A stretch of 64,000 nucleotides of DNA from Schizochytrium sp. TIO01 (lineage: Eukaryota; Protista; Bigyra: Labyrinthulomycetes), in the NCBI GenBank assembly GCA_004764695.1, contig SMSO01000014.1:7398265-7462264 (forward strand), given 5' to 3'. The notes below the pieces were generated by a model, which saw only the letters and a program-made list of their open reading frames with translations, did no database searches and had not been told where the DNA came from. Numbering within the stretch: the stretch's first letter is position 1; every line of letters starts with the position of its first letter. Both the position numbers and the translations under genes were made by a program. Below, one piece after another: positions 1 through 64,000 of this stretch.

Positions 1-1
1 T

Positions 2-457
2 GGCCTGCGCTTTGTGGTGAGCAATGTCGTGAAGGACTGGGAGAATTACCAGTGTGACGTGACAGTAACCTACGATGCTTCTTACTTGAAGCGTACCCTA
101 CCTCCTCAGATTACCAAGATTGCGACTGGAGTTTACAAGCACCAGAAGGGCAGTGATTTGTATGACGACAGCAAGGGTTCCGTAACGGATAACAGTTCCA
201 CTTTGCTCATTGTTACCTTCAAAAATCCCAATCCAGGCAGCACGCGCCCATTCATTTGCAATGCCAAGAGCTGCTTTACACAAGGAGGAATGGGCTTAGG
301 AGGGCCAAACAACCAGAAATGCATCTTGCTTGGAGGGACTTCACAGGATTTCTACTTCCAGGCAAAGAAAGGAACCTTGGCAGGCAAAGAAGACGTTGCT
401 GTTATTTGTCTAGGCGAGACCTATACTCGCAAAATCAAGTTCACGCACCACAAGTAA
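2..457 (+). CDS. Hypothetical protein, 3' part only (frame open to window edge)
   Basis: Open frame from position 2 to TAA at 457, protein-like composition, followed by an A-rich tract. Confidence 0.6.
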   Translation, partial: GLRFVVSNVVKDWENYQCDVTVTYDASYLKRTLPPQITKIATGVYKHQKGSDLYDDSKGSVTDNSSTLLIVTFKNPNPGSTRPFICNAKSCFTQGGMGLGGPNNQKCILLGGTSQDFYFQAKKGTLAGKEDVAVICLGETYTRKIKFTHHK

Positions 458-583
458 TCAAAGTGAGTCGAAGAAAAAGAAAAAGGGAAACATGATTTAG
501 ACATAAGCAATAAAACCAAAAAAAACCATTCATTCATTCATTCATTCTCCTTAACCACTGGATGGCCCTCTTGAACTGATTAT

Positions 584-1924
584 TTATCCTCTTCTGCTTC
601 GCGCATCTTTCCAGTGGGATTCTGTTTCGGTTGCTTTCCATTGGAGGTTCTCGTAGAACAGGTCTTGATCCTTCACAAACACGAAGGTGAAGAAATCGGT
701 GAAACCATCAACCCTTTTCTCGATTTTGGTACCCTCTTTCATGTAAAAGGCAACCGTTTCGCAATCAATGGGTTCAAACCCAGTGATTTTGACCCAAGTT
801 CTCACTCGACTTTCCCCAGTACGGTCAGTAGCAGTAACGTTCTCATTGGGACTGTAGTCGTGCGCAGGCTCGATCATGATCTGAGGAAACCTATCTTTGC
901 CATACCCGTACTGGTTACGTCGACCGTCGAACATGCGATGTATCGCCGCCGACAAGGCTAAGCGATTATTGTCGTCGTCCTGGACGCCCGCAGCATCCAC
1001 AGCCGTCTTGTGAACTAGGTGTGCACAATCCGCCACCCCCTTTCGAAGAAAGAATGGGGCCTCAATCGACTGGAACATGGCTAAGTCCGAATCAGGTTCC
1101 ACAGTGGTGTACACTGTGCTATCGCTGTCACCACAACGCGCAGAGCCTGGCTCATCATCCGAACGATAGTCCGTGCTGTAAATGTTCTGGGTATTGTTGA
1201 CATAAACGACTTCAGGGTAAGAGAGATCAATGTTGTCATTATTGTATCCGAGATTATTCGACAAGATCTCGTTGCAAAACATAGCAGCATCTCGAGAGCT
1301 AGAGAAGATAATCTCGAAGGTCAAGTCCATGGGTGGGTTGTCTCCTTCGTAACGAATAGCTCTTCTATGCGATGGAACGTCCGTATCTTCGATTACCTCC
1401 GCAGACCCAGCGTTGTTGGCTGCCGTAAAGTACACGAAGCGACGCAGGCCTTTGGCATTCTTACTATCTTTGAGGGTACCACAAACCTTATAACACTTGT
1501 TTTCGATCTTTCTCGACCTTACCTCGGACACGACACCCCGCTGCGCCCCCCTTTCACTTACACTGCTACCTTTTTCGTAGCGCAGTGCGTCCATGTTCCG
1601 ACTAAGCCTATCGCGCTTCTGTTCAAGGGAATCGTAATACGCCGTTGCCGACCCATATTTTTTCTTTAGGAAAGCACTGAGGTCGTCGAAGGAAGCCCCG
1701 TCCGTTTCTTCCAAACGCTCTATCTTGGCCTCTACGTCAGCGATACGTGCCTCGATGCTCTCGATCTTTTCTTCAAGCCGATGTACATCTTGATCCAATG
1801 CCTCTAGTTTAGCCAACTCGAGGGCTTCGTCCCCTTCCTCAACTGTTGACAATCGTTTGCGGTCATCGCCGCCCCCGCCACCGCCGCGGGTTTGGTTTCC
1901 TTTACGACGGATGAAGGAAGCCAT
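584..1924 (-). CDS. Crinkler-like protein: coiled coil + central domain + C-terminal HNH-type endonuclease
   Basis: QSIE...CAHLVHK...DDDNNRLALSAAIHRMFDG matches the AH..NN.L.L...H..FD HNH signature seen in CRN-family proteins; paralog of 22804-24135; first ATG at 1924. Confidence 0.72.
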   Translation of the reverse strand: MASFIRRKGNQTRGGGGGGDDRKRLSTVEEGDEALELAKLEALDQDVHRLEEKIESIEARIADVEAKIERLEETDGASFDDLSAFLKKKYGSATAYYDSLEQKRDRLSRNMDALRYEKGSSVSERGAQRGVVSEVRSRKIENKCYKVCGTLKDSKNAKGLRRFVYFTAANNAGSAEVIEDTDVPSHRRAIRYEGDNPPMDLTFEIIFSSSRDAAMFCNEILSNNLGYNNDNIDLSYPEVVYVNNTQNIYSTDYRSDDEPGSARCGDSDSTVYTTVEPDSDLAMFQSIEAPFFLRKGVADCAHLVHKTAVDAAGVQDDDNNRLALSAAIHRMFDGRRNQYGYGKDRFPQIMIEPAHDYSPNENVTATDRTGESRVRTWVKITGFEPIDCETVAFYMKEGTKIEKRVDGFTDFFTFVFVKDQDLFYENLQWKATETESHWKDARSRRG

Positions 1925-2276
1925 TTTCTTTCGCTCGGATGGACTGTTGCTCTGCTGCACCTGCTGCACTTGCTTCAAGTCACGCCGGCCTGGTGATACG
2001 GAACTGCCTGAGTCGGGTGCACGGCAGCGATTCTACATTCATTAGGTTAGATAGAAGGGTAGAGCTTAGGTTAGATTAGGTGAAGTGTAGAGCTTAGGTA
2101 AAACAGACTTAAAACTGAGTGCAGCCCTGGCGTAGAAATAGCGGCGGCACAAGACGCACGGTACTGCACAGGCGCAAAGCTGGTTCTGCCCGCCCGGTCC
2201 CTCGCCCTTGCATCCGCCCGTCGGTTGTCTCTCCATCTCTGTGTTACGAAGAGAAGAGAGGAAAAGAGAGGGGAAG

Positions 2277-2362
2277 ATGGAGGATCAATCATTCACAGCC
2301 CAGAATCACGCAGTCGGTCCTAGCTTTTCTCCGCAGCCGCTCTCACCTCGACAAAGAAGAAG

Positions 2363-2397
<35 letters not shown>

Positions 2398-3590
2398 GCG
2401 CAGACTCAGCGGCGGCGGTCCCACTTTGGGAGCTAAGGCAGAGATATCACGACGATGACAGGGAGATACTCAAAGAGTTGTTAGAGAAGTTCAATCGAAA
2501 AACCACCCCCAAAGGAACCTCGCCTTCAAAGAAAACACCCTGGGAGCGCGTGGAATATTTCGTCATCCTGTTAGGCGACCCGCGCTTCATTGATCTTTTC
2601 AAACGCCTTAAGCGAGAGGAGTTGAAGAACTCAACGGGAGGCCGTAATCGGTGCTATGATAGCTTTTCAAAGTTGTTGAACCGAAGCAGCTTTTCTAAAT
2701 CGCAGAAAGCTCGCAGCGAGCAGCGCGCTTCAGCGCTTTCGTACAAACCGAAGCCCTTTACCAAGGAAGAAGAGAGTGCTCTGTTGTCGATTATGCGAGA
2801 AGAGGTGCCGCGTAATGCAGAGCGGTATTATATACAAAGAAGCCAAGATCGCTGTATTGCTTGGACAGAGGTTTCAAAGCGCTTCGATGAGATCACAGGC
2901 AGCTGCGATCGACCCGAGAGTTCACTCCAAACCAAGTGGAATACTGCACTGCGATGGAAATTTAGCGAAGACCTGAAATTGGGGGAGCTTGTACGCAAGC
3001 ACACCAAAGCAAGCGAAGGCCAGGCCTACAGAAATTACATAATTCTTTCTGAAGTGGATTGGGGCAAAGTTCTTAGAGATTTTAAGGATGATTCATTGAA
3101 TCCTACAATTGTCAAAAGGCGCGCTGTTCGCCTTGGTTTGGTGCGTAAGAAGGAGGCAAGTAAAAGTCTGGGCAGGCCCCGCGTGCGACCGAAGCCTGTT
3201 GCGATTTATTCTGATCGCCTGAGTGCCTCGGGATTGAGCGACATTCGCCTGAAGAATCGTTATTCGAAGGTGGAGTACGCAAGGATCTTTGAGGGCAATG
3301 CATACAGTTTCATTTTCGACTTGCATTCCCGTCAGGATTCAACGAACCCTTGTTACGACATGCTAGCGCCTGTGTTCACGCTTTTCAAGACTGAATTAGA
3401 GCCTAAGAGGGAACCGATAGATCCGCAAGACACTGCATTTCTTGTCACTCTTCATTTAAGTGAATGGAAGGCTGTAAAAGTTTGCCTGGAGAACTATGTT
3501 TTCAAAGCGGAGCGCTATAGAAAGCTCTTTAAACGATGCCTCATTAATTGGCTCTTTCCTGGTTCAAGGCCGCCTTTGCAAATGGATTAA
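2277..3590 (+). CDS. Myb/SANT-like (trihelix) DNA-binding protein
   Basis: FTKEEESALL...AWTEVSKRF...RPESSLQTKWN pattern, with a second degenerate repeat (EDLKLGELV...VDWGKV); ATG at 2277. Confidence 0.6.
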
Positions 3591-4280
3591 TTGTATAATC
3601 GATTGATAGTTTTTTTTGTTTTTCTTGCTGTTCTTGATTAAAACAAATGAACTTTATATACAAACAAAGGGTTTTTTAATAGACCCCTTTCATTCTGAAC
3701 GAAAGAAAGAAAGAACTAAGAGAATGTGAATGAAAGAAAGAACTAAAAGAATGTGAATGAAAGATCTTAAGAGGTCTATTATTTTTTTGCAACCGCCGTT
3801 TTGGGATTCTCGCACGAAGCGAACGCGACAAAGCAAAACCGCAATCAACCAAGGAAAGATCTGGAGCAGCACTTCGGTTCGCAAGCGCGCGCAAGAGCAG
3901 GGTAAGAGGAACGTCTTCGGTGCAGCAGCAGCAGTGAGCGTTAAGCATGACTGGGTTGGACTCAACTAAGCGCGGCGGCCAAGCCAGTGCGGAGTACGAG
4001 GAAGCGAAGGAGGAGGAGGAGGAGGAAGAGGCCATGTCTCATCACTCGTTCACTTCAACAGACGAAGAAGACTCTGCAAATCTCCACCATTGACGTCTTA
4101 TCAGTGATCAGGATCAGAGGGAAACAAGAACTGGGAATGGTAGGGAAAGGGGGATTCAAGGAAAGGGACAATTCTCGTTTCGAAAAAGAAAGTGCCCTCG
4201 AAAACAATAAAGTTGAGAGAAAGAAAATTTGCGGTCGGCCATCTTAGATGTCACGTCTGAAAAGTTTTACTTTTGTCATT

Positions 4281-4488
4281 TCATTTCTTTCGAGGTAAAA
4301 GATTTTGATCTCTCTTCCTTAAAAGGTTTTGAGGTGTGCAAATGAAAAGATCACTTTCTGATTTTTGTAAAAGCTGAAAGGGGAAAGTTCATTTCTTTCA
4401 AGGTAAAAAAATTACACTTAAAAGATTTTTGAGGTACGCAAAACGGAAAGATCGCTTTCAGGTTCTGGTAAAGCTGAAAGGGGGAAAG
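4281..4488. repeat. Imperfect ~105-bp tandem duplication in an intergenic gap
   Basis: TCATTTCTTTC.AGGTAAAA...TTTTGAGGT..GCAAA...AAAGATC.CTTTC...TAAAGCTGAAAGGGG occurs twice in tandem. Confidence 0.7.
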
Positions 4489-4717
4489 GACAATCACGTT
4501 TGCTCAACCAAAACGAGTGTCCCTCTCAAATTGAAGCACGCGTAATCGACATGTTTGGATTTCTATCGATCGAGCGCGTTGCGTTTTATTCCTGAGATCT
4601 GTCGGTCTGGCTAGATCTAGGATGTGTAATCCCCTGGTTGAGTGAAAAGTGGGTGTTTCGTTGCAGGCAAATCCGGAATTCTGTCAGCACGTGCAGAGTT
4701 TAAGAAGATAAACAAGG

Positions 4718-7312
4718 ATGGCTCTGCACCCCGAGAAGCCGTCGAATCTCGTACGGAGACCTTCAACGAGGTCTATTGTTGGTGTTTTTGAGAGAGTGTT
4801 GACTGTTTCTCGGAATTTGCAAGAGAAAACTGGTGAATTGGCTTCGAAATTGAAGGTTCTTGAGGCCCGTGTGCACGAAATTCGACCTTCCATTAATCCT
4901 TCCTTGGCCCTGGCCATTGATGCTGCAGTGAGAGGAGACGAAAAAGCACAGAAAATTGTACGAGAGAGTGAATCCAAAGTTCCTCTGTGTCAGAAAAGGG
5001 CGGTCGCGGCGTATACAGCGGCAAGCCACTCTCTCTTTCGTGTCCTTGCAGACACTGCAGCACTGGAGGAAACAAAGACAGAGTGTGCACTCTTAGTCTC
5101 TCAGGCACTCTCCCTTTTTCAAGTTGTTGAAGGTAAGCAAAACCCGAACACGATTGATAGGCCGTCCATTAGTGAAATCGTTAAGAGTGTGAAAGGGCTT
5201 GAAACGAGGCAAGAAGAAGAAGAAGAAGAAGAAGAAGAAGAAGAAGAAAAGGAGAAAGCAATGCCCTTTCCTCGTCTCTCAAGAAAGAAAGCCAAGCACG
5301 GCTTGTCTGCGCCCCTTCACGCGAAAGGGGACGGGACCACTCGGGATCAACGTGTTGGAAAGGCGGGAGGCGGAGACGGAATGGCGAGCAACCGACTTAG
5401 CATGAACAGTCGCTCGTCGCAGCGAACTGACAACGCGGGGATGCTTAACCGACTTGCCCTCTATCATGACCGTCTAAAAACTGAACAAGCTAGACTTGAG
5501 AAACTTGAAGATGAATTCCGAGAGCTGAAAAGGGAGCTACCTGACGGTGCTGCTCTTCTCCTTGATGATGTTTTAAATGGGGACGTTACGTTTACGAATG
5601 CAAGAAAAGACGTGAAGGAAAATACGAATTTAGAGGATCAAGAAAAGGCTTCTTTTCTTGGAGCTCTGCGCATAGCTTCTGATATGAAGGAAGCCCGGCT
5701 AGAAATCAAGGAGACAAAAGGAAAGATTAGAGAATTTGAGTCTGGAGGCGGTGAAGAAGGAGACAGCAATTGGCACTTCTCCGGATCAGTTTGGGAAGCC
5801 CTTGGGTGCGCTTTACCTGAAATTACTCACGATCCTTCTTTACCCGTATCAAACACGAATATCTCAAATACGGATAACTATCCTTTTGCCCCGAAGACTG
5901 TCCAGGGGATTGACTGGGATAATTTCATGGCATACTGCGCAGATAAAGGACATTTGGAAAAACTTCAGCAAGAATCAACTAATGAAAGTGTTGGTGATTT
6001 ACTTGAGAGGTCAATGCGCTCTCTTTATATAAAGTCTGAGAGTTCCGTTGGACTTTGTTTTTCACAAGTTTTCCAAGCAGTCATCTCTACTCTAGACTTC
6101 ATTCCAAAAAACCTCCGCTACACGTCTGACAAGTCCTCGACGGGTGGTCTTCGACCAGATTTTATTATTGGTACCGTCAGAGATGGGGTTACAGTACCTA
6201 TAAATCCCTTGCTTGTGGGTGAACTGAAGAGTTACAGTTCAGATTCTGAACCATTTTATTTCCGTTGGTGTGAAAGGGATGGACATGACCCTGAACGATG
6301 CCCTAATCGTGCTCATTCTGAGAGGCACACGAATGTGTCCCCAATTAGACAGTTGTATAACTACATGGTCGACTCTGGCAAGTTTGTTGGTGTTTACTCC
6401 CACTATGGCTGTACTGCGGCATTCTTCCGTGACTGTAAAGGCACTCTTGTTACAACACCGATGCTCCCTGACGACTCTGCTCCAATGAGCGTGCCACAGT
6501 TGCTCGCCTTGGTTATCATGATTGCCATGTCTGAGGAGGTGCCGGAATTTTACGACGGTAAAAGGCCCATTTTGGTGCCATGCGAAGGTACAAGAAGTTG
6601 CAAAGGTGTCAATCATCACCATACCAGTCTACCTGATGACTGTAAGTGGGCAGAGGACGATCTCAAGCGTAGCGCTAAACCTAGAACAGGAGCCACTGCA
6701 ACGAGAAGGGCGGCGAACAAGTCCCTTTACAAAAAGCATGACACTCCCATCACCTGGGGTGATCTCTACAACTGCAAGTACATTTCTGACTGCTACACAG
6801 GTAACGCAGTTGAGTGTGAGATCATGGGCGAGCGAGCAGTGGTTAAATACAACGATTTCGGCGATCACGAAGATGCTGATGAGCGTCTTGACCAGATTGA
6901 TTTTGAAGCTGAAGTCTACGCAAACTTGTCTGACTTGCAGGGGGATTGTATTCCCAAATACCTGGGCCATGGCTCCATTACCGATACTGATGGATCCCAG
7001 TATGGTTTTGCTACCTCTTATGCAGGCGAGTCACTCTCGTATGAATCTCTTGATTCTCTCACTGAAGAGTTCAAGACAAGCGTCAAGGATGCCCTAGACA
7101 AGATACACGCGCGTGGTGTTTTACATGGCGACCTGAGACTTCCGAACATCCTGAAGTCGAAGGACGATCCCGAGAAGGCAGTTTTTATCGACTTCAGTCA
7201 TTCAGGGATCTATGACGACCCTGATGATCAGTTCTTTCAAGACCACGCAAGGCTTGAGAAGGAGAACCTCGTCAAGCTCTTGAAAGGCGAAAAAATCAAA
7301 CAAGTTTTTTGA
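4718..7312 (+). CDS. Crinkler/FunK1-like protein: coiled coil + PD-(D/E)XK nuclease-like domain + protein kinase domain
   Basis: RPDF...VGELK...IRQLYNYM nuclease-like motifs; kinase motifs AVVKY, HGDLRLPNIL, FIDF. The true start may be ATG 5261 after a (GAA)n tract. Confidence 0.75.
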   Translation: MALHPEKPSNLVRRPSTRSIVGVFERVLTVSRNLQEKTGELASKLKVLEARVHEIRPSINPSLALAIDAAVRGDEKAQKIVRESESKVPLCQKRAVAAYTAASHSLFRVLADTAALEETKTECALLVSQALSLFQVVEGKQNPNTIDRPSISEIVKSVKGLETRQEEEEEEEEEEEEKEKAMPFPRLSRKKAKHGLSAPLHAKGDGTTRDQRVGKAGGGDGMASNRLSMNSRSSQRTDNAGMLNRLALYHDRLKTEQARLEKLEDEFRELKRELPDGAALLLDDVLNGDVTFTNARKDVKENTNLEDQEKASFLGALRIASDMKEARLEIKETKGKIREFESGGGEEGDSNWHFSGSVWEALGCALPEITHDPSLPVSNTNISNTDNYPFAPKTVQGIDWDNFMAYCADKGHLEKLQQESTNESVGDLLERSMRSLYIKSESSVGLCFSQVFQAVISTLDFIPKNLRYTSDKSSTGGLRPDFIIGTVRDGVTVPINPLLVGELKSYSSDSEPFYFRWCERDGHDPERCPNRAHSERHTNVSPIRQLYNYMVDSGKFVGVYSHYGCTAAFFRDCKGTLVTTPMLPDDSAPMSVPQLLALVIMIAMSEEVPEFYDGKRPILVPCEGTRSCKGVNHHHTSLPDDCKWAEDDLKRSAKPRTGATATRRAANKSLYKKHDTPITWGDLYNCKYISDCYTGNAVECEIMGERAVVKYNDFGDHEDADERLDQIDFEAEVYANLSDLQGDCIPKYLGHGSITDTDGSQYGFATSYAGESLSYESLDSLTEEFKTSVKDALDKIHARGVLHGDLRLPNILKSKDDPEKAVFIDFSHSGIYDDPDDQFFQDHARLEKENLVKLLKGEKIKQVF

Positions 7313-7418
7313 ACACTCACAAGTTAATAACCCCTAACTCATGAAAAGAAGAAGAAGAAGAAGAAATAATCAATGTTTGTTTTGTTTCCAATCCATTTTA
7401 TAATAAAATGCTACTTAG

Positions 7419-8168
7419 TTAGGTTACGGAGAGGATCTCTCGCAAGTGATTTTCCACTGCAGAACTTGTGTACTCACTGAACCGCCGCTTGTCTTTGGAT
7501 TGATGGCAAGTTTCGAACAATGCCAACGGATCCACTGTTGTTGCTGCTGATGCTGCTGCTGCTGTTACTTTAGTCGCTTCGGCGTAGTCTTGGGAGGGTC
7601 CAAGCAATGGAATTGGGCCCGGGACAAAGGAGTTAAGTAGCCACGAAAAGAGCACACGAGCGGTCCTTCCATTGCCAAATGCAAAGGGTTTGAGAAACAG
7701 GAACTTTGCTATAAATTCTGTCGCAACGTGCAAAGCATCTTGCAATGCGGCGGCTTCTATATCTTTTACATCTTGCTTTCCTGTGATCGAGAAAGGTGTG
7801 GTTTGGTATTTTATAATGTGATTCCTCAGTGCACGATCAAGAAGCCCAGGGGTTGGATGAACAAGAGGAATTCTCGTCAAATCACAGGTAATTTGGTGAC
7901 GCCTGAATGAGAATGCGGATGCACTTCGCAATTTGCTGCTGCTGTGGGGCTGGCCGAGGATGATTGCGTTAAGTTTGCAGAGAAACGAAAAGGAAAGGCC
8001 GCCATCATAATGCATTGCGAACTTGTAAGCTTCAACGAGGTTGGTTCTGTTTTTTTCTTCGGTTTCCAGGGCTACTCGCTGTAAAAACCAAGTTATCAAG
8101 GGGCCGTTTTGCAGTTCGCAGCGACTCCTTGCTTCTCGCGCTAGTTCACTCAAGTCAAGGCCGGTCAT
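7419..8168 (-). CDS. Fic/Fido-domain protein with variant active site
   Basis: KPFAFGNGRTAR versus the consensus HPFx(D/E)GNGRxxR; upstream LCKLNAIIL...LR segment typical of the Fido fold. Confidence 0.8.
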   Translation of the reverse strand: MTGLDLSELAREARSRCELQNGPLITWFLQRVALETEEKNRTNLVEAYKFAMHYDGGLSFSFLCKLNAIILGQPHSSSKLRSASAFSFRRHQITCDLTRIPLVHPTPGLLDRALRNHIIKYQTTPFSITGKQDVKDIEAAALQDALHVATEFIAKFLFLKPFAFGNGRTARVLFSWLLNSFVPGPIPLLGPSQDYAEATKVTAAAASAATTVDPLALFETCHQSKDKRRFSEYTSSAVENHLREILSVT

Positions 8169-8340
8169 TTTTCTGTTGTTGTTTTGTTTTGTTTTTGTCG
8201 ATTTTGCTTGGTTGACGAAAGAAGTGCAGAGATATTTAAATTTATTCGTTATTCTTCTTGATTTGACTATTTTTTAATGAATAAAAGCGCGTTGGTTTTT
8301 TTTTATTTTTATTTCTTTTGCTTCCTTGTTATATATTAAA

Positions 8341-8781
8341 TTAAACCCAAGGTTCCATTCGTTCTCTGGAGAGCCGCACGTCAAAAATGACACCATCGTT
8401 CGCACCGGTAATCAAGGTGCTAGAGAGTGTGACATCAAAGAGATAATTGCCGTAAGAAATGTCCTGCTTTTGGATGTCTCCTAGACAGTCAATGTCTAAC
8501 TCAGGGAGGCAAATTTCGCCTAGAAAGCCGCGCAGCCGGGCTGGTGCAATGTAAACCCTATCCCCGTCTTCTTCAATTAAGGCAAGATCAGACTCTTCGA
8601 GAGGGAGCACCTCGTGCGCAGCAGGGGAAACGCACATGGCCACTTTGGCATTATCATACTTGTACGCAAATAGAACGACCGTCTCACTAAGCAACTCAAG
8701 AGAGTATTCAATGTTGTCCTGATGAAATCCAACATCTTCTTCCTTTTCGTAATCCACGTAGAAATTCGGTAGCCAAGCCAT
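8341..8781 (-). CDS. Hypothetical acidic protein
   Basis: Globular-looking ORF; ATG at 8781 (alternative ATG at 8880); no family recognised. Confidence 0.55.
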   Translation of the reverse strand: MAWLPNFYVDYEKEEDVGFHQDNIEYSLELLSETVVLFAYKYDNAKVAMCVSPAAHEVLPLEESDLALIEEDGDRVYIAPARLRGFLGEICLPELDIDCLGDIQKQDISYGNYLFDVTLSSTLITGANDGVIFDVRLSRERMEPWV

Positions 8782-9164
8782 TTGTTTTCTGGGTCTGGTA
8801 CGTTTGTTTTCTTCTTCTTGTTTTGGTTCTACGTTTCTCTTGGGTTTGGGCCGGTTCTGCAGTGGATTGCTTGGAAACATGGCAACAATAAACGCGCACG
8901 CCCAACGCAAAAGGAATAAATCAGAACAAATTTGGGTTTTGCCTGATCATTTTACAATTTTGTCCTATGGCTTACTACAATCAAAATTATCCTAGTGTAA
9001 ACCCTATCAACCTCATTAGTAAGAATATGTACTTCCAGGAGTCCCACCTGCTTGAACCATTCTCGACGCCACAACTATATAATGCTACTGGACTGTTACC
9101 TTTGATTCATCGACTAAGTTGTCTCCTACTATAAACTCTAGTATGAAAAATAACTCGAGTGGTG

Positions 9165-9360
9165 TGTTCAGAACAGTTAGGGAACAGTCGAATCGACAGG
9201 TCGAATCGGTCGATTGAGTCGATTCGACTCAATCGACTGGTCGAATCGGTCGTTCTCTATAATGGAACGATATAGAACACATCAGAATTCAATCCAAAGG
9301 GTCAAAAAGTCGAGTCAAACAGACCAAAAAAACCATGGCAACGCCATTTAGGGAACGACA
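9165..9360. promoter_or_regulatory. Palindrome/iteron cluster, candidate replication origin
   Basis: Perfect 14-bp-arm inverted repeat GTCGATTGAGTCGA-T-TCGACTCAATCGAC (9209-9237); direct repeat GGTCGAATCGGTCG at 9199 and 9239; GTCGAATCG at 9187; TTAGGGAAC twice; lies in a noncoding gap between divergent genes. Confidence 0.45.
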
Positions 9361-9499
9361 GACCAATGCGAATGTGGGTACTCGCCTTTTAAAAATGTAT
9401 CACTTTTAAAAATAACAGAAAGTAAGAACAAGTCTATTCATTCATTCATTCATTCATTCATTCTTTCTTTTCTTTCTTTCTTTCTTTCTTTCTTTCATC

Positions 9500-9985
9500 A
9501 TGACTAGCACCCAGGTAGCTACTACAACTACATCCAGCATCCAAGACAGAACGAGCACAATTACCGAGCTCCAGCGCCTCGGCGCGCTCGCGCGCTCAAT
9601 TGAAGGGACAGAAGGAGCCTCGGACGGCACTTTGCAAAGCAACACAGACCGCCTCGGCACGCTCTGGCTGGGCGCAGCGGACTTACTTTTTCGTTACCCA
9701 GTCAGTCTCTCTTCAATCCAGTCATCTAGCATGCTTAGTGCACACCTTGGAAGTGACCGAGATAGCTTGGTTGTGTGGGCAAGTGCGCCTGACGCTTCCG
9801 TGACTGTGGATGAATACGAAGCAGAACTTCGTGCGATACAGAAAACTGTGGGCGAGACCAGGCGGGACCGCGTGCCCTCCATTGTATCAATCGTCTCTCT
9901 GGTTGCTGTGGTCGCAGGTTTACTTGCTGCTTTCCTGATGCTTCAAAGGGAGTTACCTCGTTTGCGCTGGACTGCTTTCTTTTAG
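9500..9985 (+). CDS. Hypothetical protein with C-terminal transmembrane helix
   Basis: ATG-initiated 161 aa; hydrophobic IVSIVSLVAVVAGLLAAFLML. Confidence 0.65.
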   Translation: MTSTQVATTTTSSIQDRTSTITELQRLGALARSIEGTEGASDGTLQSNTDRLGTLWLGAADLLFRYPVSLSSIQSSSMLSAHLGSDRDSLVVWASAPDASVTVDEYEAELRAIQKTVGETRRDRVPSIVSIVSLVAVVAGLLAAFLMLQRELPRLRWTAFF

Positions 9986-10188
9986 GCATAATTCTTTCTG
10001 GAAACAAAAACAAAAACAAAAACAAAACAAAAACAATTTAGTTATTGTCGTAGGTTTGAATCGTCACCCTTTCAGGGGAGAAAGGCGAGTTTAGGTTGAA
10101 TCTTTTTTTCTTCCTTCTTCTTTCATTAAGTAACCTAGCTAAGTCGCATTGGAAATGAATGAATGAGTGGGGTGGGTGGGAGATTCAC

Positions 10189-10647
10189 TTAAGCGGCGGT
10201 CGCGTCTTCGATGATCACCCTTTCCTGCGAGAAAGGCGAGTTTGGGTCACTATCCAGCATCTCACGAATGGCCTTTTCGTCGAGAAGACCCGGGTAAGTT
10301 GCAATCGTGACCTGCAAATCATCGGAATAGTCAATCATTCTCAGATCCCAAAGGAGTTGTCGCACAAACCTCTCGTTATCCAGTCTTATCATAATCTTTT
10401 TGAGATCAGGGGCTTCGTAGACCTCACGGAAAAATTCATGGATAGCTGCATCGTAATAAAGTTCACCTGAGAAAAGCTCATGCTTAGAGATAGTCATTGT
10501 TTCACATCCCCTCATTCTCGTCACGTTCTCCTTGAACATTTCTTCCGTATACTCATCGTCCTCGTTGGGCTCAAACCCGTCGTCACCAATTTCGAATGAA
10601 AGGTGCGGGTGGCAAAAGTTCCCACCTCCAAGAAAATGACAAACCAT
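10189..10647 (-). CDS. Orphan family paralog 1 (152 aa)
   Basis: Aligns end to end with 10969-11427 and 11624-12079 (GG.F...SF.IGD.GF, SGEL.YDA.I, YSDD.QVTIA.YP.LLDEK, SPFSQ.RVIIE). Confidence 0.85.
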   Translation of the reverse strand: MVCHFLGGGNFCHPHLSFEIGDDGFEPNEDDEYTEEMFKENVTRMRGCETMTISKHELFSGELYYDAAIHEFFREVYEAPDLKKIMIRLDNERFVRQLLWDLRMIDYSDDLQVTIATYPGLLDEKAIREMLDSDPNSPFSQERVIIEDATAA

Positions 10648-10680
10648 TGCGTTTTTGTTTGTTTTGTTTGATTGCTTGGT

Positions 10681-10865
10681 TTTTTTCCTGCAAACTTTCT
10701 TCCTTTTCTTCTCGGGCTAGATAATTTGGCAAGGTAATTATTCTTTTCTGCAAACTTTCTTCCTTTTCTTCTCGGGCTGGATAATTTGGCAAGGTAATTA
10801 TTTTTTCTTTCTGCAAACTTTCTTCCTTTTCTTCTCAGGATAGATAATTTGGCAAGGTAATTATT
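10681..10865. repeat. Three tandem ~60-bp units containing GATAATTTGGCAAGGTAATTATT
   Basis: Near-identical units at 10681, 10741 and 10801; single copies of the core at 11508 and 12170 upstream of the other paralogs. Confidence 0.9.
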
Positions 10866-10968
10866 TATTCTTTCTGTTCTTCCTTAATTTCTTCTTTGTT
10901 AAGTAACCTAGCTAAGTCGCATCGGAAATGAAATGAGCGGTGAGAAGGGCCGGGAGGATCTTAGGAGA

Positions 10969-11427
10969 TCACTTAAGTGGTCTTGTTTCAATGATCACCC
11001 TTCCCTGAGAGAAAGGCGAGTTGCTGCCTGTGTACAGCATCTTGCGAATGGTCTTTTCATCGAGAAGACTCGGGTAAGCCGCAATCGTGACCTGCACATC
11101 ATCGGAATATTCAATCATTTTCAGATCCCCAATGAGTTCTTCTAAAAAACTCTCGTCATTCAGTCTTATATAGATCTTTTTGAGTTCAGGGAGTTCGTAG
11201 ACCTCCTGGAAAAATCCTTTGATACCTGCATCATACCAAAGTTCACCTGAGTAAAGGTTGTTCCTGCAGATCAGCATTTCTTTACATTCCCTCATTCTCA
11301 TCACGTTCCGCTGGAAAAGTTCTTCGGGATAATCACCGTACTTGTCGAGCTCAAACCCTTCGTCGCCAATTTGGAATGAAAAGAGTGGGAATCCAAAGTT
11401 TCCGCCTTGAAGAACATGGTAAACCAT
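10969..11427 (-). CDS. Orphan family paralog 2 (152 aa)
   Basis: Full-length homology to both neighbours; intact frame despite divergence. Confidence 0.85.
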   Translation of the reverse strand: MVYHVLQGGNFGFPLFSFQIGDEGFELDKYGDYPEELFQRNVMRMRECKEMLICRNNLYSGELWYDAGIKGFFQEVYELPELKKIYIRLNDESFLEELIGDLKMIEYSDDVQVTIAAYPSLLDEKTIRKMLYTGSNSPFSQGRVIIETRPLK

Positions 11428-11623
11428 CGTGTTTGTTTGTTTGTTTGTTTGTTTGTTTGTTTTTCCTAGTTTTTCTACAAACTCCTTCTCCTTTTCTTCT
11501 TAGGGTAGATAATTTGGCAAGGTGATTATTCTTTCTATAAAGTTTTTTTTCTTACTTCTTTTCTTTGTTATGTAACCTAGCTAAGTTGCATTGAAATGAA
11601 TGAATGAGTGGTGAGGAGATCAC

Positions 11624-12079
11624 TTAAGCGGTCTTGTTTTCAATGATCACTCTTTCCTGGGAGAAAGGCGAGTCGTTGCCTCTATACAGCATCTTGCGAA
11701 TGGTCTTTTCATCGAGAAGACCAGGGTAAGCTGCAATTGTGACCTGCAAATCATCGGAGTATTCAATCATTTTCAGATCATCAAGGAGTTCTTGTACAAA
11801 ACTCTCGTCATCCAGGCCTATCCAGATCTTTTTGAGTCTAGGGAGTTCGTAGACCCCCTCGAAAAATTCTTTGATACCCGCATCATACGAAAGTTCACCT
11901 GAGTAAAGGCGGTTCCTAAAGATCAGCATTTCTTCACATTCCATCATCCTCCCCACGTTCTGCCGGAAAAGTCCTTCGGGGTAACCACCGTACTTGTTGA
12001 GCTTGAACCCTTCGTCACCAATTTGGAATGAAAAGATCGGATGGCTGAAGGTTCCGCCTTGAAGAACATGATAAACCAT
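11624..12079 (-). CDS. Orphan family paralog 3 (151 aa)
   Basis: Full-length homology to both neighbours. Confidence 0.85.
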   Translation of the reverse strand: MVYHVLQGGTFSHPIFSFQIGDEGFKLNKYGGYPEGLFRQNVGRMMECEEMLIFRNRLYSGELSYDAGIKEFFEGVYELPRLKKIWIGLDDESFVQELLDDLKMIEYSDDLQVTIAAYPGLLDEKTIRKMLYRGNDSPFSQERVIIENKTA

Positions 12080-12373
12080 CGCGTTTGCTTGTTTGTTTGT
12101 TTGTTTTCCTTTTCCTCTTTTCTGTTTGTTCCTTTTTTTCTGTAAACTTTCTCTTTCCTTCTCAGGGTAGATAATTTGGCGAGGTGATTATTCTTTCTGT
12201 ATTCCTTTTACCTATTCCATTTTCCCAAGGTTCTTCAATTTACCTATTGTTTCTCTTTTTTGTTGTTTGGTGGAAGAAAAACAAATAAAAATAATATCAA
12301 TTTTCCCTGGGTAAACACAACCAAAAAAAGGGGGCAAAGGAATTTATAGAGAAAGAAGAAAAACCAACAAAAC

Positions 12374-13042
12374 ATGCTAAAGAGTTGGATAAAACAAAAT
12401 AATAATACTCGTAAAAGGGGCAATAACAATATTAAAAGAAGCTTCACTCTGCCCCTCTCAAGCAGCAAACCTGGTGAAGAGGAATACATCCCTCTCGCTC
12501 TGGCCAACGCGGGCGGCGGAGACTGCCTCTTCTTCGCGTACGGCTCGGCGCTGCGGCAGGCCTTCCCAGGGCGCGACAGAGAGCACTTCGAGCCTGCTGC
12601 ACTGCGGCGCGCGGTGGCCAGTCAGCTCGAGGAGGAACACTTCGATTTCTACAGGAATGTCGCATCCGCGGATCCTGACTCCTCCTCCTGGGCCCGCGAC
12701 CTGAAGGACCTCGAGGACATGAAGGCGCGCGTGCTGCGCCGCTCGTACTGGGGTGACCAGCTGTCTCTGCTGCTCCTGGAGAAGTACTTCGGCGTGCGCA
12801 GCGTCGTGATCCGCTTCGATCGGGGCGAACCTCCTCATGTGGCGCCTTACTCAGGCCTTGGCATGCCTGAGCTGCCTCCTCATGGCTTCGTTGTGCTCTC
12901 GCTGCGAGGCCAGCATTATGAAGTGATAGTCGGCGAGCAAGGGCAGGCCTGGCACGAATCGAGAACGAGTGCTAAAGACCTGGCCTCTCTCGTGCTTCGC
13001 AGAGGTTGGATGAACCATCGATTCGATACACAGTCACCTTAG
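12374..13042 (+). CDS. OTU-like cysteine protease (deubiquitinase)
   Basis: GGGDCLFFA (catalytic Cys), WGDQLSL, GQHYE (catalytic His). Confidence 0.85.
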   Translation: MLKSWIKQNNNTRKRGNNNIKRSFTLPLSSSKPGEEEYIPLALANAGGGDCLFFAYGSALRQAFPGRDREHFEPAALRRAVASQLEEEHFDFYRNVASADPDSSSWARDLKDLEDMKARVLRRSYWGDQLSLLLLEKYFGVRSVVIRFDRGEPPHVAPYSGLGMPELPPHGFVVLSLRGQHYEVIVGEQGQAWHESRTSAKDLASLVLRRGWMNHRFDTQSP

Positions 13043-13092
13043 TAATAATATATATTTCAAAAAGGTCCAAAAAGCAAAGCAAAGCAATTTAG

Positions 13093-13290
13093 TTAGTTGA
13101 ATCGATAGACAAACACGATAGCACCGAAGGCGACCAAAGCTAAAATCAACAAACCTCCGGCAATCAAAGATTCGGTCACTTTAGAACTCTTACTCGCTAC
13201 CGGATTTGTCACTTCTCCGTAGACTGTAGGATCACTCGTGGTGGTGGCTGAACTGCTTGCTGCGGCGGCAACTGTTGTCGAGGATTCCAT
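13093..13290 (-). CDS. Small single-pass membrane protein
   Basis: 65 aa; Ser/Thr-rich N-terminus and hydrophobic LIAGGLLILALVAFGAIVFVY. Confidence 0.6.
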   Translation of the reverse strand: MESSTTVAAAASSSATTTSDPTVYGEVTNPVASKSSKVTESLIAGGLLILALVAFGAIVFVYRFN

Positions 13291-13449
13291 CTTACTTTAC
13301 GTTGCCTTTTTTTCCCGGGTTCTTCTTCTTCGAACTACAGAAAAGCTAACTGCAAAAGGGAGAGGAGGGAGGTAGTATCCTTTTCTTTTCTATCTCTCTA
13401 CCTGTATAGACATTTCTTTTGGTTGTTGTTACCGGTAACTAAAAGGGAA

Positions 13450-14364
13450 ATGAAGGAAGGCGAAAAGGGAACTTTGCAATTGTTTGCTTCGCTGCTGCTA
13501 GGTCTGGCTGCATCCGTAGGCACACTCGGTTTTGCTTACTGGCTCGTGAGAATGTACTACCTGCCCGAGGGCGACCAGAATGCAAATGTCTTAGATGTCG
13601 AAGGAAGCCACGCAGCGATTCCTGCGGATACCGAGGTGCCCATCACCGTCGTGAATTTCCTGCATGACGATTCAGAAGGCGCGCCTTTCACGAGAAATAG
13701 AGCGAGGCAGGAAAGACTCGCTTTGCAATTGGGCGCCTCCCGCGTGGAGCATTATAACATGCAGAGACTGCAAACCTCGCTAGTTGAGGAAGACGGCCAG
13801 AGAGTCGCAGAGTTTATCCAGGACAACCCTCGCGGAGCTGGCTACTGGACCTGGAAACCCATCATCATTGCTGACACTTTGGCTACCTTGAAAGAAGGCG
13901 AGGTGCTCATTTACATGGACTGTGGCTCTTTCGCGCGCAAGCCTCTAAGGGGACTCGCGGATCGCACAGCGGGCTCCTCAACGGGAATTGTTGTGATGAC
14001 CTCTGTTTATCCAGTGGCAAGCACAGTGCGCGCAGATGTGGGAGAGCATGTGAGCGGCCGCAGCGACTTTTGCAAGGTCTGGGCAGACCGGCCGTCCATC
14101 CAGGCAACAATTGTGGTTATCCGAAAGACCCCGGCGAGCGAGGAAATTATCAAGCAGTGGGCCAAACTCGCGGTGAATGATCCGTGGCTCTTCACGGATA
14201 ACTTCAAGCCCTGCGGCGCCGGCTTTCTGGAACACAGGCACGACCAGGCAGTTCTGCAGGCGCTTCTGCTGGCTAGAGACGATTCGGGGAGTTATATGGT
14301 ACATCCTTCTGAGTTATTGCGAGCTAATGGCTATCATCATCATTATCCGGGGCGAGCCCTCTAA
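13450..14364 (+). CDS. Type II membrane glycosyltransferase-like protein
   Basis: N-terminal TM; RGAGYWTWKP, YMDCG (DxD-like) and EHRHDQ motifs of a GT-A-like family found in bacteria and giant viruses; overlaps the convergent primase gene by 41 bp. Confidence 0.7.
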   Translation: MKEGEKGTLQLFASLLLGLAASVGTLGFAYWLVRMYYLPEGDQNANVLDVEGSHAAIPADTEVPITVVNFLHDDSEGAPFTRNRARQERLALQLGASRVEHYNMQRLQTSLVEEDGQRVAEFIQDNPRGAGYWTWKPIIIADTLATLKEGEVLIYMDCGSFARKPLRGLADRTAGSSTGIVVMTSVYPVASTVRADVGEHVSGRSDFCKVWADRPSIQATIVVIRKTPASEEIIKQWAKLAVNDPWLFTDNFKPCGAGFLEHRHDQAVLQALLLARDDSGSYMVHPSELLRANGYHHHYPGRAL

Positions 14365-17300
14365 ATTCATCTATGCGTGTGGAAAACACGTGGATCAGAT
14401 TGCTCTTCTGGGCATCAATGTAGCCCTGCATGACCTTGGACTGCCGCTGTACGTAAGAAAAGCCGTCCTGTCCACCGGTTGCAGGGGTGACCGGCTCAAA
14501 CAGGGTGGGAATGGCTAGGTCCCACATCATTTTTCTCTCTTCGACCTTTTTCTTAATCGAGCCCTTGTACGTGTTTGCAAAGAAACGGTTCTTGGATTTT
14601 TGCTCTTCGCACAGTCCGCGCAGGTCGGAGAGCACTTCCTGGATTTCCTGCTGGCCTCCGTGGAGATTTAGGAATGGGGTGCACTTGGCGTCTTCGGCAA
14701 TCCACTGGTTTACAATCTCCGAGGCTTTGTGGTAGATGGAAAGGCGGCCCTTCTCGAGACGCTCGGCCCGCTCGCGCTCCACCAAAGAGCCCATGAGCAG
14801 CTTCGCGATCGTGCGAGAAGGCACATCAAAGGTGGCGACCTTGCAGCCCGGGTGCTGCGTGCATACCCCTGCTTGCTGCTTGCTGAGCGGCACACCCAGG
14901 ACCTCCCGCAGCACGCGCCGAGTTACAGCAAGCTTCCAGGGATTTTCGGGATCAGCCTTGACCACTTCCTTGAAGACCAAATCGAATTCCTCGCACAATC
15001 TATGCAAGTGAAACACAGCTACGTCGCTTCTTTCTTTAGAAGGACAGCTGTGCACTTCGACCTTGTCCAAATTAATCGCCTTGCTGATTACATGATGATG
15101 AGGCGGCGGCGGCGGCACAGCAGCAGGAATGGCAGCAGCACCAACGGCACCAGCGGCATTGCCACCTTCGTCCAATTCTGATGCCGCCATTGCTATCTGT
15201 TCTTCTTCTTCTTCTTCTTCTTCTTCTTCTTCCTCCTGCGACGGCTGCTGAGTAAACAATTCCTCCTGCTGGGTAAAGAAATCGTCATCATAATTCTCCT
15301 GCTGCTCTTGCTGCTCTTGCTGCTGCGGGGGCTCTTGCTGCTGTAGTATGGGATCCTCCTCAGTACCGGCGGCTTCTTCGTCTTGCTCGATTTCTCTAAA
15401 GGCCTCTGGGGGGCTGCCGAGCACCTCCAGGTAATCGATGAGCACGCGGCGCTTCTTCTTGACTTGGTCGTAGTTCTCGTGCCAGATCTGCACACCCTCG
15501 AGCTCCTGGCCTCGCTGAAGATACTCTACAGGGTTCGTAGGAATCGAGGCCTCATTAGCTTTGAGCTGCAGGTCTTCCTTGGTGGAAAGCAGCAAATCGG
15601 CGAGCATTTGAATCTTCCGCAGACCTCCTAGCTGTTCTATGTGCCTTAGCAGCTCCTCGGCCGCGTCAGGGTCATTCAAGCCCTTGTAGAAGTAGCGCGC
15701 CAACTCGAGAGAAGTCTTGTAGCCCCGAGAAATAATAGTGTCGTCCTCTGGATGCTCCCTGACGTGCTCCAGATAACCAGCCACTTCCGAGCTGCGGGAA
15801 TGTTCGGTGATGTTCATGTAGCGCCCAAAACGGAACTGGGTAGACACCTCGCGGTCATAGGAAGAATCGGTGTCGGTCTGCACGAACATGCGCGCCTGCC
15901 GAGGGTCAATATAGTTGCTGAGGATTTGCATGAGGAAAGTGCGAAGGTAATCCGCATTTGACAGTCTCTTCTGGTAACGCACTCGCTCCAAGACAAAGGA
16001 AGTCATCGCAGCTGCGTAAATCCTTGTGGTCTTGGCGCCCCGCGGGAGAGGCGGCGGCGCCTCGCACTCAGGAATCTCAAAGCCTCCCGAATTGATCTCG
16101 ACCATTTCAACAGAGCTTAAACCGTCGGTCTCGTGAACAGTGATGTTCGTGTGCAAGTAAATGGACACGCGCCCACTGCGGGGAGCGCGCACACGCGCTA
16201 GCAACTGCATGACGTTGCGCGGCGTCACCTCCTGGCTCCCAATAAACACCATGGTCTCCTCAAAGTGATTCGCACTGTAATCGAGCCCTGCTCCCAGCAC
16301 TGAATTCACAATCAAGACGCGGTAGTTCTCCCAGGATTTTGTATCCGCCATAGACTCCTTCGTCTTCTCCGTGTCGTCTCCTGTGATGGCCTTGACGGCA
16401 TAAACATCACTGACGTCCTGGAAGCCCAGCCGAACGTGCACAAACTCGACGAACCAGGCCTCAAGGGCGCGGCATTGGTGCTTGCCGGGGCACACGATGA
16501 AGAGGTTCTTACCTTCCCTGAGGACCGTTTCAGCGCGCTGGAACCACTGGCACATGTAAGGCACGAGGCAGTACACACGCATGTAGGGAGAGAGCCGGTT
16601 AATGTGCACGCGAAAGTAGTTCTGCTGCCGCGGAGGCCGCAGGCTCTCAATCCACTGCGCGGCTGTGTCGTCCATGTCTGCGTCAGAGAAAATCACCACT
16701 TTGGCCTTGCGGATCAGCTCAATCATGATATAAAGCGTCACTTCCCTGTGCTCGCTGAGCGTTTCACTCACGACGTGGCTCATCAGAGAGGTAAATTCGT
16801 CCAGGACCACCACGTCGTACTCCAGCCTGCCAATCATCGCGCGCTCGACAGTTCCGTCCTCCAGCACGACCGCCTCCGGAGTGAAGATATGGCGCAGCGA
16901 GTCAAGCTGAATCGAGAGGCGGGGCTCCGTCAGGGCCGCGCGGTCGATGCGGCCATCCTTGCGGTAGTTCACCAGGCCCAGGCGGCTAGCCAGCGCAGCG
17001 GCCAGCATGCGGCGAAAGCTGATGGACAAGACAGAGGCCTCTTCGGGAAGCTCCTCGATGACCTTGGCGATTAACTCCGTCTTGCCTGTGCCCATGGAGC
17101 TCCAGAGGACCAGTGTGGAGGGCCCCAGCAGCGGGCTGGTCGGCTCGCCGCCCCTGCGTTGCGGGCCGAAGATCTGCGAGAGGTCGGCAATGTCGTGAAA
17201 GCGCCGCTCCTCCAGGGGCTCCAGTCTGTAAATGTGGTGGTAAGGCGCAAACTTGCGCAGCGCGCCGATGCCCATGGCCACCTTAGACACCGGCATCCGA

Positions 17301-19348
17301 GCGGGCCTCACGACAGTTTCGTTTTCCAGCCTTTCAACCTGCTGGGCCAGCATGCTGCTCCTCGTGGGGTCTGTGTCTGGCACCAAAAAGCTGTTGTTCT
17401 TCGAGGCGTGGAAGGTGAAGGAGCGCTTGCTGCCGCACTTGAAGCAGTAGAGCTCGAGGTCCATGGATGCAGTGAGGGTCAGTTTGTGCATGTTCGTGTT
17501 ATTCTCACTCTGGCAGAACAAACAGAAACGAAAGCCGGTTTCTACGCAGTGGAAACGCACGATGGCGCACATACCCACGCCTCCCTCGAGCCCGTGGAAA
17601 GCAACATTCGGCGCGTAGTCCACTTTACCGTCGGCCTTGACCGCTTCCAGGATCCCCTTGAGGCTCCGGAGAAGATAGTTGCGCAGGTACCTAGCTTTGT
17701 TCAGACGAACAAAGTTGCCTGCGACCACGCGGGCCAGCATGAGGTTCTCCAGGTTCCCCACACTCTGCATATTGTCCTCGTCAACTCCGGTGTGCTCGTT
17801 TCGCAACTGGAAGAGCGCCTGCCAGATGTGCGCCTTCTGCGGGTCGCCGCGCCTCCCGTTCGACTCCCAGACCAATGCGTTCATAGTTTTAATGATTCGT
17901 CTGGCCGGTGGGCAGTAGCCGAGCTCGTTTACATTATTGCAGCATTTGCGAATGTACTCAAACCCGGTTTTCTTCGCTTCGTCGGGCACCTTGATCACGC
18001 GCGGGTTTGAACAGAGCTGCGGGTAAAAATGCACTACGCTGTGGTGCCAGGGGCGCTGCAAGTCACCCGATCGGACGGGCTTGAGAAAGCGGAGGTAATC
18101 CTTGGCCTTGGCGCCCTGCAGCTTCTGCCGCACCACTTGGAAGCCATCATCAGCCTTGGCGCACCCTGGAAGACGGAACTCGCGTTTACCTTTCGAGTAA
18201 ATCACAACGTCCATCAGGCAGCCCAGCTTGAAGATACTCCAAGGATTAGAAGCAGCAGAGGCAGAGGCAGAATCAGCAGCAGAGGCAGAAGCAGCAGAAG
18301 CAGGATTATTGATCCTCTTGTACTTGCGGAAGTGGAAGCACCGCCGGAAGATCTCAAGGTGGCCGTGGCAGATCCCTGAAGTCTCAGCGGAAACGGCGAT
18401 TTCTCTGGTCACGATCTTGAGCATCATAGCAGTAATCACCGCGGCGGCCTGCCGCAGGACCTCGCGGTTGGGGAAGCCCGCCTCGCACCCCACAATGGCG
18501 TGGAAGGAGATCTTGGGCTCCTTCGCATAGTACTGGGGCCGGTTGCTCTCCAGGATGAGGAAATCGTCTGCGGCCAGCTGCAGAGGGGCTCCGTCTCGAT
18601 CAGTCATCGTCTCGTTCATGATCATCACGGCAAGGCGGCAGAGCGTGGTGACAGAAATGCGAATATCCTCGTAGCTAAGTGGCAGGTCATCCCTCAGAGA
18701 GCGCACGCGCATGTCCTCTGAATCAACGTCTACGTCAATATCAAAGTGCATCTTGCACGCTTCGTAAGACTGGATGATCTCGTTGTAGTTCCGCAGAAAG
18801 GGCGGCGTGCTGGCTACAACCAGGCAAAGGTCGCGCGGGCCCAGCAGCGGCATGAAGCGGTGCGCAACGTGGTTCCCTATAAATCCGTTCACCGCAAGGA
18901 AAAGCACGTGCGTGTCTCTGCGGGCGTCATACTCTTCTTCGCCGTAAGCGGAGTGCAGCTTGTAGTGCCGCCGGAGCTCCGCAAGTTTGGTCTTGAACCT
19001 GGAAATAAGCGTGGCGTCTGTATCTGCGAGACCTCTGTCGCTGTCTTCCACCGGGAAACGCGCCAAAATCATCGACAGGTCCCCCTGCTCGCTCATCTTG
19101 CCGTGCAGGGACCGCAGGCGCGCGTCGTTCATCGAGTCGAAGGAACTCACAAGCTCGCGAAGGGCGTACACAGAAGCATTCTGGCGCCGCTTGAGCTTAG
19201 GAAGGGGCCACGAAACCAGCGTGCTATCGCAAGCCCTTTCCATATCGCTAAAACCAAAGGCCTGGTCAATGGAAATGCTCTTGATCGCATCATTGATCCG
19301 AAGAGCGCGGTCAATGCGCCTTTGCTCACGCTCGGCCTCAGTAATCAT
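14324..19348 (-). CDS. Archaeo-eukaryotic primase + Zn finger + UL9-like (origin-binding) SF2 helicase fusion
   Basis: AEP motifs HFDIDVD, SFHAIV, DVVIYSK..EFRLP; CxxC...CxxC (FCLFC, CFKC); helicase SMGTGKT, SISFRRMLA, QLDSL, VLDEF, SDAD, GAGLDY, QLLARVR; first ATG at 19348. Confidence 0.88.
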   Translation of the reverse strand: MITEAEREQRRIDRALRINDAIKSISIDQAFGFSDMERACDSTLVSWPLPKLKRRQNASVYALRELVSSFDSMNDARLRSLHGKMSEQGDLSMILARFPVEDSDRGLADTDATLISRFKTKLAELRRHYKLHSAYGEEEYDARRDTHVLFLAVNGFIGNHVAHRFMPLLGPRDLCLVVASTPPFLRNYNEIIQSYEACKMHFDIDVDVDSEDMRVRSLRDDLPLSYEDIRISVTTLCRLAVMIMNETMTDRDGAPLQLAADDFLILESNRPQYYAKEPKISFHAIVGCEAGFPNREVLRQAAAVITAMMLKIVTREIAVSAETSGICHGHLEIFRRCFHFRKYKRINNPASAASASAADSASASAASNPWSIFKLGCLMDVVIYSKGKREFRLPGCAKADDGFQVVRQKLQGAKAKDYLRFLKPVRSGDLQRPWHHSVVHFYPQLCSNPRVIKVPDEAKKTGFEYIRKCCNNVNELGYCPPARRIIKTMNALVWESNGRRGDPQKAHIWQALFQLRNEHTGVDEDNMQSVGNLENLMLARVVAGNFVRLNKARYLRNYLLRSLKGILEAVKADGKVDYAPNVAFHGLEGGVGMCAIVRFHCVETGFRFCLFCQSENNTNMHKLTLTASMDLELYCFKCGSKRSFTFHASKNNSFLVPDTDPTRSSMLAQQVERLENETVVRPARMPVSKVAMGIGALRKFAPYHHIYRLEPLEERRFHDIADLSQIFGPQRRGGEPTSPLLGPSTLVLWSSMGTGKTELIAKVIEELPEEASVLSISFRRMLAAALASRLGLVNYRKDGRIDRAALTEPRLSIQLDSLRHIFTPEAVVLEDGTVERAMIGRLEYDVVVLDEFTSLMSHVVSETLSEHREVTLYIMIELIRKAKVVIFSDADMDDTAAQWIESLRPPRQQNYFRVHINRLSPYMRVYCLVPYMCQWFQRAETVLREGKNLFIVCPGKHQCRALEAWFVEFVHVRLGFQDVSDVYAVKAITGDDTEKTKESMADTKSWENYRVLIVNSVLGAGLDYSANHFEETMVFIGSQEVTPRNVMQLLARVRAPRSGRVSIYLHTNITVHETDGLSSVEMVEINSGGFEIPECEAPPPLPRGAKTTRIYAAAMTSFVLERVRYQKRLSNADYLRTFLMQILSNYIDPRQARMFVQTDTDSSYDREVSTQFRFGRYMNITEHSRSSEVAGYLEHVREHPEDDTIISRGYKTSLELARYFYKGLNDPDAAEELLRHIEQLGGLRKIQMLADLLLSTKEDLQLKANEASIPTNPVEYLQRGQELEGVQIWHENYDQVKKKRRVLIDYLEVLGSPPEAFREIEQDEEAAGTEEDPILQQQEPPQQQEQQEQQENYDDDFFTQQEELFTQQPSQEEEEEEEEEEEEQIAMAASELDEGGNAAGAVGAAAIPAAVPPPPPHHHVISKAINLDKVEVHSCPSKERSDVAVFHLHRLCEEFDLVFKEVVKADPENPWKLAVTRRVLREVLGVPLSKQQAGVCTQHPGCKVATFDVPSRTIAKLLMGSLVERERAERLEKGRLSIYHKASEIVNQWIAEDAKCTPFLNLHGGQQEIQEVLSDLRGLCEEQKSKNRFFANTYKGSIKKKVEERKMMWDLAIPTLFEPVTPATGGQDGFSYVQRQSKVMQGYIDAQKSNLIHVFSTRIDEFRGLAPDNDDDSH

Positions 19349-20088
19349 CAGGAGGGGAGGTTTTTTTCTTCTTCTTGTTGTTTGGTTTGTTTTTAAAATA
19401 AATTTTAGTCTTCTTCTTCTTCTTCTTCTTCTTCTTCTTCTTCTTCTTCTTCTAATGTGATGGACCACTGACTGCTATTACCTTGTTTGAACGAATCAAG
19501 CTTTTTTGATCATCCAACTCAATCTTGATTTTAGTTTTGCTTCGTAGTTTTTTATTTCACAATGGCTTCTTGCGTGTAAATCCAAAAGCAAAATCTAACC
19601 ACGAATCGACCTTTGTTGAAATGCCTATATTGCCAAGGGAGGGCCCCTCTCTAACCGTCTAACCTGTCGAGATCTTCCAACAACTGGAATTATTGTACTT
19701 CCATTTGTACCAATTTTTGTAAGTTTGAAATTGTGGTTTGTTACGGGAAAATATAGTTTTATACTAATTGCGTCATAGTCACAGGAAAACTTTCTGTAAA
19801 TATACACCACCCCGCAAAACTTTGTACTTCCATGTGCTCCAAGGGTCTGGAGCTTTTGGTAGACCAGATCGACCAAACGGTTTGCCAGAGTTCGGAGCAG
19901 AGCTGTTCGTGAAGAGCGATTTAGAAAAAAACGAGAAGGAAATCGGATAACTCCAGACTTTTTGATCTTTTTGGCTTCTCCAGATCCCAAACCGGAAATC
20001 CAGAGCTCTTTAGCATCGCATTTTCCTTTAAAGATAGTTTCACGAGTTCTCACATCTAGACATACGAAAGAAATAGTACGTAGAAACA

Positions 20089-21030
20089 ATGAGCGGAGAT
20101 AAGCAAGAAGTTCAAGACATTGAGCAAGTGCAGCAGGTTTACTCCAAGTATGAAAACCTCTCTCCTGCCATGCGCGCTGCGGTGCTCAACGATCCCGCGG
20201 TGAAGAACGCTTCGCCGCGCCTGCTAGATATCTGGCACTACACCAATCGCTTCATCGGAGCGACAGGCTTCGTCTACCACGCAGCCCAAGTAGCACGCAT
20301 GTGTGGACTTTCTGATGATATGCGTGATTTTAAACATCACCAACTGGAAAAACATGGAGAAAGGGGTGTGGATTGGGATTTTGTTAAGAAATCGGAGGTT
20401 TTTCCAGCTCTTTTCGGTGAAAATTTCAGAATGAACAGAACGAACAGCGGTGTCCATATTGAAAACTCCATAGTATTACCAGTGCCTGGGTCCACCACCG
20501 GAGAGACTGTGACAATTTCCCCGGGAGGAAATGCAGCCAAGTTTCCTATGCTAACCGAGAAGTTCGCTCGCCGACTGATCCTTTCTTCAAATGGACAAAT
20601 TGGGCGCCTCTATCGCGAGTTCATGATCGTCTTCTGGTCTGCCATTGCTAAGATCAGAGAAGAGCCCCTGACTGCAGCAAAGGTCATCCAAGATGCAGAT
20701 GAAGAAATTGAAGAAATCATTCAGGATACTGTGCTCGAACCCATTCCAGTGAACAAGCACAACGAAATTCGTGATAAAATCGCAGATAGATATAATGGGA
20801 AAATTGAAAGTGTTAACGATGCAGGCACTGCAGACGTAGAAACGAAAGACGAAGTCATCGAAGTGAAGCCCGTGGAAGATTGGTCTCATGGGATTGGGCA
20901 GGTATTTGGTTACGGAGAAGCAACAGGAAAGAGAAAGCGCTTGGTGCTTTTCGGTGAGAAAGAGCCCAATCCCATTTGTAAAAAGGTGTGCGACAAATTG
21001 GGAATCTCCCTTGAAATTCTTAAAGAGTAA
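20089..21030 (+). CDS. Antirepressor/MSV199-like N-terminal module fused to a PD-(D/E)XK endonuclease-like domain
   Basis: N-terminal ~165 aa shared with 21235; C-terminal GTADVET..EVIEVK...W.HGIGQVFGY..RLVLF resembles the nuclease domain found downstream of KilA-N/Bro modules. Confidence 0.7.
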   Translation: MSGDKQEVQDIEQVQQVYSKYENLSPAMRAAVLNDPAVKNASPRLLDIWHYTNRFIGATGFVYHAAQVARMCGLSDDMRDFKHHQLEKHGERGVDWDFVKKSEVFPALFGENFRMNRTNSGVHIENSIVLPVPGSTTGETVTISPGGNAAKFPMLTEKFARRLILSSNGQIGRLYREFMIVFWSAIAKIREEPLTAAKVIQDADEEIEEIIQDTVLEPIPVNKHNEIRDKIADRYNGKIESVNDAGTADVETKDEVIEVKPVEDWSHGIGQVFGYGEATGKRKRLVLFGEKEPNPICKKVCDKLGISLEILKE

Positions 21031-21234
21031 AATCAATTAAAAGAAATTTAAAAGAAAAGAAGAATAAATCCATCTGAGTTTTTTCTCCTCCTGATCTCAA
21101 GTCAGAAAATCAGGAATCCTTTGCCATTTTTTTTTTTCTTTTAAAGCATCTTTAAAAGTTTTTTTTGTATTTTGAGAAAACAAAGAAAACGAGAAGAAGA
21201 AAGAAAACAATACGTACGTACTTAGCTAAGAACA

Positions 21235-22435
21235 ATGAGCGGAACTTATCAAGAAGTTCAAGACATTGAGCAAGTGCAGCAGGTTTACTCCAAGTATGCA
21301 AACCTCACTGAGGCCATGCGCGCTGCGGTGCTCAATGATCCCACGGTGAAGAACGCTTCGCCCCGCCTGCTGGACATCTGGCACTATACGAATCGCTTCA
21401 TCGGAGCGAAAGGTTTTGTCTACCACGCAGCCCAAGTAGCGCGCATGTGCGGACTGGCATACAATGCTAATCATGATCGCGTTCACTTCAAAGAGAGGTA
21501 CCTCGAAGTTCATGGTGAAAAGGCGGTAGACTGGGATTTTGTCAAGAAATCGGAGGTTTTCAAACCCTCTTTCGGAGAAAAATCCAATTATTCCAATGCT
21601 GGTACTTATGCTGGTACTTCCGAAAACTCCATATTATTACCAGTGCCTGGGTCGACCACCGGAGAAACTGCAACAATTTCCCCGGGAGGAAATGCGGCGA
21701 AGTTTCCTATGCTGACCGAGAAGTTCGCTCGCCGGCTGATTTTGCGTTGCGGTCAGAAGGGTTTAGATAAGGACTACGCTGAGTTCCTCCTTGCCATGAA
21801 TGATATTGTGGTGAAGGTTGCTACCGGTCAGTACGTGCAACCCGAAGAACAGCAGGAGCAACAGAACCGAGGTACTAAACGTCCTATGACCTAGCAGGAG
21901 GAACTGGAGTATGAGAAGTTTCTACTTTTTCAGAAGGAGCGTATGGAGGAGCTCAAATTAAAGAAAGCTCGTCGAGATGCCGAAGAAGCCCAGTTGAGGC
22001 AGATTCAGGCGGAGAATTTCTTCAAAATGATGGCCGCATATGGAGGTGACGAGTCTGACCGTGACAAGATCCACCGCATGGATTACCAGCGCAATATCGT
22101 TTTCTCCATTGGTGATTCCTTGCTTCAGGATATCAGGGGAGGTCACTCACAAATGCAGAGTGGCCAGCCAGCCTGTGCACACCATTATGGACGCTGAGCC
22201 TGCAGAAAGAGAAATTACCATTTCCGAAGTTGCTTTGCGATTGCTGGGACACCCTGCACGCGACAAGGAACTTCCCAAGTTTGGAATGGCTGTGAGCAAA
22301 CTCTATTTTGCTAAGTACGGCACCAAGCCTCCCAAGCGCAACCAGTTCGTGGATGGTGCGCCTCGCCAAGTCAATTCTTATACTACTAAGGACCTTGACC
22401 TTCTTGAGCAAGGCATTCATCAGTGTATCCAATAA
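21235..22435 (+). pseudogene. Second family member with coiled coil and phage-antirepressor-like C-terminus, disrupted
   Basis: In-frame TAG at 21892-21894, then a +1 shift near a GCCA duplication (22163-22173); the pieces join into one protein ending FGMAVSKLY..KYGTKPPK..QFVDG...VNSYT..D. Confidence 0.75.
22363..22423 (+). repeat. 61-bp perfect direct repeat, copy 1
   Basis: TCGCCAAGTCAATTCTTATACTACTAAGGACCTTGACCTTCTTGAGCAAGGCATTCATCAG, identical to 24230-24290. Confidence 0.95.
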
Positions 22436-22803
22436 AACTCTACCAGTAGAGAAATCGATGGAAAATTTCTAAACACTCAAATAAAACGAAAATGTAGTAC
22501 CTCTAGATCTTCCTGCACCCAAAATTGAATTGGAGGAGAGTGATGAGTCATCCATGCGCCATCAAAATCCGCTTTCCACCTTCGGTTTTTCGTAGGTACC
22601 CTTTTATTTTGGTTCTCACCCAAAGCAGACCACTAACTAAGGAAGCTTAAATTTTCTTATAGATACGAAGGTGAGAGTGTGAAAGAAGAGGAGGGAGAGA
22701 AAATGGGAAAGGGCAAACGCCGCAAAGCCGCAAACGCGGTGACGACAGTGCGACGACGAACGAGGGCGCGACGGGAGCCAAAGCGTCAGGCAGTCGCAGG
22801 GGT

Positions 22804-24135
22804 GTGCCGTTCCGGAAGGTAGGTATTGGGCGTTTAGATCCCGTCCCTGAGAATAACGCGATGGAGAATCAAGGCGCTTTGGACGATGCCGAGAGCAGGC
22901 GCCGCACAGCCCAACGAGTATATGATGATATAATCAATGAGCTCGAACGAATAAAGGAGAAGATCGAGCAATTTGAAGAGGCGGCCAATGAGGACAACGA
23001 ACAGGAGATTTTCGACCAACTGTCCAAATATAATCAACGCCGTTTTGGAAATGTTGATGGTTACTTAAAGTATTTACTTGAGGGACTAGCGAATCTCAGA
23101 CGTGAAAGAGAAGTTCAAGGCGAAGTATTGAAGACGGCTACTCAGGAGGTCCAAGACCTTAGGGCAGCACTCAGACTGATCACGCACGGTGATAAGCACT
23201 ATTTTGAGGTCACTGGTTGGATCAACGGATCGAAATATAGTACTGGCGTTCGTCAGAGCGTCTACTATGCCGCAGCTGATACAGGTGGAATGTACCTCAC
23301 CTCGGTCGATGAAGAGCCTCACGATGCTCATCGAAATGCTATATACTATAATGGAGAAGACCTCAATTTTCAGCTTTTCTTTTGTGACGAAAAGGCGGCC
23401 AGAGAATTTACAGTCTTGATTTCCAACGGCCGGAGTCAGCGAGTGAACACGAAGATATCTAATTCGGAAAGTATATCCAACGAAGACCTCCGTAACATTC
23501 TTTACGACGATTATGATACTACGGATGAACCAGACTCGCCTGGCATCTCCCACGCATCTTCAATCTCTAGCAAGACTTTGGCCGACTTGTCGAGTAACCT
23601 GGCCAAATTTCAATCCATTGAACGTTCTGATTTAGTGGCGCGTGGTAAAGCACAAATCTGTCACCTTGTGGATAAGAGTCACGTTGGAAGCATCGAAGGT
23701 TTCTCTGATGATGACAACAATAAGCTATGCTTAACCCCGACTCTTCACGCGAAGTTCGATGGGAATCGGAACAGGCACGGATATTCATCTGCCCCTGACA
23801 TACTGATCGAGCACGTTGTTGCGCCGCGAGAGGGCCTCATTGTTACCGCTCCGGGGTTAATTGAAAACCCTGGATTCACCGATGACCAACTACAGGAACG
23901 CGCTTTGGTCTGGCTCAAAGTGAACTTTCCTTACAAAGAAGACTTCATTCTTTTTGGGAATCTACTCAAATTTGGTAGCATCGTTGATCCTGAGGAGGAC
24001 CTAGAGTTGCGGTGTTGGGTTGTCTATACTTTTGTCCACGTTCTTGATAAAGATCAGTTTATGGAGAATATTGATTGGAAAGCAAAACGCACGAAGCAAG
24101 TATGGGAGGAACTGGGATTTAATCAAAGCAATTAA
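22804..24135 (+). CDS. Crinkler-like coiled coil + HNH endonuclease (paralog of 584-1924)
   Basis: QSIE...ICHLVDK...DDDNNKLCLTPTLHAKFDG; shared C-terminal TFV.V.D.D.F.EN..WKA..T; first ATG at 22861. Confidence 0.75.
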   Translation: MPFRKVGIGRLDPVPENNAMENQGALDDAESRRRTAQRVYDDIINELERIKEKIEQFEEAANEDNEQEIFDQLSKYNQRRFGNVDGYLKYLLEGLANLRREREVQGEVLKTATQEVQDLRAALRLITHGDKHYFEVTGWINGSKYSTGVRQSVYYAAADTGGMYLTSVDEEPHDAHRNAIYYNGEDLNFQLFFCDEKAAREFTVLISNGRSQRVNTKISNSESISNEDLRNILYDDYDTTDEPDSPGISHASSISSKTLADLSSNLAKFQSIERSDLVARGKAQICHLVDKSHVGSIEGFSDDDNNKLCLTPTLHAKFDGNRNRHGYSSAPDILIEHVVAPREGLIVTAPGLIENPGFTDDQLQERALVWLKVNFPYKEDFILFGNLLKFGSIVDPEEDLELRCWVVYTFVHVLDKDQFMENIDWKAKRTKQVWEELGFNQSN

Positions 24136-24229
24136 CCGTCTGAACTTTAAAAAATAAAAACAAATTACCACTAAGGCGGAATGTCTCCGGGCCGTCTATA
24201 TTCTCAACCAGTTTTGCAGACAGTCCGCT

Positions 24230-24290
24230 TCGCCAAGTCAATTCTTATACTACTAAGGACCTTGACCTTCTTGAGCAAGGCATTCATCAG
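24230..24290 (+). repeat. 61-bp perfect direct repeat, copy 2
   Basis: Identical to 22363-22423. Confidence 0.95.
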
Positions 24291-24382
24291 AGTGTATATA
24301 AAGAAGAAAAACAAAATCCTATTTTTCCCTTACGTTCTTTTTATGATTTATCCCGTTTCCGCTATTGGAAACACCGTACTAG

Positions 24383-24628
24383 GGTCTATTAAGCAAAAAC
24401 ACTCCTAAACGTGCATTTGCGAAAGAAATCGGTGCAGAGCTTTGGTACATTGATGCTGATAAGCGACTTGGCGCTCTGCCCGAAGACGCCCATGCTACAG
24501 AGCGACTTGCGTGCACACCCGAGGCTCGCGCTGAGTGCGACGTTATCTTTGATAATAACGGGGAACACGCCGAGATTCCTCGCAAGCTAGAACAACTCAA
24601 AGAGCAATACAAAATAAACAAAGTATAA
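24383..24628 (+). pseudogene. Start-less fragment resembling the C-terminus of a deoxynucleoside monophosphate kinase
   Basis: Manual translation AKEIGAELWYIDADKRLGALPEDAHATE...CDVIFDNNG resembles the G..LI.I...D.H.SE...D.II.NNG tail; no P-loop part present. Confidence 0.4.
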
Positions 24629-24712
24629 AACACAAAAACAAGTTCATTCATTTAAAACAAACTTAATTTTAAAAGAAATCGAAAAACTCTAGACTTGCTT
24701 TTTTTCTCCTCG

Positions 24713-25066
24713 AAAATCAGGAACCCTTTGCCATTTTTTTCTTTTAAAGCATCTTTAAAAAGGTTTTTGCCTTGAACAAACAAAGAAACGAGAAGAAGAA
24801 AGAAAACAATACATAGGTACTTAGCTAAGAACAATGAGCGGAACTCATCAAGAGGTTCAAGTTGTGTCCACGCAACGCGGACACAATTGAAAACTCCATA
24901 GTATTACCAGCGCCTGGGTCGGCCACAGGAGAAACTGTGACAATTTCTCCGGGAGGGAATGCAGCAAAGTTTCCTATGCTTACTGAGAAGTTCGCTCGCC
25001 GCTTGATTTTGCGTTGCGGTCAGAAAGGCCTAGATAAGGACTACGCTGAGTTCCTCCTTGCCATTA
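24713..25066 (+). pseudogene. Third, internally deleted and truncated copy of the 21235 gene with its upstream region
   Basis: 24713-24833 duplicates 21106-21234; ATG at 24834 (MSGTHQEVQ) jumps out of frame to ENSIVLP...AEFLLA, then runs into the convergent gene. Confidence 0.85.
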
Positions 25067-25074
25067 GTGAGACC

Positions 25075-25479
25075 TCACTTGACCATCATAATGGCTTTTC
25101 TGGCTACGCTCTTCGCTGTGTCCTTCTCAGAAGCTGTTGAGGTCTGAGCTTTGCTAGCTTTTGCCGCTGCGGAGGAAGCGGACGACGAGGATTTATTCGA
25201 TTCCTCGCTTTCTTCATCTTCACCTTCTCCTTCCCCGCTTGCCCCCTTCAATGCGCTCTTCGCGGAGCTCTCCACGCTTCCGACTGCTGATCGAACACCG
25301 CCAAAGACAGCCTTCAGGATTCCTGTGAGAATCTCAGGAAGGAAAAGGAAGAGACCACCAAGCACAAGAAAAAGAATGAAAAGTCCAGCCAGACTGATTC
25401 CTTGTGTGGTCGCTTGAGAGTCTGCATCCAGGACTTGTTTGAGATCAGTCATTGCGTTCTTTTGTTCTTCTCGGGACAC
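25075..25479 (-). CDS. Small membrane protein
   Basis: One strong TM (LAGLFILFLVLGGLFLFLP) with an acidic/Ser-rich tail. Confidence 0.7.
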   Translation of the reverse strand: MSREEQKNAMTDLKQVLDADSQATTQGISLAGLFILFLVLGGLFLFLPEILTGILKAVFGGVRSAVGSVESSAKSALKGASGEGEGEDEESEESNKSSSSASSAAAKASKAQTSTASEKDTAKSVARKAIMMVK

Positions 25480-26069
25480 ACTATTTGTCTTGTACTACGA
25501 AAGTCTACTTTCTCTCTTTTCATCGAAGAAGAAATTTTACTAAAGACCACCCGACCTGATGAGAAACCCATCGCCACGAGAGCCGTCGCGAGAATGACCA
25601 TATACAGAATGAAAAGTACATTCACTAGCCCGCGGGCTAGCAGAACCTGCTTCTCCTCACCGCGGTGCGCAGCTTCAAAATGCCGAAGAACGCGGAACCC
25701 AATTGTCATGAGAGTGGTCGCGCAAAGAGAGAAAATCCACATAGCTCTCAATTTACCAGGAGGAAGTACCATGGTCACTCCTGCAAGCAGAGCAAGGACG
25801 ACCAGTGTAAGAGACGCAACAATACCATCTGTGACGCCGCTCATTCCCGTCTGAGCCAGCTCCTCGTCCCCTAAAACTGCGCCTGTCGTAGTGGTTGCTG
25901 CGCCACTGGTACTTGCATCTGCGAGCTCGGCGGCAACCATTTTATTTGATAAAACACGCAAAGGGTGTGCACCTTTCATTTTTTGTAAAGGATTCCTTTT
26001 ACTACTACTGGATTGCTGGCTTTGCTGCTGTTGCTGCTGAGACAAAAGCATTTCCTCCTGCTGCTGTTG

Positions 26070-26102
<33 letters not shown>

Positions 26103-26336
26103 ACGCTGGGCGCGGAGGGCGAGAGCAGCACGCTCCATCTGCTCCCTGGACATGCGGGGCTGAGCTTGCGGTCCCCTTCCTCCTGAGGAGGAGGAGTAAT
26201 AAGGGTTGGTATTCGAATAATCGGTCATCTCGGATGTGTCGTCTTCAAGCTGTCGAGCCCTTTCACGGGCTTGTCTGCGCGCGCGGAGCGCTGCGGCTCT
26301 GTTCATTTCTTCGTCTGCATGCATCTGACCGTACAT
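25449..26336 (-). CDS. Poly-Q protein with three C-terminal TM helices
   Basis: ATG at 26336 (frame open to 26420); three hydrophobic segments. Confidence 0.7.
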
Positions 26337-26603
26337 GATCCTGCTTGCTTGCTTACTTGGCTGGCTGCTGCTGCTGCTGCTGCTGCTGGCGGCTGTTGCT
26401 TCTTCTTTTTTTCTTTTCACCGATCAATCAATGCCTTTGATATTAATAATAATCAACAAAAGAAAAAGAATTAAAAAGAGAAGTAGTAAAAATACAAGGA
26501 ATGAATTTGAAAAGGGAAAAAGAAAGGACTTTGGTTGCTTTTTAATTCGAGTTAAGAGGGAAAGATTGATATTAAAAACGGTCATTCTTCATCATTCAAT
26601 TGA

Positions 26604-27401
26604 TTAGGCATTGAAGTCAGACAGCATACCTGGCACAGACTCATCATTCATGCTCTCGCCGTCGCCCGTGCCGTAGCCGTAATCATCGCCGGCGCCCCCG
26701 GAGCCGTCCATAAGCACGCAGCGGTTGAAGCTAGGACGCTGGAAGACCATAATCTGCTCAGAGCGAAGCTTCAATCCAAATGACTTTGAAGCGAACCAGA
26801 CTCCTGAGGTCGTGAGGAGTGCGCGGCATTGGGCACCCTTCTGCACGTCAGCTACATCCATCTTGGAGCCACTGGCGGTCCAGAAACTTGTAGCAATCTC
26901 GTTGCGGGACATCTTCAGGCCGGTGTTCAGAATCGGAGAGTACTTGCTTGGCTCGACGGGCGTGCTCATCATGGGCGTCATGAACTCGCTGATCACGTCA
27001 AGCTTCATGTTCTTGCGGAACCACGCCTGAGAGTTGGTGTGAGCAGCCTTAATGATGGCATTCTGGAGATTGCGAACCCATTTAAGGAACGCCACGAGCT
27101 CCTCACTGCCCTCCCATTGGTCGTCAGAAGTAAAGGTCGCTCCCGCCGGAATGTGCAGACCTGGGAAAGTCATACCTACGCTGTACTTCATTACGCCGTC
27201 ATCACCAGCGCGGTTAGAAATGCCAAAGGGCATACTCATGCGAGGAGTGGCCACATAAAAGGGCAAGAGATCGCCTTCGTAGCGCACCTTCACAGGCACT
27301 AAAATACCGCCGTGGTTGCCCATCGGCTTGGACGGCTCGAACACAAGATCATTCTCAAGGTCGATCTTCTTCCAGTCCAGAATCTTAGGCTCGTTGTCCA
27401 T
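26604..27401 (-). CDS. NCLDV-type (T7 gp2.5-like) OB-fold single-stranded DNA-binding protein
   Basis: TPRMSMPFGIS, NSQAWF.K, YSP.L, KGAQCRALL..GVWFASKSFG motifs and acidic C-terminal tail. Confidence 0.82.
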   Translation of the reverse strand: MDNEPKILDWKKIDLENDLVFEPSKPMGNHGGILVPVKVRYEGDLLPFYVATPRMSMPFGISNRAGDDGVMKYSVGMTFPGLHIPAGATFTSDDQWEGSEELVAFLKWVRNLQNAIIKAAHTNSQAWFRKNMKLDVISEFMTPMMSTPVEPSKYSPILNTGLKMSRNEIATSFWTASGSKMDVADVQKGAQCRALLTTSGVWFASKSFGLKLRSEQIMVFQRPSFNRCVLMDGSGGAGDDYGYGTGDGESMNDESVPGMLSDFNA

Positions 27402-27739
27402 GGTTGCTGCCTTACCGCTGCTGCTGCCGCTACTGATTTTACAAGGAGCCTTTTGGTTTTTTTTTGTCGCTAAGGGTGTTTGGGTTTTGCTGGCTGGGCT
27501 GGCCGGAGTTTCTTTTTTTCTTTTCTTCCTGTGTGTAGAAATAGCAAACTTGTCCTTTTTGTTCTTCTAGACTGAGGTTGGAGACACACAGAGATAGTTT
27601 TTTGCCTTCAAGTTTTTCTCCTGTTATATTCGCTGAGACAGAAAGAAAACAAGAAAAACATAACAACTTATATTGTGTGAACAAACTCAAGAAAAACCCA
27701 ACAAGAAAAAAAGGAAGGCGACAGGAGCTGGCACCCGTC

Positions 27740-29482
27740 ATGTCCTCAGGGAATGCCTCGCCGCAATTTACTCACAATCAGATCGGAGCGCCGTCAGGGC
27801 CTGATCCGGCGCGAGTCATCGCCGTGCTGGCCATGGTGCTGATTATTTGCATGATGCTTGTCTGGCCAGGCTTACTCAGTTACTGGTGGAAAGTCAAGCC
27901 ATGGCCTCCTAATGATGTAACCTCGCAGACGATCAATGCCGGCAAAACCCCACTCTGTGATGAAAACGGGAAACTAACGGCTGTAGGAAGAACAGTGGTG
28001 GTTAACCGTCTCGCTTTCTGGGATGATCTCTGCTCAACCAGCTTTACTGATCCTAACAATCCCTGCGACACTGAAACTGGACAACCGGTCGCTTATTTGG
28101 GGTGTGGATTGATGTCGAGAGACACTTCAACAGGCTCGCTCATGTGTGATGATCCCGATTTCCTCACGGCTTACGACAATTTTAAAACGCGCGGAGGTGC
28201 GTGCGCCAAGCTGGTAGGACAGAACTTTGCAAGGTGCAATTCCATTGATGTGGCTGCAGAGATCTTCTTACAGCCCACAACGGGACTCTCAAAACCTTAC
28301 AACGGCTGCACACCTTGCTCCACTGCGACAGACGCCTCGAGTCCTCTCTTCGGTCTCAGTGTGACGGATGGCGCGACTTGCTCGGTCGACCAAGTTTCAA
28401 TGGATTATTACTTGAAATTCAACCCAGATGTGCCCGCGACTTCGACCTCGCCGCCACTAGAGAAGTGCACTGACACAGAGTTGAATAATGGGTGCGTGGA
28501 CAGTATGGATACCTTCGCAAAATTGAGCCCGGGAGACTGCCTCGATCCGGCTTACCAGCTGCGCAAGACCACCTTTGTGAAAGCACTCAATGCTTGCAAT
28601 ACCCTGAAATCGACTTTACCCACATCTGGGCAGTCGGCCTTCGCGGACCAACCTCTTAGCAATTACTGCCCTTTGAAAGTGGCGCAGTTCTTCGCCAAAT
28701 GCGACAGCACGACCTATGATTGCACTTACACGCCAGTAGGCTGCACGCGAGACACAGAGGGCACACTGACTTGCCCAGACACAGTCTCAGATACCAAGCA
28801 GAAGGCCTGTTCGAATGATTATACAAACTGCACAGATGCAAGCTACCTCAAGGATGAGGCAGTGGAGGCAGAGTACGAAGCTAAGTGCACTGCTCGTGTG
28901 ACAAATTACAAGAACCGCAACAAGATTGTTATTGGTGTTATGGGGGCCCTCTACGCCTCCTTGTTTTTAGCCATCATTGTAATTTGCATCGTCTCGCGCC
29001 AGTCGCTCCATCTGCGCGTGGGCCAGCTCGGTACCAACCAGAACATCTTTCAGCAGCAAATGAACGGAACCTACACACAGATGATCATCCGCGAAGTTCT
29101 GATCTTTCTGATGGTGATGTGGTTTATTGTGGCCGTTCCAGTTGGGCTGCTTGCTCAGGGCTACCGCCTCTTTGTCTACAGCGGCTCAATGGATGCAGTG
29201 GAGCAGGCCAACTTCGACTCTTCCAAGACAGTCGTACGAATCCTCGGCTGGGTCCTCACGGGTATTACCACAGCTTCAATCATTACGCTCGCCTTCGTGC
29301 TGCTTGTGAGAGGTACCACGGGCGAGTTCCAGCCATCCTCGGGGATCAGCAGGGCCCAGGCAGATGCAGAAGCAAAACTCATCCTGGCCCAGGGCAAAAT
29401 TCTTGCCGCTGATAAAAAATCACCTCCTTCTCGCACGAACAGTAGTAACAACAGCGACCCTGGAAATTTACAACAACAATAA
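27740..29482 (+). CDS. Cys-rich multi-pass membrane protein (candidate virion surface/envelope protein)
   Basis: N-terminal TM, ~340-aa domain with more than 20 Cys, three C-terminal TMs; ATG at 27740. Confidence 0.75.
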   Translation: MSSGNASPQFTHNQIGAPSGPDPARVIAVLAMVLIICMMLVWPGLLSYWWKVKPWPPNDVTSQTINAGKTPLCDENGKLTAVGRTVVVNRLAFWDDLCSTSFTDPNNPCDTETGQPVAYLGCGLMSRDTSTGSLMCDDPDFLTAYDNFKTRGGACAKLVGQNFARCNSIDVAAEIFLQPTTGLSKPYNGCTPCSTATDASSPLFGLSVTDGATCSVDQVSMDYYLKFNPDVPATSTSPPLEKCTDTELNNGCVDSMDTFAKLSPGDCLDPAYQLRKTTFVKALNACNTLKSTLPTSGQSAFADQPLSNYCPLKVAQFFAKCDSTTYDCTYTPVGCTRDTEGTLTCPDTVSDTKQKACSNDYTNCTDASYLKDEAVEAEYEAKCTARVTNYKNRNKIVIGVMGALYASLFLAIIVICIVSRQSLHLRVGQLGTNQNIFQQQMNGTYTQMIIREVLIFLMVMWFIVAVPVGLLAQGYRLFVYSGSMDAVEQANFDSSKTVVRILGWVLTGITTASIITLAFVLLVRGTTGEFQPSSGISRAQADAEAKLILAQGKILAADKKSPPSRTNSSNNSDPGNLQQQ

Positions 29483-29493
29483 TAATAATAATA

Positions 29494-29907
29494 ATGGCGG
29501 AAATGCAGGAGGGGCAAACGCAGCAGCAGCAGCAGCAGCAAGTCGAGGACCCGCAAGCAGCGCTTAAGGAACTGAGAGATGGGTTCAGGGAACTTGTAAA
29601 AACACACAAGGAGAGGACCAAGGAACTGGAGAAGCTTCTTGCAAAGCGCAAGAAGACAAAAGCCAAGGCAAAGGCGTCGCAGCTCAAACAACAACTTCGC
29701 AAACTGGACTGGTCTGAGGGACTCACTTACTTTTTCTTCCTGATCGTCGTCATGTGCCTCCTGCTGGTTCTCTTCCTGGGCGGACCCCCGCCTGCCGACA
29801 AAAGCAAAAAGAATAAGACTAAAACAACCCCAAGGGGAGAGGCAGAACTGGAGGAGCAGCCTTTAATGATGCTTTTAGACGATGTTACTATTTTGGAGAG
29901 ATTGTGA
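29494..29907 (+). CDS. Coiled-coil + TM hypothetical protein
   Basis: Charged helical N-terminus, then YFFFLIVVMCLLLVLFL. Confidence 0.65.
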   Translation: MAEMQEGQTQQQQQQQVEDPQAALKELRDGFRELVKTHKERTKELEKLLAKRKKTKAKAKASQLKQQLRKLDWSEGLTYFFFLIVVMCLLLVLFLGGPPPADKSKKNKTKTTPRGEAELEEQPLMMLLDDVTILERL

Positions 29908-30507
29908 GGAAGGTTTCTCTGGCGCATTGAGCATGATATTGTACATGCGAATTTCGTCATCTAGGTTGTCTTTGCCCATCTTGCGGTCGCTCTGGTAAAT
30001 GTCTAAGAAGCGGTGCACATTTGTGTTCAGCTTGCGGTCCATGGAGGTCATCCATTGCCGCCAGCAATCTGAGTGTTTCGTATAGGTTTCGTAGCGGCCT
30101 GTAAGCATGAGAAACTCTGTTCCTTCTTCTCGCAAGTCGGCGTAAGCCCTCAGGTAAAGTGCGTAACTCGGGTAGATATTCAGAGCCTCCGTAAGCGTGT
30201 TGCCTACGGAAGCGGCGGACGAAAACACAATTGCAGCGGCAAATACGTAAATGCGGTACTCTTCTTCAACGTAGCTCATCAGGGGAATAATAACAGGCGT
30301 AACGAAACTGGATCCTATCACAATAACTCGCAGCAGCTTGCCAACAAATCCATAGTGATGGGCCCGGTTTCCTAGCATGTAGGGGTGATTCTTAAAGAGT
30401 TCCTTACAAGCATGCAGCTCATCCTCAGTTAGCGAATTGGTCACGACGTCTGCGAGCAAGTTCCAGGCTTCCACCAATCTGGCCGGTTTGTTCAAAGACT
30501 TTTCCAT
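29875..30507 (-). CDS. SLATT-domain (DUF4231-like) two-TM protein
   Basis: Two TMs followed by Y..YLRAYADLREEGTEFLMLTGRY, matching the SLATT C-terminal helix. Confidence 0.68.
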   Translation of the reverse strand: MEKSLNKPARLVEAWNLLADVVTNSLTEDELHACKELFKNHPYMLGNRAHHYGFVGKLLRVIVIGSSFVTPVIIPLMSYVEEEYRIYVFAAAIVFSSAASVGNTLTEALNIYPSYALYLRAYADLREEGTEFLMLTGRYETYTKHSDCWRQWMTSMDRKLNTNVHRFLDIYQSDRKMGKDNLDDEIRMYNIMLNAPEKPSSQSLQNSNIV

Positions 30508-30758
30508 GGCGGTAGGTCGTTTGGTGTGTTTTGTGTTCGAAGGGCTTGGTTTGTCGAATTGAGGGTAACTTGAAAATTATAGAAAAAAACAACCAAATGT
30601 CTGTGTGTAAGTGTGTCTCTATTCTCAGAAAATAACAGAGAAAAGAAAAAGAAAAAACCAAGGAAGCGTAAAAATCTATGTGCATTTATAACAGCGCAAA
30701 CGAGAAGTAAATAAAAAAACAGACAGCACTTTACCTTCAATCCTCTCTGCAAGTAGAC

Positions 30759-31445
30759 ATGGGCAGGCTACACCAGCGAAAATCTCGTCCTCGCTTCGAC
30801 TTTGAAAGAAACGAGAGCGACTTCCGGGATTTGGAACCAGGCTGGGGAGGTTCACAAGAATATGATGACGAGGGTTACGAGGAAGCACCCCCTCGCGGAA
30901 TCAAGGGGCGTGTGAAAGCCTGGGCGAGGCGCCACAAGAAACGGATTATCTGGATCTCTGTCGTATCCTTTTCTGTAATTGCAATCACGGTGGTTATGAT
31001 TGCAAAGGCCCACAGCGGACAAACTGCTTCAACCAACGAAGTGAGCCAAGCCACTCAGGCGATAGCAGATTCCCTTGCAGAGTCCCCTGAATCGATGGGA
31101 AATGGAGACAGAAGCGAAACGAGAAAATCCCGCGAGGCTAGGCTTCTGCGTGAGTACGAACAGGTCATGCGAGACGCCGAGGCGCACGCAGCCAAGTACA
31201 AGCGCATTTTCATGAGCGGAGGGGCTGGAGAGAACGGACAGGGGGGCTCGAGGCCCGACCTTTCACAAGAGGAAGAATTGATGGGGGAAGACTTCTCTCA
31301 TGATACTGGATTTGTGCAAAGCTTCATGGGCCCACGCACACTGGATAAGAAAAAGGCGGGGATGAATGCCTTAGGAAAAGAACTGAATGAACAGGCCAAG
31401 TACTTACGCCATGAAATCCAGAAGCTACAAGCAGACAAAAAATGA
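30759..31445 (+). CDS. Single-pass membrane protein
   Basis: Basic RRHKKR, then TM IIWISVVSFSVIAITVVMIA, then a helical domain. Confidence 0.7.
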   Translation: MGRLHQRKSRPRFDFERNESDFRDLEPGWGGSQEYDDEGYEEAPPRGIKGRVKAWARRHKKRIIWISVVSFSVIAITVVMIAKAHSGQTASTNEVSQATQAIADSLAESPESMGNGDRSETRKSREARLLREYEQVMRDAEAHAAKYKRIFMSGGAGENGQGGSRPDLSQEEELMGEDFSHDTGFVQSFMGPRTLDKKKAGMNALGKELNEQAKYLRHEIQKLQADKK

Positions 31446-31579
31446 CTGTCTAGGAGCAAACACAAACAACAGCAAGAAAGGCGAAGAAAAGAAGAACCGC
31501 CGCAGCCGCCGCAGACACCACAGCAACGCAAAGAGCGACTCGTCATCTTCTCAAGCAAAGTATTACTGAAGCGAAAACG

Positions 31580-32272
31580 ATGGCCGGAACGGCAGCGACT
31601 CCGTATACGCCGCGCAATTGGACGTTTGTCTTTCTTGCGGTGCTCAGCCTCGTGATCAGTGCCTTTGGACTTGCTTTCCTTATCCAAGGGTACAATGCGC
31701 TCAGTAAAAACTTGACGCTTGTCACAAGGGCCGCAGAAATTGTCCAGTCAGGGGCGGACGAGACAGGTGATTCCAGTGACTTCTGTCTTACTTCGGGAAG
31801 CAGTACCATTTGTTCAGGTGGCAACTATCGCATCCGTCTCAAAGGCACAAACCAGTATCTTCTTGCAGGCCTCGGCCTGGATCCAAGCCTAGCTGGTTTC
31901 GCAAGTCTTAACAGTGATACTTCGCAATGGCGCGTCGTTCTGCGCAACCTTGACAGCGGGTTCTGGAGTTTCTACAGTGCTTCGACAGTGCAGGCGGGTA
32001 GAATCTTGTCCTATCCTACGATTGATTCCACAGATACAACAACGGTATCTTGGCAAATTGGAATGAACCTTACAGGAGGGCAGAACTTTAAAATTGCAGG
32101 TGCCTCAGCCAACGACGGCAGCTTTGTAATCAGTGACGGAGTACTCAGCCAGGTTATCGAGCTGCAGAGCTACGCAACTAACGAAGAAGTTCTCGTCGTG
32201 CCCAAATCCCTCGCTTGCGTCTACCGCAAGTGCACAAGCAGCGACAGTAGGAACCATGCAAGTTGTCTTTGA
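31580..32272 (+). CDS. Membrane-anchored protein with possible beta-trefoil (ricin-B-like) domain
   Basis: N-terminal TM; repeats GNYRIRL..TNQYL / SQWRV..SGFWSF / QNFKI..DGSFVI. Confidence 0.5.
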   Translation: MAGTAATPYTPRNWTFVFLAVLSLVISAFGLAFLIQGYNALSKNLTLVTRAAEIVQSGADETGDSSDFCLTSGSSTICSGGNYRIRLKGTNQYLLAGLGLDPSLAGFASLNSDTSQWRVVLRNLDSGFWSFYSASTVQAGRILSYPTIDSTDTTTVSWQIGMNLTGGQNFKIAGASANDGSFVISDGVLSQVIELQSYATNEEVLVVPKSLACVYRKCTSSDSRNHASCL

Positions 32273-32395
32273 AAAGGTGCAAAGTTAAAATAAACAAACA
32301 AACAGTGGGGGCGGGCAGCTGATTTTTTTTAAAATGAAATTCTTACCCAGTTTATGAAATAAATCGAGGTTAGCTTTAGATGATTCATTCATTCA

Positions 32396-33124
32396 CTACA
32401 CGATAGTTTCTGTGGGTCCAAGGCTGATGTGCTCAAGGCCGGCCATGTTTATAGTGGCGCGGAGAACATCCGCGTCTTCACGGGGAAACACCAAGACGCG
32501 GTGGAACTGCTTAGGGTTGTAGCTGAGTGGCTTCTGTCTGATCTTCATGTAATTCTTTTCGAACCTCCACGCAAGCTCGTCGGCTTTCGCGCGCGGAATC
32601 GTGCCAAGACCTACGAAAAAGAAACCTATCTTCTGCGACTTCCCGGTCAGCTTCAATGGGTTGCGGGAGCGATTCAAGGCGACGGTGAATATGGCCTGTT
32701 CCATCAGGCGGGAATCACACTGTTTGGTTTTAATCGTGCCGCTGCGAGAATAGAAGTTGTAATCCGGCATTGCGTTGTGCTGGTTTATATACAGCTCAGT
32801 AAATCTGCATACAATCTCGTGCTCGAGATCAAGACGATAAGCGAGCCAGCGAATAGCTATGCCTCTCTTTGCAAAGTTTTCTTCAGGCCTGCAAGGGACG
32901 ATTCCATTAGGCCTGGGAATCAAGGCGGTGGTGGTCCTTTTAGAGTTCCAGAACCTGACATTACCACCAAGGCTTGTATTTTTGCAATGAGGAATCAGGG
33001 GGATTTGCGTGGGGGTTACCACTGAGCCCGCTACTTCCTGAGCTACGATAGGCGAAGACCGCTTCAGAATGGCGTGCAGAGCAGCACTACTCGGGGTATT
33101 CTTCTCCTGCTTGATGGGGTTCAT
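32396..33124 (-). CDS. Hypothetical basic protein
   Basis: ATG at 33124 after an A-rich leader; no family recognised. Confidence 0.6.
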   Translation of the reverse strand: MNPIKQEKNTPSSAALHAILKRSSPIVAQEVAGSVVTPTQIPLIPHCKNTSLGGNVRFWNSKRTTTALIPRPNGIVPCRPEENFAKRGIAIRWLAYRLDLEHEIVCRFTELYINQHNAMPDYNFYSRSGTIKTKQCDSRLMEQAIFTVALNRSRNPLKLTGKSQKIGFFFVGLGTIPRAKADELAWRFEKNYMKIRQKPLSYNPKQFHRVLVFPREDADVLRATINMAGLEHISLGPTETIV

Positions 33125-33428
33125 TCTTGCTTGCTTGTTTGTTTGCACTTACTTGCCTTATGGTAAAAACTTGCCAAGGGCGAGGAAATATACGACAACG
33201 AGTAGACTTTATTGAAGATTGTTGATGTTCTTTTTATAAATTCGAGGTTTGCTTTGGTTGATTGATTGATTGCTCGGTTGCTCTGCATGTTTTGCATTTT
33301 GATAAGAAGAAGATAAGGCGTGCTAGTAGTGCAATAAGACTCTTTAGGTTATTCCCTTTGTTATCTGGAAGATTTGAAGCAAAGAATTGTACTTCCATAA
33401 GTCCCAGTCCTTTTGTAAGAATGATGAT

Positions 33429-34244
33429 TCAGCTGGACATTTCCCCTGGATGGCTCGGGGTAGTTAGACCGTTAAAGAAAAACCTTTTTATATAGGTCAT
33501 TAACTCCTTGCAACTGCTACTGTGATATTTCACAACTTGGCCAAACCAGTACACTTGAAGCATTGCGAGCGTGGTTGCCGCGCCGAGCACGACGCGCGGC
33601 CAAGGAGTCGCGGCCTCCAGTTCCTCTGCGCCGGTCCAGAGCTTGGCTAGAACGAAGAAAGGGAATTGAATGACGCGCGTCTCGACGAAAAACCAAAGGA
33701 ATGCGGCAAAGACCATGAGCAATTCCTTTTCCGACAGCAGAGGCTGCCTGCGCGGGCAATCCTTCAAGCCCGTGACGTAAATTCCGATGTTGAGCATCAC
33801 CGTGCTTGACTCCATGATCAGAAAACGGGGCGCTAGGCTTAGAATATAGTTATCACCGCGCGCGATCGAAGAAGGGGCAGACATATAAGCAGCTTGCAAC
33901 AGGAGACATGCGAGATGGTGAATGCCGAAAACAATCCGCTTAGGTGAACAGCTGCTTAGGAGCGAGCTGGTGTAGTAGCCCGCGCTGTAGCCAACCACGG
34001 GGCTAAGGATCTCGTGCGGCATCAGGTCGAGCATCACTAGGCTTGCGCTTAGCGTGACGATGCTTGCATGCAGAGAAGAAGGCAGCAACCAAGCCCAGCG
34101 CTGCACCTGTTCTACCGTCCTAAATTTCGAAGTATAGACATCAAGAGGGTCCTTCACCACCTCGTACTCGAGGAAAGGTGCAGCATAGAGGTGCACTAGC
34201 GTGCTGAGGAAGGCTATAGAGAAACTAAAGACTTGGTAAAGCAT
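33429..34244 (-). CDS. TLC (TRAM/LAG1/CLN8) domain membrane protein
   Basis: SSLHA, SAGYY, IHHL, MESSTVMLN, FF..R, VYWF..VVK motifs and multiple TMs. Confidence 0.8.
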   Translation of the reverse strand: MLYQVFSFSIAFLSTLVHLYAAPFLEYEVVKDPLDVYTSKFRTVEQVQRWAWLLPSSLHASIVTLSASLVMLDLMPHEILSPVVGYSAGYYTSSLLSSCSPKRIVFGIHHLACLLLQAAYMSAPSSIARGDNYILSLAPRFLIMESSTVMLNIGIYVTGLKDCPRRQPLLSEKELLMVFAAFLWFFVETRVIQFPFFVLAKLWTGAEELEAATPWPRVVLGAATTLAMLQVYWFGQVVKYHSSSCKELMTYIKRFFFNGLTTPSHPGEMSS

Positions 34245-34428
34245 ACTTGCTCGCAAGTGAATGAACGAATGAACGAACCAAAGGAAAGGTGTTTGGGTTC
34301 TGCAGAAGACTCTTTGCTTGTCTACCAGGACAGCAGGATTAAAGAATAGGGGAAGAAAACTCACTTAACTACCACCAACCGTCTGATGTTGGTTTTTTTT
34401 TAAATTAGTTCCTTCCTGTGTTGTTTGA

Positions 34429-34480
34429 CGAATGCATTCATTAGACAACTTGTATGGAAATAGCCTAGAGGGCCAGGACA
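34429..34480 (-). repeat. 3' LTR remnant (first 52 bp only)
   Basis: Identical to 41193-41244; identity ends abruptly at 34429. Confidence 0.92.
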
Positions 34481-34497
34481 GCGCCTCCACAAGTTGA

Positions 34498-36310
34498 CTA
34501 TGGGTGAATGATGCCGAGGTAGTCGCGGAGCCTGTTAGCTTCGTTGCGGGAGTGGTGTCGGGCGACACGCTCTATGTAGCGGCGGACGATCTTCGGAGCA
34601 CTGCGGTGTAAGTACTTGAGGTCGATTGCTTCGTTGGAATAATCGGTTGGGTCGATGCCTTTGTACTGGATGCGGACGAAGATGGAGTTGTCAGGCTTGC
34701 TGAAGTGATTGAGCAGTTTGCCTTGGAAAGCGGAGAGATTGTTGTGCTTGATGAAGTCTTTGAGCTTGGGAGTGATGCACAGAGTGCTGTCGCAGTAGTA
34801 GCGAAGTCTGCTGATGTGTGCGAGACATGTTTCGCCGGAGACAATATCTTCAATGGTGTAAAGATGGTTGCCTGGACCAATTGCTGTGACTCGGGCTGGG
34901 CCTAGCCATACTGGGGACAGTTTTGATGGTCTGGGACGGGAGACGATCACGTAGGTGACTGCGTCGCCGATTTGCAGATGTAAGGCGCCTGCGCGATGGC
35001 GCTGGTCCCATCTGGTGCGTGCAGCGGCACGACTATCCTCAAGTACCTGGCGTGCTTTCATGCGGTCGGTCGTGAGCGCGGCATGAAGTTCGGAGCAGAG
35101 GCGCGTTAGTACTTCTGGAGTGGGTCGTGCGTGTGCTTGGTCTTCGAAGACTTTGGTTGGATGTACTAGGTCTTCAAGAGGTTTCTTGGGGGTGATTGCG
35201 GTCATTAATTCTAGGGGACTTTTTCCGTTGAGAGATGGAATTTGCCGTGAGTTCATGGCAATGTTCGCAAGTGGGAGAATTTCTTCGTATTGGTCAAAAG
35301 TTAGACCGAACTCGTTGGTGAGTGTGGAGAGATTCTTGATTGCAATGCCGTTGGCGCGTTCAACACTTCCGTTTGTGTAACTTTCGTGTGGAACACTGTA
35401 GATGTGATCAATGCCAAGTTGACGTTCGAGACTTTGCATTAATTTGGCGGTGAAGTGGGAACCCATGTCTGAATAAATGATGCGTGGTGCTCCAAATATT
35501 TTGATCCACTCTACGATGCCTCGAACTGCTTCTTTTGCAGTTGGACCGGTGCATGGTATGAGGAGAACGTATTGAGAGAGCAAGCATTTGCAGAGAAGTA
35601 AGTAGCCCTTGGCTTGAACGCCAGTAGTCCTGTTGTTAAACAGCTGTAAGAAGTCAATGCCAATTGCTTCGTTTACATGTTGCGGAACAAAGGTTGGTCC
35701 TAGAGGTCTAGCCATTTTATTGCCACTTTTGGTTGTCACACAATGTAAGCATTGTTGGACAAAGCGTGTAACCTGCTGCTTGAGGTTATGGAGATAGAAC
35801 ATTTCCTGTGTGGTGCGCTTTGTAGCGTGGATTCCTTGATGTCCGTGAATACCTGCGTGTGCTACTAGGAGGACGCGTGCAATGAGGCTTTCATTATTTC
35901 TGGGAAGCCAGATGCGTTTACGTTCTGAGTCTGTGTGCGTTACGTAGATGAGGGAATCTTGAGTAGTTGTAGGAAGGCCGTTAATTGAGGTAACTCCATT
36001 TTTGCTGGTGATTTTATCTTCATTCGAGTTGTTAGAAGATGACTGTAGAGCTGTTTGTTGTGCAGCTCTGATTGTTTCGGTGTTGGGAAACAGGAAATTA
36101 CCATGTGCAAGGGATGCTGTACGAGCATCATCGAAGGTGAAGGGTTCGATTGCACAGGTGTCTTCCGCGGCTTGGTCGCCGAGAAGAGCATGGATGTCCT
36201 CAGATTGGTGTTCTGTGGAATCTTCAAATTCGGCTTCATCTTCAACAGTTTCTTCAAAATGCGGTATCGAGGTGGCTGATGCCGAAGAGCTAGTGTGCTC
36301 TGGTAGGGGG
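34498..36310 (-). CDS. pol: Integrase part of pol with degenerate chromodomain
   Basis: Frame is open upstream of 35802 and contains AHAGIHGH...CLHC (HHCC); DDE triad GIDF/SDMG/VERAN; WLGP; chromo-like VRIQYKG...P.IVRRY. The upstream limit near the poly-C run is approximate. Confidence 0.85.
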
Positions 36311-39300
36311 GGGGTGGAGAAGGGACGTTTGGGGAGGAAGACGGATTAGGGAGCCCCGGTGTGAAAAAATTTCGAGTGCGCCGGGTGCGCGTGGAAGTAC
36401 GAATATTGGCAGAAGAAACGTCGGCAGGGCCAAATCCACGGCCGTATGCGTAGGTGTTATTGCCTATCGTGTAGTCGATGCGATCGCTGTCGTCATAGTT
36501 GTCCATGCTGAAACCGAGGTCGTCGCCAGCGTCGAGGCCTGCAAGAGCGGAGCGAGCGACGCGAGCGAAAGCGTTAGGTTTGTGCACATGGGTGGCGTGA
36601 CGGCTGAGGAAGTCAGCTGCGATGTTGTCTTCGCCAGCGATGTGACATATGTGGATCGGGAGGGAGGCTGGAAGGATACTGGCTCGGGTCATGATTGAGA
36701 CGGAGAGGTCTTTGGCGTTGGGATCGGTGATCCTGGCAGCGACTTTACTGATGTTGAGATGGTCAGAGTATGCAATAAGGGAGCGTGCGGGTCTGAGGAA
36801 TTCAGGGTGAGCACGAATGGAACGAATTAAGGCGATAAGTTCTTGTCTTGCGGTTGCCCATCGAGATTCGGTGGCAGTCCAGCGGGAGCCAAAGAAGGCG
36901 AGAGGTTTTAAGCTACGCTCTCGAGGAGGTTTGAGCATTTCTTCGGGAGCGACGGCTGCGAATACGGCGCCGAAGCCTTTGTCAGAAGCGTCAACGAAAA
37001 GATTGATTTCGTCTTCTGGTTGGGGCCAGTGTAGTGGGACTGAGTCCAGGAGGGCCTGTTTGGCTTGAGTATAGGCTTGGGTGTGTTCGTCGGTCCATCG
37101 GGTTTGAAGCTGTATTTTCTGGCCGGCACGTTTGGTCTTCTTTTTGGATGAAGCGAGTGCCGTGGTACACAGGGTGCGTAGAGGGTCGATAATTCGAGGG
37201 AGGTCAGGGACATGGTCAGCGAGGAAGCTGCATGTGCCGAGGAAACTAGATAGGTCACCTGCTGTTTTGGGTGTGTCTAGAGCTCGAATGAAATCGAGCC
37301 TGGAGGGGTCGGGAATGACGGAACCATCGGAAGTGAGAATACGACCAAGGAATTTGATCGATCGTGCGTAGAGGCATACTTTGTTGGCGTTGAGATAGAA
37401 GTGTCTGTCAGCGCAGCGCTGGAATATGCGTTCTAATTTGTCGAGGAGGGCTTCATCATCTTGGGCAGCGCAGAGCATGTCATCAATGTAGTTGAACAAG
37501 TCGTGGCTGTCGATGAGGTCGCCGAAACATTCTTTCATTTTGAGGCTGAAACTCTGGGAAGAGTTGACTGTGCCCATGGGTTGGTGGAGACATTCGTAAA
37601 TGGCGTTGGGAGTGACGAGGAGGAAAAGTTGAATACTTTCCGGTGCGAGAGATAATTGGTAAAATGCTGAGACTGCGTCCAGGCTAGCATATACGGATGG
37701 CCTGTCGTTCATGATGTTGTGGATAACGTCCAAGGGGCGGAGTGGAGCCAGTTGAATGGTTTGGAGAAAGCGGTTGGTTTGTCGAAAATCCCATACGACT
37801 CGGAAGGAGCCATTTGGTTTTGGGACGAGCATGGCCGGTGCGAAGCCGATGAGTTTGTCGGGATGCCGGATCTTGTTGTCCCAAAGTCGAACACGGTTTG
37901 CAGCTACGAGTTGAGCCATGTGTTCTTCGAGGAATTCTAGCTGGGCCGGAGTGTATCTACGGCTAGCAGGTTTTGAAATAGTCGGTACTGTTTCGAGGGG
38001 ATAAGTAGGTTCAGTCCAAGGTGTGACGTCCCAAGGTTTCATGTTGGGGCGGTAACTGGTGGCAAAAATGGAGAAGTATTTGTCATGAACCATGATGTGA
38101 AGTCGATTGCGGAGCGCTGGATCTAGGCCGTTGGCAATGGCCTCTTGAATGCGCTGGTCGAGTTCGGCGTGACAATCGGCGGTGTGTTTGTCATGGTTGG
38201 TTTCGATGTCTTCAAAGAAAGTGTCAGGGAGAATCTCTGAGTCACCTTGGTTGAAGTCGAGATTCCTGAGTCCTTGGAGGGCTTGGGCAGGAGTGGGAGT
38301 GTAGTCATCAATAGGATTTTTGGGTGATGATTTTGCTACGGTGGGAGCTGGATCGTCTGATGGTAGATCGCTGGTGGACAGTACAGCTTTTGCGAGATGT
38401 CGGCGAGCTTGTGCTGTTGGGAGTACCTTCATGCTGCTGGTGAGCGTGGCGGTGGAGGTATCATAGTCGGTTCTGTTGTGGAATGACTGAGTGTCTTGGT
38501 CAAAGACGGTGCCGGCAAGCGTTTTTCGGAGTATCGCTGCGGCAGGAGGAATTCCTAATTGAGTAAGGAGGGTTTCACCTAGTAGTAGTTCGTTTCCAAT
38601 ATAAGAGTTATCTGGAACGTAGAAGGTAACGTGGAGGAGTGTACCATACTGAGTGAGGTGGAGAAGGAGGTCAATGTGGAGCTTGACTTTCTTGACAATC
38701 TGGCTGGATCCTTGGCCGGTGTGTACCGTGGATGGATCACTGGGGCAGAGTGGTGTTGTTTCGATAGGGCCGATTGATTTCTCGATTTGTGCGAGTAGGC
38801 GCGGTGGTAGAAACGAGTGGGTGGCACCGGAGTCGAAGATGCATGTGTCAATGATGCAGGATTTCTTCTGGGATAGGGGTACCGTGGGCTGCGCGTTGCT
38901 GTAAACGCGTGCTGGTGGGGTTTTGAGCAGCTGTTCTAAATCCTTCGTTTGGGTGAGGATTTGTGGTGAACGGGCTGAGGTGGCGATGTGTCGCCGAGCT
39001 GAGGAGCTGGGTTTGGCGCTTGTGGCCTTGGCTTTGGCCAGTCGATTTTTATGTTGTTCGACGGCGGCCTTGTGCAATTTTGCGGTGCCGGGATTGGCTG
39101 CTAAAAATTCTTGCTTGTAGGTTTGGAAGTCTGTGTCTGAGAGTTTCTGACTGCAGTTCCTGTTGAGTCGTTTTGTGCGACTGTTCCAAGTGAGGAAATC
39201 GTGATTGTCGTGACAGGCAGGGCAGGTGCTGCCGCTTTGGGGTCCTGTGAATATCGGCGATTTCTTTGGAGGTTTGGGGGTTGTGACGGCGTGTCGCGGT

Positions 39301-40700
39301 GGGGTATGCCACGTTGTTGAAGGGATGCCAAAGGGGCAGCAGTAGTCCTCTTTTATGTAGTGACGTAGGATGACGAGAATGTCATGTGTGGTTAGATGGT
39401 GGGGAGCTGACTCCGGACGGGCCTGTCGCCAGGGATGAGTGGCATCTTTGAAAACGTTGCGGATTTTCTTTTGGATGCCGGGGTGCATTTGGCTGAGGCA
39501 CTTCTTGGCGATGGACCTGCTGTCCGCTGGGTCAGATTGTAGTGTGTTGAAAAGTTCACTGTGGTGGCGGAAGCCGTAGTGGATTGCGGTTTTGGTGAGT
39601 GTGGCTTGGAGCTGGAGTAGGGGCTGAGAGACATTCACTGGAATGCTGCCGAAGTGTTGGCGGAAGGCTGTGGTAATTTGTTGTTGGACATCAATAAAGC
39701 TGTTGCTTAGTGCATTTTGTTGCCAGTAGGTCTGGAATGCGTAGCATTGTTCGGCGGTGATCGTGGTTGGTGCGTCTGCCCATGCTCGTTTGCCCATTTG
39801 TGCTGCGTAGGCATCTAGGAGTCCTTTAAATGCGATTTGCCCTTCGCTTCCCATTGCGTGGTGGGGAGGAAGGATGGGATGTCCCAGTGCTTCACAGCTT
39901 TCTTTGTACCGGTCGTAGGCGTGCATCCAGCGGTTGAAGGTACCAGGATCACAGGGATTGGGAAGTGGTTTGTGATTTTGATTGTAGTATGTGAAGGCGG
40001 TGGTCTTCGATATGGGGTGCAACTGTTGATACTCCTCTGGTGAGGGAGTGTGATTTTCCATGAGCATGGAACTGGAGTCTGAGGGTGCGCGGTCCTGTCC
40101 CCGGCGTGTAATGTTGGGGTGGTGTGATGCTTGCGGGAGGTGGCTGACAGTGCTAGATTCGGTCTCGTTGTCCGAGCCTTCTTCGTCCGAAGTTTGACCA
40201 GGGTTGAGATGTGTTTGGGAGGGTGTGGGGGTTTGTTTGTTTTGTGTCATGAGTTGACTGAACATTTCCAGCATTTTTCTGGTGCTTTCCTCTGCTTGTT
40301 GCTTTTGTAGCTGCATCGCTTGTTCTGCCCTTTCATTGGCTTGTTGCAGTTGTAGCTGCAGCGCCTGAGCTGCTCGCTCCTCTGCTCTTTGCATGTGTGA
40401 CATCATCGCTGTTATGAATTGTGTCATGTCTGCGGGTGTTGGCGCCGGAGGGATAGCTTGTGTTGCTGGGGGGATAGGGGCGCTTGTTTCCTGAGTAGAC
40501 TCGTTGGTTAGCGGTGTGGTAGCAGGTTGTTGTTCTGCTTCCGCTGGTCCTGTGGTAAGGTTTGGATCATCTGCTTCTGATCCTTCGCCGTCAGGTGCTG
40601 CTTCGAGGAGGGTTGTAGCTGCATTTGCTTGCGCCTCCGTGTCGGAGCTTCCCTGGAGTTGCTCTTGGCTCTCATTGTTGATACCCGGTGAGATGGCCAT
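35940..40700 (-). CDS. pol: Gag-Pol polyprotein (gag, aspartic protease, RT, RNase H); out of frame after ~36310
   Basis: FDSGATHSF (protease), FRVVWDFR and YIDD (RT), VDASDKG/QELIAL/YSDH/NIAADFLSR (RNase H). Confidence 0.93.
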   Translation of the reverse strand: MAISPGINNESQEQLQGSSDTEAQANAATTLLEAAPDGEGSEADDPNLTTGPAEAEQQPATTPLTNESTQETSAPIPPATQAIPPAPTPADMTQFITAMMSHMQRAEERAAQALQLQLQQANERAEQAMQLQKQQAEESTRKMLEMFSQLMTQNKQTPTPSQTHLNPGQTSDEEGSDNETESSTVSHLPQASHHPNITRRGQDRAPSDSSSMLMENHTPSPEEYQQLHPISKTTAFTYYNQNHKPLPNPCDPGTFNRWMHAYDRYKESCEALGHPILPPHHAMGSEGQIAFKGLLDAYAAQMGKRAWADAPTTITAEQCYAFQTYWQQNALSNSFIDVQQQITTAFRQHFGSIPVNVSQPLLQLQATLTKTAIHYGFRHHSELFNTLQSDPADSRSIAKKCLSQMHPGIQKKIRNVFKDATHPWRQARPESAPHHLTTHDILVILRHYIKEDYCCPFGIPSTTWHTPPRHAVTTPKPPKKSPIFTGPQSGSTCPACHDNHDFLTWNSRTKRLNRNCSQKLSDTDFQTYKQEFLAANPGTAKLHKAAVEQHKNRLAKAKATSAKPSSSARRHIATSARSPQILTQTKDLEQLLKTPPARVYSNAQPTVPLSQKKSCIIDTCIFDSGATHSFLPPRLLAQIEKSIGPIETTPLCPSDPSTVHTGQGSSQIVKKVKLHIDLLLHLTQYGTLLHVTFYVPDNSYIGNELLLGETLLTQLGIPPAAAILRKTLAGTVFDQDTQSFHNRTDYDTSTATLTSSMKVLPTAQARRHLAKAVLSTSDLPSDDPAPTVAKSSPKNPIDDYTPTPAQALQGLRNLDFNQGDSEILPDTFFEDIETNHDKHTADCHAELDQRIQEAIANGLDPALRNRLHIMVHDKYFSIFATSYRPNMKPWDVTPWTEPTYPLETVPTISKPASRRYTPAQLEFLEEHMAQLVAANRVRLWDNKIRHPDKLIGFAPAMLVPKPNGSFRVVWDFRQTNRFLQTIQLAPLRPLDVIHNIMNDRPSVYASLDAVSAFYQLSLAPESIQLFLLVTPNAIYECLHQPMGTVNSSQSFSLKMKECFGDLIDSHDLFNYIDDMLCAAQDDEALLDKLERIFQRCADRHFYLNANKVCLYARSIKFLGRILTSDGSVIPDPSRLDFIRALDTPKTAGDLSSFLGTCSFLADHVPDLPRIIDPLRTLCTTALASSKKKTKRAGQKIQLQTRWTDEHTQAYTQAKQALLDSVPLHWPQPEDEINLFVDASDKGFGAVFAAVAPEEMLKPPRERSLKPLAFFGSRWTATESRWATARQELIALIRSIRAHPEFLRPARSLIAYSDHLNISKVAARITDPNAKDLSVSIMTRASILPASLPIHICHIAGEDNIAADFLSRHATHVHKPNAFARVARSALAGLDAGDDLGFSMDNYDDSDRIDYTIGNNTYAYGRGFGPADVSSANIRTSTRTRRTRNFFTPGLPNPSSSPNVPSPPPPYQSTLALRHQPPRYRILKKLLKMKPNLKIPQNTNLRTSMLFSATKPRKTPVQSNPSPSMMLVQHPLHMVISCFPTPKQSELHNKQLYSHLLTTRMKIKSPAKMELPQLTAFLQLLKIPSST

Positions 40701-40761
40701 GTTGAGCGATGGATGTTCACTATTCTGCTATTTATTTTAAACTAAGAGAAAGTTTATAAAC

Positions 40762-41244
40762 TGTCTCGTTCCCTGATTGATCGAGACGCAATCGGGGGAA
40801 CGAAGTTAAGGCTAGCCGCGGAACAGTGAGGAGAAAGAAAATGCGTGCGGAGAGCGCAGTCGCAACTCTTTGAGAGAACTTAAACTGGTGAGTGAGTTAA
40901 GCTAAAGCGGAGACTAAAGGAGCCTTGCTGGGTGTGAGCGTGGTGAGACTCTGGTGGCTGTGGGTAGCCGGGGATATTGGGTATGCTTGGGAAGGTGTGT
41001 AGGTTATCTTGTTGCACGGTAGCGTGCACGATAACTCGTTGTGCGATAGCGTGCACGGTAAGAGGAAATCTTTTATCGGTAAAAGATTTTCGATAAAAGG
41101 AAAATTTCTTTTTAACTTTTCTTTTAAGTGAAAAGTAAAAGAAATTGTGGGTTGAAAGTTTTCTCTGGTTTTTCTTGATATGGAATATGAGGCGAATGCA
41201 TTCATTAGACAACTTGTATGGAAATAGCCTAGAGGGCCAGGACA
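40762..41244 (-). repeat. 5' LTR (~480 bp; inner end tentative)
   Basis: Starts TGTC, candidate end GACA at 40762; homology to the decayed copy at 45894-46367 covers a similar length; no tRNA PBS identified. Confidence 0.6.
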
Positions 41245-41632
41245 CTATGTAAAACCTCATACCTCGATCAGATACCGCTTTCTTAGCAATATCCAAGAGA
41301 CTCACAACGCTGCTCAGATCGTTCTGAGAAAAAACGCGCTGATCCAGCCAGGTAGCAAAGAGAATTGTATTGTCAGGCACGTAATCAATGGCGTAAGAGG
41401 TAATAAGGTGGCCACGAAAGAAAGAAATTTGGAGACCACCAGGAGCAGTCCCTGCAATCGTGCGAGCTCGGATACCGCGCTTGATTGCATAAGTCTTACC
41501 GGCCCCTGAGGGAGCAACGAGAAGGTAAATACCTGCCGGGTCATTCTTCATGCTGTTCTGTACAACTCTATCGAGAGCCCGTTCAGGAAAAGAAAGGTTT
41601 TCAAATTCTAGCAGGTCTGTGTCCTGTTCCAT
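41245..41632 (-). pseudogene. N-terminal part of a P-loop NTPase gene interrupted by the retrotransposon
   Basis: IYLLVAPSGAGKT Walker A; the frame reads into the LTR at ...RFYIV|SWPSRL. Confidence 0.7.
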
Positions 41633-44600
41633 TTGATTTGCGAGCTCCTCGCGCTCTGTATAATCATTGTTAGAGGAGCAAAAGCTAAACTTAGTAATCC
41701 AGACAGGTAAAGTCGACCAATGGACAGGCAGTACCTAGATAATCTATATATAGTAATGTGGAGTTTATGGATATTGCAGAAACCGAATGCGTGCTACAGA
41801 AAGTATTATGATACGCATCCTCTATCAAAGTCCACTATGGAGCAACAACAATGTTATTATTACAATATTAATGTTCCCCTATCAACAAAAGTGATATAAG
41901 TCATATAATGGAGTGTCATGCATCTGAGCAAAGTAGTAGCCAAATACTCAGATAAAGAGCAAATTGATCAAAATCATGGATTCATTGATCAATCAATTGA
42001 TGGATTGTATGTTTTGATTTTAAAATGCCCCAGCTGTTAGATATATTCCGAAATTATTGTGAAAAAAATGAAGAAAAAAATAGCAGTGAATAATCATACA
42101 TAACTTCTAGAATAATGAATGGAAAAAAAGCACACTCTCTAACATCTTAACACACATCATAATGCACTCGCTTCCCAGCTTTGGAAATATTCTGACCAAT
42201 ATTTGTGGTGAAGTAGTCATCTATACATACAATCTTTCAAAGTACAACTGTGACAGCTTTTAAAGGCTAGTACGATGCTCTCCGCCACTTGATTATCAAT
42301 TTGTATGTACTTCTCCAAGTAAATGAATGATAACATGTTAATATGCTTACACCCAATACCATTACAACACATGTCCACTGATTCCTTGCAATTCTAAGAG
42401 GGTTTAAAGATATAATGTGTGCATAAATTAATTTACCTTGCTTAATGCTTCAATCTATTAACTGAATATTAATGTAAAATATTATAAAAAATTATATAAA
42501 ATATAAAATATATATTATTTTTATTAAAATATATAATATTATCATTTTAAACATAAAATGTGTAATAATTTATCAAATATTAAATAATTAATATATTTTG
42601 TTATATTTAATCTATAATATACTTTATTTTGAGAATTAATCGTAGACTTTGATTGGTTTACAATTTAAATTCTACAGAAAGAAATGCAGGTGGGTTGGGT
42701 TGGGTATATTTCGGAATAGCTTGGGGTAGCCGAATGAGTTGGCACAGCTTACTAAGCTAATGATTAATAAATGTAATAAATAAACAATCTATTGAGTAAT
42801 GTACATTTTTACAAGTTTCCTTCTGGTCGGGAAGAAATTAATGATTGTACATATTTATTTAATAATATTATATAAATAACAATCTGCCACATGGATATGT
42901 ATGTATGTACTTAAAAGTGTAAGGAGACATTCAACGGCTTAGGCTACTACTTAGTAACTAGTAACATACTGTTGAACAACACATGCAATATTATATAATA
43001 CAATAAGCAAGCCCCAAGACTTTCTACAATGGTAAGATCATGATGGATGCATCATGCTTATTTATTTGTGTGTATGTCCAAAAAAAGGAGAAGAGAAGAT
43101 GCCCTTTGAAACAAACAGCTACTATATTATTAAATATATAATATATAATATAGTAGTTAGTATAAAGTCTAAACTGATAGTATATTCAACAAATCAATCC
43201 TCTTGAGTTCACAGCTGTGGACATCTTAGTAACCTATCATTGACATTTAATGTCCAAGGCAACTAACTACCCAAATTTGACCAACCTTTTTCTACCGTTG
43301 TTAAGTTTGAACCTAGCTAGGATGATAGAGTTTTGTAAAAACGATTATAGTTAATCTGATTAAGTAGCATTACCTATACAAATATCTCCTTATTCTAGCA
43401 AGCTAGCTACTAACATGGCATACATGACCGGTAGAGCGGTGATGCGTCGATGCAAAATCTATACTATTAGCATAACTGTGAGATATAAAAACCTACATTC
43501 AAGAATTCAGCATAAAAATCAATAAACAAAGAGACTCCTTCAAGATGAAACCAGATTAGAGTAAAAGTGTAAAGCGAAAGACTTTTTGATAGCAACTTTT
43601 CTGCTGGTAAAGATTAAAATTTAAAGAAAGAAAAAGAGTTGTGTATGTGGAAGAAGTGGGCCATTCTAGAAACTCTCAGACGAAGGAAGAGAAATGTTGA
43701 TTCTGAAGAAGTCAATTTAACAGGAGGATCTAAATTGCAAGGAAGATGTATCTAACTATTAAGTGATCAAAACAATCAAACAGATTAAAGAAATCGATAA
43801 CATCGGACCTATAATTAAGAATTTCCAGCCAAAAGGAGGTAATGAGACGTGGTTATGATTACTTAGAGGTATTTGGGGAAATGTCTTAGATGGTAGTAGT
43901 TAGTTAGTGTTATGGCTAGGGTTGTCTTGTTGAATGTACTTGATAGATTCAAGTGCTTCTGGTCGCTTTGGGATTTCGGGCCTGCCTGCAGGTTTTGCTT
44001 TGCAGACTCTTCTCGATGCTTGCTTGGTTCCCTTCATTCCCTGGTTGATTCCAGCGTAGTGTTGTACATCGCCCATCATGCCATCATGACACTTTTGTCC
44101 TGGTTTCGTCAGATAGGGGCTCCTCTTAACCTTGCGAAGTCATGTCGCAGAGATGTATTTGAATTCCTTCTCAGTAGGAGGAAACTAAATTAAATTATTT
44201 CATTACAACCAGTGGCTAAACCTATCCTGTAAAAACTAAGAAACAATGGTAGCGTCCCAGTGTAATAGAAGCTACTATTACAGCTACAGAAGGATACCAA
44301 GCCACTGCCCAGTGACATTGAATCTGTCAAGAAAAAAAACGTCTGGTCAGTAAGAAAAACATAGCGAAAACGAGGAGGGGGACTAGTTGAAAACGATGCT
44401 CTGTTGCTTTTGAAGATCGCTGAAAGGGCAACACAATAGAAAAGAAAACCAAAAACAACAAGGACAGTGCGGTTGATTGCCTACCTATAAATGATATTAG
44501 AAGAGCTTAGATCAGGTGGCGCCAACGCCGACAGAACATATTCGATAGAAAAGAAGAATAAATCAATACACAAGTAAATACTAGGCTATTTATATTTATT

Positions 44601-44643
44601 AAAAGGTTGCCTTATGAATGTATCTATTTTATATTTTATGTAT

Positions 44644-44739
44644 ACAAACAAACAAACAAACAAACAAACAAACAAACAAACAAACAAACAAACAAACAAA
44701 CAAACAAACAAACAAACAAACAAACAAACAAACAAACAA
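44644..44739 (+). repeat. (ACAA)n microsatellite, ~24 units
   Basis: Read directly. Confidence 0.95.
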
Positions 44740-45893
44740 TAATAAATAGGCTCATAAGTTCATTTATTTGCATAGGGTAATTAATGGAACGCCAAATAAG
44801 CCCATACACTTCATATCAGGAAAAAAGAAAAGAAGACTTTCACTTCTTTCAAGTTAAAAATTCTTTTTAATGAAAGGTGTTAAAATTATTTTAATTCTTC
44901 TAACTGCATTGAAGATATTTCCTCAATTTTATGCATTATTATATTGATGAGGAAGTCGCACGCCTTTCGGTGAGAAGTATCTCCACAAATCATACACCCC
45001 CAATACACCAGCGATACTATCGCTCGAAGTCTGACTCCGACCTCTTAGTCTACATATAGCTTTCCTTACTTCCTCAAATTTTTGAAAGAGCTGCCTGCAA
45101 CTATGCCTCGCGAATGCAGAGTCTCTCATAAATTCATAAGGTGGCCATCCTGACCTCCTTCTACCTTGCGACTAACTTTTCAATCGGCCCAGGGATACGG
45201 TAAAGTACCACTTACTTATGGTACTTTCTAATGTCAGCTATGACTAGAGAAATCACAGTTGTGACGAGAGCACTGGAAACTAGGAGTGAGAAGGAAAAGT
45301 CATTGTAGAGGTAAGAAGGTCATGCGAATAGAGGTTGAAGAGGGCGAGAGTTATGGAAAGATAGTTGATACAGGACAAAAACACTATTAGGTAGCGAGAA
45401 GTGATTATAGGTACAGCCTTTTCATAACCCTTCTCAATAGAAACGAAGGAACGAAAATTGAGATAGCCACCCTATAGATGCTATGGGTGGAATTCAACAA
45501 AGGTGTTAAATTGAATACTAGATTATGCTCAGAAGCTCAACTAACATAGTCAGATAGGTATTTGAGAAGCCATGGAATTCAAGACCATATTAAACTCAAC
45601 GTGGATAGTAAGATTCTAATTGAAGGAAAACCTGAAGAACATATTGCTAGAGTTCTTAGCGTCCTGTTGTAAGCTCTCAAATGTCTTTGGCTTACTTAGG
45701 ATCAGGTCTAGACAATAAGATGCGTGGTTGTGCATTCAAGATAGACGAGAAGTAAACGTTGGCATGCACGTTCACTGGGCATAATTACAGTGAAATCTGA
45801 ATTGATGGTGGAAGATGTCGGGGGATAATTTAGATAGGGAACCGGGGAGTACTAGGTATTGATTAGCGGTCATCAGACACGCCTTTTAATACC

Positions 45894-46367
45894 TGTGAGA
45901 GCCCTGGTTAATCGAACAATTAGGTTCAGGCATAAAGGAGTCCCTGAGGGAAGACTGGCCCAGAAAATGGACAGAGACAATGCATACGCGGGGCGTAGTC
46001 GCAGCTCTTTTAGAAAACCAAGCTCCTGTGAGTAAGTTTAGCTAAGTGTAGGCTAAGAAGTTGTGGTTCGACTGGTCGAGACTACTTGGGTGATTTTGGG
46101 TATGTTTTGATTGTGGAACTTGTTCTTCTATTAAAGGTGTACGATTTTCTTATTGGCAAGGTAGCATGCACGATAGGAGGAAATGCTTTGCCAAAAAAGA
46201 GTTTCGCTAAAAGTGTTTTCTTTTATCTTTGCGTTTCATGGAAAAGTAAAAGAAGCATTTATTTGAAAGAAGTAAAAGCTTTCTTTTTCTTTTTTTCATG
46301 AAATGAGATGTTGGGCGAATACATTCATAAGGCAACTTGTACAGAAATACCCTAGAGGGGCAGGACA
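45894..46367 (-). mobile_element. Decayed LTR of the same family
   Basis: Starts TGTCCTGCCCCTCTAGGGTATTTCTGTACAAGTTG; colinear similarity with 40762-41244 at several internal blocks. Confidence 0.8.
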
Positions 46368-48131
46368 GAGCCCTTAACAGAAGAATAAAGCTAGCCTAGC
46401 CTCCTTACTTATATCTAGCATTGACCAAGTCTGTCTTAGTATCTTAATTACAATATAAATCAGTCTGCGTCAGTATTGAATAATTCCAAGAACAGCAGAT
46501 CGCTAAAAATTAAAGAGGTCTTCTTAAACCTTTCTAGGCATTGTGCTGGTCCTCGTTGCTCCATCTTCATAGTCTAACTAGAATCAATGTTCAGAGGCTG
46601 TGTACACGTACTTTGTATTATTCTGGTCCCAGAGTTCATGACAGTATTGACATTTGCCTTACTATCCTCAGAAGATTGAGTACCAAGGTTGTTTACTGCA
46701 TTTGGTCTACATCAAGCTTTGATTTCAGTAGTAACACATGTATAAATTTGCTGAGGTCTCCAATCAAAGGAACTAGTGGACAATACATTGCTAGAGTTTC
46801 TGGCGTCCCTTTGTGAAACCCTCGTAGACATGGGTCTTACAATAGAGCAAAAGTAGGCAGCCAGAGTCAAGAATCAAAAGCGTGACTGCACATGTCCTAC
46901 ATCCAAGTATGGTGTAACTTGAATCGATAGTGAAAGATGTTGAATTAACCTGACCCCATCAATTATCTCTAATGCCTTTCAAGAATGTCTTTTAGCTTCC
47001 TTAAATACTAGATGAGTTCATCTGCCCTGAAATTCATTCTCCAGGACAGCAGTTCGCTAACTCTTAAATCAACCTTCTTAAATCCTTCATCAAGATCCTT
47101 GCCTTCATCTCTACAGTCAACCTCAAGCTGACCAGAATCATCTTTTAGCAACATCCCACAGTCTAAGGTGCTACTTTCCCTAAATATGGCGACGAGGTAC
47201 TTTCGGGCAAATGTAAAAGAGCTCTGTCAAAAAACAAACAAGAGTGACAAAGCTGTGACCCTACTTATATTTGAATGACCACTTATTCCGATATTGATCA
47301 AGTGATGATTTTGATAGTCTTCATTGTTGCTGTTGATCTACGTGTTAAGGTTTTGGTATCATCAGAGCTCGAACGGTAACCAAACAGCAAAAAATTAAAA
47401 GCTGGGAGAGTATTGGAGAAGATAGTTTTCACTTAGGCTTTTAGGTAAGAGGTCTGGTGCCCTTGGGATCTTCTCAAATTCTTGTCGACCAACTATAACT
47501 TCATTTAAGCCCTTCCTGAAAATATTAAATAAAGAATTATGTGAAAAAGACATTGCTAGAGTTCTTGGTATAGCATTGTAAGTGACCAATATTTATTTTT
47601 AAAGAAGACTTGAATAACTAGATAGGAAACCAAAAACTAAGGAAGTCAGGATGACAAATCCCCTGGCATCTATAAAAGAAAGAGAATAGGAGAAACCTAA
47701 CTTATGGTGAAAAAGAAGAAGAGATAATGACATAACCTTCTCAACTCTCTATATAAATAAGATGTCTGTCATAGTGTTAACGAATTCAATATGAATCCCT
47801 CCACGTTGCATCAATCCTTATGTCAGTAGATCGCAAATTAAAAAGCCTAAGCTCACAAAATCTCATTAAACCACCCAAGCAACCTCCCTACATTTTGCCA
47901 GTCAGTCTGTAGTTAAGTAGGTGGCAGTTCCTCGTAAGACTAAAACAGCTTGATTCGAACTTAGAAAATATAGTGAGGTTTATTTATTTCGTTCATTCAA
48001 CCTGAAAGTGGTCTAAGCCATCTTAGTTCATGAGGTGGATACACGTCATATCTTTTGTACGGAGGAGGAAAACTCCACAGCTAGAGTTTTGCCTTACTTC
48101 TTTCTTTTGGTGACCTCCATTATTTGGATAC

Positions 48132-48190
48132 TGTTCTGGCCCTTTAGGATATTTCAATCAACTAGCAACAATGCCTCCATATTTTCATAG
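48132..48190 (+). mobile_element. Short decayed LTR start
   Basis: TGTTCTGGCCCTTTAGGATATTTC resembles TGTCCTGGCCCTCTAGGCTATTTC. Confidence 0.5.
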
Positions 48191-48828
48191 AAGCTACTAC
48201 ATACTGCTGAAACTCATGGTACAATTAGGTAGAGGCTGACTTCTCAAACAAAGGTAAGCTACTTGGGTACTTTGCAGACTTAAACTTTCAAGTCCTGAAA
48301 GGTGACTCTGGTCAGCTAGAGGTTAAGTATGAAGATGAAGGGAAGAGGCATCATAAAATTTGTTTTAAGATGTAGCGGTTTACTATCCTCGAAATCAGAT
48401 TCCAAGGTAGACTGATTCATATCATGATTATGAGACTCGTACGTGCTAGACATAATTGACAAGGCTAGGTTAACTCGTCTCTGTAATCATCAACTCAGAT
48501 TCCGCCATACTTGGTTTCAGAGAATGCGTATGTATGTACACTATTGGTTTGTGGCTTTACAATCATGCAAGCTTGGTTGACTAGTTCGATTCCTATGTAA
48601 GTCCTAAAGCCTTGGGTCTTACAACAATAAAATGTCTAGAAAGAAGTCTAGCAATGTCTCATCCACTAGTTTTCGATTGGAGATCTCAGTCTCAAGTTAG
48701 CTGTCAGCTGGCCTAGTCTGTGAATCTCATAGTGAAGGTATCCATATCAGATTAGTAGACTAAACTAGATATAAACTATATTATGTACGGCTGCAAAGAT
48801 CAACTTATCTATTTCCCAAGTCACCAGT

Positions 48829-48985
48829 TGTCCTCGGCCCTATAGGCTATTTCTATACAAATTACCTAACAAATGCATTTGCCTTATATTTCACATCAAA
48901 ACAGAGAAAATTTTACTGTTCCACTATTAAAAAAATAAAAATTAAACGAAAGTTAAAGTGTTATCGTGCGCACTCTTGCGCAATA
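48829..48985 (+). mobile_element. Decayed partial LTR of the same family, opposite orientation
   Basis: TGTCCTCGGCCCTATAGGCTATTTCTATACAAATTACCTAACAAATGCATTTGCCTTATATT aligns with the LTR 5' end. Confidence 0.78.
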
Positions 48986-51605
48986 TGAAAAGCACGTACA
49001 CCTTAAAAAGAAGAACAAGAAGAAGCTGCGCATGTAAGCATACCCCGATCAATTACATTTTTGCAGCAAAGCAACTGACTAATACTATTTAAAGAGAGAG
49101 AAGCAATTTCACAGTAGCATAAGATCTATATACTGTTTACTTGAAACGTATTGTAGGGATCTTTGCAAGGAAAACTAGCATTATGTCATAGGGAAATGCT
49201 TGGGAGGCAAGGGGGATGTATGGAGGTCGTCATCTCTAGAGCTTGACGACAAAGGGTCAACTTCAAGATGCCCCCAAAGGGAAATGCCTGATTTGATAGG
49301 ACACTTAGTATTATTCAAGGCAAAATCCATGACAGATCAACACGGCTCAGAAGTGTACCATTTTAGCTTTCCAATGCACAAAGGCCCACCAACCCAAGAA
49401 ATTAAAGCACCTGTCATAGAATAACAGCTATTAGACGTCCAGGTAGACGCTTTTACTAACTTAGCACCATAGTAGACGTCATCTAGGGTTGTTCTCGCAC
49501 GATGAACCAACCAATATTGATATGCACAATACATGCTATTATTCAATACATGTTATTGTCTAGCTTGACGGATTTCTTTCACTTGGTGTTCATTATTTAG
49601 GAGCACAGATCGCAAACAAGAAGTAAGTATCGACACTTCGACTGACTTTTTCATGATTTTAATCCACATTCGTCACTTATTACTTGTCCATACCTTCTCT
49701 AAAAGGCCTCTTACTTGACAGCCACTAAGGCCTGAAAGTGTTTTCACACGGTGCATTCATATGCCATAGCGCTGGAACGTACTCTCTGTTTAATTCTGTC
49801 CAACTTTGCAAAATATAGCCTACTATAGTCTAATAAGGCATGCTACTGCTTATTATTATTATCAATGCTCTTTACCTTTGCTTTGTTTAAACGCCCAGGC
49901 CCTCTAGCTCACGCTCATATGATTTCCTTCAATCAATACCGGATTAATCTCTAGATCATTGGAGTGTGAATTTTCACTTAGCGTAGCATCGTTGTTTAAA
50001 AATTAAATAAAGATTGTCTTCATGTTTACATGAGCTTCTGCTCCTCTTTAAAGCAGTAGAGCAGATATTGCTACTTGAATTTTATTATTATTATTATTTA
50101 GCAGAAGCTTGTTGTACTTGAGCCATAGTCCCATTCAAAGCGCACACACTAAGCGGATCTACAATCCGAAAGCTCTGAGCCATTCAGGGACAGTTTTTTC
50201 TTTTTGTTCAATTCAGTCAAGTATGCAATGTAGAGACCTTTGATGGATTGTATTAACCAGAGAATCAAATCGTTTTCCGTTTTCGATTACCCAAATAACA
50301 TCCTATACCTGTCGAGCCATGTTTATGCCTTCAGTTCTGATGAAGTACATCATGGTTATCAAACAAATTCTGGCAATATTGCAGCTATGAAGGCAATGCA
50401 TTTTTGCTTATGTTTTAGTTTTAATGGAGCTACCGCTATGCGCACTGTATATGTATTGTACCACCAATAAACATTAAACAATGTTGAATTTTATTTAAGC
50501 CAAGAATAGAACAAGTCTCCGATAGGAGCTACTAAAGTTTACGCAGAGTTTCACAGCTCTCGCAACAATACAATAGTTGCTTCAACACAGAGTCTGGAAT
50601 AAATCGAGTTTCCACAAAGAGGAGAAATAAGCCTTCCGACTGATTTCTCGGTATAGTGTTCTATATCGGCAAAGTAGTTATGGATTTTAGAGATCAGAAA
50701 GTTGGGAAGCACAAGAAATTTACTCTGCCTAGAATTAGTCAAGAGTAGAAAGGTTTCAATCCAATTTTAAAAGATCTAGTACTGAGCGAGAAAACGGGAA
50801 CAACACTAGGTCAAGATTTCGAGAGGCTAAGAAGAATGCCTTTTGTTAGCCATCATACGAATACATTAAGTAATGAAGGGACCGAAGCAAGCTACAAGAT
50901 GAGTTTGCAAGGAAATGTGACAACAGATTCGAATCACATATCAAACCGTAAGCATAACAGCCAAAAACATTTCTTTGATACCCTCTAAGCAACATATACG
51001 ACAGTACGTCCGAATTATGTTTGGCGCGTATTTGAAAGACTTACCGCTGCTACAGAGAGACTAAAAATAGGTAGGCAGATGCATGCAAGAAATCTAGCAT
51101 CAAATCTTTCGGGGTCTGTTTCGAAGAGCTCGTTTCCAGATCTGATAAGTCTGAGTCCTTTGCTTGCAATCACCCAGCCGCGGCGTCACAATATACAAGA
51201 TGAAATTTTGGTTTTCTTCGAATAGGGAAATGCTTTTCCTTCCGCCTACTTTGAGATACCTGTATCAGAGGAAAAGGTAGTAGGTATTAGTAGGTACTTA
51301 GTACATCTGCAGTTCATAATGTTTTGGTCACCTGCTCCGTGCTGCAACGTATTTTGTTCTGTATTAGTTTGAACTTTTGAGTGACCAGCTATTGAGTTAT
51401 TGGGTTCTACAGAGGGTCCAAAAGAACTTTCATAAAATGTTGATAGAGGATAACTTAATCTTACTTGCCAGAGATTATACTCTATCCTTTCAAGTATAGA
51501 TAGGTAAAACCTCAAGGCCGCTATGAAATGGAAGTAGTATATACCTACCAGTACTTACTATCTGCCTGGTTCATTCGTTTCCGCCAGCGTTGCGTTTTTA
51601 TTCCA

Positions 51606-51727
51606 GTGCAAAGATTGATTATAGTAGGCCTCTGACTAGTGACAGCGAGGTCAAAACGTCGTGTAGGTGCAAAGATTGATTATAGTAGGCCTCTGACTAG
51701 TGAAAGCGAGGTCAAAACGTCGTGTAG
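51606..51727 (+). repeat. 61-bp tandem duplication (1 mismatch)
   Basis: Units start at 51606 and 51667. Confidence 0.92.
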
Positions 51728-54700
51728 GTATCTACCCTGGTCGAAGTAGGTTGTAAGCGTACAAGCGACATGCTACAATACTCCTCATCGAACAATGGAT
51801 GATCAGAATTGTAGCACCCTCACCTTTAAATTGAGTGAGTACAAAATAGGAGAGAGCCTCCCAAGTTTATAACTAGTGATCTAAGTAATAGCAATAGGGA
51901 CTGTAGTAAGGGATGCTATAGCTTTGTCGGTCGCACTGCCACCTGCTGCAAAAAAATCAGAAATAAGTTTCTATCATAACTCTAGAAGCATCTCCATCAA
52001 AGCAGAATCACAAATGCATCTCCAAAGGAAAATGGTTTCAAGCTCCCTCATTTTTTTCTACCACTGCTGATTTTCATAACCATCATGATGGTGGTATCCT
52101 TTTCTTCGCAATTTGTAGCATTAACTATCTCCAAGAGAAGGGAGAATCATATTCTGATTGTTGTCATACCCCCTTCCAAATACGAGAGCTAGTAGTAGAT
52201 ATTTGGTTCTCGTTGGTGCCACAAATTTTACCATGATAGTAGTGACAAAGGGTAAAATTGCTTGGGTAACAGAGTTTGCTCAAAGACACTTTTTGATAGA
52301 CCAACCATAATAGTCATAGCTGCAGCTACTATTGAAACCGAATATCCTAGGTGGAGCTCATTAAATCAACTGCTAGCCCTCTTCATGGTGGATCCTAGCA
52401 TCACCAACCTAAAAAGCTTTCTTTCCTTAATTCGAAATTTTACTCCGAAATAAACTGCTAATCCAGATTATGTATCTAGCACACTAGAATTGTTATTTGG
52501 GGTGTTATTGTTTTTGATTTTTTAAAATAATATGAAGAAGTAATTTTATTACATTTAGCTACTAATGATACTACTACTGCAAAGAATAGTAATGCAATTA
52601 AGGTAAAATGAAATTAAACATAATTAATTAATTTAAAAAGAAGCTTATTTTAAAGTGTAAAAATTCACTTTAAAAAAGGAGAGAAACTGTTTTAACACTT
52701 TTATGTTAGAAGAGTTCGACATGCCGGAAACGGATGCGGAGTTTGCACACTAGTATTCTAGGTCTGTTGGTTTTTGCAAAAGTAGCATGCTCTCTCTTGC
52801 TGATGGATGGTGGCACGGCAGCGAAGGAGATCTTCGCGATCCAGATAGTGAACACTTTATTCTCAGCATGGATCGTCCGCCAAAATGCCGTTTGATAGTG
52901 CTGGAGTGTTTATAATTCATAATTTTTTAAATTTGTGGCCTTGTTAGTAAAAGGTAAAAGTATTCGCTTTGCATTGGTCATTATGCTTTTCCTTATTTGG
53001 GGCACTATGAGTTCTCTTAGGAAGCTAGCTAGTTACAAAGGATGCTCGCAACATTTCTCATTTGATTTTTTAGAAATGCTACCTAGCAGCAACAGCGGCA
53101 ATTGATATTTTGTTCAATCTTTCAAATTGGTCTAGGTGCAACAAAATTGTTGCACAGGCGGGAGCGGATAAAAAACAACTTTGGTAAGCTGGTGTTTGTT
53201 TTTCGATCTGTGGTTTAGATGCAAGGGCCCAGTGACGCCTCTAGAATTGCGAAGCAGTCACGCGAGTGGGGCCGGCTTCAAGTCTTCGGCGCTACATTAT
53301 GCGAAAAATTAGGAGAGGCATTCTAAAGTGAAAGCCACGTACAGATGAGTGAGGGCAAGTTGAGGTTTTTAGCCGAGTAAAAGAATTGCTCGGGACTCGA
53401 AGCAAATTTATAGCTATAATGAGCAATTCTTTCAGTTTAGTTGATAGTAGCAAACCATCAAGGAGAATTGTGTTGCACCACTGCTACTCTATATATTGCA
53501 GATTGTATGCACTAATTCGGAGTTTCATTCTGATGAGGAGACTTCATTGCTACCACTGACCTGCCTGCCTTCAAAAAAACCAAACCAAAAGACTTCAACT
53601 TGAAATAACTTGAACATCACACCTTTTTGAGAAGCAGGCTAAACCAAGAAAGTACTAATTATAAATTAACAATATAGGTACCTCCAATGGCTCTACTATA
53701 TTGAGCATGGCTAGCAAGCATACAGGAAAGAGACGCAGCAGCTCATCTCCTTTGGCTAGAGAGCTCCTTTGATTATGATTATACGCTACAAATAGTCGCT
53801 GGAGCTATCGCCAATGATATGCATTGCTTGAACCAAAAAAGTAAACTTGGGTGGCTAGGTAATACATAAGTAGTATATACCTATTTCAAGTTAAAGAAAC
53901 AGGTTTCTTTCACCCGGACGCGTAGCTAGCCTACGTACCGATGAGAATTATTGGGATTACTCATCCACGGTGCCCTTTTTAGTCTCTCTATTTGTTTTTA
54001 CGCCAGTGCTTCTACTGGTATTCTTATAACTTTGATTATGAATGTGACTGACTAATTATTTCAGTTGCTACTTGTAGTCCTAATATTTTAAACGTTCGTA
54101 TGTACTAGTATGTATGGTATAATTTATTAAAAAAGAAATACTAAAAATAGAAAAGAAGGAAAGAGGAAAATACCTCATGCTAGCACTACGATACTACTAA
54201 CAAGTAGTAATAGGGCGTCTGAAAGGTAGCACTTAAAAAAAAACAACAATTATTTTGATTTAAAAAAAGCTATTTTAAAAAGTTAAAAAAAGGAAGCCTT
54301 CAATAACCATGACACTTTTAAAAGAGGGCGGGCTTTGAAATAAAAAAAAGAAACAAAGGAACTTGAAAAAGAAAAGAGAAATATCGTGCCTTGTTCTGGT
54401 AAAGCAGATAGATGAGCTGCTCGGACTGAGGGAAGCGCTCGCTCGTCGAATATTTGCATACGCTTGAATATATATGCGTAGACTTGTTCGCAGCAAATCC
54501 TGAAAACAGCTGTAGCCCAAGGTAAACAATTTCAAGACGAAAAGCTGGGAGCAGGAGCCGCTAAAGGCCAGTTCCAGGAAATAACAGGCCTTTCAAAGCT
54601 TATATACAACCAACCAAGCGACTAGCAAGCAAGCAAAGCAAATAAACAAGCAACACGCGCAAACACTGAGGAGCCAATAGTGGCTGCGAGCAAGCGAGCA

Positions 54701-55219
54701 ATACTGAGACAGTAGCAGCTACCATCCTTCCATTCAGCCTAAACTCCTACTGTATACGTAACATATCTTATAAAGGTGCTACGAGAGTGAGACTGCTACC
54801 GCGAATTCAGGCAGTACTACTTTGTATTAACAGGAAAGGTAACAGTAGCATACATAGATAAAGTATACTGGGAAGAGCTACTAGGGAGACGCCAAGGTCT
54901 CCTTAAGGCTGTAGCAAATCATCAAAGTGGAGCAATCGACCTGAGTACCTGAGATTGTAGCACCATTCAAACCCAGGGCAGCCTCAATAATTAGATCAGA
55001 GCACGAATTCTAGAGAGCTTTGTAGAGAGGTGGAGTTGCGTGCTACTACTTGGACGCTGCATATATCATTTGGGTACTGCACGGAAACGACTCCCGATCA
55101 CCTTGAGAGTTGAACACGTGCAAGGGGGCACTCCATCGTAATATACATAGGCGTGGATTTGGTCGTGGCAGCGAGGAGGTTGCGCAAGGCGAGCAACAGC
55201 CACACAGAACTTGTGCTGA

Positions 55220-57526
55220 ATGCCACCTGACTACGATCAGTATTCAAGTCCACTTTTGTGTACATCGTCTGTACATTCTCCATTACCTGTTTCTTGTGAG
55301 GATACAATGCAAGCAGATTCTTCGATTCCATCACTAAGATTTCCTTCTACCATCTCTGCAGCTTCAAGAGGTTTGCAAAAACCTTCGCCTTCAGTATCAC
55401 CAAGCCATTTGATTTCCACCAGCCTCGAATCTAAGGCACCCCCCACGACATCAACCACAATTCTTTCTAATTTCTCTCAAGGTTTTTCTTCATCAGCATT
55501 GCATAGCACTTCCGATATCCCATCCTTCTATTCCGTAAAAAAATCCTCGCCGCTTGAATCTGGATGTAAGGAGCCTACGGTAATTCAACCTACAACTACA
55601 CGGAAACGGGTCACACTCGCAATATCTTCGCCATCTTCATCATCTTCATCCACTAATGCACCTTCAAATGGTCTATTGTTATCGTCCAAATCTTCGAGAG
55701 CAGAGATGAACCAAATACCAGCCAAGACGAACTCGACAAAAACTATGGTTTCTTCGTTGGTTGCTAGCTCTGCCTCTGTGTTGCTGTCACCGCAAGTGAA
55801 TGTACGCAATGACGAGGACTCATCTCCGGTCCAAGGCGAAGACGATACAGATGAACTTGGTTCTGAAAAAACCATAGGAATTGGACAAGGTCACTTTGAT
55901 GGTGAAGAGGAAGAAACAGAGGGTGATGGACTGGAGCACAAGTGCCATATTTCATCTGGGGCTTCTTCTTCTTCTTCGACCACAGCAGCATCTTCAAGCT
56001 CGTCTACACGGTCGTCTCCATCGTCGTCTCCTTCCAGTTCTCCTTTGCGAAGAGCAGAACGCAACTTGACACATGATGGGAATGCCACTCAACAAGAAAA
56101 GCCTTGGGGCCCAGATGGCGAGCTCTACCACAAGAAGAGAAAAACAAAACGTTCTTCTTCTAAACAAAAGGTGCTGCAAATTAAAGCTGATTCTGCTTCG
56201 AATGATGGTTCTGCTGAACATGATCATGAAACTAAAAAGGTTGACGGAGGATTCGAACACTCTTTTGAGCAGGACGAAGTGAACGGCCAGAACAATAATA
56301 CCTCTATGACAGAGGTTATAGGTCTTGGTTTCTCCTCACTAGGTAGAAATCCATTTAAAAATAACCATTATCAACATCATCATCCTGCTGCTGCTGATGA
56401 TGACCATGAGGAGGAAAAAGGTATCTCACATGAAAATTTGGGCTCTCAACATCATTTAGAAAACCAGCTACTTTATTCGCAAGATGAGATATCAGCATCA
56501 CTTGGATCGAATGAGGAATCCATGGGCGTACAATCATCTATGATGTTATTTTCATCTCGATTCCCTTTTGCTTCTTCGTCATTTTCGTTTCCGCACCAAA
56601 ATTCTGAGGACGATTCTACAGCACATGTGACTTTCCCTCTTCATAGCCAATCATCATTTCTTTTTAGTGGTCGTCATAACTCGATGCAGAACACCATTGA
56701 ACAGGGTAATGATGAAGAGGGGGAACACAAACCGAACGAAAACCGTAATGAGGTGTTCATGCCCAGCGACTTCTGCAGTGACGAACACCACTCGGAAGAT
56801 GGAGATGGAGAAATGGAGGAACAAAATGAATTTTCTGAAGAAGTTGGTAATGAGGACGGACACGGGCGACCTTTGAAGAGGCAGCGCAAGCATTTTTCAT
56901 CATCATGGACTCCTTCTGCAACGTCGGGTTCATCTTCATTCCAAACCTCGGCGTTTGGCTTTGGGGATTTTCGTGATGCTGCTGTGCCTGGTCAGGGATC
57001 AGGAGAGGGGACATGGGACTCTAGGTGGACTAATGGTTTGTCTTCTTTCTCTTCTTCATTACAGCAACAGCAGCAGCAGGATTCCTCGTTTGCGTTTGCA
57101 CCCTTGTCATCGGCATTATACTTGCAGCCCTCTTCTTCTTCTTCTTCTTCTTCTTCTTCATCATCATCATCTGTTACGGCTCATGCATTTTCAGCTGCTT
57201 CATCAGAGCCAGGCTGTTCTGATTTCCACCTTCAAAATCCTTCAGGAGCTCAATTTTTCCCTCCCCACCCAACGTCTCCTCCTCCTCCTCCTCCTTCACA
57301 ATTTTTTGCCTCCTCTGCGCCATCATCATATCGCCCTCTTGACCATGACCATGACCAAAATCAAGACCAAAATCCGTACTATTTTGATTATCAGGATCCC
57401 CAGGATCCACGTGGTGACAGTGCTGAGGAAGACAAGGACATTGATCTTCCCCCTCGAGCTCGTCTTGGCGCGCCTGAAGGTCTTAGCGTTGAGGCTAGTA
57501 GTTCTTCCGCTCCTTCTTTTGCACAG

Positions 57527-57557
<31 letters not shown>

Positions 57558-59401
57558 CTTCTTTGTATCCTAACAGTGCGTATATTCCTAGTAGAAATGC
57601 CTACTACTACAACACCAATGTGGCTCAGAGTGGCGGTACTCCCACTACTAACACTACTATATCTACTACTGGTAGTGCGGCTCCTCCTTCTTCTTCTTCT
57701 ACTTCTTCAGGACTCAGGACTTCTCTTGCTAGTGATCATACTAACATCATGGTTTCCAGTAGGTACAACACTAGTCACTCTAACTACACCAGTGGCACTA
57801 GTCTTCCTCATCCTACGACTAGTGGTAGAAGAGGCCATCACAACAACCTCCCATCATCTTTGCATCCCTCTTTGCAAAACTGGAGCCCCCCACCGCCCTC
57901 CTCATCCTCCTCATCCTCCGGGCCTGCTCCAGGCTCTTCTTCTTCTCCTGCTTTGGCCTCCTCTCTGCACCAGGCAGGTCTCGAGAATAACAACCTCGCT
58001 CACAACAACAACAGCTCCTTTGTGGACTCTCTGTGGCATACGAACGAGGCAGCAGCAGGAGGAACAGCAACATCAGCAACCTCTGCTGCAGGAGTCCCCG
58101 TGGGAGGTTCTGGCATCGCCGGCGACCTGGCTTTCTTGTTCTCTAGCAACCCAACCAGCAGGTCGCCTGGCTCGCCTCGTGTTTCTACGAGTTCGTCACC
58201 GTCGCATTTACAGCACAACAGAGGTTTTGGCGGCGTGAAATGTGGTAAGACTGGATACTCAAGGACAGCCATCACCTCATCAGCGAACAATCCGAATATG
58301 GTCATGGCATCCTCCTTGAACGCATCAGAAGACAGTGACAGTTGGAATTTGCAGCGCAATCTCGTAGATATTTGGGATGCATACTCTGACGCAGATCTAA
58401 GATCTGCGACTGTGGTCTCTGGGGAGCTTGGGTTCGACACCCTTAATCTCACCAACTTTTTGGTTTCCAAGACGCAATGGACAGACCCCTCAGCCGTTCC
58501 ATGGGGGCTCTGGAAACTAGTAATTCTCCATTACGCTTTCGAAAGAGAAGACCCCGACTTTCTGGAGGAAGTGCTCGGTTTCGTTCTCGCACGGGAGGCC
58601 CAGACGGCACATCTTCGTCCGGACGCTCATTGCTTACCAGAGTATCATGGCCCTCCTCAAACAGCCCAAGGTTTTATTCAACTTATGGTACTATTGGCTA
58701 AACGATGCCCCGCGGAGCTCCGGCTTGATAGTATGTGCGTGCTCTTTGGTGTAGATCCGTCTCCTTACATTTCATTTCATGTGCCTACATCTTTGACGCA
58801 CCTTCGCACAGATTTCTTGCGCCATATCATCACTACCACTCCAAACACAGATGCCGAGATCTATCAATCTTGTATTCTTTACTTATTCTACACAATGAAC
58901 ATGTACAAACTCGATGACTTCAACCACACATCAGGCCATGCACTAGCGGAGGCGGGAGTACCTAAAGAATGTCTTCGAAGTATTCTCGCAGCTATGCAGG
59001 ACAGCAGTAGTGTTCCTCCTCCTCACCATCATCTGCAAAATCATAGCCATGTTCATCATGACCAGAGCCAACAGCTCAACATGACTTCTCAGGCGGATGC
59101 CCTCGATTCAATGTCAGCTGGACCAGGGGTCGTAGGTTCAACCATTGAGGCTTCAAATGACACCTCAAATGCTGGCTCGGATGATGGTGGCCAGTTACGC
59201 CTGATTGTCGAGGGTCAGTTTGTTTGCGAGGGTGTGAATGCAGACTTTCGTGTGGGCCTTGGTAGCAAAGGAAAGGCCAAAGTACGCATTGATGTTAACG
59301 GAAGTCACACGCGTATTACTCTACGCGACGAAGTTGCCCAGGAACTGGTGGATCAGCTTCGCGCGCCTGCTTGCCTTCGTTTGGCCTACAAACCCAGGTA
59401 A
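55220..59401 (+). CDS. Large Ser-rich low-complexity host protein with an ordered C-terminal domain of unknown family
   Basis: 1393-aa uninterrupted ORF; globular-looking region after ~aa 1040. Confidence 0.8.
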
Positions 59402-61212
59402 CTTGCGTCGTGACGGAAGAAGTATTGGGTCCAAAACTTTATCTGTTTTCCATTGAGTGATGGAGTTATGGTGGAGGTACCCCCAGGAAGAGGCTTCTGG
59501 CCCCTGTCGCAGCCTATATCTGCATGTCCATTGAGCCCTGATGGATTACTTAAAGGATTTGAAATTGATTGATTCTGTCGTTGTTGGCAAGCTTGCGAAA
59601 ACTGAGAGTTCAGGTATTGCGGTCGCTTTCGCATAGACCAGACTGAGGCTGTGAGCTGGGGGAGCTCGAGAGCCAGTCGATATTGCTGAGTATTTGCGAG
59701 GAAGGTAGCTGTCTCATCACTCTGAGTTGCGTCTGCAAGGTATAAAAGAAAGTCTTCATTAAATTCGAATGCGGTGGGGAACTGAAGCATGAGCTGGCGC
59801 ACGCAGTCGAGAAACAGCAAAAAGACTGGGGAGAATTCTTGGTCCGAGGTTGGCCTGCGGCATCGGTGCTTGAATTTATGCCCAAATGCGCACCACTCCT
59901 TTTCTACAAGTACTGCGAAGCCATCCAACGTTCGAAAGTATGGGTCACACATGAGTTGTGCCAAAGCACACATCTGTGCAGTTCGATCCCAACCATCTGA
60001 ACAATGAGTTAACACTGAGATACCCTCTATATCTAGTGTCTCTGCGAGACGCACAGAGGCGCGCAGAACTGCTTTGACATGTTGAACCCATCCCGAGTCC
60101 GCAATAGCTCCATAGAAGTCACCATCAAATTCTTGGTCCAAAGCCACGCGAACCAACTTCATATAGGAAGTACGGAGAGCGTGGATATTCTCAATGCAAT
60201 TGAACACTATATGCGCCCCTTTGTAATTATTTGGATTTTCTGTGCCCTTGCCAATCATTGCATTACCCATAGCAGCCATTTGGCTTCGGGCATCCATAAT
60301 CACATAACCGTGTTTTTCAACAGCGAATATATTACTCCAGACGCCAGCAACAAACTGGTGTACGCTGTTGCGATCTTCACTCTTTGTCGGTGAAGAGGAT
60401 TTTCTTGTTCCATTTATGGTTGAGTTGAAAGTGCTTCCTCCGTGTGTTTCTTTGGGCGAGGTTGGCGGGAGTGCCGCACTCAGGCCTGTTACACTCAATG
60501 CTTCGGCATCACATCCAGAAGAGTCGTCCCCCCCACCCATCATAAGCGCCTCAACTAGTTGCTCGTCCATTTCTGAGGTTTGGTTGCGTAGCCCGGCGAG
60601 AGGCTGGGCACTTCTTGCCATCACGGCACGGGTTCGTGGATGTACCCACGTAACAACAGGCAAGCGCCCGCTGCTGCGAAAAGCAGCTGATCCTTGGATA
60701 ACATCGTCGCCGACGTTTTGGGGAACAACAAGAAATCGGGGATAGCTATTACAAAGTTTATATCCTTCAGTCTGGTCGTAAATCCGTAAATAGCTAGGTA
60801 ATCCTTGACGAGCGAACTCTGCACGCGCGTCGTATATATTCCATCCATCTTTAAGCTCCGCACTCGTGCACAAAGCTTTCGCTCTTAAAATAGCATCGGA
60901 CTCCACAATCATTTGGCGGATTGCATGTGCTGCCCGTGAAGATTGTTCATTTGGCTTATCTGCTTGGTGAAAACTTACATGAAGCTCTCGAGGACCGCGC
61001 GTGAGAATACTGAGAGAGGATTTACTAGCCTTTGCGGATGACACAGACCCGATGGGAAGCCATTCCGGAGCCTTACCGGTCTCAGACTTGGCAACTCTGA
61101 ACGTGGTCACGCAGAAATACGCCTCAGGATCGCTACTGATTTGGGCGCCAAAAAGGACCTGTTCGCCTTGTGCAAGTTCCACACCTACCTGGCCGCCACG
61201 TGGAGCTGCCAT
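59386..61212 (-). CDS. Myotubularin-family phosphoinositide 3-phosphatase
   Basis: Active site HCSDGWDRT, YP..LVVP, FRS.GRLP, RSAQP, EKEWCAFGHKF, FPTAFEFNE; GRAM-like N-terminus. Confidence 0.95.
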   Translation of the reverse strand: MAAPRGGQVGVELAQGEQVLFGAQISSDPEAYFCVTTFRVAKSETGKAPEWLPIGSVSSAKASKSSLSILTRGPRELHVSFHQADKPNEQSSRAAHAIRQMIVESDAILRAKALCTSAELKDGWNIYDARAEFARQGLPSYLRIYDQTEGYKLCNSYPRFLVVPQNVGDDVIQGSAAFRSSGRLPVVTWVHPRTRAVMARSAQPLAGLRNQTSEMDEQLVEALMMGGGDDSSGCDAEALSVTGLSAALPPTSPKETHGGSTFNSTINGTRKSSSPTKSEDRNSVHQFVAGVWSNIFAVEKHGYVIMDARSQMAAMGNAMIGKGTENPNNYKGAHIVFNCIENIHALRTSYMKLVRVALDQEFDGDFYGAIADSGWVQHVKAVLRASVRLAETLDIEGISVLTHCSDGWDRTAQMCALAQLMCDPYFRTLDGFAVLVEKEWCAFGHKFKHRCRRPTSDQEFSPVFLLFLDCVRQLMLQFPTAFEFNEDFLLYLADATQSDETATFLANTQQYRLALELPQLTASVWSMRKRPQYLNSQFSQACQQRQNQSISNPLSNPSGLNGHADIGCDRGQKPLPGGTSTITPSLNGKQIKFWTQYFFRHDASYLGL

Positions 61213-61408
61213 GGTGTGACGGGTAGGCACTCGCGCGCTGATGGTTGTGTTGTAGTACTCCTACAGCGTACGTCCTATCCTCGAAGCTTCAGTTTGTTGC
61301 GTCGCTTGCGAAATTGCAGACTTTTCTTGGCTTTTTTGGTCTTTTTTTTCATCTCTAGAGGGTAGGTAGGCACTCATCATCAGCTTCTTCTTCTTCAAAT
61401 TCTTTTTC

Positions 61409-61443
<35 letters not shown>

Positions 61444-62103
61444 ATTGTTTATTAGAATGTACATACCACTTACTAATAGTACATTGCACTAAGTACTACG
61501 TATATGTTTAACTTTTATCTTACTAGCTTCAATTTATTTATTCTGCTTAGAATCCTGATCAAATTTAAGCCAAAGCATATTACAAATAGAGTGCCTAAGT
61601 AGGCAGGTAAATACTGGAACACCAATTAGCGCGACAACTCTGAATATTTAGAGTTGAAGCTTATTAAAAGTCAAAATAACCACTCTTACAGACAAGCTAC
61701 AAAGCTGTTCTCACGAGGTAAAATCACTCCTATCATAATCCTCCTATAATTTGCATTGAAAACGACCCATAGCCTCGCGAGCACTTCACTAATCATAGGC
61801 TATTTCTTTAAATTCCCAATAATTGTTGGACACACGATAGTCAATTACTATGGCTGGTGGTAGCTTACAGGATTGTCTTATAGGTGGGTCCACAACACTA
61901 CCAAGCGAGCCCACAAGCAAACAGTCAACCTGGTGCGAAAAGGATTGTATTCGCATCTATATCTAGCAGAATCAGCAAGACGCGGCGCCTTCTAGGTGCT
62001 AGTAGCGCCACGGTAAGCAGCAACACTACACCGCAGACGCCAATCCTGCAAACAAGGAAATAAAAGGGCGAGATAAGTAGAGAGGTTCAATCTCCAAGTG
62101 AGC

Positions 62104-63637
62104 ATGGATACTACAGGCGTTAAGGACGCGAAGAACCAGTTCGACTGCGCAGTAGGTAGGGGTCGTTTGAGCAACACCATTCTAGAGCACAAAGCACAAA
62201 AGAAACATAAAAAATCAAAGAAGGAAAAGAAAAAAAAGGACAAGAAGGAAAGAAGGAGGAAATCGACATCAGATGAACAAGCTCGTCCTCAAGGTCATCG
62301 CTTGTCGGCTCAGGAGCTTGCTGCACGCTATGGTGCTAAGGATCTGTCTGTTGAAGGGACTGCAAAAGATTCAGGAGTTGATTCTTTCCCTGGATCTTTA
62401 TATAGAGTTAAAGATTCTGATGTAGGTCTTGTAGTCAATCAGAAGCATTTGTATTTTCCGGGCAATGAGTCAGGTTATAGCTCTGCATCTTCGGGCAACA
62501 ATTACAGCTCCAGCAAGAATATGCCAAAACGCCATCGATTTGATTCCGAGTCCGATGCAGAGTCTGGAAATGGAGCCAACCAGGATAGGACTCTTGTTAA
62601 GGACACCAAACATGCTCAAGAAACAAATGCCCAACGCTCAAACTCACCATCAACATCGGGAAACCTATCAGAACACTGCAAGTCAAAGCTAAAGATGGAT
62701 AATACGCGTTCTTCACGCATCATGGAACGAGATCTTAGCCTCCTCGACGCAGATCAGCAAGGCGAAATGACTCAGACTCATCTCTAACGTCAAGTTCCAC
62801 GCACACAGGAAATGCAAAAATGCTAGAGAATCGCGTTCAAGTGAAGGTAAACATCAATCTCCAGTGGTTAGGAGAGACACATATCCTGACCTTAGTCCTC
62901 CACGGCGTAGGCCTAGAACTCGTAGCAACTCCTCAATGTCATCAATTTCAAGTTCAGGTGCAGTGGGCATTTCTCAGAGGGAACATGAAAGGCTAAGGCG
63001 TGGGCGGCTCGATTCAGATTCAAGTCACTCATCTAGTCCAGTTGAAAATGAAAAGTCCAATATAAGCCGTGACTTAAGTCCGCCTCGACGCAGAACACGC
63101 ATTGATTCTGAAGCATCAGAGATATCGGACTTATCAAATGATTCACATTATCTTTCTCGAGGCTTTAAAATCAATTCTGGTGAGGCCAAATCAAATCCAG
63201 CAACAACTTTTCGGGACGAGCATGGTCGCGTAATTGACATAGAAGCGTGTTTGAAAGAAAAGGAAAGAGCTCTCAAACAGACCTCTCATGCTAAAGCTCG
63301 ACTCAATGAAGGGTGGCGTATAGGTGCTGCTGATAAAGCCATGGAAGCACAAGCCCTCGTCAAACTTCAAGAAGCTCGTGAAACCCCTTTGCTGTGTATG
63401 AAAATGATCAACGGCTAAATGAATCTATTCGCCATATAGCTCGTGCAGAGGACCCCATGGCTAAATTTGCTAACCCCACATCTCAATTGAACAACGCTCA
63501 GCATGAGATATCACAAAAAAAATACCAAGGACCTCCAGCCACCAAACCGTTTTAATATTGCTCCTGGATATCGCTGGGACGGGGTCGATCGTTCTAATGG
63601 ATTCGAGCCTAAAGTACTGCAACGTATCCGCATGTAA
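62104..63637 (+). CDS. BUD13: Pre-mRNA splicing factor BUD13/Cwc26 (RES complex), frameshifted in this sequence
   Basis: DLSPPRRR repeats, TTFRD..GRVID, EDPMA and, in a further frame, [23 protein letters not shown]; at least three frame breaks. Confidence 0.88.
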
Positions 63638-64000
63638 TTTGATCATGGAGTAATTTATTATATGCATATCACATGTACATACATAATTTTAGTTCAGCAC
63701 TCTCAGTTGTAATACGTTATTCCTTTGTTCAAATCCTTTTAGTGTAAAATACTCGAGTCACTGCATCAGTACTACTGCTAATTAAGACATTTCTAGAATA
63801 TCCTCTTCTTATTACCAACTCTTTTGAGCATGGTTTACAATGGATTTGTGTGAATATTATCCTTTATTTTTAAGATTGAAGTTTTGACGAGCAATCCTCT
63901 TGGTGGCAAATACTCACTTACGAAAACGTTAGAACTTCTACTACCTCCAAATGGTAGTGTCTAGTCCATATCAACGATGTACTAATATCAATTAGGTCTT

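Follow-up and report, generated by a model that had tools for sequence, protein, structure and literature searches.

A virus-derived gene block, probably of an integrated nucleocytovirus, beside a truncated retrotransposon in Schizochytrium sp. TIO01

Introduction

SmDNAV-like nucleocytoviruses of thraustochytrids ('Skiavirales'/'Ariadnavirales') carry a fused AEP-helicase, an OB-fold SSB and an OTU protein; Herpes_ori_bp, with an N-terminal AEP domain, is a skiavirus core gene, and these viruses have so far been described solely as lytic particles or free circles (bioRxiv 10.64898/2026.07.28.741200; 10.64898/2026.08.29.747986). The skiavirus genomes described measure 190-252 kb, with no RNA polymerase or TopoII and mostly no PolB. 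The first preprint uses the stem 'integra-' for AurliV-2 only (bioRxiv 10.64898/2026.07.28.741200), and in the second the alternative 'integrated or co-sequenced' is left undecided (bioRxiv 10.64898/2026.08.29.747986).

A large DNA virus genome in a thraustochytrid chromosome is known from Aurantiochytrium limacinum, in which AurliV-2 (LE-Chr15) is bordered by rRNA/LORE-TEAR arrays and carries HK97-type virion genes as well as PolB and a stand-alone primase; the gene tables of AurliV-1 and AurliV-2 list a stand-alone primase of ~380 aa and nothing under 'origin', 'OTU' or DUF5871 (10.1101/2023.06.15.545109; PMC12606086). Nucleocytovirus DNA also lies in protist chromosomes as the giant EVEs of Chlamydomonas, Euglena and Acanthamoeba (10.1101/2024.09.03.611062, PMC12455990, PMC12210455). 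The Euglena element shows erosion in the form of transposon invasion and duplications, similar to that reported here, and all three differ from the present block in host supergroup and virus lineage.

Here, we describe a gene block in a 64,000-nt stretch of Schizochytrium sp. TIO01 DNA (the window). On balance, we read it as the right end of a nucleocytovirus genome, probably a SmDNAV-like one, that was integrated recently and is decaying in part.

Results and discussion

Features of the window are collected in Table 1. ATG-initiated ORFs of at least 100 aa cover 77.5% of positions 1-34,428, compared with a mean of 16.7% and a maximum of 26.6% in 20 Markov shuffles, in keeping with the dense block described in the initial annotation. 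A similar ORF density, 81%, is reached by the host genes at 55.2-64 kb, so that density alone is no virus marker. Judged from their open frames, the genes of the block appear to be intronless.

Table 1. Coordinates, strands and characteristics of features in the window
Feature	Positions	Strand	Characteristics
Virus-derived gene block, open at the window's left edge	1-34428		About 29 ORFs; GC 48.5%; CpG o/e 0.88-0.96
3' part of orphan ORF entering from left	2-457	+	No family match in Pfam, PHROGs, NCBIfam
Coiled-coil and HNH-like protein	584-1924	-	HNH_2 E 0.2; 30% identical paralogue of 22861-24135
Orphan, faint Myb-like stretch	2277-3590	+	PF13921 E 0.51
Coiled-coil protein, C-terminal kinase-like domain	4718-7312	+	PF01636 E 1.6e-4; Bud32/LanKC kinase matches (NCBIfam)
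Fic-domain protein	7419-8168	-	PF02661 E 1.7e-5, above cut-off
Tandem triplicate of 151-152 aa orphan	10189-12079	-	Copies 61-77% identical; spacers repeated
OTU-like cysteine protease (weak)	12374-13042	+	PF02338 E 0.024; GC3 0.67
Membrane-anchored protein	13450-14364	+	Hydrophobic stretch at residue 11; glycosyltransferase-like by eye only
Fused primase, zinc finger and UL9-type superfamily 2 helicase	14324-19348	-	1674 aa; GC3 0.71
Two-domain protein	20089-21030	+	Antirepressor-like N-terminus and PD-(D/E)XK C-terminus, by eye only
Broken paralogue of 20089 gene	21235-22435	+	In-frame TAG 21892-21894; frame change near 22.15-22.2 kb (three-frame reading)
Coiled-coil and HNH-like protein	22861-24135	+	Flanked by 88-nt direct repeats 22339-22426 and 24205-24293
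Scrambled fragments	24181-25070	+	Partial copies of 21235 gene and start-less 81-codon frame
Two small membrane-protein orphans	25075-26336	-	ORF list, hydrophobicity
OB-fold SSB	26604-27401	-	PF19196 E 4.9e-11; GC3 of primase and SSB 0.69-0.71
580 aa membrane protein	27740-29482	+	24 cysteines, four hydrophobic stretches; no usable structure-atlas match
Small membrane proteins in cluster	29494-33124		
SLATT-like protein	29875-30507		NF033634 E 3.4e-6
Orphan, TFIIB likeness by eye	32396-33124		No profile support
TLC-domain membrane protein, final gene before join	33429-34244	-	PF03798 E 3.7e-13; GC3 0.64
3' LTR stub	34429-34480	-	52 of 483 nt; identical to 5' LTR; truncated by viral DNA
Ty3-like retrotransposon interior	34481-40761	-	PF00078, PF17919, PF00665
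Separate integrase ORF of Ty3-like element	34498-35802	-	
gag-pol ORF of Ty3-like element	35940-40700	-	
Complete 5' LTR	40762-41244	-	483 nt, TGT...ACA; loose contig ends at 40762 and 41244-41246
5' half of P-loop ATPase-like gene, interrupted by LTR	41245-41694	-	AAA_22 E 0.021; CpG not depleted
Decayed host DNA	41695-55200		No ORF >=100 aa; remnants of older LTRs at about 45970-46367 and 48829-48914; CpG o/e 0.53-0.67
Host myotubularin	59386-61212	-	606/608 residues identical to MMETSP/JGI transcript product

Gene content and extent of the block

Recognisable viral markers are confined to 12.4-27.4 kb. Of the viral extent of at least 34 kb first proposed, the right-hand limit is marked by a sharp join at 34,428, and the markers themselves occupy only that central part. 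The leftmost 12 kb hold orphans and the Fic, kinase and HNH-like genes, with an intermediate GC3 of 0.45-0.55. This marker-free segment, its GC3 set against that of the primase and SSB genes, and the equal ORF density of host genes would suit an old host gene island in which viral genes were acquired separately among host effector-like paralogues and only about 12-34 kb is viral. Such an island is most unlikely, given that CpG loss is absent anywhere in 1-34 kb, that gene packing is continuous and that a paralogue of the HNH-like gene at 584 lies within the stretch that bears the markers. We regard the block as almost certainly virus-derived.

Pfam searches found no capsid, A32 ATPase or VLTF3 gene within the 64-kb window, and no RNA polymerase, TopoII or PolB within the 34 kb of viral block that it contains. 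Neither Pfam nor PHROGs, used without mirusvirus-specific profiles, recognised an HK97-fold capsid, portal, terminase or triplexes in the window. No viral integrase is in view in the block and no rRNA is found here.

The OTU-like gene named in the initial annotation scores weakly against its profile, but matches ORFs in five of 36 fetched loci, all five from IMG/VR. A glycosyltransferase at 13450-14364 went unconfirmed, with no family match in Pfam, PHROGs or NCBIfam. The HNH-like protein at 584-1924 may have a Crinkler-type architecture, and the middle part of the 4718-7312 protein looks PD-(D/E)XK-like by eye. The two-domain protein at 20089-21030 gave no profile match at E 0.01. The product of 27740-29482 is likely to be a virion membrane protein. 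Two further kinds of protein described for Skiavirales/Ariadnavirales, a TFIIB homologue and antirepressor/NucS-like proteins, have candidates by eye in the block, at 32396 and 20089 respectively. For the TFIIB-like candidate there were no profile matches and the predicted model had a pLDDT of 34; profile and structure searches supported neither this reading nor the NucS-like and kinase-fragment readings.

Replication genes

The primase-helicase of the initial annotation was borne out by profile searches with Pfam (PF02399, E 7.7e-20) and NCBIfam (NF042913, E 1e-42) and by a pattern search, which located the AEP motifs FDIDVD at 202 and SFH at 281 together with helicase motifs. No relative of this protein was found among 7,988 scored candidates or in IMG/VR.

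The predicted model of the SSB (pLDDT 90) gave ASFV CP312R as its top PDB structure match in Foldseek (E 7.8e-8) and also matched T7 gp2.5 (E 9.7e-5), so that, with the PF19196 match, the gp2.5-like assignment holds. The three proteins are alike in fold and have an acidic tail in common, but sequence identity is just ~10%, and DNA binding by the SSB is a prediction. Among the top 50 BFVD structure matches, all 43 that were named belonged to nucleocytoviruses, a result biased by BFVD, which is likely poor in mirusviruses. A quick tree placed the SSB within a clade of 42 of the 78 rows (SH-aLRT 96) that includes all eight metagenome loci; neighbouring genes at the loci of its nearest relatives include DUF5832, DUF5767 and Erv1/Alr, the last of which is also found in mirusviruses. 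By the SSB structure matches, to which the library bias applies, and by the gene neighbours of SSB relatives, the replication proteins are closest to nucleocytovirus homologues.

Decay within the block

The gene at 21235 shares 70% identity over 198 aa with its paralogue at 20089. With the stop and frame change of the 21235 gene, and with scrambled fragments at 24.2-25.1 kb, the block is less than the 'largely intact' provirus first described. The difference in CpG ratio between block and decayed flank nevertheless fits the recent element also suggested there, and one sequencing run (X5) showed zero differences from the window over 6,430 nt.

The join and the right flank

The initial annotation placed the block beside a retrotransposon, decayed TE DNA and housekeeping genes, and all three were recovered: a Ty3-like element at 34429-41244 with RT, RNase H and integrase profiles and TG...CA LTRs, the 3' LTR being reduced to 52 nt; decayed DNA at 41.7-55.2 kb; and myotubularin and Bud13 genes (Pfam). 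Viral DNA stands in place of 431 nt of the 3' LTR, and there is no homology between the join at 34,428 and the intact LTR. In run X5 the depth of the P-loop fragment at 41245-41694 equals the viral depth, and this fragment may belong to the insertion. The sharp join into the LTR stub stands as the block's boundary, while the true edge between virus and host may lie near 41,695 rather than at 34,428.

In the more likely history, viral DNA would have been end-joined to the chromosome near 41,695; the retrotransposon would then have inserted into the P-loop gene at the insertion's end, and a later deletion would have taken 431 nt of the 3' LTR and the remainder of the P-loop gene. Less likely, the virus broke straight into a pre-existing LTR.

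Evidence for integration

Contigs from four runs were compared with the window, the comparison taking in the block from 26 kb onward. In X1, a possible source run, and X11, from another study, contigs extend from viral DNA to 34458, 30 nt into the LTR stub and one short of the 31 letters past the join set by the bridging rule. The X5 contig ends 2 nt into the stub. The junction first proposed is crossed as far as the stub, but no contig in the runs compared spans virus, element and host DNA. Depth across 34.4 kb would fit a chromosomal copy: virus and flank beyond the element had depths of 386-406 and 433 in X1, 43.5-44.6 and 39.5 in X11, and 24.7 and 23.6 in X5, so that the two are similar in three of four runs and in three studies, the fourth run barely covering the stretch and contig depth not being equivalent to copy number. 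At 41724 contigs break off in both X5 and X11. One X5 contig, at roughly twice the depth of the virus, has 61 non-matching letters attached at 41695; this second left neighbour is possibly an empty allele. In X1 the sequence is unbroken at 41,695. At least 92% of the words of 26000-35900 occur in 12 of 24 listed runs, from five studies, with four possible source rows excluded.

The 30-nt read-through and the match in depth favour integration over a chimeric assembly, in which a persistent free viral circle carrying or abutting an LTR piece was stitched to the chromosome through a multi-copy retrotransposon. Known persistent skiaviruses are circular-mapping (bioRxiv 10.64898/2026.07.28.741200), the join passes through a repeat family that no contig spans, and the read-through sets the virus beside LTR sequence, not beside a particular chromosome. 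We nonetheless judge a chimera improbable: against it stand the equal depths in three runs, which are unlike the about 9-fold depth of the episome AurliV-1 (PMC12606086; 10.1101/2023.06.15.545109), the variant of the element interior that belongs to the window, which lies near viral depth in X1 (575 minus 174 at 34735), and a cut LTR and broken genes that fit a chromosomal copy. With junction, depth and low CpG loss in agreement, the integrated large DNA virus of the initial annotation is supported and true integration very probable.

Lineage

Given true integration, a nucleocytovirus is the strongly favoured source, and an integrated nucleocytovirus is overall a likely reading. The initial annotation held that the lineage could not be fixed without a capsid gene; a capsid is still needed to settle it, but the gene set narrows it towards the SmDNAV-like viruses. 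Compared with their published descriptions rather than their sequences, the block shares a likely host group, a fused AEP and UL9-type helicase with intact primase motifs (a Herpes_ori_bp trait not unique to the group), a strongly supported OB-fold SSB, a weakly supported OTU, ~0.9 genes per kb and, over the 34 kb visible, a lack of PolB and RNA polymerase. The SmDNAV-like viruses have been described with lytic (predicted linear) or with circular-mapping genomes and with no obvious erosion where examined, whereas the block is joined to a retrotransposon and to host DNA, and some of its genes are broken. Overall, we lean towards a SmDNAV-like or skiavirus-like origin.

Fused primase-UL9 helicases are also known in mimiviruses, ASFV and mriyaviruses (bioRxiv 10.64898/2026.07.28.741200; 10.64898/2026.08.29.747986), and because the fusion is common to several nucleocytovirus groups the gene set is not diagnostic for skiaviruses. 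An integrated nucleocytovirus of another lineage, such as an unnamed group beside medusaviruses or a mriyavirus-like one, would have arrived and been retained in the same way; the lack of relatives of the primase-helicase and the long SSB branch (0.92), with no well-supported small clade and a best relative 41% identical, would agree with it. We consider it unlikely, since skiaviruses are the sole nucleocytoviruses reported from thraustochytrids in the literature surveyed and since, circumstantially, one SSB relative (L035) comes from a metagenome assembly that contains a skiavirus-like contig according to the Skiavirales preprint.

The primase, OB-fold SSB and OTU together fit the SmDNAV-like set better than the Aurantiochytrium mirusviruses. 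In contrast to the stand-alone PrimPol-like primase of Soporavirales (AurliV-1/2), that of the block forms one protein with a UL9-type helicase, and the edge is an LTR element without rRNA. An integrated mirusvirus of a third kind, distinct from AurliV-1 and AurliV-2, with an acquired nucleocytovirus-type replication set would be in line with the one known chromosomal integrant in the host group being a mirusvirus (10.1101/2023.06.15.545109; PMC12606086), with the Fic and TLC genes of AurliV-1 and with the gene exchange between mirusviruses and skiaviruses in thraustochytrid hosts (bioRxiv 10.64898/2026.07.28.741200). The AurliV tables, without origin-binding, OTU or DUF5871 entries and without any of three peptides from the block, make this very unlikely, as does the failure to recognise a virion gene in the 34 kb, searched without mirusvirus profiles.

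Biological implications

In the favoured SmDNAV-like reading, the primase-UL9 helicase of the free virus would bind and prime origins together with the SSB, and the virus would depend on the nuclear polymerases of its host, in line with what has been proposed for the SmDNAV-like group. Once chromosomal, the block would be replicated passively and be present roughly once on each chromosome that carries it. More tentatively, and with some doubt, the block may be the first skiavirus known to be integrated in a chromosome: a provirus of recent date in a heavily sequenced thraustochytrid lineage, on one or both chromosome copies, depending on the culture, with most of its ~200-kb genome lying to the left. 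Giant endogenous viral elements being already well known, the surprise would be moderate.

If this is true, integration would be one way for viruses lacking polymerases to last through decades in healthy cultures, and a matched virus-free control would be at hand in the empty allele. A chromosomal copy would also provide a path for the gene exchange between virus and host reported by the Skiavirales preprint, which leaves open whether the virus is inherited by every cell or re-seeded from few producers (bioRxiv 10.64898/2026.07.28.741200). The same DNA occurs in runs of at least five independent studies, so that existing genome and RNA data could be reused, and with a chromosomal copy that has a mappable edge, vertical inheritance would become testable.

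Organization of the region

The initial annotation, made from the sequence alone, placed a retrotransposon, decayed transposon DNA and eukaryotic genes to the right of a dense block of ORFs, an arrangement that domain matches and composition bear out (see the table). The density itself also holds, with ATG-initiated ORFs of at least 100 amino acids covering 77.5% of the block compared with 16.7% on average for 20 second-order Markov shuffles. However, the host genes at the right end of the window are similarly dense (81%); ORF density was thus rejected as proof of viral origin, and the viral claim must rest on gene identities. The myotubularin product is identical at 606 of 608 residues to a transcript product in MMETSP and JGI. 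Searches for tRNAs and with Rfam gave no matches. A repeat-directed C-to-T process may operate in this host, as hinted at by the abundance of CTAG and TAG and the scarcity of CpG in the decayed DNA.

Features of the window, with positions in nucleotides
Feature	Position	Strand	Description
Virus-derived block	1-34,428		Open at the left edge of the window
Triplicated genes with spacers	10104-12222		151-152 aa gene in triplicate at 10.2-12.1 kb
Tandem units	10680-10876		Three units of 60-63 nt, among the triplicated genes
OTU gene	12374-13042		
Small open frame	13096-13296	minus	C-terminal hydrophobic stretch; between the OTU and 13450 genes; outside the ORF count
Primase-helicase gene	14324-19348		1,674 aa
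Interrupted gene	21235-22435		In-frame stop at 21892-21894; frame change further downstream
Gene fragments	24181-25070		Partial copies of the 21235 gene and a start-less frame
SSB gene	26604-27401		265 aa; DUF5871
Ty3-like retrotransposon	34,429-41,244	minus	RT, RNase H and integrase domains (Pfam)
3' LTR stub	34480-34429	minus	First 52 nt alone remain; identical to the 5' copy
pol region	34498-40700		Split into two ORFs
5' LTR	40762-41244	minus	483 nt, TGT...ACA; boundaries set where contigs end loosely, at 40762 and 41244-41246
P-loop ATPase-like gene, first half	41245-41632		Interrupted by the 5' LTR
Decayed AT-rich DNA	41,695-55,200		Older LTR relics; no ATG ORF of at least 100 aa; CpG o/e 0.53-0.67
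Tandem duplication	51606-51729		61 nt, near-perfect; inside the decayed DNA
Eukaryotic genes	55,220-64,000		Including myotubularin (E 2e-116) and a Bud13-like gene (Pfam)

Genes of the block

Two replication proteins named in the initial annotation carry the viral assignment. The proposed primase-helicase is supported by matches to PF02399, the family of herpesvirus origin-binding helicases (E 7.7e-20), and to the CyRepA1 profile (E 1e-42), and a pattern search of its N-terminal part found two CxxC pairs together with motifs that we take to be of the AEP type. A phage collection gave two matches to the helicase, both weak. The identity of the second protein as a gp2.5-like SSB is upheld by a match to DUF5871 (E 4.9e-11), with 506 relatives at an E value of 0.001 (the best at 41% identity), and by its predicted structure (pLDDT 90), which resembles ASFV CP312R, the Enc34 SSB and T7 gp2.5 among PDB entries; when this model was compared with BFVD, 43 of the top 50 matches were named and all 43 were from nucleocytoviruses. 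The OTU assignment stands less firmly, with a weak family match (E 0.024) but with matching ORFs in five of 36 fetched loci, all five from IMG/VR, while the supposed glycosyltransferase (the gene starting at 13450) gave no family match in Pfam, PHROGs or NCBIfam. Further genes of the block were recognized by profile matches as Fic, kinase-like, SLATT-like and TLC.

Word-based homologue searches found no relative of the primase-helicase or of the 20089 protein, and that with the SSB returned the SSB itself as the sole match. IMG/VR and GTDB yielded no relative in locus scans with single proteins or with a narrow SSB alignment, and atlas searches with the 27740 and 32396 proteins gave no usable match. 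A TFIIB reading of the 32396 protein was not accepted, its single-sequence fold model being unusable, and profile searches gave no support for a nucleotide kinase at 24383-24625. P0004, a 250-aa public SSB variant, matches the first 236 residues of the SSB and then continues into a different, shorter tail.

The primase, SSB and OTU genes have a GC3 of 0.67-0.71 compared with 0.33-0.45 for four host ORFs. Genes at 1-12 kb are intermediate (0.45-0.55), so that the left third, which carries no viral markers, is assigned to the block by continuity.

Lineage of the virus

A quick SSB tree was built from 78 rows, comprising 21 of the 36 loci and 56 of 150 listed relatives (those of 200-340 aa among the first 64 listed, with the self match left out). 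A clade of 42 of these rows (SH-aLRT 96) contains the SSB, takes in all eight metagenome loci and is set apart from the 13 included IMG/VR loci. Neighbours of the SSB in the metagenome loci include DUF5832 and DUF5767, presumably nucleocytovirus families, and Erv1/Alr, which is common to mirusviruses too. The nearest SSB relatives with genomic context lie on four metagenome contigs (L032, L033, L035 and L036) bearing these three families and many orphans, and undescribed viruses of this clade may be their source. By eye, three of the SSB relatives have a VLTF2-like motif next to them, but Pfam gave no confirmation.

The gene content narrows the lineage, which the initial annotation considered impossible to fix without a capsid gene; the window indeed holds none. 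The SmDNAV-like viruses of thraustochytrids ('Skiavirales', or skiaviruses, and 'Ariadnavirales') are described as having an AEP-helicase fusion in which the primase motifs are intact, together with an OB-fold SSB, an OTU protein and many glycosyltransferases, their polymerases having been lost (10.64898/2026.08.29.747986), and Herpes_ori_bp is one of 17 skiavirus core genes (10.64898/2026.07.28.741200). The match is one of gene content: the block would function like a skiavirus replication module and is a candidate member of the group. In contrast, the available gene tables of the Aurantiochytrium mirusviruses AurliV-1 and AurliV-2 list a stand-alone primase and hold no 'origin', 'OTU' or DUF5871 entries; zero scores for PF02399 and DUF5871 in the searched mirusvirus supplements are uninformative, since the control term Evr1_Alr scored zero as well. 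On balance we lean slightly towards an SmDNAV-like virus.

The join and evidence for integration

Contigs of four of 24 listed public sequencing runs (X1, from which the assembly may derive, X11, from another study, X5 and X22) were compared with positions 28001-42400. X1 and X11 each contain one viral contig ending at 34458, 30 nt into the LTR stub, as fits reads crossing the join at 34,428/34,429 into a repeat; one more letter of read-through would have been needed to count as a bridge, and in X5 the contig ends at 34430. In the depth comparison across 34.4 kb envisaged by the initial annotation, contig depth (which is not copy number, here or below) was alike for the virus and the flank right of the element: 386-406 versus 433 in X1, 43.5-44.6 versus 39.5 in X11 and 24.7 versus 23.6 in X5. 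This agreement in three studies is unlike a free episome, that of AurliV-1 having about ninefold depth (10.1101/2023.06.15.545109; PMC12606086). X22 barely covers either side (0.03 of the short sequence words present, in short low-depth pieces of virus and host alike) and is therefore unusable as an empty-site control; gaps in the contig cover of X11 and X22 were not counted as absence.

With four possible source rows left out, 12 runs of the 24 listed, from five studies, contain at least 92% of the words of 26000-35900; no RNA run is listed as containing them. The near-identity of X5 (no differences over 6,430 nt) and X11 (a single substitution and a single indel over 28001-34458) to the window makes it likely that these runs stem from a single strain lineage and not from a range of separate hosts.

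The interior of the element reaches a contig depth of about 1,200-2,100 in X11, compared with 44 in neighbouring DNA; the X11 variant has 97-98% identity to the copy in the window, from which it differs by a one-base indel near 36305. The left half of this interior lies at about one to three times flank depth in X1 and X5. The element family appears to have been recently amplified in one culture lineage.

A second edge may lie at 41,695. Contigs stop at 41724 in both X5 and X11. X5 has a further contig that joins at 41695, where it carries 61 unlike letters; its depth is 44, compared with 24 for the virus and for the P-loop ATPase-like stretch. Most simply, X5 would have two chromosome copies, one carrying all DNA left of 41,695 and the other lacking it; a two-copy repeat starting there would give the same pattern, and X1 has no break at this position. 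CpG is not depleted in the P-loop ATPase-like stretch next to the 5' LTR, and beyond the stub at 34429 the sequence departs from the intact LTR at once, starting with its first base. The retrotransposon may have inserted into the end of the viral insertion, with its edge near 41,695, and a later deletion would have removed most of the 3' LTR and the remainder of the P-loop ATPase-like gene. Alternatively, the virus broke into an already existing LTR, in which case the missing 431 nt would be expected at its far left end.

Age and state of the element

The element is not largely intact, as had been supposed, given the interrupted 21235 gene and the fragments that follow it; these lesions and the triplication are known from the assembly sequence, run contigs having been compared over 28001-42400 alone. 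A recent origin, also suggested initially, is consistent with the composition: the block (CpG o/e 0.88-0.96, CTAG o/e 0.3-0.6) lacks the mutational signature of old repeats seen in the decayed flank (0.53-0.67 and 1.4-1.8, respectively), as would fit a young element. The triplicated genes share a spacer motif, CTAGCTAAG, and a related motif, TTAGCTAAG, occurs at 21222, ahead of the 21235 gene, and at 24821; these motifs and the tandem units are possibly regulatory.

Implications

We consider it likely that the block is an integrated nucleocytovirus, and it is probably a real giant endogenous viral element, young and partly eroded. Such elements are already known as a kind. For thraustochytrids, literature searches for integrated nucleocytoviruses returned just the two papers on the AurliV mirusviruses. 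Skiavirus genomes from long reads are described as circular-mapping in 10.64898/2026.07.28.741200, the main text of which uses 'integra-' once, for AurliV-2; that of 10.64898/2026.08.29.747986 uses it once, as 'integrated or co-sequenced'. Should capsid markers further left place the virus within the Skiavirales, and should the join be spanned by long reads, integration would be a new state for that virus group.
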